NCBI GenBank assembly: GCA_963675285.2
Contig: CAXXGS010000001.1
Location: forward strand, 3,271,089-3,311,088
Source: an uncultured Rhodobium sp.
GTDB taxonomy: Bacteria > Pseudomonadota > Alphaproteobacteria > Rhizobiales > Rhodobiaceae
Length of the DNA: 40,000 nt
Reading direction: 5' to 3'
The position numbers and the translations under genes were made by a program. Each line of letters begins with the position of its first letter. Position 1 is the stretch's first letter. Under the pieces are notes generated by a model. It saw only the letters and a list, made by a program, of their open reading frames with translations. It made no database searches and was not told where the DNA came from. Shown piece after piece: positions 1 through 40,000 of this stretch.

Positions 1-479
1 TTGACGGGCTCCTTGGTGGTCATCGCCACCTCGCCCTCGGGGAACATGGTCAGGAGTTCCAGCCCCTTTTCGGCGTAGAGCGCCTTGAAGTTCTCGTGGA
101 TCGCCTTCGACGTGCGGAAGAACGCGTTCAGCTCCTTGGTGTCGGTGGGCAGAAGGTAGGGCACGAAGAAGACCTGCGCCTCCGGGATCAGCGAACCGGT
201 GAAGCCGGGCGACTGGTCGACGAACTGCAGGATGCCGGCCTGGGCCTGCTCCATGATGTCGGCCGATTCCCCGAGCGTGCCGAACGGGAAGAGCTGGACC
301 TCGTGGTCGGTGTTGGCCTCGATCTCCTCCTTGAACTTCTGGGCGTATTTGCCCTGGACCTCGTTGAGCGCCTCCTCAAAGGCGTAGCGCCAGGTGTCGG
401 CGCTGGCGCTGGTGATTCCGCCGATCAGGACGGCGAGGGCGGCAAATCCGCCCATCAGCGTGGATTTGGTGTTCGTCAT
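1..479 (-). CDS. TRAP transporter periplasmic solute-binding protein (DctP-type), 5' part only; gene continues past the window start
   Basis: My own translation from the ATG (complement of 477-479) gives MTNTKSTLMGGFAALAVLIGGITSASADTWRYAFEEALNEVQGKYAQKFKEEIEANTDHEVQLFPFGTLGESADIMEQAQAGILQFV... This is a signal peptide followed by the QLFPxGxLG...E..Q.G pattern of DctP-family receptors. The RBS AAGGAGAG lies 8 nt upstream. It is absent from the ORF track because the frame is open to the window edge. Confidence 0.75.
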   Translation of the reverse strand, partial: MTNTKSTLMGGFAALAVLIGGITSASADTWRYAFEEALNEVQGKYAQKFKEEIEANTDHEVQLFPFGTLGESADIMEQAQAGILQFVDQSPGFTGSLIPEAQVFFVPYLLPTDTKELNAFFRTSKAIHENFKALYAEKGLELLTMFPEGEVAMTTKEPV

Positions 480-993
480 GTCGCAATTCTCTCCTTTGTT
501 GCCACAAGGGACGGCGGCACCCTCCCGCATGCACGCATGTGCCCCGCGAAGGATGTGCCTCACGCCCGTCGCGGACCACCCGCAGTTGGGCACGCCAAAC
601 GGATCGCCGGGACAGGCGAGCGCACGGGCGCCGCCTTTGCCGGCCGATCCAGTTCGGTTGCCGTCCGCGAGAGGACGGATCGGTCACCGTGACGGGGGTC
701 GACGGTGATACATTCGCAGCTGTTCCGGCGCGGGTCCGGTGCGCGTCTGTCAGTTTCGGATCCGCTCGGGCGAGCGGTGCCCACAGTGTGAAACGCCAGG
801 CGTCCGGTCTCCCGCCCCACCTCTCTTTGTTCTGATTTGGTTAGCGTTAAACAGGGGCAATTGAGAGTCAATGCGATTATTAAATCATGACAATCTATCG
901 CCAGGCGCGTTGCATCGAAAAAGCTGCCGTCAGGGCATGTTGTCGGGTGGATCGAGCGGCGGTTTGTGCGCGGGCCTCGGGCCGGCTGCCGGG

Positions 994-2382
994 TCACAGG
1001 CCGAGGAGAGCCGGTTCCGGTCGGCTGCGGGCGAGACGGGCGAGGATTTCCAGTCCGCTCAGGAACGCCTGGCGGCCCTCCGCCCCGAGGCAGATGCGCA
1101 CGCCGGGGTGGGCCTGCGGATTGGAGATCTCGAACGATGATCCCGGCGCAACTGCGACGCCGTGAAGGCGTGCGTGGGCGACGAAGGTGGATTCCGTCCA
1201 GGGAGCGGGAAGCGGCAGCCAGACATGCATGCCGTTGGGGCTGGCGGCAAAGGAAAGGCCGTGAAGGACATTGGCGGCCATGCGGTTGCGCTCGCCGAGT
1301 GCCCGGCGCTGCCAGGCGACGAGCCGGTCCGCCGTGCCGTCGTCGATCCAGCCAGTGGCGATTTCGGCGACAAGCGCGGTCGCCATCCAGTTGGTGACGA
1401 GATGACGGTTCGCGGCGGCCGATTCCAGCGTCTCGGGAATGATCAGGAAGCCGAGGCGCAGGCCCGGCATGATGCATTTCGTCATGCTGGTGAAATAGGC
1501 GGTGCGTTCCGGCGCGAGATGCGCGATGGGGGGTGGCCGGTCGGGATCGAGCGGCCCCCAGGCGTCGTTCTCGATGATCAGGACGTCGTGGCGGCGGGCG
1601 AGCGCGACGAGCGCCTCGCGGCGTTCAATCGGCATCGTCACGGCGCTCGGACTGAGCCCGGAGGGCATCAGGTAAAGCGCCTTCACAGCGGTGTTGCGAC
1701 AGGTCGCCTCGAAGGCGTCGGGGACGATGCCGTCAGCGTCGATCGGCAATCCCTTGAGACGGAGACCGAGATAGCCGGCGAGTGGCTTGAGCGTGTGGTG
1801 GCCGAGTTCCTCGGTGACGACGAGGTCGCCCGGGGCCGCCGCCGACATCAGCGCGATGGTCATGGCGGGCGTCGCGCCGTTGGTCAGCAGCAGGCTCTGC
1901 GGGCGTGGGTCGAGGCCGCAGTGGCGCAGCCAGCGCAGCGATGCCGACTGGTAGCGCCTGAGGGCGCCGGACGGCCGGAACGAGGTGACCGCCGTCGGCG
2001 GTAGGTCGGTGGCAAGGCGGCCGAGAGCCTGGCGCATCAGGTCGATATGAAGATCCTCGCAGACCGGTTTCAGGATCGAGAGTTCGATGATCGAGCCGTA
2101 GTGGCTTTCGGCACGATAGGGGATGCGGGTTTCGTCGATCGCAGCGCGCACGAAGGTGCCGCGGCCGACTTCGCCGCCGATGACGCCGCGCCGGATCAGC
2201 TCTTCGTAGGCGCGGCTGACGGTCTGGACGCTGAGGCCAAGGTCATAGGCGAGCTGGCGATGCGTCGGCAGGCGGTCGCCGCTTCGCAATTCGCCCGCCT
2301 CGATCGCCTCCTCCAGCCGTTCGGCGAGCGAGCGGTAGGCCGGGCGTTTGAGATCGTCGCGCTTGGGAGGCCATATTGTCAT
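994..2382 (-). CDS. MocR/GabR-type transcriptional regulator (GntR wHTH fused to a PLP aminotransferase-like domain)
   Basis: 462-aa ORF. The N-terminus YRSLAERLEEAIEAGELRSGDRLPTHRQLAYDLGLSVQTVSRAYEELIRRGVIGGEVGRGTFV is a GntR-type HTH. The C-terminal ~350 aa is aminotransferase-like and carries the PLP-lysine context FTSMTKCIMPGLRLGFLI. Confidence 0.9.
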   Translation of the reverse strand: MTIWPPKRDDLKRPAYRSLAERLEEAIEAGELRSGDRLPTHRQLAYDLGLSVQTVSRAYEELIRRGVIGGEVGRGTFVRAAIDETRIPYRAESHYGSIIELSILKPVCEDLHIDLMRQALGRLATDLPPTAVTSFRPSGALRRYQSASLRWLRHCGLDPRPQSLLLTNGATPAMTIALMSAAAPGDLVVTEELGHHTLKPLAGYLGLRLKGLPIDADGIVPDAFEATCRNTAVKALYLMPSGLSPSAVTMPIERREALVALARRHDVLIIENDAWGPLDPDRPPPIAHLAPERTAYFTSMTKCIMPGLRLGFLIIPETLESAAANRHLVTNWMATALVAEIATGWIDDGTADRLVAWQRRALGERNRMAANVLHGLSFAASPNGMHVWLPLPAPWTESTFVAHARLHGVAVAPGSSFEISNPQAHPGVRICLGAEGRQAFLSGLEILARLARSRPEPALLGL

Positions 2383-2468
2383 GATTTATTCTTGACCATG
2401 ATCGGGACAATTGACAAGGAAATTCGGCTCGCGCATCGTCCATGCCTTGGTTCCCGGGAAGGTCCGCC

Positions 2469-2951
2469 ATGCTGAAGCTCGACAAGCGCGATATCCAAAT
2501 CCTCGCCGTCTTGTCGCGCGAGGGGCGGATTTCGAAAACGGACCTTGCTCGTGCAGTGAATCTCAGCGCAACGCCATGCTGGCAGCGGCTCAAACGGCTG
2601 GAGGAAGCGGGGCTCATTCGGGGCTATCACGCCGACGTCGCGCTCCGCGACGTTGTCCCCCATGTCACCGTGTTCCTGCTGGCGGAGCTGGAGAATCACC
2701 GCGCCGAGACCTTCCGCGCCTTCGAGGCGGCAATGGAGCGGCACGAGGAAATCATCGCCTGCTGGGCGCTCGGCGGTGGGTTCGACTATCTGGTGCAGGT
2801 GGTGACGCGCGATATCGACAGCTATCAGCGGCTGGTAGACGCCCTCCTCGACGGAGACATCGGGCTGGCGCGCTACTTCAGCTATGTGGTGACGAAACCG
2901 GTCAAGGCCGGCGCGCCGCTTCCCTTCGATGCACTCTTCGACGACGGCTGA
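2469..2951 (+). CDS. Lrp/AsnC family transcriptional regulator
   Basis: The track ORF is 2442-2951. I place the start at the internal ATG 2469 (MLKLDKRDIQILAVLSREGRISKTDLARAVNLSATPCWQRLKRLEEAGLIRGY...), which is the canonical AsnC HTH N-terminus, and GGAAGG lies upstream. It is divergent from the MocR gene. Confidence 0.9.
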   Translation: MLKLDKRDIQILAVLSREGRISKTDLARAVNLSATPCWQRLKRLEEAGLIRGYHADVALRDVVPHVTVFLLAELENHRAETFRAFEAAMERHEEIIACWALGGGFDYLVQVVTRDIDSYQRLVDALLDGDIGLARYFSYVVTKPVKAGAPLPFDALFDDG

Positions 2952-3190
2952 CGACGGCAGGCGGCCGCTGCCGCAGGCAATATCCGCGCGGAGGCGAGGC
3001 GAGACATTCTCTTCGCTGGGGCGGGTGAGAAGAGGAACTCTCTTTTCGGCGGGGCCGGTTTAGCAAAACCCTCTCCGCCACCTCTGCTAGCATTCCGATC
3101 GACGTTTCGCGCTTTGAGGCGTGCTCGCGGCGGCCTTCATCGTGGCCGTGCGCGGGTTTATGGCGACAGCGATCGGGGAGGAGGACAATC

Positions 3191-4681
3191 ATGCATTCCA
3201 GCCAGGCATCGAGCGAGACGCCGGTCGGGTTTTCCGGACTCTCCGACCCGCGTCTGGTGCGTTCCTTCGCCTATATCGGCGGGCGCTGGACGGCGGCGGG
3301 CGATGGCGCGGCGCTGGCCGTCGCCAACCCGGCCGATGGTACGTTCCTTGGCGAGGTGGCGAGCCTTTCGGAGGTGGAAAGCGCGGCGGCGATCGACGCC
3401 GCCGACCGGGCGTTTCCCGGCTGGGCGGGGCTCTTGCCGCAGGAGCGCACGGCGCATCTGCGCGCCTGGTACGAGGCGATCGTCGCCAATCGCATGGATC
3501 TCGCCCGCGTCATGACGCTGGAACAGGGCAAGCCGCTTTCCGAGGCGCTTGGCGAAATCGATTATGCCGCTTCCTTCGTCGACTTTTACGCTGAGGAGGC
3601 GCGGCGGCCGAACATCGAGGGCGTCACCTCGCATCTCGCCAACGCCGAGGTGGAGGTCTGGCGCGAACCGCTCGGGATCGCCGCGCTCGTGACGCCGTGG
3701 AACTTTCCCTCCGCGATGATCACGCGCAAGGCCGCGGCGGCGCTCGCCGCCGGCTGCACCGTCGTCGTCCACCCCTCGGGCGAGACACCGTTTTCCGCCC
3801 TGGCTCTTGCTGAACTCGGTGAGCGGGCGGGCCTTCCGGCCGGCGTCTTCAACGTCGTCACGGGGCGCGCCGCGACCGTCGTCGGGCCGTGGATGGCAGA
3901 CCGGCGCGTCCGCGCTCTCTCCTTCACCGGATCGACGGAGATCGGCAAGCTCCTCTATGCCCAGGCGGCGGACACGGTGAAGCGGCTGGTGCTGGAACTC
4001 GGTGGCCACGCGCCGTTCCTGGTCTTCGCCGACGCCGATCTCGAGCGTGCCGTCGATGAGGCGGTGAAGGCGAAATTCGCCACCTCCGGCCAGGATTGCC
4101 TCGGCGCCAACCGGTTCTTCGTTGAGCGCACCGTCTACGATGCGTTCTGCGCCCGCTTTGCCGAACGGTCCGCCGCGCTCACCGTCGCGCCCGGGCTCGA
4201 GGATGGCGATATCGGTCCGCTGATGAACGAGAAGGCGGTGCTCAAGCAGGAGGAGCATGTCGCCGACGCCATCGGCAAGGGCGGGCGGGTGCTGACCGGC
4301 GGCGCCCGGCACGAGGCCGGCCGCCTGTTCTTTCAGCCGACGGTGCTGGCCGACGTTCCCGCCGACGCGCTCATCCTGCACGAGGAGACCTTCGGTCCGG
4401 TCGCCGCGATCGCGCCCTTCGATACCGAGGAAGAGGCGCTGGCGCGGGCCAACGATACCGACTACGGCCTGGTCGCCTATCTCCACACCGGCGACATGCG
4501 CCGGATCTACCGCGCCTGCCGGGCGCTCCACTTCGGCATGGTCGCTGTCAACCAGACCAAGGTCACCGGTGCGCCGATCCCCTTTGGCGGCATGAAGCAG
4601 TCGGGCATCGGGCGCGAGGGCTCGCGGCTCGGCATGGAGGCCTTCACCGAAGTCAAATACGTCTGCCGCAACTGGGCCTGA
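3191..4681 (+). CDS. gabD: NAD(P)+-dependent succinate-semialdehyde dehydrogenase (aldehyde dehydrogenase superfamily)
   Basis: 496 aa. The pattern VANPADGTFLGEVASLS...LTLEQGKPLSEALGEIDYAASF..., the LELGGHAPFLVF motif (catalytic Glu) and ATSGQDCLGANRFFVE (catalytic Cys) match the GabD pattern. A strong RBS GGAGGAGGA sits before the ATG. Confidence 0.8.
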   Translation: MHSSQASSETPVGFSGLSDPRLVRSFAYIGGRWTAAGDGAALAVANPADGTFLGEVASLSEVESAAAIDAADRAFPGWAGLLPQERTAHLRAWYEAIVANRMDLARVMTLEQGKPLSEALGEIDYAASFVDFYAEEARRPNIEGVTSHLANAEVEVWREPLGIAALVTPWNFPSAMITRKAAAALAAGCTVVVHPSGETPFSALALAELGERAGLPAGVFNVVTGRAATVVGPWMADRRVRALSFTGSTEIGKLLYAQAADTVKRLVLELGGHAPFLVFADADLERAVDEAVKAKFATSGQDCLGANRFFVERTVYDAFCARFAERSAALTVAPGLEDGDIGPLMNEKAVLKQEEHVADAIGKGGRVLTGGARHEAGRLFFQPTVLADVPADALILHEETFGPVAAIAPFDTEEEALARANDTDYGLVAYLHTGDMRRIYRACRALHFGMVAVNQTKVTGAPIPFGGMKQSGIGREGSRLGMEAFTEVKYVCRNWA

Positions 4682-4762
4682 GCGGCGTTCTTGCGGCGCC
4701 ATTTTGGCCCCGTCGCGGTCCTGCCCCCCCCAATTTTCTTCTCGAACCACAAGGATCATTCC

Positions 4763-6133
4763 ATGCTTCGAAACGACCAGCTAGACCAGTGGGATCATGA
4801 CCACTTCTTCCATGCCTCGACGCATCTGGCGCAATTCGCCCGCGGCGAACTTCCCAACCGCGTGCTGACCGGCGGCGAGGGTGTCTACATCACTGACCGC
4901 GACGGCACCCGCTCGCTCGATGCCTTTGCCGGGCTTTACTGTGTCAACATTGGCTACGGCCGTACCGAGGTTGCCGAGGCGATCGCCCGGCAGGCCAGGG
5001 AACTGGCCTATTACCACGCCTATGTGGGTCACGGTACGGAGGCCTCCATCACGCTCGCCCGCATGGTCGCGGAGCGTGCGCCGGAAGGCCTCAACCACGT
5101 CTATTTCGGGCTTTCCGGCTCCGATGCCAACGAGACCAACATCAAGCTCGTGTGGTATTACAACAATGTCCTCGGCCGGCCGGAGAAGAAGAAGCTTATC
5201 TCGCGCTGGCGAGGCTATCACGGCTCGGGCGTGATGACCGGGTCGCTGACGGGCCTCGATGTCTTCCATAAGGCGTTCGATCTGCCGCGCGCGCCGGTGA
5301 TCCACACCGAGGCCCCCTACTATTTCCGGCGCGCCGATGCGGGTCAGAGCGAAGAGGACTTTTCCGCCGATTGCGCGGCCAAGCTCGAAGCGTTGATCCT
5401 GGAAGAGGGGCCGGAGACGATCGCCGCCTTCATCGGCGAGCCGGTGCTCGGCACCGGCGGTATCGTGCCGCCGCCGAAGGGCTACTGGGCGGCGATCGGC
5501 AACGTCCTGAAAAAGTATGATATTCTCCTCATCGCCGACGAGGTGGTGACCGGCTTCGGGCGCCTCGGCTCGATGTTCGGCTCCACCCATTACGGCATCG
5601 AACCGGACATCATTACCATCGCCAAGGGGCTGACGTCGGCCTATGCGCCGCTGTCGGGCTCGATCATCTCCGACAAGGTGTGGAGGGTGCTGGAAGAGGG
5701 CACGGACGCCATGGGCCCGATCGGCCACGGCTGGACCTACTCGGCCCATCCGATCGGCGCGGCGGCGGGTGTCGCCAACCTGAAGCTCATCGACGAGATG
5801 GGTCTCGTCGACAACGCCCGCGACGTCGGCGCCTATCTCAACGAAGCGCTGGCGACGGCCGTCGGCGATCACGCCAACGTCGGCGACGTGCGCGGCGAGG
5901 GGCTGATGTGTGCGGTGGAGCTGGTGGAGGATCGCGAGGGGCGCGCCTTCTTCGATCCGGGAAAGAAGGTCGGACCGGCCGTTGTCGCGGCGATGCTGAA
6001 GCGCGGCGTCATCGCCCGCGCCATGCCGCAGGGCGACATCATCGGCTTTGCGCCGCCGCTCTGCCTTGCCCGCGAGGAGGCTGATATGATCGTCGGCGCG
6101 ACCAAAGACGCGATCGCGGAAGTGCTCGGTTGA
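4763..6133 (+). CDS. Class III (omega) aminotransferase, PLP-dependent (beta-alanine/putrescine-pyruvate transaminase-like)
   Basis: The track ORF starts at 4691. I prefer the ATG at 4763, which is preceded by AAGGAT (MLRNDQLDQWDHDHFFHASTH...). Motifs: LIADEVVTGFGRLGSMFG, and ITIAKGLTSAYAPLSG (PLP lysine). Confidence 0.85.
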   Translation: MLRNDQLDQWDHDHFFHASTHLAQFARGELPNRVLTGGEGVYITDRDGTRSLDAFAGLYCVNIGYGRTEVAEAIARQARELAYYHAYVGHGTEASITLARMVAERAPEGLNHVYFGLSGSDANETNIKLVWYYNNVLGRPEKKKLISRWRGYHGSGVMTGSLTGLDVFHKAFDLPRAPVIHTEAPYYFRRADAGQSEEDFSADCAAKLEALILEEGPETIAAFIGEPVLGTGGIVPPPKGYWAAIGNVLKKYDILLIADEVVTGFGRLGSMFGSTHYGIEPDIITIAKGLTSAYAPLSGSIISDKVWRVLEEGTDAMGPIGHGWTYSAHPIGAAAGVANLKLIDEMGLVDNARDVGAYLNEALATAVGDHANVGDVRGEGLMCAVELVEDREGRAFFDPGKKVGPAVVAAMLKRGVIARAMPQGDIIGFAPPLCLAREEADMIVGATKDAIAEVLG

Positions 6134-6140
6134 TCTTTGG

Positions 6141-6168
6141 GGGAAACGACCGGTAGGGAAACGACCGG
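6141..6168. repeat. Short direct repeat, GGGAAACGACCGG x2 separated by TA
   Basis: Read directly: 6141-6153 and 6156-6168 are identical 13-mers. They lie between the aminotransferase stop codon and its terminator. Confidence 0.9.
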
Positions 6169-6181
6169 AAACGGGATGGAA

Positions 6182-6209
6182 GGTCGGGCAGATTGCCCGG
6201 CCTTTTTTT
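6182..6209 (+). terminator. Rho-independent terminator of the aminotransferase operon
   Basis: GGTCGGGCA-gat-TGCCCGGCC forms a 9-bp stem (one G-U pair), followed by TTTTTTT. It lies 49 nt after the stop codon at 6133. Confidence 0.7.
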
Positions 6210-6250
6210 GCACGTGCTTGAGCGCAGCAATTGTAATCGCGCAAATCCCG

Positions 6251-7717
6251 TCAGCGGGGCGCGCCCCAGGGGAGCGGCGCCTCGTCGAGGCCCCAGTAGA
6301 GGCTCTTTTGTTGCATGTATTGGCGGATGCCCTCGCGGCCCTTCTCTCGCCCGAGGCCGCTCTCCTTCATGCCGCCGAAGGGGGTCGAAATCGAGAACTG
6401 CTTGTAGGTGTTGATCCAGACCGTGCCGGCCTCAATTCGGCGAGCGAGCCGCCAGATCTTCCTGTAATCGCGCGACCAGAGGCCGGCGGCGAGGCCATAA
6501 ACACTGTCATTGGCTTCCGCGACGAGGTCGTCCTCGTCCTCGAATGGCAGGACGACGAGGACCGGGCCGAAGATCTCCTCCCGGCAGGCACGGGCGGAAT
6601 TCGGCAGACCCTCGATGATTGTTGGCAGGTAGTAGGCGCCTCTGTCGTATACGTCACCCTCAGGCCGCGCGCCGCCGCACAGGATTCGGCCGCCCTCCTG
6701 GCGCGCGAGGTCGACATAGGCTTCGACCGTTTCGCGATGACGGAAATGGACGAGCGGAGCGACCTGTGTCGCCGGGTCGGTGCCGGGACCGACCCTGAGT
6801 GCCTTCGTGCGGTCAACGAGGCGGGAGACGAAGTCGTCGTAGATCGCCCGCTCGACGAAGAGCCGAGAGCCGGCGATGCAGGACTGGCCGGTGGAGGAAA
6901 AGATGCCGAAGAGGACGCCGGCAAGCGCCTGTTCGATATCGGCGTCGGCGAAGACGATCGTCGGCGACTTGCCGCCGAGTTCGAGCGAGATCGGCATCAG
7001 CTTCTCGCCGGCGATCCGGGCGAGATGGCGGCCGGTCTTCGTGCCGCCGGTAAAAGAGATCTTCCTCACCTTTGGATGGCGGACAATGGCCTCGCCGGCG
7101 ACGGGTCCCGAGCCTGGCAGGACGGAAAGGAGCCCTTTCGGCAGCCCGGCCCTGTCGCAGATGTCGGCGAACTTCAGCGAGACGAGCGGCGTCCATTCCG
7201 CCGGCTTCAGCACGACGGCATTGCCCGCGGCGAGCGCCGGGGCGACCTTCTGGGCGTCGCTGGCGATCGGCGAATTCCATGGCGTGATCGCGCCGACGAC
7301 GCCGAGCGGCTCGTGGATGCTCATGGTCATGTAATCGCCGCGTGGCGGGGTGATCGCCTCCTCCATGGTCTCCAGCGCGGCGGCCATGTAGCGGAAGGTG
7401 CCGGCCGCGCTCATGGCAAGGGCCTTCGTTTCCGCCCGGCTCTTGCCGGTGTCGCGGGTCTGGAGTTCGGAGATTGCGTCGGCTTCCGCCTCGATGCCGT
7501 CGCCGATGCGGACAAGCATCCGGGCGCGCTCGTGAGGCTTCAGGTGCTCCCAGGCGGGATCGCGCATGGCCCGGTCGCCGGCTGCGACGGCGGCCTCGAC
7601 GTCGCTTTCGGAGGCGCCGGCGAATTCGGCGTTGAGAGAACCGTCGGCGGGATTGAGGGAGGCGATCGCGTCTCCCGTTCCCGGGCGCCAGACACCGCCG
7701 ATGAAGAGGTCGGTCAT
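6251..7717 (-). CDS. NAD(P)+-dependent aldehyde dehydrogenase (last gene of the long minus-strand operon)
   Basis: 488 aa. Motifs: ITPWNSP, LELGGKSPTIVFADADI (Glu) and FSSTGQSCIAGSRLFVE (Cys). The start lies 25 nt downstream of the preceding gene's stop. Confidence 0.9.
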   Translation of the reverse strand: MTDLFIGGVWRPGTGDAIASLNPADGSLNAEFAGASESDVEAAVAAGDRAMRDPAWEHLKPHERARMLVRIGDGIEAEADAISELQTRDTGKSRAETKALAMSAAGTFRYMAAALETMEEAITPPRGDYMTMSIHEPLGVVGAITPWNSPIASDAQKVAPALAAGNAVVLKPAEWTPLVSLKFADICDRAGLPKGLLSVLPGSGPVAGEAIVRHPKVRKISFTGGTKTGRHLARIAGEKLMPISLELGGKSPTIVFADADIEQALAGVLFGIFSSTGQSCIAGSRLFVERAIYDDFVSRLVDRTKALRVGPGTDPATQVAPLVHFRHRETVEAYVDLARQEGGRILCGGARPEGDVYDRGAYYLPTIIEGLPNSARACREEIFGPVLVVLPFEDEDDLVAEANDSVYGLAAGLWSRDYRKIWRLARRIEAGTVWINTYKQFSISTPFGGMKESGLGREKGREGIRQYMQQKSLYWGLDEAPLPWGAPR

Positions 7718-7742
7718 TGTGCGAGCCTTCGGTTGTTGGCTT

Positions 7743-8546
7743 TCAGATGATGACGATGGGGCCGGCGTTCGCCAGCGCCCGGCTCATGCTGAGCGCGGTC
7801 AGCATGGAAGTCCTGGGATTGGCGGGCGAGGGTCGGCCGGCAAGGCGGATGGAGAAGCTGCCGAAGGTGCCTTCGGCCTCGATCTCGTGGACGTTCTCGG
7901 TGACGGCCGGGTCGGCGACGAGTTCCACCTCGGTTGCCTCGAAGCCGAGGCCGGCGAGCGCGACGGTCGCTGCCACATTGGCATTCTTGGGGTAGAGCCG
8001 CGCGGCCTCACGGGCCGAGCCGGCGTAAAGGACGGCTTCTTCTTTCAACGCCAGGAGATCGCAGCATTCCCCGGCCGGCGAGCCGAGCCAGGCCCTCGGC
8101 GGCTTTCGCGACCGGTAACAGACGCGCGTGAGGTCGCCGAGGCTTGCCGCGGAGAGCGCATCAACCGCGCCGATGGCGCCGGCCGGCAGGATGAGCCGGG
8201 CATGGCCCGCTTCCGCGGCCGCGACGAGCTCACCGTAAAATCCGGCATCGGCCAGTGCGCCGACGGACATGGCGACGAGGTCGATGCCGGCGTTGAGAAC
8301 GGCGGGACCCAGGGTTTGAAGCGCATGATGGCCGGCGCATTCGCCGATGACGTCGGGCCGGGCCTCGATGAGCGCCTCCAGGGAGGTCACGAAGGGTACG
8401 CCCGGCGCGTCCGGCTGCGGCCGGTCGGGGCGTATGAGCACGCCGGAAAGGGTGCTGTCGCGGTTTTTGGCCTGGCCATTGCCGGCCAGGGTGTCGATGA
8501 CTGTCCTGGCGATACCGCCGTAGCCGATGAGGCCAAACCGGATCAT
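7743..8546 (-). CDS. Aspartate dehydrogenase-fold (NadX-like) NAD(P)-dependent dehydrogenase
   Basis: This is the C-terminal 267 aa of track ORF 7743-9656, taken from MIRFGLIGYGGIARTV (Rossmann GxGxxG/A). The segment ...ENVHEIEAEGTFGSFSIRLAGRPSPANPRTSMLTALS resembles the NadX C-terminal domain. The ATG overlaps the upstream stop (ATGA at 8543-8546). Confidence 0.7.
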   Translation of the reverse strand: MIRFGLIGYGGIARTVIDTLAGNGQAKNRDSTLSGVLIRPDRPQPDAPGVPFVTSLEALIEARPDVIGECAGHHALQTLGPAVLNAGIDLVAMSVGALADAGFYGELVAAAEAGHARLILPAGAIGAVDALSAASLGDLTRVCYRSRKPPRAWLGSPAGECCDLLALKEEAVLYAGSAREAARLYPKNANVAATVALAGLGFEATEVELVADPAVTENVHEIEAEGTFGSFSIRLAGRPSPANPRTSMLTALSMSRALANAGPIVII

Positions 8547-10222
8547 GCCTTCACCGTCTCCTTGGCGGTTGTCTTGTGCGGTACCGGTGGGCCGGCGAAA
8601 GCTGTCCTGAAGGGGCCGATGGCGATCATGTCGACTTCGACGAGTGCCGGGCCGTCGTGGGCGATGGCCGAGGTGATCGCGTCGGGGAAGGCATCGAGGG
8701 CCGAAACCCTTTCGTGCCTGAGGCCCATCGAGGCGGCAAGCGCACCGAAATCCGGCGCCAGCGGGTCGGAATAATAGTGCCGGCCGCCATAGGCCGCGTC
8801 CTGGATGTTGCGGATGACGCCGTAGGCCTGGTCGTTCATGAGAAGGAAGACGACGTCGGCCTTCTCCTGGGCGGCGGTCATCAACTCGCCGAGCGAAAGC
8901 TGGAAACCGCCGTCGCCGACGAGCGCCACGGTCTTGCGGCCCTCGCGGGAAGCGGCGATCGCGGCGCCGATGCCCATCGGGGCGCCCTGGCCGATGCCGC
9001 CGCCGAGCGCATGGACGCCATCGCGGGGGGCGAAGATCTTCAGAAGCCGGTTGCCCCAGGTGCTGTTGGAGATGGTGACATCGCGCACCCAGACAGCGTC
9101 GCGCGGCATTGCCGCCTGGAGCTGGTCGAGGAGCCGGTCGTAGGGGCCGAGGGCATCGCGCAGACCCCGGATTCCGGCCTTGCGCGCCGCGGCAAGATCG
9201 CCGGCAAAGGCCGGATCGATCGCCATCCGGCCGTCCAGCCGATCGGCGAGGCCGGACAACACCGCCGCCGCGTCGCCGTGGACGAAGCCGTCGCCGGCGT
9301 AGGCACGGCCGTCGGCGCGCGGGTCGATGTCGGAGAGCCAGAGCGGGCGCGGCAGGGCCATCTTGTAGTTGCGGGTCTCGTTGCCCCTGAGGCGCGAGCC
9401 GACGACCAGAAGGAAATCGCAGGTCGGATAGAAGGTCTCCACCGCCGGCACCATATTGACAGCACCGAGTGTCATCGGATGGTCCTCCGGCACGACGCCG
9501 CGGCCGTTGGTGCTGGTGACGATGCCTACTCCCATGTCTGCCAGCCGACGGGCGGCGGCGGCCGCGCCGCGCGTGCCGCCACCGAGCCAGACGAGTGGCC
9601 GCCTGGCGTCCTTCAGGGAGGCGGCCAGGGCGTCGAGGGCGGCCGGCGACGGGCACGCAAGGACCGGCTCGACGGGCGAGAGGTCGGCCGGGATCATCAC
9701 CGACGCCTTCTGCACGTCGATCGGGATCTCGATCGTCACCGGTCCCATCGGCGGGGTGAGGGCGACGCGCACGGCTTCGCGCAGGGTGCCGAGCGCGGTC
9801 TCGGGCGAGCGGATGCGGAAGGCGGCCTTGGAGACGGCCTCGATGAGGCCAGGCTGATCCGGCGCCTCGTGGATGTAGCCCCGGCCGTGATCGAGATAGG
9901 GCGTGTCGATCTGGCCGGTGAGGTGGAGCACCGGGCTTCCCGCCGTCAGCGCCTCGACCATGGCGCCGGCGGCATTGCCGCAGGCGGTGCCGGTGGAGGT
10001 GAAGGCGACGCTGAGCCCGCCCGTCACGCGGGCGGCGGCGTCGGCCATGTTGACGGCGCCCGCCTCGCCGCGCGCTGAGACGTAACGGATGCGGCCGCGC
10101 CGGCCGATGCCGTCGAGCATCGGCATGTTGTGGATGGATATGACGCCGAAGACGTCCTTCACGCCACAGGCCTGGAGGAATTCGGCGACGAGATCGCCGA
10201 CGGTGGTTTCGATCTTAGGCAT
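8543..10222 (-). CDS. Thiamine-pyrophosphate-dependent enzyme (acetolactate synthase large-subunit-like fold), specific function unknown
   Basis: 559 aa, taken from the internal ATG at 10222 (MPKIETTVGDLVAEFLQACGVKDVFGVISIHNMP...). The TPP motif is GDGGFQLSLGELMTAAQEKADVVFLLMNDQAYG. The upstream 75 codons of the track ORF are Arg/Ser-rich read-through into the neighbouring gene. Confidence 0.85.
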   Translation of the reverse strand: MPKIETTVGDLVAEFLQACGVKDVFGVISIHNMPMLDGIGRRGRIRYVSARGEAGAVNMADAAARVTGGLSVAFTSTGTACGNAAGAMVEALTAGSPVLHLTGQIDTPYLDHGRGYIHEAPDQPGLIEAVSKAAFRIRSPETALGTLREAVRVALTPPMGPVTIEIPIDVQKASVMIPADLSPVEPVLACPSPAALDALAASLKDARRPLVWLGGGTRGAAAAARRLADMGVGIVTSTNGRGVVPEDHPMTLGAVNMVPAVETFYPTCDFLLVVGSRLRGNETRNYKMALPRPLWLSDIDPRADGRAYAGDGFVHGDAAAVLSGLADRLDGRMAIDPAFAGDLAAARKAGIRGLRDALGPYDRLLDQLQAAMPRDAVWVRDVTISNSTWGNRLLKIFAPRDGVHALGGGIGQGAPMGIGAAIAASREGRKTVALVGDGGFQLSLGELMTAAQEKADVVFLLMNDQAYGVIRNIQDAAYGGRHYYSDPLAPDFGALAASMGLRHERVSALDAFPDAITSAIAHDGPALVEVDMIAIGPFRTAFAGPPVPHKTTAKETVKA

Positions 10223-10997
10223 AGCGCGAGACGCCTCCCGATACTTCGACCATCGCGCCGGTGACGTAGGACGCCGCCGGGGAGGCGAGAAAGACTGCGG
10301 TACGAGCCGGTTCCTGTGGCTCTCCAAAACGGCCGAGCGGTACCTTGCGCGCCCGAGCCTCGTTGACAATCCAGTCGTCGAATGTCTGGTCCGGCGAAGC
10401 GTTCGCCTCGAAACGGCGGCGCCACTGGCCGGAGACGATGACGCCAAGGAGAATGGAGTTGACGCGAACGTCAGGTGCCAATTCCCGGCTCAGCGACTTG
10501 ACGAGGTTCTGGACGCCGGCGCGGGCCGCCGAGGTGCAGACCATGTGCGGCTCGGGCTGCCGGGCGAGGAGCGAATTGACGACGACAATGCTTGCGGCGG
10601 GCGACGCCTTCAGATCGTCGAGGAAGGCGCGCGTCGGGTGGATGACGCTGAAGAACTTCAGCGTCAGTTCCTCGCTCCAGTCGTCATCGCTTGTATCGGC
10701 GAAGGTGGAGACGCGGCCCTGGCCGGCGTTGTTGATCAGCATGTCGACCGAGCCGAAGCGCTCGACGATTGTATCGCGGAAGGCGGCGACGGCCGTCTTG
10801 TCGAGGACGTCGCAGGGAACGGCGAGGAGGTTTTCTCCGCCGTCGAGGTCGGCGACGGCCGCCTTGAGCCTGTCCTGATTACGGCCGCAGATGGCGACGC
10901 GCGCACCCTCGGCGAGAAAGATTCGCGCCGTCTCCAGCCCGATGCCCGATGTCCCGCCGGTGACGACCGCGACGCGGCCCTTGAGATCGAGATCCAT
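10215..10997 (-). CDS. SDR-family oxidoreductase with a non-canonical active-site segment
   Basis: 260 aa. It has the cofactor motif VTGGTSGIG and an NNAG motif. Where classical SDRs carry YxxxK, the sequence reads HMVCTSAARAGV (Thr155/Arg159 by my alignment). It overlaps the downstream gene by 8 nt. Confidence 0.8.
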   Translation of the reverse strand: MDLDLKGRVAVVTGGTSGIGLETARIFLAEGARVAICGRNQDRLKAAVADLDGGENLLAVPCDVLDKTAVAAFRDTIVERFGSVDMLINNAGQGRVSTFADTSDDDWSEELTLKFFSVIHPTRAFLDDLKASPAASIVVVNSLLARQPEPHMVCTSAARAGVQNLVKSLSRELAPDVRVNSILLGVIVSGQWRRRFEANASPDQTFDDWIVNEARARKVPLGRFGEPQEPARTAVFLASPAASYVTGAMVEVSGGVSRYA

Positions 10998-10999
10998 GG

Positions 11000-11899
11000 T
11001 CAGGCTCCCCCGCTTTCACCGGCGCCGTGCGTTCCGGCGTTATGCCGCTCGATCGCCGGGCGATAGCCGAGCCAGACGGCGATGGCGTCGGCGGCGGCGA
11101 GCACGCGGTCCTTCAGCGCGCCGTCGAGTTCGCTCATGTCGATGTAGCCCTCCGGGCTCGATATGCTGACGGCGGCGGCGATGCGGCCAGCGGCATCGCG
11201 CACGGGCGCAGCAATGGAGGCGACGCCGTGTTCGAAGGCGGAGCGGCTGACCACATAGCCGCGATTGCGGTCCGCCTCCACGGTGCGCAGGAGTTCCTCG
11301 ATGGTGCCGGGCGTCTTTTCGGTGAAGCGCTCCATCGTGATGCCGCTGTAAAGGTTGATGATGGCGGTATCGCTGAGATCGCCGAGGAGGAGCCGGCCCA
11401 TGGCGGTGGCGTGGGCCTGGAAACGGGTGCCGACGCTGACGTTGCTGGTGACCTGTGCCTGTGAGGCGACGCGGGCGACATAGACGATCTCGCGGCCTTC
11501 GCGGATCGTCAGATGAGCCGAGGCGCCGGTGTCGTCGCGCAGCGCCGTCAGATAGGGGCGGGCGACCTCCACCAGATCCATCGATCCGAGATATTCGAAG
11601 CCGAGAGTGAGGATGCGCGAGCCGAGGCAATAGGTCTTGCCGTTCTGCGAGCGCTTCAGGTAGCCGAGCCGTTCCAGCGTGAAGACGAGGCGGAAGACGG
11701 TCGAGCGCGGCAGGGCGAGGCGGCGGGTCAGTTCCGCCAGCGTCAACTCGGTGTTGTCACGGGCGAAGCATTCCAGGAGGCGCATGCCCCGCTCCAGTCC
11801 GGGAACCATGTAGCGGTCGTCATCAGGAGAGGATGCGGTGGGGCTCTCGCCGGACGGTGCGGTCGTCGTGTCGGGCGCGTCTGTCATCGTGTCGCTCAT
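11000..11899 (-). CDS. IclR family transcriptional regulator
   Basis: 299 aa, taken from the ATG at 11899 (MSDTMTDAPD...). The HTH is GLERGMRLLECFARDNTELTLAELTRRLALPRSTVFRLVFTLERLGYL, followed by an IclR effector domain (...GVASIAAPVRDAAGRIAAAVSISSP). The ATG overlaps the upstream stop (ATGA at 11896-11899). The gene ends 2 nt before the next start. Confidence 0.9.
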   Translation of the reverse strand: MSDTMTDAPDTTTAPSGESPTASSPDDDRYMVPGLERGMRLLECFARDNTELTLAELTRRLALPRSTVFRLVFTLERLGYLKRSQNGKTYCLGSRILTLGFEYLGSMDLVEVARPYLTALRDDTGASAHLTIREGREIVYVARVASQAQVTSNVSVGTRFQAHATAMGRLLLGDLSDTAIINLYSGITMERFTEKTPGTIEELLRTVEADRNRGYVVSRSAFEHGVASIAAPVRDAAGRIAAAVSISSPEGYIDMSELDGALKDRVLAAADAIAVWLGYRPAIERHNAGTHGAGESGGA

Positions 11900-12804
11900 C
11901 GTGTCTCTCCGGGGGTGTTCCCCGGTGCTCCTTGGGGAATGGCGGCGGAGAGGAAGGCGCGGACAGCCTCGTTGTAGCGCGCGGGCGCTTCGGCGTAGCT
12001 CGGGTGGCCAACCGGGCCGAGGTCGACATAGCACGCGCCGGGAAGTGCCCCCGCCACCATGCGGCAGCGTGCCTCGGGCGTGATCGGGTCGGCCGTTCCT
12101 GCCATGACCTGAACCGGCAGCGCGCGCGCCGCGCAGGCCGCTTCCATGTCGGCGAAGAGGTCGCCGCGCGCCAGGAGCCAGTTGGCCGCGCGGTAGCCGT
12201 CGGCGCGGATCTCTCCCATCATCCGGCGGGTGCGGGCGATGACGTCGGGGCCGGCGCCGGGGCCGCAGGTGCGCGCGGCGCGTTTGTCGGCGAGGCCCGC
12301 CGGGCCGAGTTCGTCGAGATCGCGGAGGCGGGCGGCGGCGCTTTCCGGCATCGGTCCGTCCGAATCGGCGGCAAAGCCGACGGCAGGGTGGGAAAGGATC
12401 AGCCGGCCGGTGCGATCCGGATGCCGGCGGGCGAAGGCCGCGGCAACGAGCGCGCCGAAGGAATGGGCGAGGATATCGGCCCTTTCGATGCCGAGCGCAT
12501 CGAGCGCGGCAGCGAGATGATCGGCGTAATCGGCGGGCGCTGGCCGCTCGATCGCCAGCGGATCGGAGCCGCCATAGCCCGGCGCGTCCCAGGCGATCAG
12601 CCGGAAGCGGTCGGCAAGGTTGGCGAGCTGATTCTCGAAGGAGCCGCTGTTGGAGCCGATGCCATGGAGGAGGATGAGCGCGGGGCCGGAACCCGTCTCG
12701 CGATAGGTGAGGGACCTTCCGTTAACGGAAATCATCTGGCGAGGGAAAAGCTCGGCCGTGGCCTGTCCGCTCGGGGATGTCATTGTCGGTATCGGCGTCG
12801 TCAT
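11896..12804 (-). CDS. Alpha/beta-fold hydrolase (meta-cleavage-product hydrolase-like)
   Basis: 302 aa. It has LILLHGIGSNSGSF (oxyanion region) and the nucleophile elbow AHSFGA. A strong RBS AGGAGG overlaps the upstream stop. Confidence 0.85.
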   Translation of the reverse strand: MTTPIPTMTSPSGQATAELFPRQMISVNGRSLTYRETGSGPALILLHGIGSNSGSFENQLANLADRFRLIAWDAPGYGGSDPLAIERPAPADYADHLAAALDALGIERADILAHSFGALVAAAFARRHPDRTGRLILSHPAVGFAADSDGPMPESAAARLRDLDELGPAGLADKRAARTCGPGAGPDVIARTRRMMGEIRADGYRAANWLLARGDLFADMEAACAARALPVQVMAGTADPITPEARCRMVAGALPGACYVDLGPVGHPSYAEAPARYNEAVRAFLSAAIPQGAPGNTPGETR

Positions 12805-12814
12805 CGCCCCCTCC

Positions 12815-13567
12815 TCATGCGAACACGAAGCCGCCGTTGACCGGCAGCAGTTGGCCGGTCACGAAGCCTGCGCCGGGGCCGAGGAGATAGACGACGGCGC
12901 CAACGACGTCCTGCGGGAACTGAGGACGGGGAATGGCGCGGCCGGTCTCGTAGAGGTCGTGGCGGGCCTTGGGCACGTATTCCGTTGCCTCGACGCGGAC
13001 GAGGCCAGGGGCGACGGCGTTGACGGTAACGCCGTCGGGGCCGAGTTCGCGGGCGAGTGAGCGGGTCATGGAAATGACCGCGCCCTTGCTTGCGACATAG
13101 GAGAGAAGGTTGGGCGCTCCCCACAGCGCGGTGTCGCTCGCCAGATTGACGATGCGGCCGCCGTCCGACGCCCGCAGAAGCGGTGCCAGTGCTTTCACCA
13201 TGAGCCAGGTTCCGCGCACGTTAACCTGCATCACGCGGTCCCAGGTCTCGATGTCGGTCTCCTCGAAGCTCTTGCCGCCGATGCCGGTGGCGATGGCGCC
13301 ATTGTTGACAAGCCCGTCGACGCGGCCGTAGCGCGCCGCGACGCGCTCGCCGAGGGCCTCGATGGAGGCGGGATCGGCGAGGTCGAGGGGCTCGAAGACC
13401 GCGTCGTGGCCGGCGGCGGCGAGGGCGTTGGCTGTCGCGCGGCCCCAGTCCTCCACCAGTTCGGCGACGACCACCCGGGCGCCGGCCTCGCAGCAGCCTT
13501 GCGCGAAGCCGCGGCCGAGCCCGCGGCCGGCTCCGGTGACGACGATGACGCGATCCTCAAGCGACAC
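12815..13567 (-). CDS. Classical SDR-family oxidoreductase
   Basis: 250 aa. Motifs: VTGAGRGLG, NNGA, and LASDTA...YVASKGAV (canonical Ser/YxxxK). Confidence 0.9.
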   Translation of the reverse strand: MSLEDRVIVVTGAGRGLGRGFAQGCCEAGARVVVAELVEDWGRATANALAAAGHDAVFEPLDLADPASIEALGERVAARYGRVDGLVNNGAIATGIGGKSFEETDIETWDRVMQVNVRGTWLMVKALAPLLRASDGGRIVNLASDTALWGAPNLLSYVASKGAVISMTRSLARELGPDGVTVNAVAPGLVRVEATEYVPKARHDLYETGRAIPRPQFPQDVVGAVVYLLGPGAGFVTGQLLPVNGGFVFA

Positions 13568-13576
13568 GGGTCTTCC

Positions 13577-14173
13577 TCAGCTCGCCTTGCGGGCCGCTTC
13601 GGCGGCGATCTCGCGGCGGCGCTTGCGCAGTTCCATCAGCGGATGGCCTTCCGGGTAGTCCGGCACGACGGGTTTCGAGGCGCCGATGAGAACGCACATC
13701 AGCGCCTCTTCCTGGCCCTCGTTCCTGAGGCCGCGATAGACGCCGGGCGGCACGGAGATGATGTCGCGCGAGGACAGCACCGTCTCGCCCTTCTCGCCGT
13801 CGAGTTCGAACATCAGGCGCAGCTTTTCCGCCTTGAGCACGAAGAACACCTCCTCGGCATCGTAGTGGATGTGGAGGGGGCCCTCGCAGCCGGCCGGCAG
13901 GATCATGGTGGAGAAGGTGAAATGCTCGGCCGGCACGGTGTTGCCGTCGTCGGCGACGCCGGTGGCGCCGGTGCCGATGTAGCGGCATTGCGCACGGCGG
14001 TACTTCGGGTCGAGGTCGGCCTGGAACTTCAGCGCGTTCCAGTCGTACTTGCGGGTGTCGAAACGGGCGATGCGGGTTTCCATCCAGTCCATGAGGGACG
14101 TGTCGGCAGGCTTTTCCCACGTTTCGAAATAGTCGGCGGCGTGTTCCGCGATCTTTTCCCTGAGGCCGGTCAT
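13577..14173 (-). CDS. Cupin-domain protein
   Basis: 198 aa. Cupin motif 1 is GPLHIHYDAEEVFFVL (HxH...E). Motif 2 is VPPGVYRGLRNEG, with Arg at the usual His position. This suggests a 2-His-1-Glu metal site. Confidence 0.75.
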   Translation of the reverse strand: MTGLREKIAEHAADYFETWEKPADTSLMDWMETRIARFDTRKYDWNALKFQADLDPKYRRAQCRYIGTGATGVADDGNTVPAEHFTFSTMILPAGCEGPLHIHYDAEEVFFVLKAEKLRLMFELDGEKGETVLSSRDIISVPPGVYRGLRNEGQEEALMCVLIGASKPVVPDYPEGHPLMELRKRRREIAAEAARKAS

Positions 14174-14202
14174 GGCGTCTCTCCTTTGTCGGTGCGGGGT
14201 CT

Positions 14203-14997
14203 TCAGGTGCCGGCGTGCGAGCGGGCCGGAAGGTAGTGCAGCACCCGGCGCTCGATGAGCACGATGATGCCGTAGAGGACGATGCCGATCAGCGTCAGCA
14301 TGATGATGGTGACGAAGACCATGGCGGTGTTGCCGGCGCCTTCGCCGAAGGACAGCAGGTAACCGAGGCCGATGTTGCCGCCGACGAGTTCGCCGACGAC
14401 GACGCCGATGACGGCGAGCGTCGCGGCGATCCGGAGGCCGGCGAAGAACGGCGGCATGGCGGCGGGGAACTCGATCTTCCAGAAGACCTGGAAGCGGTTG
14501 GCGGTGAAGGAACGTGCGAGCCGGGTGATGTCCTGGTCAACGGCGCGGACGGCGCCGAGAACGTTGATCATGACCGGAAAGAACACGATCAGCACGGCAA
14601 CAAGGATCTTGGGGTAGACGGTGTAACCGAACCAGATGATGAAGAGCGGCGCGAAGGCGACCTTCGGAGCGATCTGCAGCGCCAGGATATAGGGCGACAA
14701 CAGGAATTCCGCCGTCGGCGACATGCCGAGAACGAAGCCGACGACCATGCCGAGGAGGACGCCGAGGATGAGGCCGGCGACGACCTGCAGGGCGGTGATG
14801 GCGGTGTGGTAGAGGAGATGCTCGCGGGCGAGCATGTAGAGGAACTCGCTCCACACCTGGGTCGCCGGCGGGATGATGAAAGGCGGGATGCCGAAGAGCG
14901 CGGGCCCCCATTGCCAGCAGGCGAGGAAGGCGGCGAGCAGCAGCACGCTGGCGGCGATCAGGCGCTGGGTGTTCATGGGAAGTGCGAGGCTGTCCAT
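14203..14997 (-). CDS. ABC transporter permease (NitT/TauT family)
   Basis: 264 aa and multi-pass hydrophobic. The EAA-like loop is ...LARSFTANRFQVFWKIEFPAAMPPFFAGLRIA... Confidence 0.9.
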   Translation of the reverse strand: MDSLALPMNTQRLIAASVLLLAAFLACWQWGPALFGIPPFIIPPATQVWSEFLYMLAREHLLYHTAITALQVVAGLILGVLLGMVVGFVLGMSPTAEFLLSPYILALQIAPKVAFAPLFIIWFGYTVYPKILVAVLIVFFPVMINVLGAVRAVDQDITRLARSFTANRFQVFWKIEFPAAMPPFFAGLRIAATLAVIGVVVGELVGGNIGLGYLLSFGEGAGNTAMVFVTIIMLTLIGIVLYGIIVLIERRVLHYLPARSHAGT

Positions 14998-15057
14998 CCG
15001 GCTTCTCCTTGATCGATCCGGGTTTCTGACCGGTCCGCTTCCTTGAGTGGTCTAGTC

Positions 15058-15082
15058 GGCGGCGGGGTCGGTTCCCGCCGCC
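15058..15082 (-). other. Intercistronic GC-rich stem-loop between the binding-protein and permease genes
   Basis: GGCGGCGGG-gtcggtt-CCCGCCGCC is a perfect 9-bp stem with no U-tract on either strand. It sits within the 108-nt SBP-permease spacer. Confidence 0.5.
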
Positions 15083-15105
15083 CGGATCGTTGTTCCCGAT
15101 CGGGC

Positions 15106-16092
15106 CTATTCGACGAAGGCGTTGGTGTAGAGGTCGTCGATCGGTGTCTTCCGCCGGATGATGCCCTGGTCGTAGTAGAAGTCCTGCAGAGCTTGAAGCC
15201 GTTCGCGGTCCATGGCGCCGAGGGTTTCCTGGCCGCTATAGACGGCCTCGGTGAACATCTTGAAGATCGCCGCCATGTCCTTTTCCTTGCCGGCGTGCTG
15301 GGGTACGGCCTTTACGTAGTCGGCGGCGGCGGCGTCCGGATCGTCCATGATCGCCTTGAGGCCTTTCAGCGTGGCGCGGACGATCTTCCTAACGAGCTCG
15401 GGGTTATTCTCGATGGTGTCGTCGGCGACGATGATCGCCTGCGCCATGCTCTTGAAATAGTCGTCGGTTCTCAGGACCTTGATGCCCTTCATGCCGGACT
15501 GCTGGGCCAGATAGGTCCAGTCGGGAACGGACGCCATGGCGTCGGCCTCACCGGCGACGAAGAGCTTCCAGACGTTGACCGGGCCGACGGCCTGGGCATT
15601 GACGTCGTCCTTGGTCAGCCCGACGGAGGCAAGGACGCCGAGGAGCGCGTAGAAGGTCGTGTCCTGATAGGCCAGCGCGGTGATGGTCTTGCCCTTCAGG
15701 TCGGCGGGGGTCTCGATGCCCTTTTCGGTGTTGACGACGAGCTGCATCAGCGAATGGCCGCCGAGGACGGCGACGGCCTTCACGGGGATGCCGTTGGTGC
15801 GCACCAGGATCGGCGTATCGCCGATGGCGCCGCCGACGACGGCATTGCCGGCGCCGACCTGCTTGGCGACGTCGACGCCGCCCTTGGCGACCTGGAAGGT
15901 GACGTTGAGACCCTCCTCGGCGTAGTAGCCGCGTGCCTTGGCGAGCATCCACGGCGAGAAGGCGGGCAGGAACGCCGGCGCCGGCAGAAGGTAGGTTACG
16001 TCTTCAGCGGCGCGGGCTTCCGTTGCGGGAAGGCTCGCAAGCGCCGCTCCGGCAGCAACGCCGGCCACGACAAGGCTCTTCAGGAATTTCAT
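15106..16092 (-). CDS. ABC transporter periplasmic substrate-binding protein (NMT1/THI5-like, NitT/TauT family)
   Basis: 328 aa, taken from the ATG at 16092 (MKFLKSLVVAGVAAGAALASLPATEARA, a signal peptide). The remaining 241 codons of track ORF 15106-16815 are Arg/Pro-rich read-through. Confidence 0.9.
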   Translation of the reverse strand: MKFLKSLVVAGVAAGAALASLPATEARAAEDVTYLLPAPAFLPAFSPWMLAKARGYYAEEGLNVTFQVAKGGVDVAKQVGAGNAVVGGAIGDTPILVRTNGIPVKAVAVLGGHSLMQLVVNTEKGIETPADLKGKTITALAYQDTTFYALLGVLASVGLTKDDVNAQAVGPVNVWKLFVAGEADAMASVPDWTYLAQQSGMKGIKVLRTDDYFKSMAQAIIVADDTIENNPELVRKIVRATLKGLKAIMDDPDAAAADYVKAVPQHAGKEKDMAAIFKMFTEAVYSGQETLGAMDRERLQALQDFYYDQGIIRRKTPIDDLYTNAFVE

Positions 16093-16184
16093 CGCAGTTC
16101 CCCTTTTGTCGATGCGACTTTCTCGTTCGGTCTGTGTCCGTCTTCTTGGTTTTCTTTGCGTGATCGGTTGTTGGATCCTGTCCC

Positions 16185-16973
16185 TCAGGCCGCCTCGGTT
16201 TCGCCGATATGGAGCAGGTCCATGAGCTGGCCGACATAGGGGCCGACGCAGGCGTCCTTGCGGCGCTGCATCGGATTGTCCCGGTCGGGGATCTCGATGA
16301 GGATTTCCTCGATGATGCGGCCCGGGCGGTGGCTCATGACAAGGACGCGGTCGGACAGCGCGATCGCCTCGACGAGATCGTGGGTGATGAAGAGCGCGGT
16401 CTTGCCGGTCTCGGCGAGCGTGCGGCCGAGGTTCTGCTGCAGAACCATCTTGGTCTGCGCGTCGAGGGCGGAGAACGGCTCGTCCATGAGCAGGACGGAG
16501 GGGTTCACCGCGAGCGTGCGGGCGAGGGCCGCGCGCTGACGCATGCCACCGGACAGTTCGTGCGGGTAGCTGTCGAAAAAGCCGTCGAGGTGGCAGCGGC
16601 GGAGAAGGTCCTCGGCCTGCTCCTTGTGCGCGGCGTCGTTCTTGCCCTGGATTTCCAGGCCGAGCTCGACGTTCTTGCGGATCGACCGCCAGGGCAGCAG
16701 CAGGTCCTTCTGCAGCATGAAGGCGACGTGGGAGTTCGGCCTGGTGACCAGCTCGCCGTCGACGTGCACCTCGCCGGAGGTGACGGGATCGAGCCCGGCG
16801 CCGAGGTTGAGACAAGTGCTCTTGCCACAGCCGGACGGGCCGATGATGGAGACGATCTCGCCCTCCTTGATGGAGAAGCTGACATCCTCGATCGCGGTTA
16901 CCGGCGTTGCGCCCTTGCGCTTGGTGCCGAACACCTTGCTGACGTTGGTGAATTCCAGAACCGTGTTGGTCAT
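16185..16973 (-). CDS. ABC transporter ATP-binding protein
   Basis: 262 aa, taken from the ATG at 16973 (MTNTVLEFTNVSKVF). Walker A is GPSGCGKST, the signature is LSGGMRQR and Walker B is LLMDEPFSALD. Confidence 0.9.
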   Translation of the reverse strand: MTNTVLEFTNVSKVFGTKRKGATPVTAIEDVSFSIKEGEIVSIIGPSGCGKSTCLNLGAGLDPVTSGEVHVDGELVTRPNSHVAFMLQKDLLLPWRSIRKNVELGLEIQGKNDAAHKEQAEDLLRRCHLDGFFDSYPHELSGGMRQRAALARTLAVNPSVLLMDEPFSALDAQTKMVLQQNLGRTLAETGKTALFITHDLVEAIALSDRVLVMSHRPGRIIEEILIEIPDRDNPMQRRKDACVGPYVGQLMDLLHIGETEAA

Positions 16974-17026
16974 GAGCCGTCCTTCGTCATGCGTCTTTTC
17001 CTCGCGGCCGCCGCCGCCATCGCGTC

Positions 17027-17986
17027 TCATCGCTTGTCGGTGAGGAATTTGCCGTCGACGCCGGCGGGGCCGTGCTTCTGGCGCCGCTTGTCGCCGTCGA
17101 GGCCGCCGTCGATCGCCCATTCGGCAAAGACCGTGGGCCCCGGCTCGAAGTCGCGCGGTTGCCAGGCGTCGGTCAGATAGTCTTCGTCGGCGTAATATTC
17201 GATTAGCGCGCCGGCGGGGTTCTTGAAGTACCAGAAGTAGGCGGAGGAAACGGGATGCCGGCCGGGGCCGAGCTGCGTTTCCCAGCCGAGGCGGGACATC
17301 GCCAGCCCGCCGCCGAAGACCTCGTGAATGTCGCGCACGGTGAAGGCGACGTGATTGAGCCCGCGCCGGCCGGCCGGCGTCTGCAGGAGGAAGAGGTCGT
17401 GGTGTCCTCCCTCGTCGGCGCATCGCATGAAGTGGCCGCGGTCGGGGTAGCGGTCGGAGAGGCGGAAGCCGAGCGCCTCGTAGAAGGCCGTCGTCTCGTC
17501 CAGCGCGTCGGTGAAGAACACCACGTGACCGACTTCGATCGGCGTCGCCCGCTCATAGACCGGCGAGGGTGCGTCGACGCGGGCCTGGTCTCCCCAGACG
17601 TTCGACGGGCTTCCCTTAACGTCAAGTTGGCGCTTGCGGCTGACCCTGAGGCCGATTCCGACGCCGTTCGGATCGACGGCGTGGAGCGTGCTGTCGTCTT
17701 CCCTGAAGGCGGGTGCCCGCGCAAGGACCGGGCGATATCGGTCAAGATCGGCGTTGGAGCCGACGCCCCAGACGACCTCGCGTAGCGTCGGTCCGTCCTC
17801 GACGGCGGGGGCAAGGCTCTCATCGTCAGGGAGGCGGACGGCGACCTCGCAGCCGTTCAGCGTCGAGAAGCGGAGGCCGGAGGCGTTCTCCTCCTCCAGC
17901 GTCAGGCCCCAGTCGAGGAAGAACCTGCGGCAGGTTGCCAGATCCTCCGCGCCGTAGGTGATCCTGTCGATACCGAGAACGCTCAT
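17027..17986 (-). CDS. Two-domain VOC-superfamily protein (type I extradiol dioxygenase-like)
   Basis: 319 aa. The candidate metal triad sits in the second domain, in the spacing seen in BphC-type enzymes: GHVVFF, LNHVAFTV, LIEYYADE. Confidence 0.75.
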   Translation of the reverse strand: MSVLGIDRITYGAEDLATCRRFFLDWGLTLEEENASGLRFSTLNGCEVAVRLPDDESLAPAVEDGPTLREVVWGVGSNADLDRYRPVLARAPAFREDDSTLHAVDPNGVGIGLRVSRKRQLDVKGSPSNVWGDQARVDAPSPVYERATPIEVGHVVFFTDALDETTAFYEALGFRLSDRYPDRGHFMRCADEGGHHDLFLLQTPAGRRGLNHVAFTVRDIHEVFGGGLAMSRLGWETQLGPGRHPVSSAYFWYFKNPAGALIEYYADEDYLTDAWQPRDFEPGPTVFAEWAIDGGLDGDKRRQKHGPAGVDGKFLTDKR

Positions 17987-17998
17987 GGCAATGTCTCC

Positions 17999-18985
17999 CT
18001 AGAGGTCCAGGACCAGTTTCTCGCCCTTGCAGCGCGAGACGCAGATCATCATGGTGGCGTTCGCGTCCTGCTCGGCGCGGCTGAGGACGGAATCGCGATG
18101 GTCGGGTATCCCGTCGATCACGGCGGTTTCGCAGGTGCCGCAGATACCGTCCTCGCAGGAGGACTGCACGGCGACGCCGGCCTCGGCGAGGACGGCGAGG
18201 ATGCTGCGGTCGGCGGGCACTTCCAGGGTGCGCTTGCTGCGGGCGAGTTCGACGGTGAAGGCGGTGTCCGCGCCGTCCGTCTCGATCACCTTTGGGGTGA
18301 AATATTCGACGTGGACGCGCGTTTCGTCGAAGCCGGCGGCCGCCTCCTCGAAGGTGGCCAGCATGCCGGCCGGGCCGCAACAATAGAAATGCGTGCCCTC
18401 GGGATGGCCGCTCAGCATGGCGGTGACATTCGCCGGCCGTCCGGCCTCGGCGTCGACGTGGAGGGCGACGGGGATGCCGAGCGCCTCCATCTCGTGAAGA
18501 AAGGCGGCGCGGTCGCGGTCGCGGACAGCGTAGTGGAACTCGAACGGCCGGCCGCGCTCTTTCAGCCGGCGCGCCATGCACAGCATCGGTGTGATGCCGA
18601 TGCCACCGGCAATGAACACGACCTTTTCGGCATCCTCGACGAGGGGGAAATGGTTGCGCGGCGCTTCGATGTCGATGAGGTCGCCGACACGCAGTTTTGT
18701 GTGCACGTAGGACGAACCGCCGCGGCTCTTGGCGTCGTGGCCGACGCCGACGACATAGCGGTCGGTGCGTTCCGGCGCGCCGGCGAGCGAATAGCTGCGT
18801 GTGATGCCGTTCGGCAGGTGCAGGTCGACATGGGCGCCGGGTTCGAAGGCAGGCAGCGCCTCGCCGTTCGGGCGGCGCAGGTCCACCGCGAGAACGCCTT
18901 CCGCAGCAAACGTCATGGCATGGACGCGGACCTGGATCGGCCCGTCGCCGGGCGACGTGGTGCCGGGAGATGTGGTGCCGGTCAT
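17999..18985 (-). CDS. PDR/VanB-type oxygenase reductase (flavin + NAD(P)H + plant-type [2Fe-2S])
   Basis: 328 aa, taken from the ATG at 18985 (ATGA overlap with the RidA stop). Motifs: flavin RSYSL, NAD GGIGITPM, and C-terminal CEDGICGTCET...ICVSRC, the ferredoxin Cys set. Confidence 0.85.
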   Translation of the reverse strand: MTGTTSPGTTSPGDGPIQVRVHAMTFAAEGVLAVDLRRPNGEALPAFEPGAHVDLHLPNGITRSYSLAGAPERTDRYVVGVGHDAKSRGGSSYVHTKLRVGDLIDIEAPRNHFPLVEDAEKVVFIAGGIGITPMLCMARRLKERGRPFEFHYAVRDRDRAAFLHEMEALGIPVALHVDAEAGRPANVTAMLSGHPEGTHFYCCGPAGMLATFEEAAAGFDETRVHVEYFTPKVIETDGADTAFTVELARSKRTLEVPADRSILAVLAEAGVAVQSSCEDGICGTCETAVIDGIPDHRDSVLSRAEQDANATMMICVSRCKGEKLVLDL

Positions 18986-19404
18986 GCGGATGCTCCCGAA
19001 GCGTGGAGGTCGACGTCGAGATTGGCGTAGGCGTCGACCTCGACGAGGAGGCCGGGAAAGGCGAAACCGGACACCTCGACGAGGGTTGAGCAGGGATAGA
19101 TATCGCGGAAGGCGGCCTTTCTCGCGGCATTGACGCCGGCCTTGCGGGCGATGTCCGTGACATAGATGACGAGGCGGTAGATGTTGCCGTCGTGGCCGCC
19201 CGCCGCTTTCAATTGCGCCTTGATGCGGGCAAAGACGGCGAGCGTCTGCGCCTCCATGTCGTCGCCGCCGACCGCCGCGCCGTCGTGGCCGCGCGCGGTA
19301 ACGCCGGAAAACACCACCTCGCGGCCGACAACGAGACACGTCGACCAGGAGGCGCCGGCGGGCTCGGGCACGTCCGGCGTCGCGATCTTTTTCACCGGTA
19401 TCAC
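18982..19404 (-). CDS. RidA/YjgF-family protein (imine/enamine deaminase fold)
   Basis: 140 aa, if started at the GTG (complement of 19402-19404), which lies 7 nt after AGGAG. No in-frame ATG is available. The sequence VIPVKKIATPDVPEPAGASWSTCLVVGREVVFSGVTA...YPCSTLVEVSGFAFPGLLVEVDAYA is typical of the family. Confidence 0.75.
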   Translation of the reverse strand: MIPVKKIATPDVPEPAGASWSTCLVVGREVVFSGVTARGHDGAAVGGDDMEAQTLAVFARIKAQLKAAGGHDGNIYRLVIYVTDIARKAGVNAARKAAFRDIYPCSTLVEVSGFAFPGLLVEVDAYANLDVDLHASGASA

Positions 19405-19415
19405 GGCATTGCTCC

Positions 19416-20468
19416 TCAGGAGGCCGCGATTTCGGCGGCGAGCTGTTCCTGGGCGAGCCCTTTCAGGCGCCGGCGCAGGCGGACGAGGCCCATGTCGTGC
19501 TGGTAGAGGATCTCGCGGTCCCGGGCGTTCGGATCCATGTCTTCCAGGAGCGCGCGGTCCTGCTCCAGGACATGCCAGTGGCGGCCCTCGAGGCGGTTCT
19601 TGTAGAGGAAGCGCCAGGTGTCGCGTTGCCAGCCGGCGACCTTGCGACAACGCCAGTGGAAGATCGCCGCCATCGTCGGGCTGATCGGCGTGTACATGCC
19701 GATGATGTGGAAATTGCCGCCCGGGCCGCCGGTCTTGGGGTAGGGAATTTCGAGACGCAGCCAGTGGATGCCGGTCTCGCCCCATTCGGTCCAGTCGAAG
19801 TTGACGTTGCGCTGGCCTTCCTTCTCGAAGATGAAGCCGGTTTCGGTCTCGCGCACGCCGAATTTCGCCGTGGTGTCGCCGAAATTCATCGAATGGGACT
19901 GCTTGTGGAGGAAGGTCCCATGCATGGGATCCATGACGTTATCGTAAACGTAGCGGTAGTCGCCGGCCCATTCCGCGTAGCACAGGAATGAACTGAATTC
20001 GGCCGACTCCATTTCCTCGGGAAGCGTGAAAGGTGCCGGATCCGGGTTCGGCGTCTTGTCGTCGCCGACGTAAGCAAAGATCGTCTCGTTGCGCTCAACC
20101 ACGGGAAAGGTGCGCACCGCGCGCGCGCCTTCCAGCTTGCAGCCGGGGCTTCCCGGCACCGAGACGGCGATGCCGTCCTCGTTGACCTGGACGCCGTGGT
20201 AGCCGCAGGCGATGCGGTCGTCCATGACGATGCCGCGCGACAGCGGCGCGCCTCGATGGGGACAGAAGTCCTCCAGGATATTCACCGTGCCGTCGAGCTT
20301 GCGCCACAACACCATGCGGTAGCCGAGGCGGTTGAGCGAGACCGGCTTGCCGGTCACGAAGGTCGACGGACAGATCGGCCACCACATGTTCCTGAGGCCG
20401 ATCGTGAGGCGTTCCTCGATGGCGTCCTCGGTGACGGCCTTTCTGGCCTCGGTGTTGACATCCAGCAT
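19416..20468 (-). CDS. Rieske [2Fe-2S] non-haem-iron oxygenase, alpha subunit only (class IA-like)
   Basis: 350 aa. The Rieske motif is CPHRGAPLSRGIVMDDRIACGYHG. The mononuclear iron motif is DNVMDPMHGTFLH (D-x2-H-x4-H). No beta-subunit or ferredoxin gene is adjacent. Confidence 0.9.
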   Translation of the reverse strand: MLDVNTEARKAVTEDAIEERLTIGLRNMWWPICPSTFVTGKPVSLNRLGYRMVLWRKLDGTVNILEDFCPHRGAPLSRGIVMDDRIACGYHGVQVNEDGIAVSVPGSPGCKLEGARAVRTFPVVERNETIFAYVGDDKTPNPDPAPFTLPEEMESAEFSSFLCYAEWAGDYRYVYDNVMDPMHGTFLHKQSHSMNFGDTTAKFGVRETETGFIFEKEGQRNVNFDWTEWGETGIHWLRLEIPYPKTGGPGGNFHIIGMYTPISPTMAAIFHWRCRKVAGWQRDTWRFLYKNRLEGRHWHVLEQDRALLEDMDPNARDREILYQHDMGLVRLRRRLKGLAQEQLAAEIAAS

Positions 20469-20497
20469 GTCTCTTCCCCCTTACGGTCGACGGCGCC

Positions 20498-20725
20498 TCA
20501 GGCGCCCAGCCGCCTGATTTCCTCGATGTAGAGTTCCGCGGTCCACACCTGTCCGCGCGGTGCCGGCACGGCCTGTTCGTTGAGGCTGGCGACGAGGCCG
20601 TCGAGCGTGTCGATGCCGGCCGCGAAGCTCTTCTCAATGGCGTCGCCGAGAAGGTTCTCGTAGTCGGACGGCTCGGCGTCGCGGGTCTGGTGGACTTCCA
20701 GGTACTGGCTGTGCGGCTTCATCAT
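20498..20725 (-). CDS. Small protein (75 aa) with a recombinase-like helix-turn-helix C-terminus; function unknown
   Basis: MMKPHSQYLEVHQTRDAEPSDYENLLGDAIEKSFAAGIDTLDGLVASLNEQAVPAPRGQVWTAELYIEEIRRLGA. The ATG overlaps the upstream stop (ATGATGA at 20719-20725). The gene ends 29 nt before the Rieske gene. It contains no Cys. Confidence 0.55.
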   Translation of the reverse strand: MMKPHSQYLEVHQTRDAEPSDYENLLGDAIEKSFAAGIDTLDGLVASLNEQAVPAPRGQVWTAELYIEEIRRLGA

Positions 20726-21054
20726 TTTCCCCCTTTGCGGACACGCTCGCGGATCATGTCGCGAACGGGCACGAAGTCGTAGGTCGGGTAGCATTCGGTG
20801 CGGAATACACCCCAGGCGGAGCGTTCCAGTTCCACATTGACGACGTTGAGCTTGGAGGGAGGCAGGCGGAGCGTGACGATCTGGCCGAGGCCCATGGCGA
20901 CGGTCCAGGAGACGATTTCGACGCCCTCGGGCGGGAAGCGTTCCCACCAGTCGGCGTCCTTCAGCCTGGTTTGAACCGCGTCGAGGTTGTTCGACTGATC
21001 GTGCTTCAGGAACACGGTCAGGAGCATCGTCTCCTGGTCTTGCGTGTCCATCAT
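20722..21054 (-). CDS. Small protein (110 aa), first ORF of the operon; function unknown (small alpha+beta protein, possibly DUF3303-like)
   Basis: MMDTQDQETMLLTVFLKHDQSNNLDAVQTRLKDADWWERFPPEGVEIVSWTVAMGLGQIVTLRLPPSKLNVVNVELERSAWGVFRTECYPTYDFVPVRDMIRERVRKGGK. High third-position GC in this frame supports coding. The upstream 84 codons of the track ORF run through the AT-rich promoter and were discarded. Confidence 0.55.
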   Translation of the reverse strand: MMDTQDQETMLLTVFLKHDQSNNLDAVQTRLKDADWWERFPPEGVEIVSWTVAMGLGQIVTLRLPPSKLNVVNVELERSAWGVFRTECYPTYDFVPVRDMIRERVRKGGK

Positions 21055-21085
21055 TGCCGTTCCCGTGTGCTCTGTATTTGTGCTT

Positions 21086-21109
21086 ACTTGTTTTATATAT
21101 GAAACAAGT
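21086..21109. promoter_or_regulatory. 24-bp near-perfect palindrome ACTTGTTTtATATATgAAACAAGT, a candidate operator overlapping the operon promoter
   Basis: Read directly. It has perfect 8-bp arms, a palindromic ATATAT core and one mismatched pair. It lies 32-55 nt upstream of the ATG at 21054, inside the only AT-rich stretch of the region. On the minus strand, TTGTTC-N17-TCATAT/TATATA is a possible -35/-10 pair. Confidence 0.45.
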
Positions 21110-21347
21110 GTTCTTATATGAACAATATTACGCAGCCTGTGCGGATCTGTAAAGGTCGATTCGCGTGCGTTGGTGCGAATCGAGGGAAAAGGCGGCATCG
21201 GCTCCGGCCCGTTTCCTTCCCTCACGACGGAAAAACCGCGCCTGGGAAAGTCGGATGCGCTCCGTCGATGCAGTGACGAAGCCCCGGCATGCATTAGCGT
21301 GAACATCGGAATTTTATGCCGCTACCGGACGCCTGCTGCGGACGGCG

Positions 21348-21998
21348 TCAGGCCTCGCCCTTGCCCGGCAGATCGGGCCGTGTCGCGGCGAAGGTCGGGC
21401 GGCCGGATACCCGGGAAAGCCAACGATCGAGCTTCTCATAGCCCTGCAGCATCCGTATGCCTTGCGGTGCCATGGCGAAGGAGGCGAGCATCGGCGCCAA
21501 GTGGATATCGGCGAGCGTCAGTGTTTGCCCAAGGAGAAACGGCTCGCCGGACGCCAGTGCGTCGAGGGCCTTGAGTACCCTTGGTGCAGCCTTCATCCCG
21601 GCCGTCATTTCTGCGGCGACGGTCGGTTCTCCGGCGGCCGGCCGGAAGACGGCATGGGAAAAGACCTGCCGGACCAGCGGCCAGTAGGCATAGGCATCGG
21701 CGATGGCGATGATCTGGTTCAGGCGGGCGCGGCGGCGGGGATCGGCCGGCTGCAGCGCGGGTCCGGGAAAGGCCTCGTCGAGATACCGCAGAATCGGTCC
21801 GGTCTCGTAGAGGGCGAATCCGTCGTGGACGAGAACGGGCACTCTGGCGAAGGGGTGAAGGTCGGCATGGGCCTCAGGCCTCGTCAGAGCGAAGGGATCG
21901 ATCTCCCGCCATTCGCAGGAAAGCGCCTTTTCCGCCATAAGAAAGCGAACGATCCAGCAATAGACACTGAAACGATAGCCGTGCAGAACGAGGGTCAT
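21348..21998 (-). CDS. Glutathione S-transferase family protein
   Basis: 216 aa. The N-terminal thioredoxin-like domain is LHGYRFSVYCWIVRFLMAEKALSCEWREID...ARVPVLVHDGFALYETGPILRYLDE. The C-terminal helical domain carries LTLADIHLAP. Confidence 0.85.
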   Translation of the reverse strand: MTLVLHGYRFSVYCWIVRFLMAEKALSCEWREIDPFALTRPEAHADLHPFARVPVLVHDGFALYETGPILRYLDEAFPGPALQPADPRRRARLNQIIAIADAYAYWPLVRQVFSHAVFRPAAGEPTVAAEMTAGMKAAPRVLKALDALASGEPFLLGQTLTLADIHLAPMLASFAMAPQGIRMLQGYEKLDRWLSRVSGRPTFAATRPDLPGKGEA

Positions 21999-22225
21999 CC
22001 TGTGCCGCCTCCGCCCGCTCTTCGATCATGATGGCCCGCCGACGTCTCCGGAGCTTGAGTGTCAGGGATCGGGAAAGCAAGACCAACGGCACGGTTTGCG
22101 CAGCCCGTTTTCCTCATCGATCCTCTCACCGCCAGCGATCTATGTCTCCCGCCCCGCCCCGCCCGGCCCCGCCCTTACCCCACGCGGCGATCGCCGATAT
22201 CTAAGGCGGGGCCGCCGGCTTTCCC

Positions 22226-22257
22226 GGGACTCGGCGATGGCGGGACTCGGCGATGGC
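22226..22257. repeat. Tandem duplication of a 16-mer, GGGACTCGGCGATGGC x2 (plus a partial third copy, GGGAC)
   Basis: Read directly: 22226-22241 and 22242-22257 are identical. Confidence 0.9.
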
Positions 22258-22663
22258 GGGACCGGGAACGCATCGACCGGGCGAGGCAATGCTCCGGACG
22301 ATCCACCTCCGTCGTTGGATGCGCGCACGAGCGTTCGACGCGGAGCGGGACACCGCGAGAGACAGCACGACACATGATCATGACAATCCGCCACATTCTG
22401 ATCACATGTGTCGGCGTAATTACCGCCTTCCGGTCGCCGGGGCGATGATCCGGCCCGCCCTGGAAAGGCCTTCACCTTTCCCTTCCCTTCAGACGGGAGA
22501 GGCGGCATGGTTCCCAAACGGTCCATTTCCCGTCTCCCGCAACACCCTCTTCCCAACGGTCGGGCGGGAGGAGTAGAAGACGGTGCGACACGGCGTCAAT
22601 CCGCGTCGTTACTGCATCTATCGTAAGGAAATTCAATGTCTGGGACGATTGGCCCTTTGTGCC

Positions 22664-22708
22664 GTTAAACTCTTTCGTAACTCTTTTTTGAGGTAAACTC
22701 TTTGTAAC
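22664..22708 (+). promoter_or_regulatory. Direct repeat TAAACTCTTT(C)GTAAC x2, upstream of the IalB gene
   Basis: GTTAAACTCTTTCGTAAC (22664-22681) and GGTAAACTCTTTGTAAC (22692-22708) are 28 bp apart centre to centre. They lie 54-98 nt upstream of the ATG at 22762. The second copy reads GTAA-N7-GTAAC, close to the CtrA box TTAA-N7-TTAAC. Confidence 0.35.
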
Positions 22709-22761
22709 GAGCCGGACATGACGTCCATCATTTCAACACCAAGCGAAGCGGTATCTCCATC

Positions 22762-23268
22762 ATGCACGCACGCACGCTAGTCACGGCCTTCCTTCTCCTC
22801 GCCGGAACCGTCAGCGGCGCGCTGGCTCAGTCGCCGACCCTGATCTCTCAGCAGCAGGACTGGGCGGCTTATTCCTATGCCGGAAGCAAGGGAAAGGTGT
22901 GCTACGCCCTTTCCAAGCCGAAGAAGCTGGAGCCGGCCGACCGTAACCACGGAGACGTGTTCTTCTTCGTCAGCAATCGCCCCGGCGAAGGCGTGAACAA
23001 CGAGCCGAGCCTGATCGTCGGCTATCCCTTCCGGGACGGATCGTCTGTCAGCGTTGATATCGACGGCAAGGCCTTCACCATGTTCACCAAGGGCGACGGG
23101 GCCTGGGTGGAGAACGCCGCGCAGGAAGCCAGCCTCGTGGCGGCGATGAAGGCCGGATCCAACATGACCGTCTCCGGCACATCCAGCCGCGGCACCAACA
23201 CGCGCTATTCGTTTTCGCTGTCCGGTGTCACGGCGGCGATCGGACTGGCCGACAAGGAATGCCGCTAG
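22762..23268 (+). CDS. Invasion-associated locus B (IalB) family periplasmic protein
   Basis: 168 aa. The signal peptide is MHARTLVTAFLLLAGTVSGALAQ. The pattern ...QDWAAYSY...KVCYALSKP...DVFFFVSNRP...SLIVGYPF...MTVSGTSSRGTNTRYSFSLSGVTAAI matches my memory of the IalB domain. Confidence 0.8.
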   Translation: MHARTLVTAFLLLAGTVSGALAQSPTLISQQQDWAAYSYAGSKGKVCYALSKPKKLEPADRNHGDVFFFVSNRPGEGVNNEPSLIVGYPFRDGSSVSVDIDGKAFTMFTKGDGAWVENAAQEASLVAAMKAGSNMTVSGTSSRGTNTRYSFSLSGVTAAIGLADKECR

Positions 23269-23350
23269 ACGGCAATTGAGCGGGCGGGAACGCCGGCCAG
23301 CGGGATGATCGGCAAACGGAGCGCGGCTCCGTGATGGCCGTTTTCGCTGC

Positions 23351-23386
23351 CACCAGAACTCGCGCCAGAACTCGCGCCAGAACTCG
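23351..23386. repeat. 12-bp tandem repeat x3 (CaCCAGAACTCG, CGCCAGAACTCG, CGCCAGAACTCG, then partial CGCa)
   Basis: Read directly. It is intergenic, between the IalB gene and rlmN. Confidence 0.9.
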
Positions 23387-23603
23387 CGCATGACCGGGGG
23401 CTCGCACAAGATCCCGCGGCGCGCTATATAGGGACGCGAGAAACGTCCCTTGCGACGAGCGCTCGGTTTGTGGCCGGCGCTCGTTTCGCGTTTGCGGGAC
23501 CCCCGTTTGCGGAAGCGGGAAGCCGGGCCGGATAGGCGGCACGACGTCCCCAGCGCCGGAAACACGCGCTGAAACATGCCCGGAAAGAAGACAGGTCATC
23601 ACC

Positions 23604-24872
23604 ATGCCCGAAGCGGAGAAGATATCCGGAGCGCGGAAGCTGGCCGCCACAATCGACCATGAGGCGACCCATGCGCCCGATACACCGGGTTCCAGCGCCT
23701 ATCGGGCCAGCGACAGCGATACGCTGATCGGCCATGATCGCGAAGGGCTCGGCCGTGCGCTCGCCGCCGTCGGCGTGCCTGAGCGCCAGATCCGCATGCG
23801 CACCGCGCAGCTTTGGCACTGGCTTTACGTGCGCGGTGTCGACAGCTTCGATGCCATGACCAACGTGTCGAAGGAGCTGCGCGGCAAGCTCGATGCGGTC
23901 TTCTCCATCGCCCGTCCGGAGATCGCCGCCGAGCAGATCTCGTCGGACGGCACCCGCAAGTGGGTGATGCGGTTTCCCTCGCGCGGCGCCGGCCGTCCCG
24001 TCGAGGTCGAGACCGTCTATATCCCGGAGGAGGGGCGGGGCACGCTCTGCGTCTCCAGCCAGGTCGGCTGCACACTCACCTGCGCTTTCTGCCACACCGG
24101 TACGCAGGTTCTGGTGCGCAACCTGACGGCGGGCGAAGTCCTCGGCCAGATTCTCGTCGCCCGCGATCGGCTCGGCGATTTTCCCGAGCGCGAGACGCCG
24201 ATGGGCGCGATCGTGCCGAGCGAGGGTCGCCTCGTCACCAATGTGGTGATGATGGGGATGGGTGAGCCGCTCTACAATTTCGCCAATGTGAAGAAGGCTC
24301 TCCTGATCGCGTCGGACGGCGAGGGCCTCGGCCTGTCGCGGCGGCGGATCACGCTGTCGACCTCTGGCGTCGTGCCGATGATGAAAAAGGCGGGTGACGA
24401 GATCGGCGTCATGCTGGCGGTCTCGCTCCATGCGGTGCGCGACGAACTGCGCGACGTCCTCGTGCCGATCAACAAGAAGTATCCGCTGAAGGATCTTCTC
24501 GACGCGTGCCGGGCCTACCCTGGGCTTTCCAACGCGCGTCGGATCACATTCGAATACGTCATGCTGAAGGGCATCAACGACAGCCCCGCCGATGCGCGCG
24601 AGCTGGTGCGCCTGCTGAAGGGCATCCCCGCCAAGATCAACCTCATTCCGTTCAATCCCTGGCCGGGCTCGGACTATGAATGTTCCGATTGGGAGACGAT
24701 CGAGACCTTCGCCGACATCGTCAACCGCGCCGGCTACGCCTCGCCGATCCGCACACCGCGCGGGCGCGACATTCTGGCTGCCTGCGGTCAGTTGAAGTCG
24801 GTCTCGCAGCGTCTCAGGGTGCAGGAACGCATGGCGCTCGAAGCCATGGTCGCCGGTAACGGCGGCGAATAG
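23604..24872 (+). CDS. rlmN: 23S rRNA (adenine2503-C2)/tRNA methyltransferase RlmN (radical SAM)
   Basis: 422 aa. The radical-SAM cluster is [18 protein letters not shown] (Cx3Cx2C). Other conserved segments: [32 protein letters not shown], and ACGQL (the second catalytic Cys). Confidence 0.9.
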
Positions 24873-24929
24873 ATCGCCCAAACCGCCGCATCGCGCCGGA
24901 AACGGAAACGCTGAACGGAGAGCCGGGTC

Positions 24930-25469
24930 ATGGATCGGATTTTCGCCCTTATCGCCCGCTTCATCTGGGTCATCGTCGGCTTCGTCGTCGCCATCTATGC
25001 CGCCGGCGGCTTCATGGTGCTGACCACCGGCATCTGGCGCAACCTCGTCGGCGTTGGCCATGTCTATGCCGGCGATTCGATGGTCTCGTCGCTGGAAATC
25101 GCGCTCGTCGTCGGCGTAACGGGCAGCCTCATCGGCCGGGCCTTCCTGCTGCCGGCCGCGGTGGCGATCATTGTTGCGGAAGTCTTCCGGCTGCGCGGTG
25201 CGCTTCCCCATCTCCTCGGCGGTGTTCTCGTTGCCTTCATCGCCGGCTCCAGCGGCGACATCCTGCCCAATGTCCACGGTTCGGTGCGGCGCGGCTGGGA
25301 AATCCTGATGGCGACTGGTGTGGTCGCTGGCGGGGTCTACTGGCTGATCGCCGGCATGCGATCGGGTGCTTGGCAGAAACGACTGCCGGCGATGGGGCGC
25401 GGCGCCGAGGGTGATTCCGATGCGTCCGGGAGTTCCGATTCCTCCGCTGATCCCGGCCCAAAGGCCTGA
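24930..25469 (+). CDS. Hypothetical integral membrane protein (4-5 predicted TM segments, acidic/Ser-rich tail)
   Basis: 179 aa. It has hydrophobic helices (FIWVIVGFVVAIYAAGGFMVL, LEIALVVGVTGSLIG, LLPAAVAIIVAEVF, GVVAGGVYWLIAG) and high GC3 in this frame. I recognise no family. Confidence 0.6.
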   Translation: MDRIFALIARFIWVIVGFVVAIYAAGGFMVLTTGIWRNLVGVGHVYAGDSMVSSLEIALVVGVTGSLIGRAFLLPAAVAIIVAEVFRLRGALPHLLGGVLVAFIAGSSGDILPNVHGSVRRGWEILMATGVVAGGVYWLIAGMRSGAWQKRLPAMGRGAEGDSDASGSSDSSADPGPKA

Positions 25470-25548
25470 TCTCAATAGACCTGATTCCAAAAGACAACAC
25501 GCTCGCCGTCTTTCCTTCCCCTTTCGTGCGGTTCGCGCCGGTCCGGGT

Positions 25549-26820
25549 TCACGCCTCGTCCGCGGCAAGGGCCCTGGCGAGGACTTCGTCGCGTCCGGCG
25601 CGGAACCCGTCGGCGATCCACCAGCGCTCCGCCTCCTCCATGAGGGCGCCGATCCTCGGACCGGCTGGGACTCCGGCGGCGATGAGATCGCGGCCGGCGA
25701 GCGGGAATTGCGGCGTCTGCCAGCTGTCGGCGAGGGCGAAGGTCTCGGTCCATCGGGGATCGTCGCCATGGGCCTTGCCCCGCGTCCAGGCGATCAGCAG
25801 AGCGCCGCGACAGACCGCGTGGCCGAGGCGGTAGAGATTTTCGCGCACCGTCGCGGCAGATGGCGCCTGTGTGAAGTCGTCGGCGGCGCGGGCGATCGCG
25901 ATCATTCGGTCGCGCACCGCGTTCGACAGGCGCAAATGCCGGGAAAGGGCGAGGGCATCGTCCGGTGTCCTGACCGCGAGGGCAGTATAGGCGAGGGCGG
26001 CATCGACCGGTTCTCCAACGGCTTCGGCAAGCGCCTGGAGGCGAAGGAGCCGGTCCGGCGCGACGGCCGTGCCGAAGGCCGGTTCTGCGATCCGATGGGC
26101 GGTCATGATGGCGAGCGTTTCGGCCGCGCCGGGGGTGACGACGAGGCGGTTCAACTCGTGGCCGACGCGCTCGGCGGACAGGGTCGTCAGGCCCGCGCGC
26201 TCCGCCTCGACGGCGTCAAGGCCATCGGCATCGATCGGGCCGGCGCCATAGGTGGCATGGAAGCGGAAGAAGCGCAGGATCCGAAGATAGTCCTCGCGGA
26301 TACGCTGGCGTGGATCGCCGATGAAGCGCACGCGGCGCGAGAGGCAGTCGCCATAGCCGTCGACGGGATCGAAGAGCGCTCCGTTCCGGTCGACGTAGAG
26401 GGCGTTCATGGTGAAATCGCGGCGGTTGGCGTCGGCTTGCCAGTCGCGGCCGAAACGGACCTTGGCCTTGCGCCCGAAGGTCTCCACGTCCACACGCAGC
26501 GTCGTTACCTCGAACGGCCGATGTCCGGCGACGATGGTGATCGTGCCATGGTCGATGCCGGTCGGAACGGCCTTCAGGCCGGCGGCGCGGGCCCGGGCCA
26601 TCACGGTCTCGGGCGCTGCCGTCGTGGCGATGTCGATATCGGTGATTGGCACCTGCAGGAGCGTGTTGCGCACGACGCCGCCGACGGCGCGGGCCTCGTC
26701 GCCCTCCACGACAAGGGCATTGAACACGCCCTGAAGATCGGGATCGGCGAGCCATTGCGCATCGAGCCGCGCCACGCCGTGGCCGGTGTTGGTCAGATCG
26801 GAGGTCATGTCGTCGCTCAC
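25549..26820 (-). CDS. cca: CCA-adding tRNA nucleotidyltransferase / poly(A) polymerase family protein
   Basis: 423 aa. The head-domain motif is GGVVRNTLLQVPITDIDIATTAAP...TGIDHGTITIV...EVTTLRVD...GRDWQADANRRDFTMNALY. Confidence 0.8.
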   Translation of the reverse strand: MSDDMTSDLTNTGHGVARLDAQWLADPDLQGVFNALVVEGDEARAVGGVVRNTLLQVPITDIDIATTAAPETVMARARAAGLKAVPTGIDHGTITIVAGHRPFEVTTLRVDVETFGRKAKVRFGRDWQADANRRDFTMNALYVDRNGALFDPVDGYGDCLSRRVRFIGDPRQRIREDYLRILRFFRFHATYGAGPIDADGLDAVEAERAGLTTLSAERVGHELNRLVVTPGAAETLAIMTAHRIAEPAFGTAVAPDRLLRLQALAEAVGEPVDAALAYTALAVRTPDDALALSRHLRLSNAVRDRMIAIARAADDFTQAPSAATVRENLYRLGHAVCRGALLIAWTRGKAHGDDPRWTETFALADSWQTPQFPLAGRDLIAAGVPAGPRIGALMEEAERWWIADGFRAGRDEVLARALAADEA

Positions 26821-26833
26821 GCCTTTTTGCCGA

Positions 26834-27556
26834 CTATCGATAGAGCCGTTCGTAAACTTGGCGCAGGATACCGGCGGTCACGCCCCATATATACCGGTTT
26901 TCCCAGGGCATTTCGTAAAACGTGCGTCTGAGACCTTCGTGGATGCGGCTGGCGCGGCGGTGGTTGCCGGGGGCCATCAAGAAGGCGAGTGGCACCTCGA
27001 AAGCGTCGGCGACCTCGCCCGGGTTTAACGTCAGTTTGAAGCCCGGGCGCACGGTTGCCAGCACCGGGGTGATTCGGAAGCCGGAGTTGCTGACATAAAC
27101 GTCGAGATCGCAGACCGGATCGATGAAATCCCGCGTCAGGCCGATCTCCTCCTCCGCCTCGCGCAGGGCGGCGGCCTCAGGCGTTGCATCATCGGGGTCG
27201 ATCTTGCCGCCGGGAAAGGCGACCTGTCCGGCATGGGACGACAGATGATCGGTGCGCTGGGTCAACAGGACGGTGGCGCCGTTGCCATGGTCGACGACCG
27301 GCATCAAAACGGCGGCGTCGACGAGCGGCCGGTGTGGGTCCAGCCGGGCCGAATGGGCGTCGATGGCGTGATCGCCGGCCCATGCGGCAGTCGGCTGTGC
27401 GGCAAACCCGGGAGATGAGGCGTGGGCGGCACGCCAAACCTCGGCCCGGCGGCGGAAGCCGGCGGCGGTGAACTCCGCCACATCGACGCCGATCTCTCCA
27501 CGATTGTCGGAGCCGGGCGTCTCCGCCTCCCTGTCGTGCGTACCGGGATCGGTCAT
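26834..27556 (-). CDS. NUDIX hydrolase, CoA pyrophosphatase-like
   Basis: 240 aa. The Nudix box is GGKIDPDDATPEAAALREAEEEIGL, preceded by the LLTQRTDHLSSHAGQVAFPGG context typical of the NudL/CoA-pyrophosphatase subgroup. The ATG overlaps the upstream stop (ATGA at 27553-27556). Confidence 0.8.
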   Translation of the reverse strand: MTDPGTHDREAETPGSDNRGEIGVDVAEFTAAGFRRRAEVWRAAHASSPGFAAQPTAAWAGDHAIDAHSARLDPHRPLVDAAVLMPVVDHGNGATVLLTQRTDHLSSHAGQVAFPGGKIDPDDATPEAAALREAEEEIGLTRDFIDPVCDLDVYVSNSGFRITPVLATVRPGFKLTLNPGEVADAFEVPLAFLMAPGNHRRASRIHEGLRRTFYEMPWENRYIWGVTAGILRQVYERLYR

Positions 27557-28176
27557 GTCGAAAGGCGCTCCAGTTCTGCGGACGGCAATATGGGGAAGAA
27601 TCGGCCGCCGCTCCAGATGCCGAACCAGTCTTCGCCTGAAACATCATGCGTTGCGCCGTGCTCCACCAGTTCATAGAGGAGCGGGCGGGCGAAGAGGGCC
27701 TCCAGCCGCCCCCTGACGAGGATATAGGGTTTGACGGCGCCGGTTTCCGCATCGATGGCGAATCGCAAGGGGTGATCCTTGCCCGCCATGACGACGTCGC
27801 CGACGTTGGTGCGGATCGTGACGAGCTGATCCGGGCCTTGCCCTGTTGCCGACAGTTCCACCGCGAGGAAAGGGGCGTCGTCGACGGTGATGGCGATCTT
27901 TTCGACCGGTGTGACGAGGTAGGTGACGCCGTCGTCATCCTTCCTCAGGACCGAGGCAAAGAGTTCCACCAGTGCCTTGCGGCCGATCGGCGTGCCGAGA
28001 TAATGCCAGGTCCCGTCGCTGGCGATGCGCATGTCGATGGCGCCGCAATCGGGCGGATTCCAGCGATCCACGGGCGGTCGGCCCCGGCCCGTTCCGCCTG
28101 CGCGCCGCACGAGCGCCTCGAGCGGGTTTTCCGCCGCCGCGTCGCTTGCCTGCTGACCGCTTTTCTTGCTCACCAC
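27553..28176 (-). CDS. DUF1285 domain-containing protein
   Basis: The core is DRWNPPDCGAIDMRIASDGTWHYLGTPIGRKALVELFASVLRKDDDGVTYLVTPVEKIAITVDDAPFLAVEL. The start is assigned to one of two tandem GTG codons (28176 or 28173) after GGAAAGGA. The first ATG of the track ORF (28314) would add a 46-aa Arg/Asp-rich extension. Confidence 0.7.
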   Translation of the reverse strand: MVSKKSGQQASDAAAENPLEALVRRAGGTGRGRPPVDRWNPPDCGAIDMRIASDGTWHYLGTPIGRKALVELFASVLRKDDDGVTYLVTPVEKIAITVDDAPFLAVELSATGQGPDQLVTIRTNVGDVVMAGKDHPLRFAIDAETGAVKPYILVRGRLEALFARPLLYELVEHGATHDVSGEDWFGIWSGGRFFPILPSAELERLST

Positions 28177-28414
28177 GCGTCCTTTCCGTCTTTCATCCGG
28201 TCGTTGCCCGCCATCATCTCGCCCCGGTTGTTGCCTCCAATCGGCATCGGGCGGGTCCGTGCCCACGATAACGTGACGAGCGGACGTTTTCGAGCGGGTG
28301 CACGGCCCGGGCAAAATTGGCTACCCTTTACAGGCGGGAACATGCGACGCTCGCCCGCTCCCGAAAAGAGCGACGCCCCCAGTTCGACAACGCAGCGAAG
28401 CGACAGGCCGAGCC

Positions 28415-29500
<1,086 letters not shown>

Positions 29501-29529
29501 CGATCGCGCCGCCCGGCAAAGGGAGTTTC

Positions 29530-30504
29530 ATGGCCGAAATCCATTCCAGACTGTCCGGCTCCGACACGCCGGCCGCCGCGACCGGCGCCGTGCCGAAGCT
29601 TTTGCGCGACGGGCGGAGCCTTGCCGCGACGCTGCCCGACCTCCTGATGGAGGCGCGGCGGGTGGCGCTGACGGTGTCGTCGGGCTGGCACGGGCGGCGC
29701 CAGGGTGGCCCGGGCGAGACCTTCTGGCAGTACCGGCCGTTTGTCACCGGAGAGGCAATCGCGGCGATTGACTGGCGGCGCTCGGCCCGCGACGATCATC
29801 TCTACATTCGCGAGCAGGAATGGGAATCGGCGCACACGGTCTGGCTCTGGGCTGATCTCAGTGCGTCGATGGCATTCCGTTCCACGATCGCCCGGGCGAC
29901 CAAACGCGATCGGGCGCTGGTGCTTCTCCTGGCGCTCGCCGACCTTCTCGCTGCCGGGGGCGAGCGCGTCGGCATGCCTGGCATCCTCAATCCGCTGGCG
30001 AGCCGTGACGCGGCCGAACGGCTGGCGACGGCGTTGATACATGCGCGCGCCGACAGCGCCCTTCCCCATGCGGCGCCGGTCGGGCGGTTCTCCGATATGG
30101 TGGTCTTTGCCGACTTGCTTGATCCGATCGACGAGATCGAGGCCTTCGTGCGCCGACTGTCCGATGCCGGAACGCGCGGGCATCTGATCCAGATCCTCGA
30201 CCCGGTCGAGGAGAGCTTTCCGTTCAGCGGGCGGACTGAGTTTCGCGATCCTGAAACGGGCATGCGCGTCGTCGCGGGTCGGGCCGAGGAATGGCGCGCG
30301 GCCTATGGCGAGCGGCTGGCGGCGCGGCGCGAGGCGCTGAGGCGGCTGACCCAGCGGATCGGTTGGAGCTTCATCGTCCATCATACAGACCGGCCGGCCT
30401 CCGAGCCGCTGCTTGGACTCCACCGCCGGCTGAGCGAGGTGGGGGCGGATTTCGCCGACGCCGCTGTGGCCGGAAGTGCTGGCGGTGTCGGAGGAGGTGG
30501 CTAG
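29530..30504 (+). CDS. DUF58 domain-containing protein (vWA-like MoxR partner)
   Basis: 324 aa, taken from the ATG at 29530 after AAAGGGAG. It has GETFWQYRPFVTGEAIAAIDWRRSARDDHLYIREQEWE, the DUF58 signature region. The upstream part of track ORF 29287-30504 overlaps the MoxR 3' end in another frame. Confidence 0.85.
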   Translation: MAEIHSRLSGSDTPAAATGAVPKLLRDGRSLAATLPDLLMEARRVALTVSSGWHGRRQGGPGETFWQYRPFVTGEAIAAIDWRRSARDDHLYIREQEWESAHTVWLWADLSASMAFRSTIARATKRDRALVLLLALADLLAAGGERVGMPGILNPLASRDAAERLATALIHARADSALPHAAPVGRFSDMVVFADLLDPIDEIEAFVRRLSDAGTRGHLIQILDPVEESFPFSGRTEFRDPETGMRVVAGRAEEWRAAYGERLAARREALRRLTQRIGWSFIVHHTDRPASEPLLGLHRRLSEVGADFADAAVAGSAGGVGGGG

Positions 30505-30507
30505 GCG

Positions 30508-33357
30508 ATGTTTCCCATCGGCTTTCTCAATCCGTTCGTCCTTGTGGCGCTCGCTGCGCTGCCGCTGATCTGGTGGCTGTTGCGCATCACGCCGCCGCGC
30601 CCGCGCGCGACGCTGTTTCCGCCGACGCGTCTGCTGGCCGAGATCGGCCGGCGAGAAGAAACGCCGGCGCATTCGCCGTGGTGGCTGACCGCGCTCCGGC
30701 TTCTTGCCGCCCTAGCGATCATCGTCGCCCTTGCCGGTCCGGTCTGGCAGCCGGCGGCGGGCGGGCGCGATGCCGGCTCCGGGCCGTTATGGCTCGTCGT
30801 TGACAACGGCTGGACGGCGGCGCCCGACTGGGCGGCGCGCATGACCAGCCTTGCCGCGCTTCTCGACGAGGCCGATCGTGCGGACCGGACCGTCGTGCTC
30901 GCGGCAACCGCCGACGGCGCGCGGCAGGATCTCGCCCCGATCTCGGCGGAGGAGGCACGCCAGCGCCTGTCGACGCTGCGGCCGCGCGGCCATTTCCCCG
31001 ACCGCGCGGCGATCATCAGGGGCCTTGCGGAAGCGACTGCGGGAACAGAACCGGGGCTCGTCGCCTTCGCCAGCGATGGCTTCGACCACGGCGACGCAGC
31101 GGCGCTTGCGCAGCTTCACCGGCTCGCCGGTGACGCGCCCTTCACGGTCTATACGCCGGAGCGGCCGCTGCCGCGGGCTCTTGGCGTTGCCGACAACGCA
31201 TCCGAGGCGCTGACCGTGCCGGTGTTGCGGGCCGACACCGAGGTGGGCGCTTCCGGCATCGTGGAAGCCCGCGACGGGCGCAATTTCGTTCTTGCCAGCG
31301 CGCCGTTCTCCTTCAAGCGCGGGCAGGATCGCGCCGTCGCCCGGTTCTTGCTGCCGATCGAACTGAGAAACGATATCGCCCGGCTGGAGATCGCCGGCGA
31401 GGCGAGCGCCGGTGCCGTCCGACTCATTGACGACCGCTGGCGACGGCGTACCGTCGGCCTCGTTGCCGGCGAGGGGCAAGGCACGGCGCAGCCGCTGTTG
31501 TCGCCGCTGCACTATCTGACCGAGGCGCTTTCGCCCTTTGCCGACGTGCGCCTGCCGCATACCGCCGCTTCCAACGAGGCGATCGGCGAATTGCTCGACC
31601 AGCGTGTGTCGGTCATCGTGCTCGCCGATATCGGCACGCTCCTGCCCGAGACCGTCGACCGGCTGACGCGATGGATCGACGGCGGCGGCGTTCTCATCCG
31701 CTTCGCCGGGCCGCATCTCGCGGCCGGCGGCGAGGGGCTCATCCCGGTGCGACTCAGAACCGGTGGACGGGTGCTTGGCGGGAGCCTCACCTGGGAGAAG
31801 CCGCAGCCGCTCGCCAGCTTTAACCGCAAGGGACCGTTCGCCGATCTGACACCGCCGGACGACGTCTCCGTAACCCGCCAGGTGCTGGCCGAGCCGGCGC
31901 CGGACCTTGAGGAAAAGACCTGGGCGAGCCTCGGAGATGGCACGCCACTCGTTACCGCTACCACGGAGGGGCGTGGCTGGCTTGTCCTCTATCACGTCAC
32001 CGCTGACACCACGTGGTCGAACCTGCCGCTGTCCGGCATCTTCGTCGACATGATGCGGCGGACGGTGGCGTTGTCCTCGGCCTCTGGCGCGGCGGCGGCC
32101 ACGGGTGATGCCGCGGGCGGTGTTCTGCGGCCCTACAGGATCCTCGACGGCTATGGCCGGTTCGGCGCGCCGGCGAATACGGTGGAGCCAATCGCGGTGG
32201 CCGATTTCGCCGCCACCACGGTCAGCGCGCGGCATCCGCCGGGGCTCTACGGCGTCGCAGATGCCTTTCGCGCGCTCAACGTTACGACGTCCGACACGGT
32301 GCTCCGCCCGCTCGATCTCGCCGCGCTGCCGGGTGCTGAGACGGCGACCTACAGCGCCGACGGGCCGATTTCCCTGCGTCCGGCCTTTCTGACCGCCGGT
32401 CTGGGTCTGGTGCTTCTCGATGCGCTGGCCGTGCTCGTCCTTGCCGGCGGACTCGCCGGCCTCCTCGCTCGCTCGTCCGCTGTCGTTCTCCTGGCCGGCC
32501 TTGCGGCGGGACTGGTGCCGCCGCAAGCCGCACGGGCGCAGACGCTGGGTAATCCGACACCGGGGGTCGAGACCGTGCGTGAGGTGGCGAAGGACGGCGA
32601 TGCCTCGCTCGACTTTTCCGCCGCGCTGACGCCGCGGCTCGCCTATGTGCGCACCGGCAATGCCGAGATCGACCGCATCAGCCGTGAGGGGCTCGCCGGC
32701 CTCAGCCGCGAGCTGGCCGAACGCACCGCGCTTGAGCCCGGCGATCCGGTTGGGCTCGATATCGCCAGCGACGAACTCGCCTTCTACCCACTCATCTACT
32801 GGCCGATCGATGCGGCGATGGACGTGCCGCCGGCGGCGGCGATGGCGCGCATCGAGGCCTATATGAAGAACGGCGGTACGGTGCTTTTCGACACCCGCGA
32901 CCAGCTTTCCGTGCCGCTCGGGGCGAACGACGGGGTGACGCCGGAGACGCTGAAGCTGCGCCAGATCCTCGCCGGAATCGATATTCCGCCGATCGAACCA
33001 GTGCCGCTCGACCATGTGCTGACGAAATCGTTCTACCTGCTTCAGGATTTCCCCGGCCGCTGGTCCGGAAGCCCGCTCTGGGTTGAGGCCGTGCCGCCGG
33101 CCGAGGGACCACAGACGGATCGTCCCGTCCGCCAAAGCGACGGCGTCTCGCCGATCCTCATTACCGGCAACGACTTCGCCGGCGCCTGGGCGATCGACGC
33201 GGGCGGCCGCTTCGTTTATCCGACCGTGCCGCCGGATGGCTACCAGCGCGAATGGTCGCTCCGCGCCGGAATTAACATCGTCATGTACATGATGACCGGG
33301 AACTACAAGGCCGATCAGGTGCATATCCCGTCGCTCCTGCAGCGGCTCGGGCAATAG
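30508..33357 (+). CDS. Large membrane protein: BatA-type N-terminal double-TM anchor + central region + C-terminal DUF4159-like domain
   Basis: 949 aa. The N-terminus is MFPIGFLNPFVLVALAALPLIWWLLRITPPRPRATLFPPTRLL (aerotolerance-regulator N-terminal pattern). There is an internal TM pair around residues 630-680. The C-terminus is ...AFYPLIYWPID...GGTVLFDTRD...SFYLLQDFPGRW...ITGNDFAGAWA...GINIVMYMMTGNYKADQVH. The start lies 3 nt after the DUF58 stop. Confidence 0.8.
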   Translation: MFPIGFLNPFVLVALAALPLIWWLLRITPPRPRATLFPPTRLLAEIGRREETPAHSPWWLTALRLLAALAIIVALAGPVWQPAAGGRDAGSGPLWLVVDNGWTAAPDWAARMTSLAALLDEADRADRTVVLAATADGARQDLAPISAEEARQRLSTLRPRGHFPDRAAIIRGLAEATAGTEPGLVAFASDGFDHGDAAALAQLHRLAGDAPFTVYTPERPLPRALGVADNASEALTVPVLRADTEVGASGIVEARDGRNFVLASAPFSFKRGQDRAVARFLLPIELRNDIARLEIAGEASAGAVRLIDDRWRRRTVGLVAGEGQGTAQPLLSPLHYLTEALSPFADVRLPHTAASNEAIGELLDQRVSVIVLADIGTLLPETVDRLTRWIDGGGVLIRFAGPHLAAGGEGLIPVRLRTGGRVLGGSLTWEKPQPLASFNRKGPFADLTPPDDVSVTRQVLAEPAPDLEEKTWASLGDGTPLVTATTEGRGWLVLYHVTADTTWSNLPLSGIFVDMMRRTVALSSASGAAAATGDAAGGVLRPYRILDGYGRFGAPANTVEPIAVADFAATTVSARHPPGLYGVADAFRALNVTTSDTVLRPLDLAALPGAETATYSADGPISLRPAFLTAGLGLVLLDALAVLVLAGGLAGLLARSSAVVLLAGLAAGLVPPQAARAQTLGNPTPGVETVREVAKDGDASLDFSAALTPRLAYVRTGNAEIDRISREGLAGLSRELAERTALEPGDPVGLDIASDELAFYPLIYWPIDAAMDVPPAAAMARIEAYMKNGGTVLFDTRDQLSVPLGANDGVTPETLKLRQILAGIDIPPIEPVPLDHVLTKSFYLLQDFPGRWSGSPLWVEAVPPAEGPQTDRPVRQSDGVSPILITGNDFAGAWAIDAGGRFVYPTVPPDGYQREWSLRAGINIVMYMMTGNYKADQVHIPSLLQRLGQ

Positions 33358-33366
33358 GAGGGGGCA

Positions 33367-35445
33367 ATGATCTGGTCCGTAACCGTCAGCCCGCTCTTGC
33401 CGCCCGCCGCGCTTGCCGGCCTTGCGGTCGTTGCGCTGGTGCTCATCGGCCTTCTCCTGTGGCGCGCCCGACGTGGCGCGTTGTTGCGAGCGCTGGCCCT
33501 CCTCCTTCTCTTCCTGGCGCTCGTCAATCCCTCGCTCGACCGGGAGAACCGGGAGCCCCTGAAGAGCATCGTTCCCGTCGTCGTTGACCGTAGCGAAAGC
33601 CAGGATCTGGGCGGCCGCAAGGCGATGACGGATGCCGCAGAGGAGGCGGTGCTCGCCCGGCTCGAGGCGTTGCCCGGGGTGGAGACACGCGTCGTGGAGA
33701 CGCGGCGCGACCTTTCCAGCCTGTCCGATGGAACGACGCTCTTCGGGCCTTTGTCCAATGCGCTCGCCGACGTTCCGCCGAACCGGGTCGGCGGCGCCAT
33801 CCTGATCACCGACGGGCAGGTCGAGGACGTGCCCGACAGCCTCGACCGGCTCGGCTTCGCCGCGCCGCTTCATGCGCTTGTCACCGGCGTTCCGGGCGAG
33901 GTCGATCGGCGGCTCGTGGTGGAAAAGGCGCCGCGCTTCGGCCTCGTGGGATCCGAACAGACAATCCGTCTCCGGCTCATCGAGGAAGGGGCGGAAACGG
34001 ACACTGCGACGGCGCGGGTGACGGTGAGCCAGGATGGGGAGACAGTTGGCGGCACCGCGCTCCATCCTGGCGAAAGCGCCGACGTCCGGCTGGAGATTCC
34101 ACATGCCGGCAGGAATATCCTGGAATTCGAGGTTGAACCGCTCGATGGCGAGCTGACGACGCTCAACAACCGGGCCGTCGTCACCATTGACGGCATTCGC
34201 GAGAATCTGCGGGTGCTTCTCGTCTCCGGCGAGCCGCATGTGGGCGAGCGCACCTGGCGCAATCTTCTCAAGTCCGACGCCTCGGTCGACCTCGTTCACT
34301 TCACGATTTTGAGGCCACCGGAGAAGCAGGACGGTACGCCGATCAGCCAGCTTTCGCTGATTGCCTTTCCCACGCGCGAGCTCTTTTCGGAAAAGATCGA
34401 CGAATTCGACCTCATCATCTTCGATCGCTATCGCCGCCGGGGCGTGCTGCCGACGCCCTATTTCGCCAATATCGCGCGTTACGTGAAAGACGGCGGCGCG
34501 GTACTCTTCGCCACCGGGCCGGAATACGCGGGGCCGGGCAACCTCTTTCGCACCTCGCTTGCCGACGTCCTGCCCGCCAGTCCGACGGGGCGTGTCGTCG
34601 AGACGCCCTACCGGCCGCGTGTCAGCATGATCGGCCAACGTCATCCCGTCACCCGCGGGCTGGTGTCGCCCGAAGCCGAGACGCCGCCGTGGAGCCACTG
34701 GTTCCGCGTCATTGAGACGACGGGTGCGGCGGAAAAGCCGGCGATGACCGACGAGGCGGGGCGGCCGCTGCTGCTCCTCCACCGGGTCGGCGAGGGCCGG
34801 GTGGCGCTGCTTCTTTCCGATCACGTCTGGCTTTGGGCGCGCGGCTTCGAGGGCGGCGGACCGCACGGCACGCTGTTGCGCCGTCTGGCACACTGGCTGA
34901 TGAAAGAGCCGGACCTTGAAGAGGAGGCGCTGCGGCTCACCGCCAAGGGGCACGATCTGACGGTGGAACGGCAGACGCTCGCCGACAGCGCCAGGCCGGT
35001 GACGGTGACCGGGCCGGGTGGGACCAATGAGACGATAGCGCTCCAAGAGGCTGAGCCAGGCCTGTGGCGCGGCTCGCTCGCGGTTTCCGATATCGGCCTT
35101 TACACCGCGCGCGACGGGGAACTCACGGCCCTAGCCTCGGTCGGCCCGTCCGATCCGCGCGAATTCGCGACGGTGTTGTCGACGACGGAACGCATCGCGC
35201 CGATCGCGGCGGCGGCCGGCGGCACGGCAATGCGGCTCGCCGATGCGGCGGGCACCGTCTCCGTGCCGCGTATCGTCGCAATGAACGGAGCGCGCAGCTA
35301 CCACGGCTCCGGGTGGATCGGGGTGAGGACCGGCACGGCGAGCAAGATCACCGGCATCGACCGGATCCCGCTGTTCTCCGGTTTCCTCGGCCTAGCTCTG
35401 CTCCTCGGCGCTCTCGCCATGACCTGGTATCGCGAGGGCCGCTGA
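33367..35445 (+). CDS. Large membrane-anchored protein, fourth gene of the MoxR/DUF58/BatA-N cluster; function unknown
   Basis: 692 aa. It has an N-terminal TM pair (LLPPAALAGLAVVALVLIGLLLW / ALALLLLFLALV) and a C-terminal TM (IPLFSGFLGLALLLGALAMTWY). The start lies 9 nt after the preceding stop. Confidence 0.7.
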   Translation: MIWSVTVSPLLPPAALAGLAVVALVLIGLLLWRARRGALLRALALLLLFLALVNPSLDRENREPLKSIVPVVVDRSESQDLGGRKAMTDAAEEAVLARLEALPGVETRVVETRRDLSSLSDGTTLFGPLSNALADVPPNRVGGAILITDGQVEDVPDSLDRLGFAAPLHALVTGVPGEVDRRLVVEKAPRFGLVGSEQTIRLRLIEEGAETDTATARVTVSQDGETVGGTALHPGESADVRLEIPHAGRNILEFEVEPLDGELTTLNNRAVVTIDGIRENLRVLLVSGEPHVGERTWRNLLKSDASVDLVHFTILRPPEKQDGTPISQLSLIAFPTRELFSEKIDEFDLIIFDRYRRRGVLPTPYFANIARYVKDGGAVLFATGPEYAGPGNLFRTSLADVLPASPTGRVVETPYRPRVSMIGQRHPVTRGLVSPEAETPPWSHWFRVIETTGAAEKPAMTDEAGRPLLLLHRVGEGRVALLLSDHVWLWARGFEGGGPHGTLLRRLAHWLMKEPDLEEEALRLTAKGHDLTVERQTLADSARPVTVTGPGGTNETIALQEAEPGLWRGSLAVSDIGLYTARDGELTALASVGPSDPREFATVLSTTERIAPIAAAAGGTAMRLADAAGTVSVPRIVAMNGARSYHGSGWIGVRTGTASKITGIDRIPLFSGFLGLALLLGALAMTWYREGR

Positions 35446-35594
35446 CGACGGGGGGATCGGCGAAGGAATAGCAGCCTTCGGCTCGTGCGCCTTGTATAAT
35501 GCGGATGTCATCTTTGATTCTCATGATGACGGGAACCGGCCGACATGCGCGCCTCCGCGGCGCGCGGCGTCGGGCAAGCGAACCGGGTATGGGT

Positions 35595-36467
35595 ATGCGG
35601 CGGTTGACCATCTTCAGCGATCTTGACGGCACGCTGCTCGATCACCGGACCTATTCCCATGCCGCGGCCGGGCCGGCGCTTGCCGCGCTCCGTGAAAACG
35701 CCGTTCCCCTCATCCTCGCCAGCAGCAAGACGGCGGCGGAAATCGCGTCGCTTCGCGCTGAACTCGGTTTTTCCGACTGTCCGGCGATTGTGGAAAACGG
35801 CGCTGGTCTGCTGCCGCCGGGCGGAACGGGCGCCGAAGACGCGGGCGATGATGGTGCGCGCAACGATGGCGCTGGGTGCGGCGACTATGAGCGGATCCTT
35901 GCCGGTCTCGCCGCGCTTCCCGCCGATATCCGGGCCGGCTACCGTGGTTTTTCTGAAATGGAGGCGGCGGATGTTTCCGCGCTGACCGGGCTTTGCGTTA
36001 AGGCGGCGGAGCTTGCCCGCGACCGCCGATTCTCCGAGCCGGGCGTCTGGCACGGCAGCGAGGACGGGAAGGCGGCTTTTCTCGCGGCGCTCGCCGAGAC
36101 CGGCATCGCGGCGCGCCAGGGCGGGCGCTTTCTGACATTGTCGCTCGGGCGCACCAAGGCGGACCAGATGACGGCGATTGTCGCGCGCAACGCTCCGGGT
36201 GGGCTCACCATGGCGCTAGGCGACGCGCCGAACGACGCGGAAATGCTGGCCGCGGCCGATATCGCCGTCGTCGTCGCGAACGACAGCGCGCCGCCGATGC
36301 CGCTGCTTCCGGGCGCCCGGCGGATCCCGCTTCTTCATACGAAGGAGGAGGGGCCGGCCGGCTGGAATGCGGCCGTCCTTGCCGTCCTCCAGGCCCTTTC
36401 CGAAACTTCTGATTTTCCCGATACCGCCTCGCTCCTTCGATCCGGGGCGTTCGATGTTTCTCCATAG
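35595..36467 (+). CDS. HAD-IIB phosphatase, mannosyl/glucosyl-3-phosphoglycerate phosphatase-like
   Basis: The start is at ATG 35595 (or 35589), so that the catalytic DxD motif FSDLDGTLLD is N-terminal. Also ILASSKTAAE, and LGDAPNDAEML (the HAD motif IV). The track ORF start at 35499 adds 30 implausible residues. Confidence 0.7.
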   Translation: MRRLTIFSDLDGTLLDHRTYSHAAAGPALAALRENAVPLILASSKTAAEIASLRAELGFSDCPAIVENGAGLLPPGGTGAEDAGDDGARNDGAGCGDYERILAGLAALPADIRAGYRGFSEMEAADVSALTGLCVKAAELARDRRFSEPGVWHGSEDGKAAFLAALAETGIAARQGGRFLTLSLGRTKADQMTAIVARNAPGGLTMALGDAPNDAEMLAAADIAVVVANDSAPPMPLLPGARRIPLLHTKEEGPAGWNAAVLAVLQALSETSDFPDTASLLRSGAFDVSP

Positions 36468-36481
36468 AAGGCCTTTTCCCC

Positions 36482-37702
36482 ATGGCTGATTTTCATCAGA
36501 CCCCGCGCCTCGCCACGATGCACAACTTCAAGACCGTCGATCCGGCGGCGCTTGAGCGCGAACTGGAGCTCTTCACGGCCCATCGCAAGATCACGCTGGT
36601 CCTGCCCTCGCTCTTTTCCGAACTCGAAGGGGCGGCACTGGCCAATATCCTCGATCACTTGTGCGAGGTGCGGTTTTTGAACCATGTCGTCATCGGCCTC
36701 GACCGGGCGGACGAGGAGCAATATCGCTATGCGCGCAAGTACTTCTCGCGCCTGCCGATGCGCCATGATGTGATCTGGAACGACGGCCCGCGGATGATGG
36801 CGATCGACCGGGAGCTGGGGGAGGCGGGGCTCTCCTCCGGCGAGCGCGGCAAGGGGCGCAACGTCTGGTATTCGATGGGCTATGCGCTCGCCAACGGCAA
36901 TGCCGACGTCATCGGTCTCCACGATTGCGACATCGTCACCTACTCCAAGGAAATGCTGGTGCGACTGTTCTATCCGGTGGTCAATCCGACGACTTCCTAC
37001 ATCTTCTGCAAGGGCTATTATCCGCGCATCGCCGACGGCCGCATGAACGGCCGCGTCAGCCGTCTCCTCGTTGGCCCGATCCTGACCGCGCTTAACCGGA
37101 CCCTCGGTCATCAGCCCTACCTGAATTTCCTCGCCGCCTTCCGCTATCCGCTCGCCGGTGAGTTCGCCATGCGGGCCTCGATGGTGCCGGACATGCGAAT
37201 TCCGTCCGACTGGGGGCTGGAAATCGGCGTCCTTTCGGAGGTCTGGCGCAATCTCGGCAGCCGTTCGGCCTGTCAGGTCGATATCAGCGATGCCTACGAC
37301 CACAAGCACCAGCCGCTTTCCGAGGACGATCCCTCCGGCGGCCTGTCGCGGATGTCGATCGACATCTGCAAGTCGCTCTTCCGCAAACTGGCGACCGACG
37401 GCATCATCCTCAGTCAAGAGACTTTCCGCACGCTGAAGGCGACGTACCTCAGGATTGCGCTCGATATGATCGAGGCCTATTTCAACGATGCGCGCATGAA
37501 CGGGCTGCATGTCGATCGGCATGCCGAAGAGCGGGCGGTGGAGCTTTTCGCCGCCAATATCGTCGAGGCGGGCCAGAGCTTCCTCGACAATCCGCTGGAG
37601 ACGCCGTTCATCCCGAACTGGAATCGGGTCCAGGCGGCCAACCCGGACATCATGCGCAAGATGATCGAAGCGGTCCGGGCGGATACGGAAGAGTTCAGCT
37701 GA
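36482..37702 (+). CDS. Glycosyltransferase resembling glucosyl-/mannosyl-3-phosphoglycerate synthase
   Basis: 406 aa. It starts 14 nt after the phosphatase gene. It has a GT-A-like core with IGLHDCDIV (a DxD-type motif) and GRVSRLLVGPIL. The assignment rests mainly on the pairing with the HAD-IIB phosphatase and on the size and pattern I recall for the ~400-aa GpgS/MpgS enzymes. Confidence 0.5.
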   Translation: MADFHQTPRLATMHNFKTVDPAALERELELFTAHRKITLVLPSLFSELEGAALANILDHLCEVRFLNHVVIGLDRADEEQYRYARKYFSRLPMRHDVIWNDGPRMMAIDRELGEAGLSSGERGKGRNVWYSMGYALANGNADVIGLHDCDIVTYSKEMLVRLFYPVVNPTTSYIFCKGYYPRIADGRMNGRVSRLLVGPILTALNRTLGHQPYLNFLAAFRYPLAGEFAMRASMVPDMRIPSDWGLEIGVLSEVWRNLGSRSACQVDISDAYDHKHQPLSEDDPSGGLSRMSIDICKSLFRKLATDGIILSQETFRTLKATYLRIALDMIEAYFNDARMNGLHVDRHAEERAVELFAANIVEAGQSFLDNPLETPFIPNWNRVQAANPDIMRKMIEAVRADTEEFS

Positions 37703-37745
37703 GCCGACCGGCGGGAGGGAGCGCACACGGGAGGCAGCTGCGACC

Positions 37746-38450
37746 TTGAGAGAATATGTGCCTGGAACGCTTTGGCTGCACAGCTACCCGGTGCATTATT
37801 TCGGCACGCGGTTCGATGCGCGCATGACGGTCGTCAGGCTGTCGGACGGACGACTCCTCCTGCATTCGCCCTCCCACATCGATGAGGCACTCGCCGCCGA
37901 GATCGCAGCCTTCGGCCCGGTCGGCTTCATCGTCGCGCCGGGCTCGTTCCACTATCTCCACGTGCCATCGGCGCAAGGCGCTTTTCCCGGTGCCCGCACG
38001 CTGATCTGTCCCGGCGTGGCGGAAAAATGCCCCGACCTTGCCTTCGACGCGGTGCTCGGTGACACGCCGCCCGCCGATTGGGCGAACGATCTCGACCAGG
38101 TGCTCGTTCACGGCAGTCGCTGGATGCGGGAGGTTGCGTTCTTCCATCGCGCCAGCCGGACCCTGATCCTGGTCGATCTGGTGGAGAATTTCACCGACCG
38201 CACGCCGCACGCCAGCTGGCAGCTGAAGCTGTGGTGGAGGCTCGTCTTCCGGATGTGGAACCGACCGAAGCCGGCGCCGGAATATCAGCTCGGATGGCGC
38301 GACAAGGAGGCCGCGCGGCGCTCGCTGGAGCGGATCCTCGCCTGGGATTTCGCGCGGGTGGTTCTGGCACACGGCGATCTGATCGAGACGGATGCGCGGC
38401 GCGTCGTGGCGCGGGCCTGGCAGGGGCTCGTTAGAGAGTCTCGCGTCTGA
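37746..38450 (+). CDS. DUF4336 domain-containing protein (metallo-beta-lactamase-like fold)
   Basis: 234 aa, from a TTG start (there is an in-frame GTG at 37758). ...RMTVVRLSDGRLLLHSPSHIDEALAAEIAAFGPVGFIVAPGSFHYLHVP...FPGARTLICPG... matches my recollection of DUF4336. Confidence 0.6.
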   Translation: MREYVPGTLWLHSYPVHYFGTRFDARMTVVRLSDGRLLLHSPSHIDEALAAEIAAFGPVGFIVAPGSFHYLHVPSAQGAFPGARTLICPGVAEKCPDLAFDAVLGDTPPADWANDLDQVLVHGSRWMREVAFFHRASRTLILVDLVENFTDRTPHASWQLKLWWRLVFRMWNRPKPAPEYQLGWRDKEAARRSLERILAWDFARVVLAHGDLIETDARRVVARAWQGLVRESRV

Positions 38451-38504
38451 ATTTCCCGACGGTTTTCTCGATAGTCTTGCGGCCGCGCGCGGATTGTCGT
38501 GCAA

Positions 38505-38948
38505 TCAGGCGAGGCGCCACAAGACGAGGACCACGAAGCCGGCGCCAAGCGCAAGCGAGAGCGGCGAATAGGCGAGACGGTCGAGCCGGGCGAAGGGTTC
38601 CTGCGGCGTCAGGGCACGCCATTGCGGGGTGAAGCCGGCAAGGCCGCGCAGGATGAGGATGGCGGCGATTACCGCGCCGCCGACCGTCAACAGTGGATTC
38701 CCCAGCCCACCAACCATGGCGATGGCCCAGAACGCGGCGATGAACAGCGCCATGGCGACGGCGATCGTGAGCGGTTCTGAGGGCATCCGGTCGCGATCCC
38801 TGAACCCGGCAACCATATGAGCGAGCGCCCTTTCATCCTTCGCCGGCCAGGTGCCGCCGGTTGCCCATATCGTGTGCAGCACGCCGATCGCGGCAAGGAC
38901 GAGCGCCATGAGTTTCGCCATAAGACCGATCATCGCTTGGCTTGCCAT
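38505..38948 (-). CDS. DUF3995-like small integral membrane protein
   Basis: 147 aa, taken from the ATG at 38948 (MASQAMIGLMAKLMALVLAAIGVLHTIWATGGTWPAKD...). It has four hydrophobic segments. Internal Met codons at 38933 and 38921 are alternative starts. The first 58 codons of the track ORF were discarded. Confidence 0.6.
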   Translation of the reverse strand: MASQAMIGLMAKLMALVLAAIGVLHTIWATGGTWPAKDERALAHMVAGFRDRDRMPSEPLTIAVAMALFIAAFWAIAMVGGLGNPLLTVGGAVIAAILILRGLAGFTPQWRALTPQEPFARLDRLAYSPLSLALGAGFVVLVLWRLA

Positions 38949-39118
38949 TGTCTGACTGGAAGGGCCGTCCAGGGAGGCCGGACGGCATGAGGAGGCGAGC
39001 GAGGCGTTCGCCTTAACGCATTTCGCCCGCGAAGGGTAGTGCGGGTGGCTCCCGATCTGGGCGCCAGGGTGCGAGGATCTCGCAAGACTCCAGCACCACA
39101 AACGGTCCCGGATCCGGG

Positions 39119-39152
39119 GCAATCAGGTCCGGTTGGCAATCAGGCCCGGTTG
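39119..39152. repeat. 17-bp tandem duplication spanning the stop codon of the GH13 gene
   Basis: GCAATCAGGTCCGGTTG (39119-39135) and GCAATCAGGCCCGGTTG (39136-39152) differ at 1 position. The second copy encodes the last residues ...NRA* of the minus-strand gene. Confidence 0.9.
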
Positions 39153-40000
39153 GAGATCCAGCGGCTCTGGTACGGTGCGAAGGTGATCGTGCCGTTCGGA
39201 TCCTCGAAGCGCGAATCGTCGAGGAGATCGCGCCAGAAGTCACCGTCGATCAGGTTGAGCTGGAATGCGGGCAGCTCCACCGGCTCCTTCGACACGTTGG
39301 TGATGGCGAAGATACTCTGGCTGCGGTCAAGGCTCTGGCGCCAGACACCGAAAAGCGCGTCGTCGAGCTGCAGCGTGAACTGTGTCGCGTTGGGGTGGAA
39401 CGCGGGCTCCTGGGTGCGGATGCGGATTCGCCGTTTCATTTCGCGCAGCACCCTTGCCTGCGGCGTGTTGGGATCGGCGAGGCGGGCGCGCAGCGTGCCG
39501 TAGTCCCAGCGATGGCGGTTGATGGCGCGGTTGTGGCCGCTGCGCTCGACGCCGTCGAGATCGTTCGCTGTCGCCAGGAGCGAATGGATGTAGAAGGCGG
39601 GGATGCCCTCCAGTGCCATCATCGCGGTCTGGCTGGCGAGGAAGCGCTCGATGTGGAAGTCGTCGTCGCCCTCGATCGTGCCGGTGAGTGCGTCGAAGAG
39701 CGAGACGTTGAGTTCATAGGGACGGCCCTTGCCGTCGGCGGTGGCGCGCATGGAGACGAGCCCGCCGTAACGGCGTACCGTGGCGATCAGTTCCTCCAGC
39801 TCGTCGTCGCTGAGAATGCCCTCGACGGGCCTCAGGCCGATTCCGTCATGGGAGGCGATGAAGTTGAGATAGGCGCAGCCGACCTGGGCCGGCGGCATCG
39901 ACATCAGCCAGGTGCGAAGGTGACGCGCGGAACCGGTCAGCAGCGCGTGCAGCATCAGCGGCGGCAGCGAGAAATTGTAGACCGAATGCGCCTCGTTGCG
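39140..40000 (-). CDS. GH13 sucrose-phosphorylase-family glycoside phosphorylase, C-terminal ~285 aa; 5' end lies beyond the window
   Basis: The frame is open to the window edge (...RNEAHSVYNFSLPPLMLHALLTGSARHL...). Supporting segments: NFIASHDGIGLRP, GRPYELNVSLFDAL, IPAFYIHSLL and NRAINRHRW. These resemble the C-terminal half of sucrose phosphorylase-like enzymes. Confidence 0.8.
   Translation of the reverse strand, partial: RNEAHSVYNFSLPPLMLHALLTGSARHLRTWLMSMPPAQVGCAYLNFIASHDGIGLRPVEGILSDDELEELIATVRRYGGLVSMRATADGKGRPYELNVSLFDALTGTIEGDDDFHIERFLASQTAMMALEGIPAFYIHSLLATANDLDGVERSGHNRAINRHRWDYGTLRARLADPNTPQARVLREMKRRIRIRTQEPAFHPNATQFTLQLDDALFGVWRQSLDRSQSIFAITNVSKEPVELPAFQLNLIDGDFWRDLLDDSRFEDPNGTITFAPYQSRWISNRA

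Follow-up and report, generated by a model that had tools for sequence, protein, structure and literature searches.

The 40,000-nucleotide window from an uncultured Rhodobium sp. carries, on its minus strand between positions 6251 and 21054, 17 genes that ORF analysis shows to be intact and without internal stops (Table 1). Each ORF starts with ATG or GTG, nearly all lie 3′ of a purine-rich Shine–Dalgarno-like stretch, and their GC3 of 0.75–0.89 supports the reading frames. Successive intergenic gaps, from the head of the string downwards, measure −4, 29, 11, −4, 12, 53, 92, 108, 29, 9, 10, −4, 2, −8, −4 and 25 nt; the widest, 108 nt, agrees with the initial annotation, which had counted 17 minus-strand ORFs with gaps of 110 nt or less. 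The four ATGA stop/start overlaps (8543–8546, 11896–11899, 18982–18985 and 20722–20725) and the 8-nt overlap ATGCCTAA (10215–10222) are likewise all where it had placed them. Product families were assigned with Pfam and NCBIfam, which confirmed every protein family named earlier; the two head genes, g1 and g2, were absent from that description. Products identical to the cupin (198 aa), the aspartate dehydrogenase (AspDH; 267 aa) and the Rieske protein (350 aa) are present in a public collection.

Table 1 Features of the cluster, in order of transcription
Label	Feature	Coordinates	Strand	Basis
	σ70-like promoter, TTTACA-17-TAATAT	21125–21153	−	Within AT-rich island
	Two adjacent palindromes spanning the transcription start, putative IclR operator	21086–21124	−	Sequence reading and inverted-repeat search
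g1	110-aa protein, ferredoxin-like β-α-β-β-α-β fold	20722–21054	−	AF2 model
g2	75-aa HTH_62 protein	20498–20725	−	Pfam PF20552, 97 bits
g3	Rieske non-haem-iron oxygenase, α-subunit only	19416–20468	−	Pfam: Rieske and VanA_C domains
g4	YjgF/Rid-family protein, orthologue of P. aeruginosa PA3499 (PDB 2IG8)	18982–19404	−	Pfam
g5	VanB/phthalate-dioxygenase-reductase-type reductase	17999–18985	−	Pfam NAD_binding_1 and Fer2
g6	Two-domain VOC protein, type I extradiol ring-cleavage dioxygenase	17027–17986	−	Family matches and signature
g7	ABC ATPase, NitT/TauT-like	16185–16973	−	Pfam and NCBIfam
g8	NMT1/THI5-like periplasmic binding protein	15106–16092	−	Pfam NMT1, 132 bits
g9	ABC permease	14203–14997	−	Pfam BPD_transp_1
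g10	Single-domain metal cupin, HxHx3EE motif	13577–14173	−	Pfam Cupin_2
g11	Classical SDR	12815–13567	−	Generic Pfam/NCBIfam matches only
g12	α/β hydrolase, enol-lactonase/esterase type	11896–12804	−	Family models and motifs
g13	IclR-family regulator	11000–11899	−	Pfam HTH_IclR and IclR_C
g14	SDR, NCBIfam family PRK07062	10215–10997	−	394 bits (cut-off 266)
g15	Thiamine-diphosphate (TPP) enzyme, family PRK07064	8543–10222	−	840 bits (cut-off 495)
g16	L-Aspartate dehydrogenase	7743–8546	−	Passes three NCBIfam AspDH cut-offs, including equivalog NF009827
g17	NAD(P)-dependent aldehyde dehydrogenase (ALDH)	6251–7717	−	Pfam Aldedh, 557 bits

A single σ70-like match occurs on either strand between 5800 and 21500, at 21153–21125, within an island whose AT content is 75% (21070–21129) compared with about 33% elsewhere, as expected from the claim of one AT-rich promoter region at the head of the string. 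Of the operon extent first proposed, 6251–21130, the lower end stands, but at position 21130 it is the −10 hexamer that begins, not a start codon, and the first gene starts at 21054. Most of the orthologous operons inspected have a CTTTACA box at a comparable upstream position. The two palindromes, TGTTCATATAAGAACA (21124–21109) and the 24-nt inverted repeat ACTTGTTTCATATATAAAACAAGT (21109–21086), have relatives of the form GTTTC–AT-rich–GAAAC just 3′ of the promoter in Zhengella loci, several Beijerinckiaceae, other alphaproteobacterial MAGs and locus L003. The IclR gene lies inside the operon, and its product is nearest to the PcaR/PcaU/PobR subfamily (202 bits; cut-off 285). We suggest that the one promoter, at about 21125–21153, would drive the operon and that its own IclR protein, a putative ligand of the two palindromes covering the transcription start, probably represses it.

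Relatives of the cupin are found in at least 564 species genomes, and a presence matrix was built from 61 fully flanked loci with a flank limit of 10 kb. These loci share genes for the cupin, the hydrolase, an SDR, the TPP enzyme, AspDH, the IclR regulator (54 of 61), the ALDH, the Rieske oxygenase and the extradiol dioxygenase, which occur as a group. The initial annotation had named in advance, as grounds for abandoning its reading, a separation of the oxygenase, VOC and hydrolase genes from the TPP, AspDH and ALDH genes; the two groups proved to be co-conserved. The range of the cluster takes in Streptomyces as well as Alpha-, Beta- and Gammaproteobacteria, and the gene set is present in hundreds of species, Klebsiella pneumoniae, Acinetobacter baumannii and Pseudomonas aeruginosa PAO1 among them; its recurrence across phyla indicates a grouping beyond chance. 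Positions 6251–21054 represent a real, co-directional catabolic operon for the uptake and breakdown of an aromatic acid that probably contains nitrogen, in support of the one catabolic cluster first proposed. One transcript across all 17 genes is not proven, because module order varies from genome to genome and the PAO1 counterpart, PA3498–PA3514, is described in a 2025 paper as “two contiguous uncharacterized operons”. Literature searches by P. aeruginosa and A. baumannii locus tags and by enzyme combination, with kynurenate catabolic genes outside their scope, found no homologous cluster with an experimentally assigned substrate, again as the earlier reading had it. The A. baumannii counterpart comprises A1S_0953–0958 and the oxygenase genes upstream of them; in one data set cluster genes of this species are upregulated together with the sulfur-starvation genes ssu/tau/sfn, an observation that the pathway proposed below leaves unexplained.

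The Rieske protein is distant from solved enzymes (DdmC, SxtT, CarAa and OxoO; 78 bits or less) and belongs to a family of 2,835 members at E ≤ 1e-20, the best 120 of which are 65–90% identical and come from Alpha- and Betaproteobacteria. Its presumed reductase, with an NAD-binding domain followed by a C-terminal plant-type 2Fe–2S domain, is swapped in most other genomes for a Rieske ferredoxin and an HcaD-like FAD reductase. The classical SDR g11 adjoins the Rieske gene in such ferredoxin-type clusters, and its orthologues (52–72% identity) occur mainly in loci that also carry a Rieske gene, whereas most loci without one give only cross-matches of 35% or less; it is probably the dihydrodiol dehydrogenase. 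Confined to clusters with the VanB-type reductase is g1, the product of which matches nothing in NCBIfam and nothing significantly in Pfam; its family numbers 1,814 members at E ≤ 0.001 (106–112 aa; 75–95% identity among the matches listed), and its AF2 model (pLDDT 78) has no specific fold match in the PDB. The HTH_62 gene normally lies directly 5′ of the Rieske α-subunit gene, a position kept in Caballeronia, Novosphingobium, Acinetobacter, Klebsiella and Streptomyces; the Klebsiella counterpart is an unnamed 102-aa ORF. The Rid-family protein matches 2IG8 best in the PDB (116 bits; next, 52 bits), and the region of the RidA catalytic arginine reads PCSTLVEV, where RidA presumably has PARSAVEV. 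It appears to lack that arginine and, with its gene in only 10 of the 61 loci, to be accessory to the pathway.

For ring opening, the best families of the VOC protein are HpaD, catechol 2,3-dioxygenase and homoprotocatechuate 2,3-dioxygenase, all far under cut-off. The extradiol signature GRH-x7-WY-x2-NPxG-x3-E is near-canonical in g6 and kept in relaxed form in all 43 orthologues, as well as in all 12 examples of a second VOC type. A salicylate-hydroxylase-like flavin monooxygenase, with 3-hydroxybenzoate and salicylate hydroxylases as its nearest matches, is found in the clusters of many genomes as an additional or alternative enzyme; an arylsulfatase (10 loci) or, in some genomes, a GH3 glycosidase lies inside or abuts the operon.

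The lower pathway would be non-canonical. In conservation the cupin surpasses every other member of the operon (61 of 61 loci, 60–83% identity); H101, H103, E107 and E108 are among its invariant residues, and its fold matches are generic (MncA, quercetinase and oxalate decarboxylase). For the hydrolase, the best full-length model is PcaD (3-oxoadipate enol-lactonase, 109 bits); esterases also align over the full length, BphD and HsaD over the N-terminal part only. Its nucleophile elbow is GHSLGA or AHSFGA. Meta-cleavage-product hydrolases carry the motifs GNSxGG and GHW, each found in none of 53 orthologues, which together with the full-length PcaD/esterase match sets g12 apart from that class. 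The window lacks any hydratase, aldolase or acylating dehydrogenase module, and none recurs in related loci. The Bph/Tod-type meta-cleavage logic invoked at first survives at the superfamily level only. The second SDR, g14 (60 of 61 loci), lies directly 5′ of the TPP gene (59 of 61) or one gene away wherever both were called. The TPP enzyme, with PDB relatives at 153 bits or less, is nearest among functionally named families to 5-guanidino-2-oxopentanoate decarboxylase (284 bits), an enzyme partnered by an ALDH in the arginine transaminase pathway; g15 is probably a 2-oxo-acid decarboxylase. The ALDH is about equidistant from the BADH, HpaE and StyD families, under all their cut-offs, and its gene is present in 47 of 61 loci, with part of the absences possibly attributable to the 10-kb flank limit. 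We infer all of the steps that follow ring cleavage, because AspDH is the only cluster enzyme with close characterized relatives.

That enzyme, present in 56 of the 61 loci, bears most directly on the question of nitrogen. Its catalytic histidine aligns with Thermotoga maritima His193, and its Klebsiella orthologue, encoded in a syntenic cluster, is the assayed KpnAspDH, which identifies it as a genuine L-aspartate/oxaloacetate enzyme. KpnAspDH has a kcat of about 70 per second and, among the few alternatives assayed, a relative activity of at most 5.5% on pyruvate, 2-oxoglutarate, Glu or Ala; we read its Km for NH4+ of 53 mM as arguing against free-ammonia assimilation. The human homologue acts on 2-aminomuconate, not aspartate. 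In two genomes (L051 and L067) an aspartate ammonia-lyase (aspartase) gene is appended directly 3′ of the TPP gene, from which L-aspartate is probably a pathway product. The nitrogen-containing substrate proposed at first is therefore plausible on the strength of AspDH and aspartase; the earlier argument from RidA carries little weight, given its rarity and the apparently missing arginine.

As for uptake, the binding protein reaches 107 bits against SsuA_fam (cut-off 163.5) and has only remote PDB relatives, and the nearest NCBIfam families of the permease, SaoP, SsuC and TauC, are all under cut-off. In other genomes the ABC importer is replaced by an ACS-type MFS (anion:cation symporter), TRAP or TTT system, often with a porin. 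Such replaceability means that the transporter family points to an organic anion and not, as had been suggested, to a sulfonate or pyrimidine.

Taken together, we consider it rather likely that the operon is self-contained, taking in an organic anion with an aromatic or heteroaromatic ring and degrading it to central metabolites. Judging from family assignments and co-occurrence, the NitT/TauT-like ABC system would take up the substrate, the α-only Rieske oxygenase, fed with electrons by the VanB-type reductase and paired with the SDR g11, would dihydroxylate the ring, and the Fe(II) extradiol dioxygenase would open it. In other genomes the flavin monooxygenase would produce the same diol from a mono-hydroxylated substrate, and the arylsulfatase or glycosidase could release that phenol from conjugates. 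The hydrolase, metal cupin and second SDR may then rework the fission product, with the decarboxylase and ALDH shortening a 2-oxo-acid arm by one carbon, while a nitrogen-bearing four-carbon part would leave as (imino)aspartate or L-aspartate, connected to oxaloacetate by AspDH. As to the specific substrate, our leading guess, kynurenate or xanthurenate, comes from chemical reasoning only and is tentative, with the chances against it; xanthurenate would enter through the flavin monooxygenase.

A nitrogen-free substrate is unlikely, although several features recall one. Benzoate, salicylate or a hydroxybenzoate would give 2,3-dihydroxybenzoate, protocatechuate or a similar diol, and a lactone route like protocatechuate 4,5-cleavage would follow: extradiol cleavage, hemiacetal oxidation by the SDR, lactone hydrolysis by g12 and removal of an oxalo group by the TPP enzyme and ALDH. 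The PcaD/enol-lactonase-like hydrolase, the SDR gene adjoining the TPP gene, the resemblance of the flavin monooxygenase to 3-hydroxybenzoate and salicylate hydroxylases and the PcaR/PobR-like regulator all fit. AspDH would merely tie oxaloacetate to aspartate, however, which leaves a dedicated enzyme in 56 of 61 loci and the appended aspartase without a reason, and the Km for NH4+, on our reading, makes oxaloacetate amination unlikely in vivo.

Both enzymes are accounted for if the substrate is a β-aryl-alanine (such as phenylalanine, m-tyrosine, tyrosine, DOPA or possibly tyrosine O-sulfate) that follows an amino version of the hca/mhp route of E. coli, a reading that we rate as less likely again. 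Ring C1 and the alanyl side chain would be freed as L-aspartate and the remaining 2-oxo acid passed to the cupin, SDR, TPP enzyme and ALDH; the alternation of Rieske plus SDR with the flavin monooxygenase would mirror Hca and MhpA, and the sulfatase would find a role. But aspartate release needs a C–C (meta-cleavage-product) hydrolase, the motifs of which g12 orthologues lack, the transporters are of organic-anion rather than amino-acid types, and cluster-bearing organisms already possess standard Phe/Tyr routes.

We regard an aminobenzoate or aminophenol type of substrate (such as anthranilate or 3-hydroxyanthranilate) as improbable. Here the fission product would resemble an amino-muconate and be handled by the AspDH homologue, working as an imine reductase or dehydrogenase; human ASPDH offers a precedent of this fold on a ring-fission enamine, the cluster includes both a Rid-family protein and an ALDH, and the C/N skeleton of an ortho-aminobenzoate would map onto aspartate. 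Compared with human ASPDH, however, g16 keeps the prokaryotic catalytic histidine position, the Klebsiella enzyme works well with aspartate/oxaloacetate, and the Rid protein is accessory and appears to be without its arginine. Aminophenol-cleaving dioxygenases are, to our knowledge, LigB-type or cupin enzymes, not VOC proteins.

Very improbable is an assembly of functionally separate units (a sulfonate/sulfate-ester scavenging transporter, an aromatic oxygenase and amino-acid-shortening modules), or a main role in sulfur acquisition from aryl sulfonates or sulfates: the NitT/TauT family of the importer, the arylsulfatases, the co-induction with ssu/tau/sfn, the two-operon description in PAO1 and the differing module order could be read in this way, but no desulfonating enzyme family was found by Pfam or NCBIfam among the products, stop/start overlaps are tight, there is one promoter-like site, and 61 loci from different phyla keep the oxygenase and VOC genes linked to those of the lower pathway despite the changing transporter type.

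The 17-gene operon on the minus strand of the window is an aromatic-acid catabolic operon that is assembled from known superfamilies and is uncharacterised on the evidence at hand. Three features are distinctive: a lower pathway without earlier description, the first catabolic context for a bacterial aspartate dehydrogenase (AspDH) and two orphan small proteins tied to an oxygenase. The description of the region in the initial annotation is borne out, and its interpretation proved right in part only. The ORFs (g1–g17 in transcription order) follow one another without interruption at intergenic gaps of −8 to 108 nt, in agreement with the tight co-directional spacing described, and the four ATGA stop/start overlaps and the 8-nt overlap lie exactly where they had been placed. 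The reading frames are backed by GC3 values of 0.75–0.89 (window GC roughly 67%), a purine-rich Shine-Dalgarno-like stretch precedes nearly every start, and the public gene call gives identical products for the cupin, AspDH and Rieske genes. The start of g1 was set at 21054 because its homologues are 106–112 aa in length; the −10 box begins at position 21130, previously taken as the operon head.

The single AT-rich promoter region noted at the head of the gene string is a sharply bounded island of 75% AT, which holds the only sigma-70-like match (TTTACA-17-TAATAT) on both strands of 5800–21500. Two palindromes directly follow the −10 hexamer, and a CTTTACA box followed by GTTTC-AT-rich-GAAAC palindromes recurs ahead of the orthologous operons of the Zhengella loci, of several MAGs from Beijerinckiaceae and other Alphaproteobacteria, and of one more MAG (L003). 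We take the island to be a regulated promoter with a putative operator, to which the operon-encoded IclR protein (g13) would bind; this protein belongs to the IclR family and falls outside the PcaR/PcaU/PobR subfamily (202 bits against a TIGR02431 cut-off of 285). An Rfam search returned no riboswitch or other RNA element, and terminator-like hairpins and sites were no commoner than in shuffled sequence.

Operon genes and associated features. Families are from Pfam and NCBIfam models; the last column counts, among the 61 fully flanked related loci, those carrying the gene, where some absences may merely reflect the flank limit. L numbers denote related loci.
Feature	Record	Position	Strand	Assignment or content	Loci of 61
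Operon	window	6251-21054	−	g1–g17	
g1	window	20722-21054	−	110 aa, without significant family match	
g2	window	20498-20725	−	75 aa, HTH_62	
g3	window		−	oxygenase alpha subunit, Rieske + VanA_C	50
g4	window	18982-19404	−	YjgF/Rid family	10
g5	window		−	VanB-type reductase	
g6	window		−	VOC, two domains	43 (g6-type)
g7–g9	window		−	ABC ATPase, NMT1-like binding protein, permease	
g10	window		−	cupin	61
g11	window		−	SDR	59 (tblastn; some are cross-matches of 35% or less)
g12	window		−	alpha/beta hydrolase	59
g13	window		−	IclR	54
g14	window		−	SDR, family PRK07062	60
g15	window		−	ThDP enzyme, family PRK07064	59
g16	window		−	AspDH	56
g17	window	6251-7717	−	ALDH	47
ATGA overlaps	window	8543-8546, 11896-11899, 18982-18985, 20722-20725	−	stop/start	
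8-nt overlap	window	10215-10222	−	ATGCCTAA	
AT-rich island	window	21070-21129		75% AT	
Sigma-70-like match	window	21153-21125	−	TTTACA-17-TAATAT	
First palindrome	window	21124-21109		TGTTCATATAAGAACA	
Second palindrome	window	21109-21086		ACTTGTTTCATATATAAAACAAGT	
GST gene	window	21348-21998	−	glutathione S-transferase	
Convergent unit	window	2442-6133	+	AsnC-type regulator, second ALDH, class III aminotransferase	
MocR-type gene	window	994-2382	−	GntR-aminotransferase regulator	
HTH_62 protein	L001	22892-23200			
HTH_62 protein	L083	9857-10177			
HTH_62 protein	L085	16691-16894			
Aspartate ammonia-lyase	L051	16288-17775		Oceanobacter sp.	
Aspartate ammonia-lyase	L067	16270-17703		Acinetobacter sp. 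ANC 4169	
Frameshifted AspDH gene	L002	9475-10220		K. pneumoniae strain 176	
GH3 glycosidase, TonB-dependent receptor	L083	1-2755		N. resinovorum SA1 pSA2	

AspDH is the only cluster member with a close characterised relative. Searches of solved structures with the Rieske protein, VOC, binding protein, cupin, ThDP enzyme, AspDH and hydrolase, and with the TRAP binding protein of a related locus, returned remote relatives only, the exception being the match of g4 to P. aeruginosa PA3499; an AF2 model of the cupin gave generic cupin fold matches only. The binding protein g8 falls below TIGR01728 (107 bits against 163.5) and TIGR01729 (48 against 304), does not reach the SsuA/TauA cut-offs and is placed only in the broader NMT1 superfamily. 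For g15, the nearest functionally named family is 5-guanidino-2-oxopentanoate decarboxylase. Sulfoacetaldehyde chemistry of the Xsc type was considered for this enzyme and rejected, the Xsc family lying outside its best 25 family matches.

A cupin profile search found relatives in at least 564 species genomes, from which 80 loci were fetched with 10-kb flanks. Annotated copies of the set lie on plasmid pNK83 of Caballeronia sp. NK8, on the K. pneumoniae chromosome between tkt and speB, and on pSA2 of Novosphingobium resinovorum SA1, and a Vibrio nigripulchritudo plasmid carries a partial copy with the lower-pathway and VOC genes only. The cluster is real, widely conserved and horizontally mobile, occurring on plasmids and chromids in several genera. 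The initial annotation had named separate conservation of the oxygenase, VOC and hydrolase genes from the ThDP, AspDH and ALDH genes as grounds for abandoning a single unit; this was looked for and does not apply, because the set is co-conserved across related loci, including that of Streptomyces chartreusis (ALDH, AspDH, hydrolase, cupin, both SDRs, ThDP enzyme, VanB-type reductase, HTH_62 and Rieske protein).

Around this core, parts are interchangeable. Electrons are supplied either by g1, the Rid-like protein and a VanB-type reductase or by a Rieske ferredoxin and an HcaD-like FAD reductase. The importer may be a NitT/TauT ABC, ACS-type MFS, TRAP or TTT system, often with an added porin. 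ORF clustering across all 82 related loci revealed a second VOC type in 12, and 21 loci carry a flavin monooxygenase resembling salicylate and 3-hydroxybenzoate hydroxylases, several of them with no Rieske gene in range. In ten mostly marine loci (L013, L033, L066 and seven others) an arylsulfatase gene lies between the TRAP and catabolic genes, and on pSA2 a GH3 glycosidase and a TonB-dependent receptor are encoded directly upstream of the ThDP gene. These adjoining genes suggest the use of conjugated (sulfated or glycosylated) phenolic forms of the substrate.

Counterparts of near-identical order and the same families exist in well-studied bacteria, namely PA3498–PA3514 of P. aeruginosa PAO1, A1S_0953–A1S_0958 (ABUW_2942–2946) of A. 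baumannii with upstream oxygenase genes, and the K. pneumoniae tkt–speB locus. Two Pseudomonas loci (L069 and L078) share an order of 17 genes: ATPase, SBP, permease, SDR, cupin, hydrolase, IclR, SDR, ThDP enzyme, AspDH, ALDH, VOC, g1, HTH_62, Rieske, Rid-like protein and reductase. The AspDH gene of PAO1 is, we presume, PA3505. Matched to this order, PA3514 down to PA3498 agree with every published label found: an ABC transporter component for PA3512, a regulator for PA3508, an enoyl-ACP-reductase-like SDR for PA3507, a YjgF-family protein for PA3499 and a probable oxidoreductase for PA3498, with PA3502 published as having no known function. In A. baumannii, A1S_0953 encodes the cupin, A1S_0954 the hydrolase, A1S_0956 AspDH, A1S_0957 the ALDH and A1S_0958 the ThDP enzyme. 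The Klebsiella and Acinetobacter clusters differ: g1 and the Rid-like protein are missing from them, they use a Rieske ferredoxin with an FAD reductase, and their transporter is of the MFS type.

The PAO1 genes have been termed ‘two contiguous uncharacterized operons’, and other P. aeruginosa isolates rarely carry them or do not carry them at all. No functional assignment for the cluster emerged when the literature was searched with PAO1 and A. baumannii locus tags and with combinations of its enzymes, in keeping with the earlier statement that no pathway could be named for its gene combination. The five A. baumannii genes listed above were mildly induced by mucin, and in strain AB5075 ABUW_2942, 2943 and 2946 rose four- to five-fold after vitamin B12 addition, alongside the sulfur-starvation genes ssu, tau and sfn (PMC12892962). 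This co-induction is not accounted for by any model considered here. A rival reading of the cluster as a mosaic or a sulfur-scavenging system would draw on this response; the co-conservation of the set speaks against it, and it is unlikely.

The oxygenase has the domains of the class-IA-like, alpha-only enzyme with a VanB/PDR reductase that the initial annotation described: g3 combines Rieske and VanA_C domains, g5 combines NAD_binding_1 with a C-terminal Fer2 (plant-type 2Fe-2S) domain, as in two-component systems of the phthalate/vanillate type, and no ring-hydroxylating beta-subunit family matched any of the 17 ORFs. The electron-transfer class is nevertheless not fixed for this oxygenase family, because orthologues elsewhere use a Rieske ferredoxin and an FAD reductase. 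The predicted fold of g1 (AF2 model) is ferredoxin-like rather than NTF2-like, with generic matches and no specific PDB match, and the gene occurs only in clusters with a VanB-type reductase, at the slot held elsewhere by the Rieske ferredoxin gene. The g1 family (108–110 aa) numbers 1,814 members at E ≤ 0.001, with 75–95% identity between Alpha- and Betaproteobacteria among the matches listed. Neither Pfam nor NCBIfam gives it a significant match, and ‘muconolactone isomerase domain-containing’ is the name it bears in one UniRef entry. The HTH_62 (‘recombinase-like HTH’) gene normally lies directly upstream of this Rieske alpha gene from Proteobacteria to Streptomyces, a position that suggests an oxygenase-associated role rather than DNA binding.

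The Rid-like protein had been read as a pointer to an aminomuconate deaminase. Among solved structures it is closest by a wide margin, at 116 bits, to its P. aeruginosa orthologue ‘hypothetical protein PA3499’ (2IG8), whose structure is listed as ‘to be published’; the second-best match scores 52 bits. At the position of what we take to be the RidA catalytic arginine (Arg105 of E. coli RidA, in the motif PARSAVEV), g4 reads PCSTLVEV and PA3499 PASTLVEV, and the motif was found in eight of eleven g4 orthologues, all of them without arginine there. The protein also scores 41 bits against a TIGR00004 cut-off of 106. Because g4 appears to lack the catalytic arginine and is present in only 10 of 61 loci, an aminomuconate route cannot be argued from it, and we rejected it as evidence for one.

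Extradiol ring cleavage by g6 is well supported by its motifs. Compared with the PROSITE pattern, the protein carries a near-canonical form of the signature of type I extradiol dioxygenases with His/His/Glu ligands, GRH-x7-WY-x2-NPxG-x3-E, and a relaxed form is conserved in 43 of 43 g6 orthologues and in all 12 members of the second VOC type, which upholds the earlier description of this two-domain VOC as extradiol-dioxygenase-like. The companion proposal, that the alpha/beta hydrolase acts on the meta-cleavage product, does not stand. Meta-cleavage-product hydrolases such as BphD, MhpC and HsaD have the nucleophile elbow G-N-S-x-G-G and a His-Trp pair at the catalytic histidine. g12 reads AHSFGA and GHP, and GNSxGG and GHW each occur in none of its 53 orthologues, which have GHSLGA instead. 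The only full-length family match of g12 is 3-oxoadipate enol-lactonase (PcaD), with the BphD and HsaD models aligning to its N-terminal part only. Judged by these motifs, g12 is not of the meta-cleavage-product type, and a canonical hydrolytic meta pathway of the Bph/Mhp type was rejected. The lower module of 2-hydroxypentadienoate hydratase, 4-hydroxy-2-oxovalerate aldolase and acylating aldehyde dehydrogenase is likewise absent from the 17 genes and the annotated window flanks, and was not among the recurrent families labelled or annotated in the 82 related loci.

The cluster resembles hca/mhp of E. coli and the bph/tod systems in its Rieske oxygenase, dehydrogenase, type I extradiol dioxygenase and alpha/beta hydrolase, and hca/mhp also in having a flavin monooxygenase as a second entry for a phenolic form of the substrate, like MhpA. 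Unlike them, it has an oxygenase without a beta subunit, an SDR outside the named dihydrodiol-dehydrogenase families and a hydrolase without the C–C hydrolase motifs, and a cupin, SDR, ThDP enzyme, AspDH and ALDH replace the hydratase, aldolase and acylating dehydrogenase. Of the Bph/Tod-type logic put forward previously, the extradiol step stands and the meta-cleavage-product hydrolase does not.

What the lower pathway delivers is indicated by AspDH. g16 exceeds the cut-offs of NF009828 (282 against 177) and NF009827 (260 against 226), and its predicted catalytic histidine lies at the prokaryotic position, NVH aligning with NIH193 (His193) of the T. maritima enzyme. The AspDH of the Klebsiella cluster starts MKKVMLIGY and ends CRELA, matching the cloning primers of the assayed enzyme KpnAspDH. 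By family model, histidine and this assayed orthologue, g16 is assigned as a putative L-aspartate dehydrogenase. KpnAspDH aminates oxaloacetate with a kcat of about 70 per second and a Km of 1.35 mM for oxaloacetate, and shows a relative activity of 5.5% or less on pyruvate, 2-oxoglutarate, glutamate and alanine. Its Km for NH4+ is 53 mM, which in our reading argues against ammonia assimilation and fits aspartate deamination or the reduction of preformed iminoaspartate. In K. pneumoniae strain 176 the cluster AspDH gene is frameshifted; the record is labelled ‘plasmid’, yet spans 5.37 Mb and holds chromosomal pgk, tkt, speA and speB.

In two loci an aspartate ammonia-lyase gene (PRK12273, 726 bits) has been appended right after the ThDP gene on the same strand. 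Together with the AspDH evidence, this points to L-aspartate or iminoaspartate, more strongly than to any other compound, as an intermediate or product of the pathway and makes a nitrogen-containing substrate likely; the nitrogenous substrate proposed in the initial annotation is thus retained on these grounds and not on the Rid protein. The human AspDH homologue is a 2-aminomuconate reductase without aspartate activity, its catalytic histidine shifted by two residues (bioRxiv 10.64898/2026.06.05.730449), so the AspDH fold can serve ring-fission enamines. The two cases are alike in placing the fold within aromatic ring-fission catabolism, with nitrogen conserved as an alpha-amino dicarboxylate, but differ in that g16 has the canonical histidine and its Klebsiella orthologue is active on aspartate and oxaloacetate.

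We propose a pathway whose first steps are supported by family assignment and co-occurrence. An organic anion would be taken up, its ring dihydroxylated by the Rieske system with the g11 SDR, and the ring opened by g6 through extradiol cleavage. Alternatively, a phenolic congener would enter through hydroxylation by the flavin enzyme, in some genomes after desulfation or deglycosylation. The fission product would then be reworked by the lactonase/esterase-type hydrolase, the metal cupin and the g14 SDR; g15 would decarboxylate a 2-oxo-acid arm and g17 oxidise the aldehyde so formed, and a nitrogen-bearing C4 unit would leave as (imino)aspartate, which g16 may tie to oxaloacetate.

The sequence from an amino or 2-oxo acid through a ThDP decarboxylase to an aldehyde and an ALDH recalls the arginine transaminase pathway (AruH, AruI, KauB) and Ehrlich-type routes, and g15 is closer to the AruI family than to any other family of named function. 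The cluster differs from the arginine pathway in that g15 belongs to its own equivalog family (PRK07064) and a dehydrogenase of the AspDH fold stands in for the transaminase. Beta-aryl-alanines are an unlikely rival class of substrate. Nitrogen-free dihydroxybenzoate-type acids, degraded by a lactone route, are another. Here protocatechuate 4,5-cleavage (lig) offers a possible parallel, running by extradiol cleavage, hemiacetal dehydrogenase, lactone hydrolase and isomerase to oxaloacetate; the cluster, unlike lig, has a VOC rather than LigAB, an SDR rather than LigC and an alpha/beta hydrolase rather than the amidohydrolase LigI, and lacks a hydratase or aldolase. The aspartate evidence for a nitrogenous substrate speaks against this route. 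Aminobenzoates, with a reductase like the human 2-aminomuconate reductase, are also unlikely; they would draw on the versatility of the AspDH fold and have to reckon with the aspartate-active Klebsiella orthologue.

Kynurenate is the leading specific candidate and would suit the proposed pathway unusually well. The kynurenate (‘quinoline’) pathway of Pseudomonas comprises a 7,8-dihydrodiol-forming oxygenase (EC 1.14.99.2), an NAD-dependent dihydrodiol dehydrogenase (1.3.1.18) and an 8,8a-extradiol dioxygenase (1.13.11.10), to which, to our knowledge, no genes or sequences are attached. These three activities are the enzyme types of g3, g11 and g6. The extradiol product, 5-(3-carboxy-3-oxopropenyl)-4,6-dihydroxypicolinate, has a 2-oxo-acid arm suiting a ThDP decarboxylase and ALDH, and its hetero-ring atoms N1-C2(COOH)-C3-C4 form an aspartate skeleton suiting AspDH or aspartase. 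It offers no ketone to a classical C–C hydrolase, because its ‘6-oxo’ group is a lactam, which is consistent with the placing of g12 outside the meta-cleavage-product hydrolases. The flavin monooxygenase would convert xanthurenate (8-hydroxykynurenate) to the same 7,8-diol. Conjugates of xanthurenate, the 8-O-sulfate and the 8-O-glucoside, are known and would account for the sulfatase and the GH3 enzyme. Classical extract studies differ from this scheme: the end products were reportedly glutamate, alanine and acetate, not aspartate. On the match of enzyme types and chemistry, we put kynurenate forward as a tentative candidate for the substrate. It is rather doubtful, though conceivable, that the cluster supplies the long-sought genes for the kynurenate/xanthurenate (‘quinoline’) branch of bacterial tryptophan catabolism, with g3 (with g5), g11 and g6 as EC 1.14.99.2, 1.3.1.18 and 1.13.11.10, and a lower pathway in which the pyridone ring gives L-aspartate while the ThDP decarboxylase and ALDH make a C5/C6 dicarboxylate. 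If true, this would provide the first physiological role outside NAD synthesis for a bacterial ‘aspartate dehydrogenase’, and functions for two widespread orphan small proteins, g1 and HTH_62.

Whatever the substrate, this is a large and strongly conserved catabolic unit, carried by several hundred species or more, three major hospital pathogens among them. It is accessory in P. aeruginosa and present in A. baumannii and K. pneumoniae, and may therefore matter for niche adaptation in the host. To know the substrate would be to close a gap in the cycling of carbon and nitrogen from aromatics or tryptophan, to explain why mesophiles keep an aspartate dehydrogenase of high activity among catabolic genes, to define a new lower pathway in which cupin, SDR, ThDP and ALDH chemistry takes the place of the classical hydratase/aldolase module, and to give functions to the HTH_62 family and to the 1800-member family of 108-aa proteins to which g1 belongs.

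Both flanks of the operon are unrelated to it. Downstream, on the opposite strand, lies the convergent unit, probably for omega-amino-acid utilisation, with the MocR-type regulator further out; neither is kept beside the cluster elsewhere. Upstream are genes for a glutathione S-transferase (GST), IalB, RlmN and other housekeeping functions. The GST gene, on the same strand as the operon and just upstream of its promoter, was rejected as a member because none of the 82 related loci has a match to it; the GST annotated near the Vibrio cluster probably lies there by coincidence. A megablast search against plasmids found no close relative of the region as a whole, and the closest named relative is Oceanibacterium hippocampi, at 80–89% amino-acid identity.
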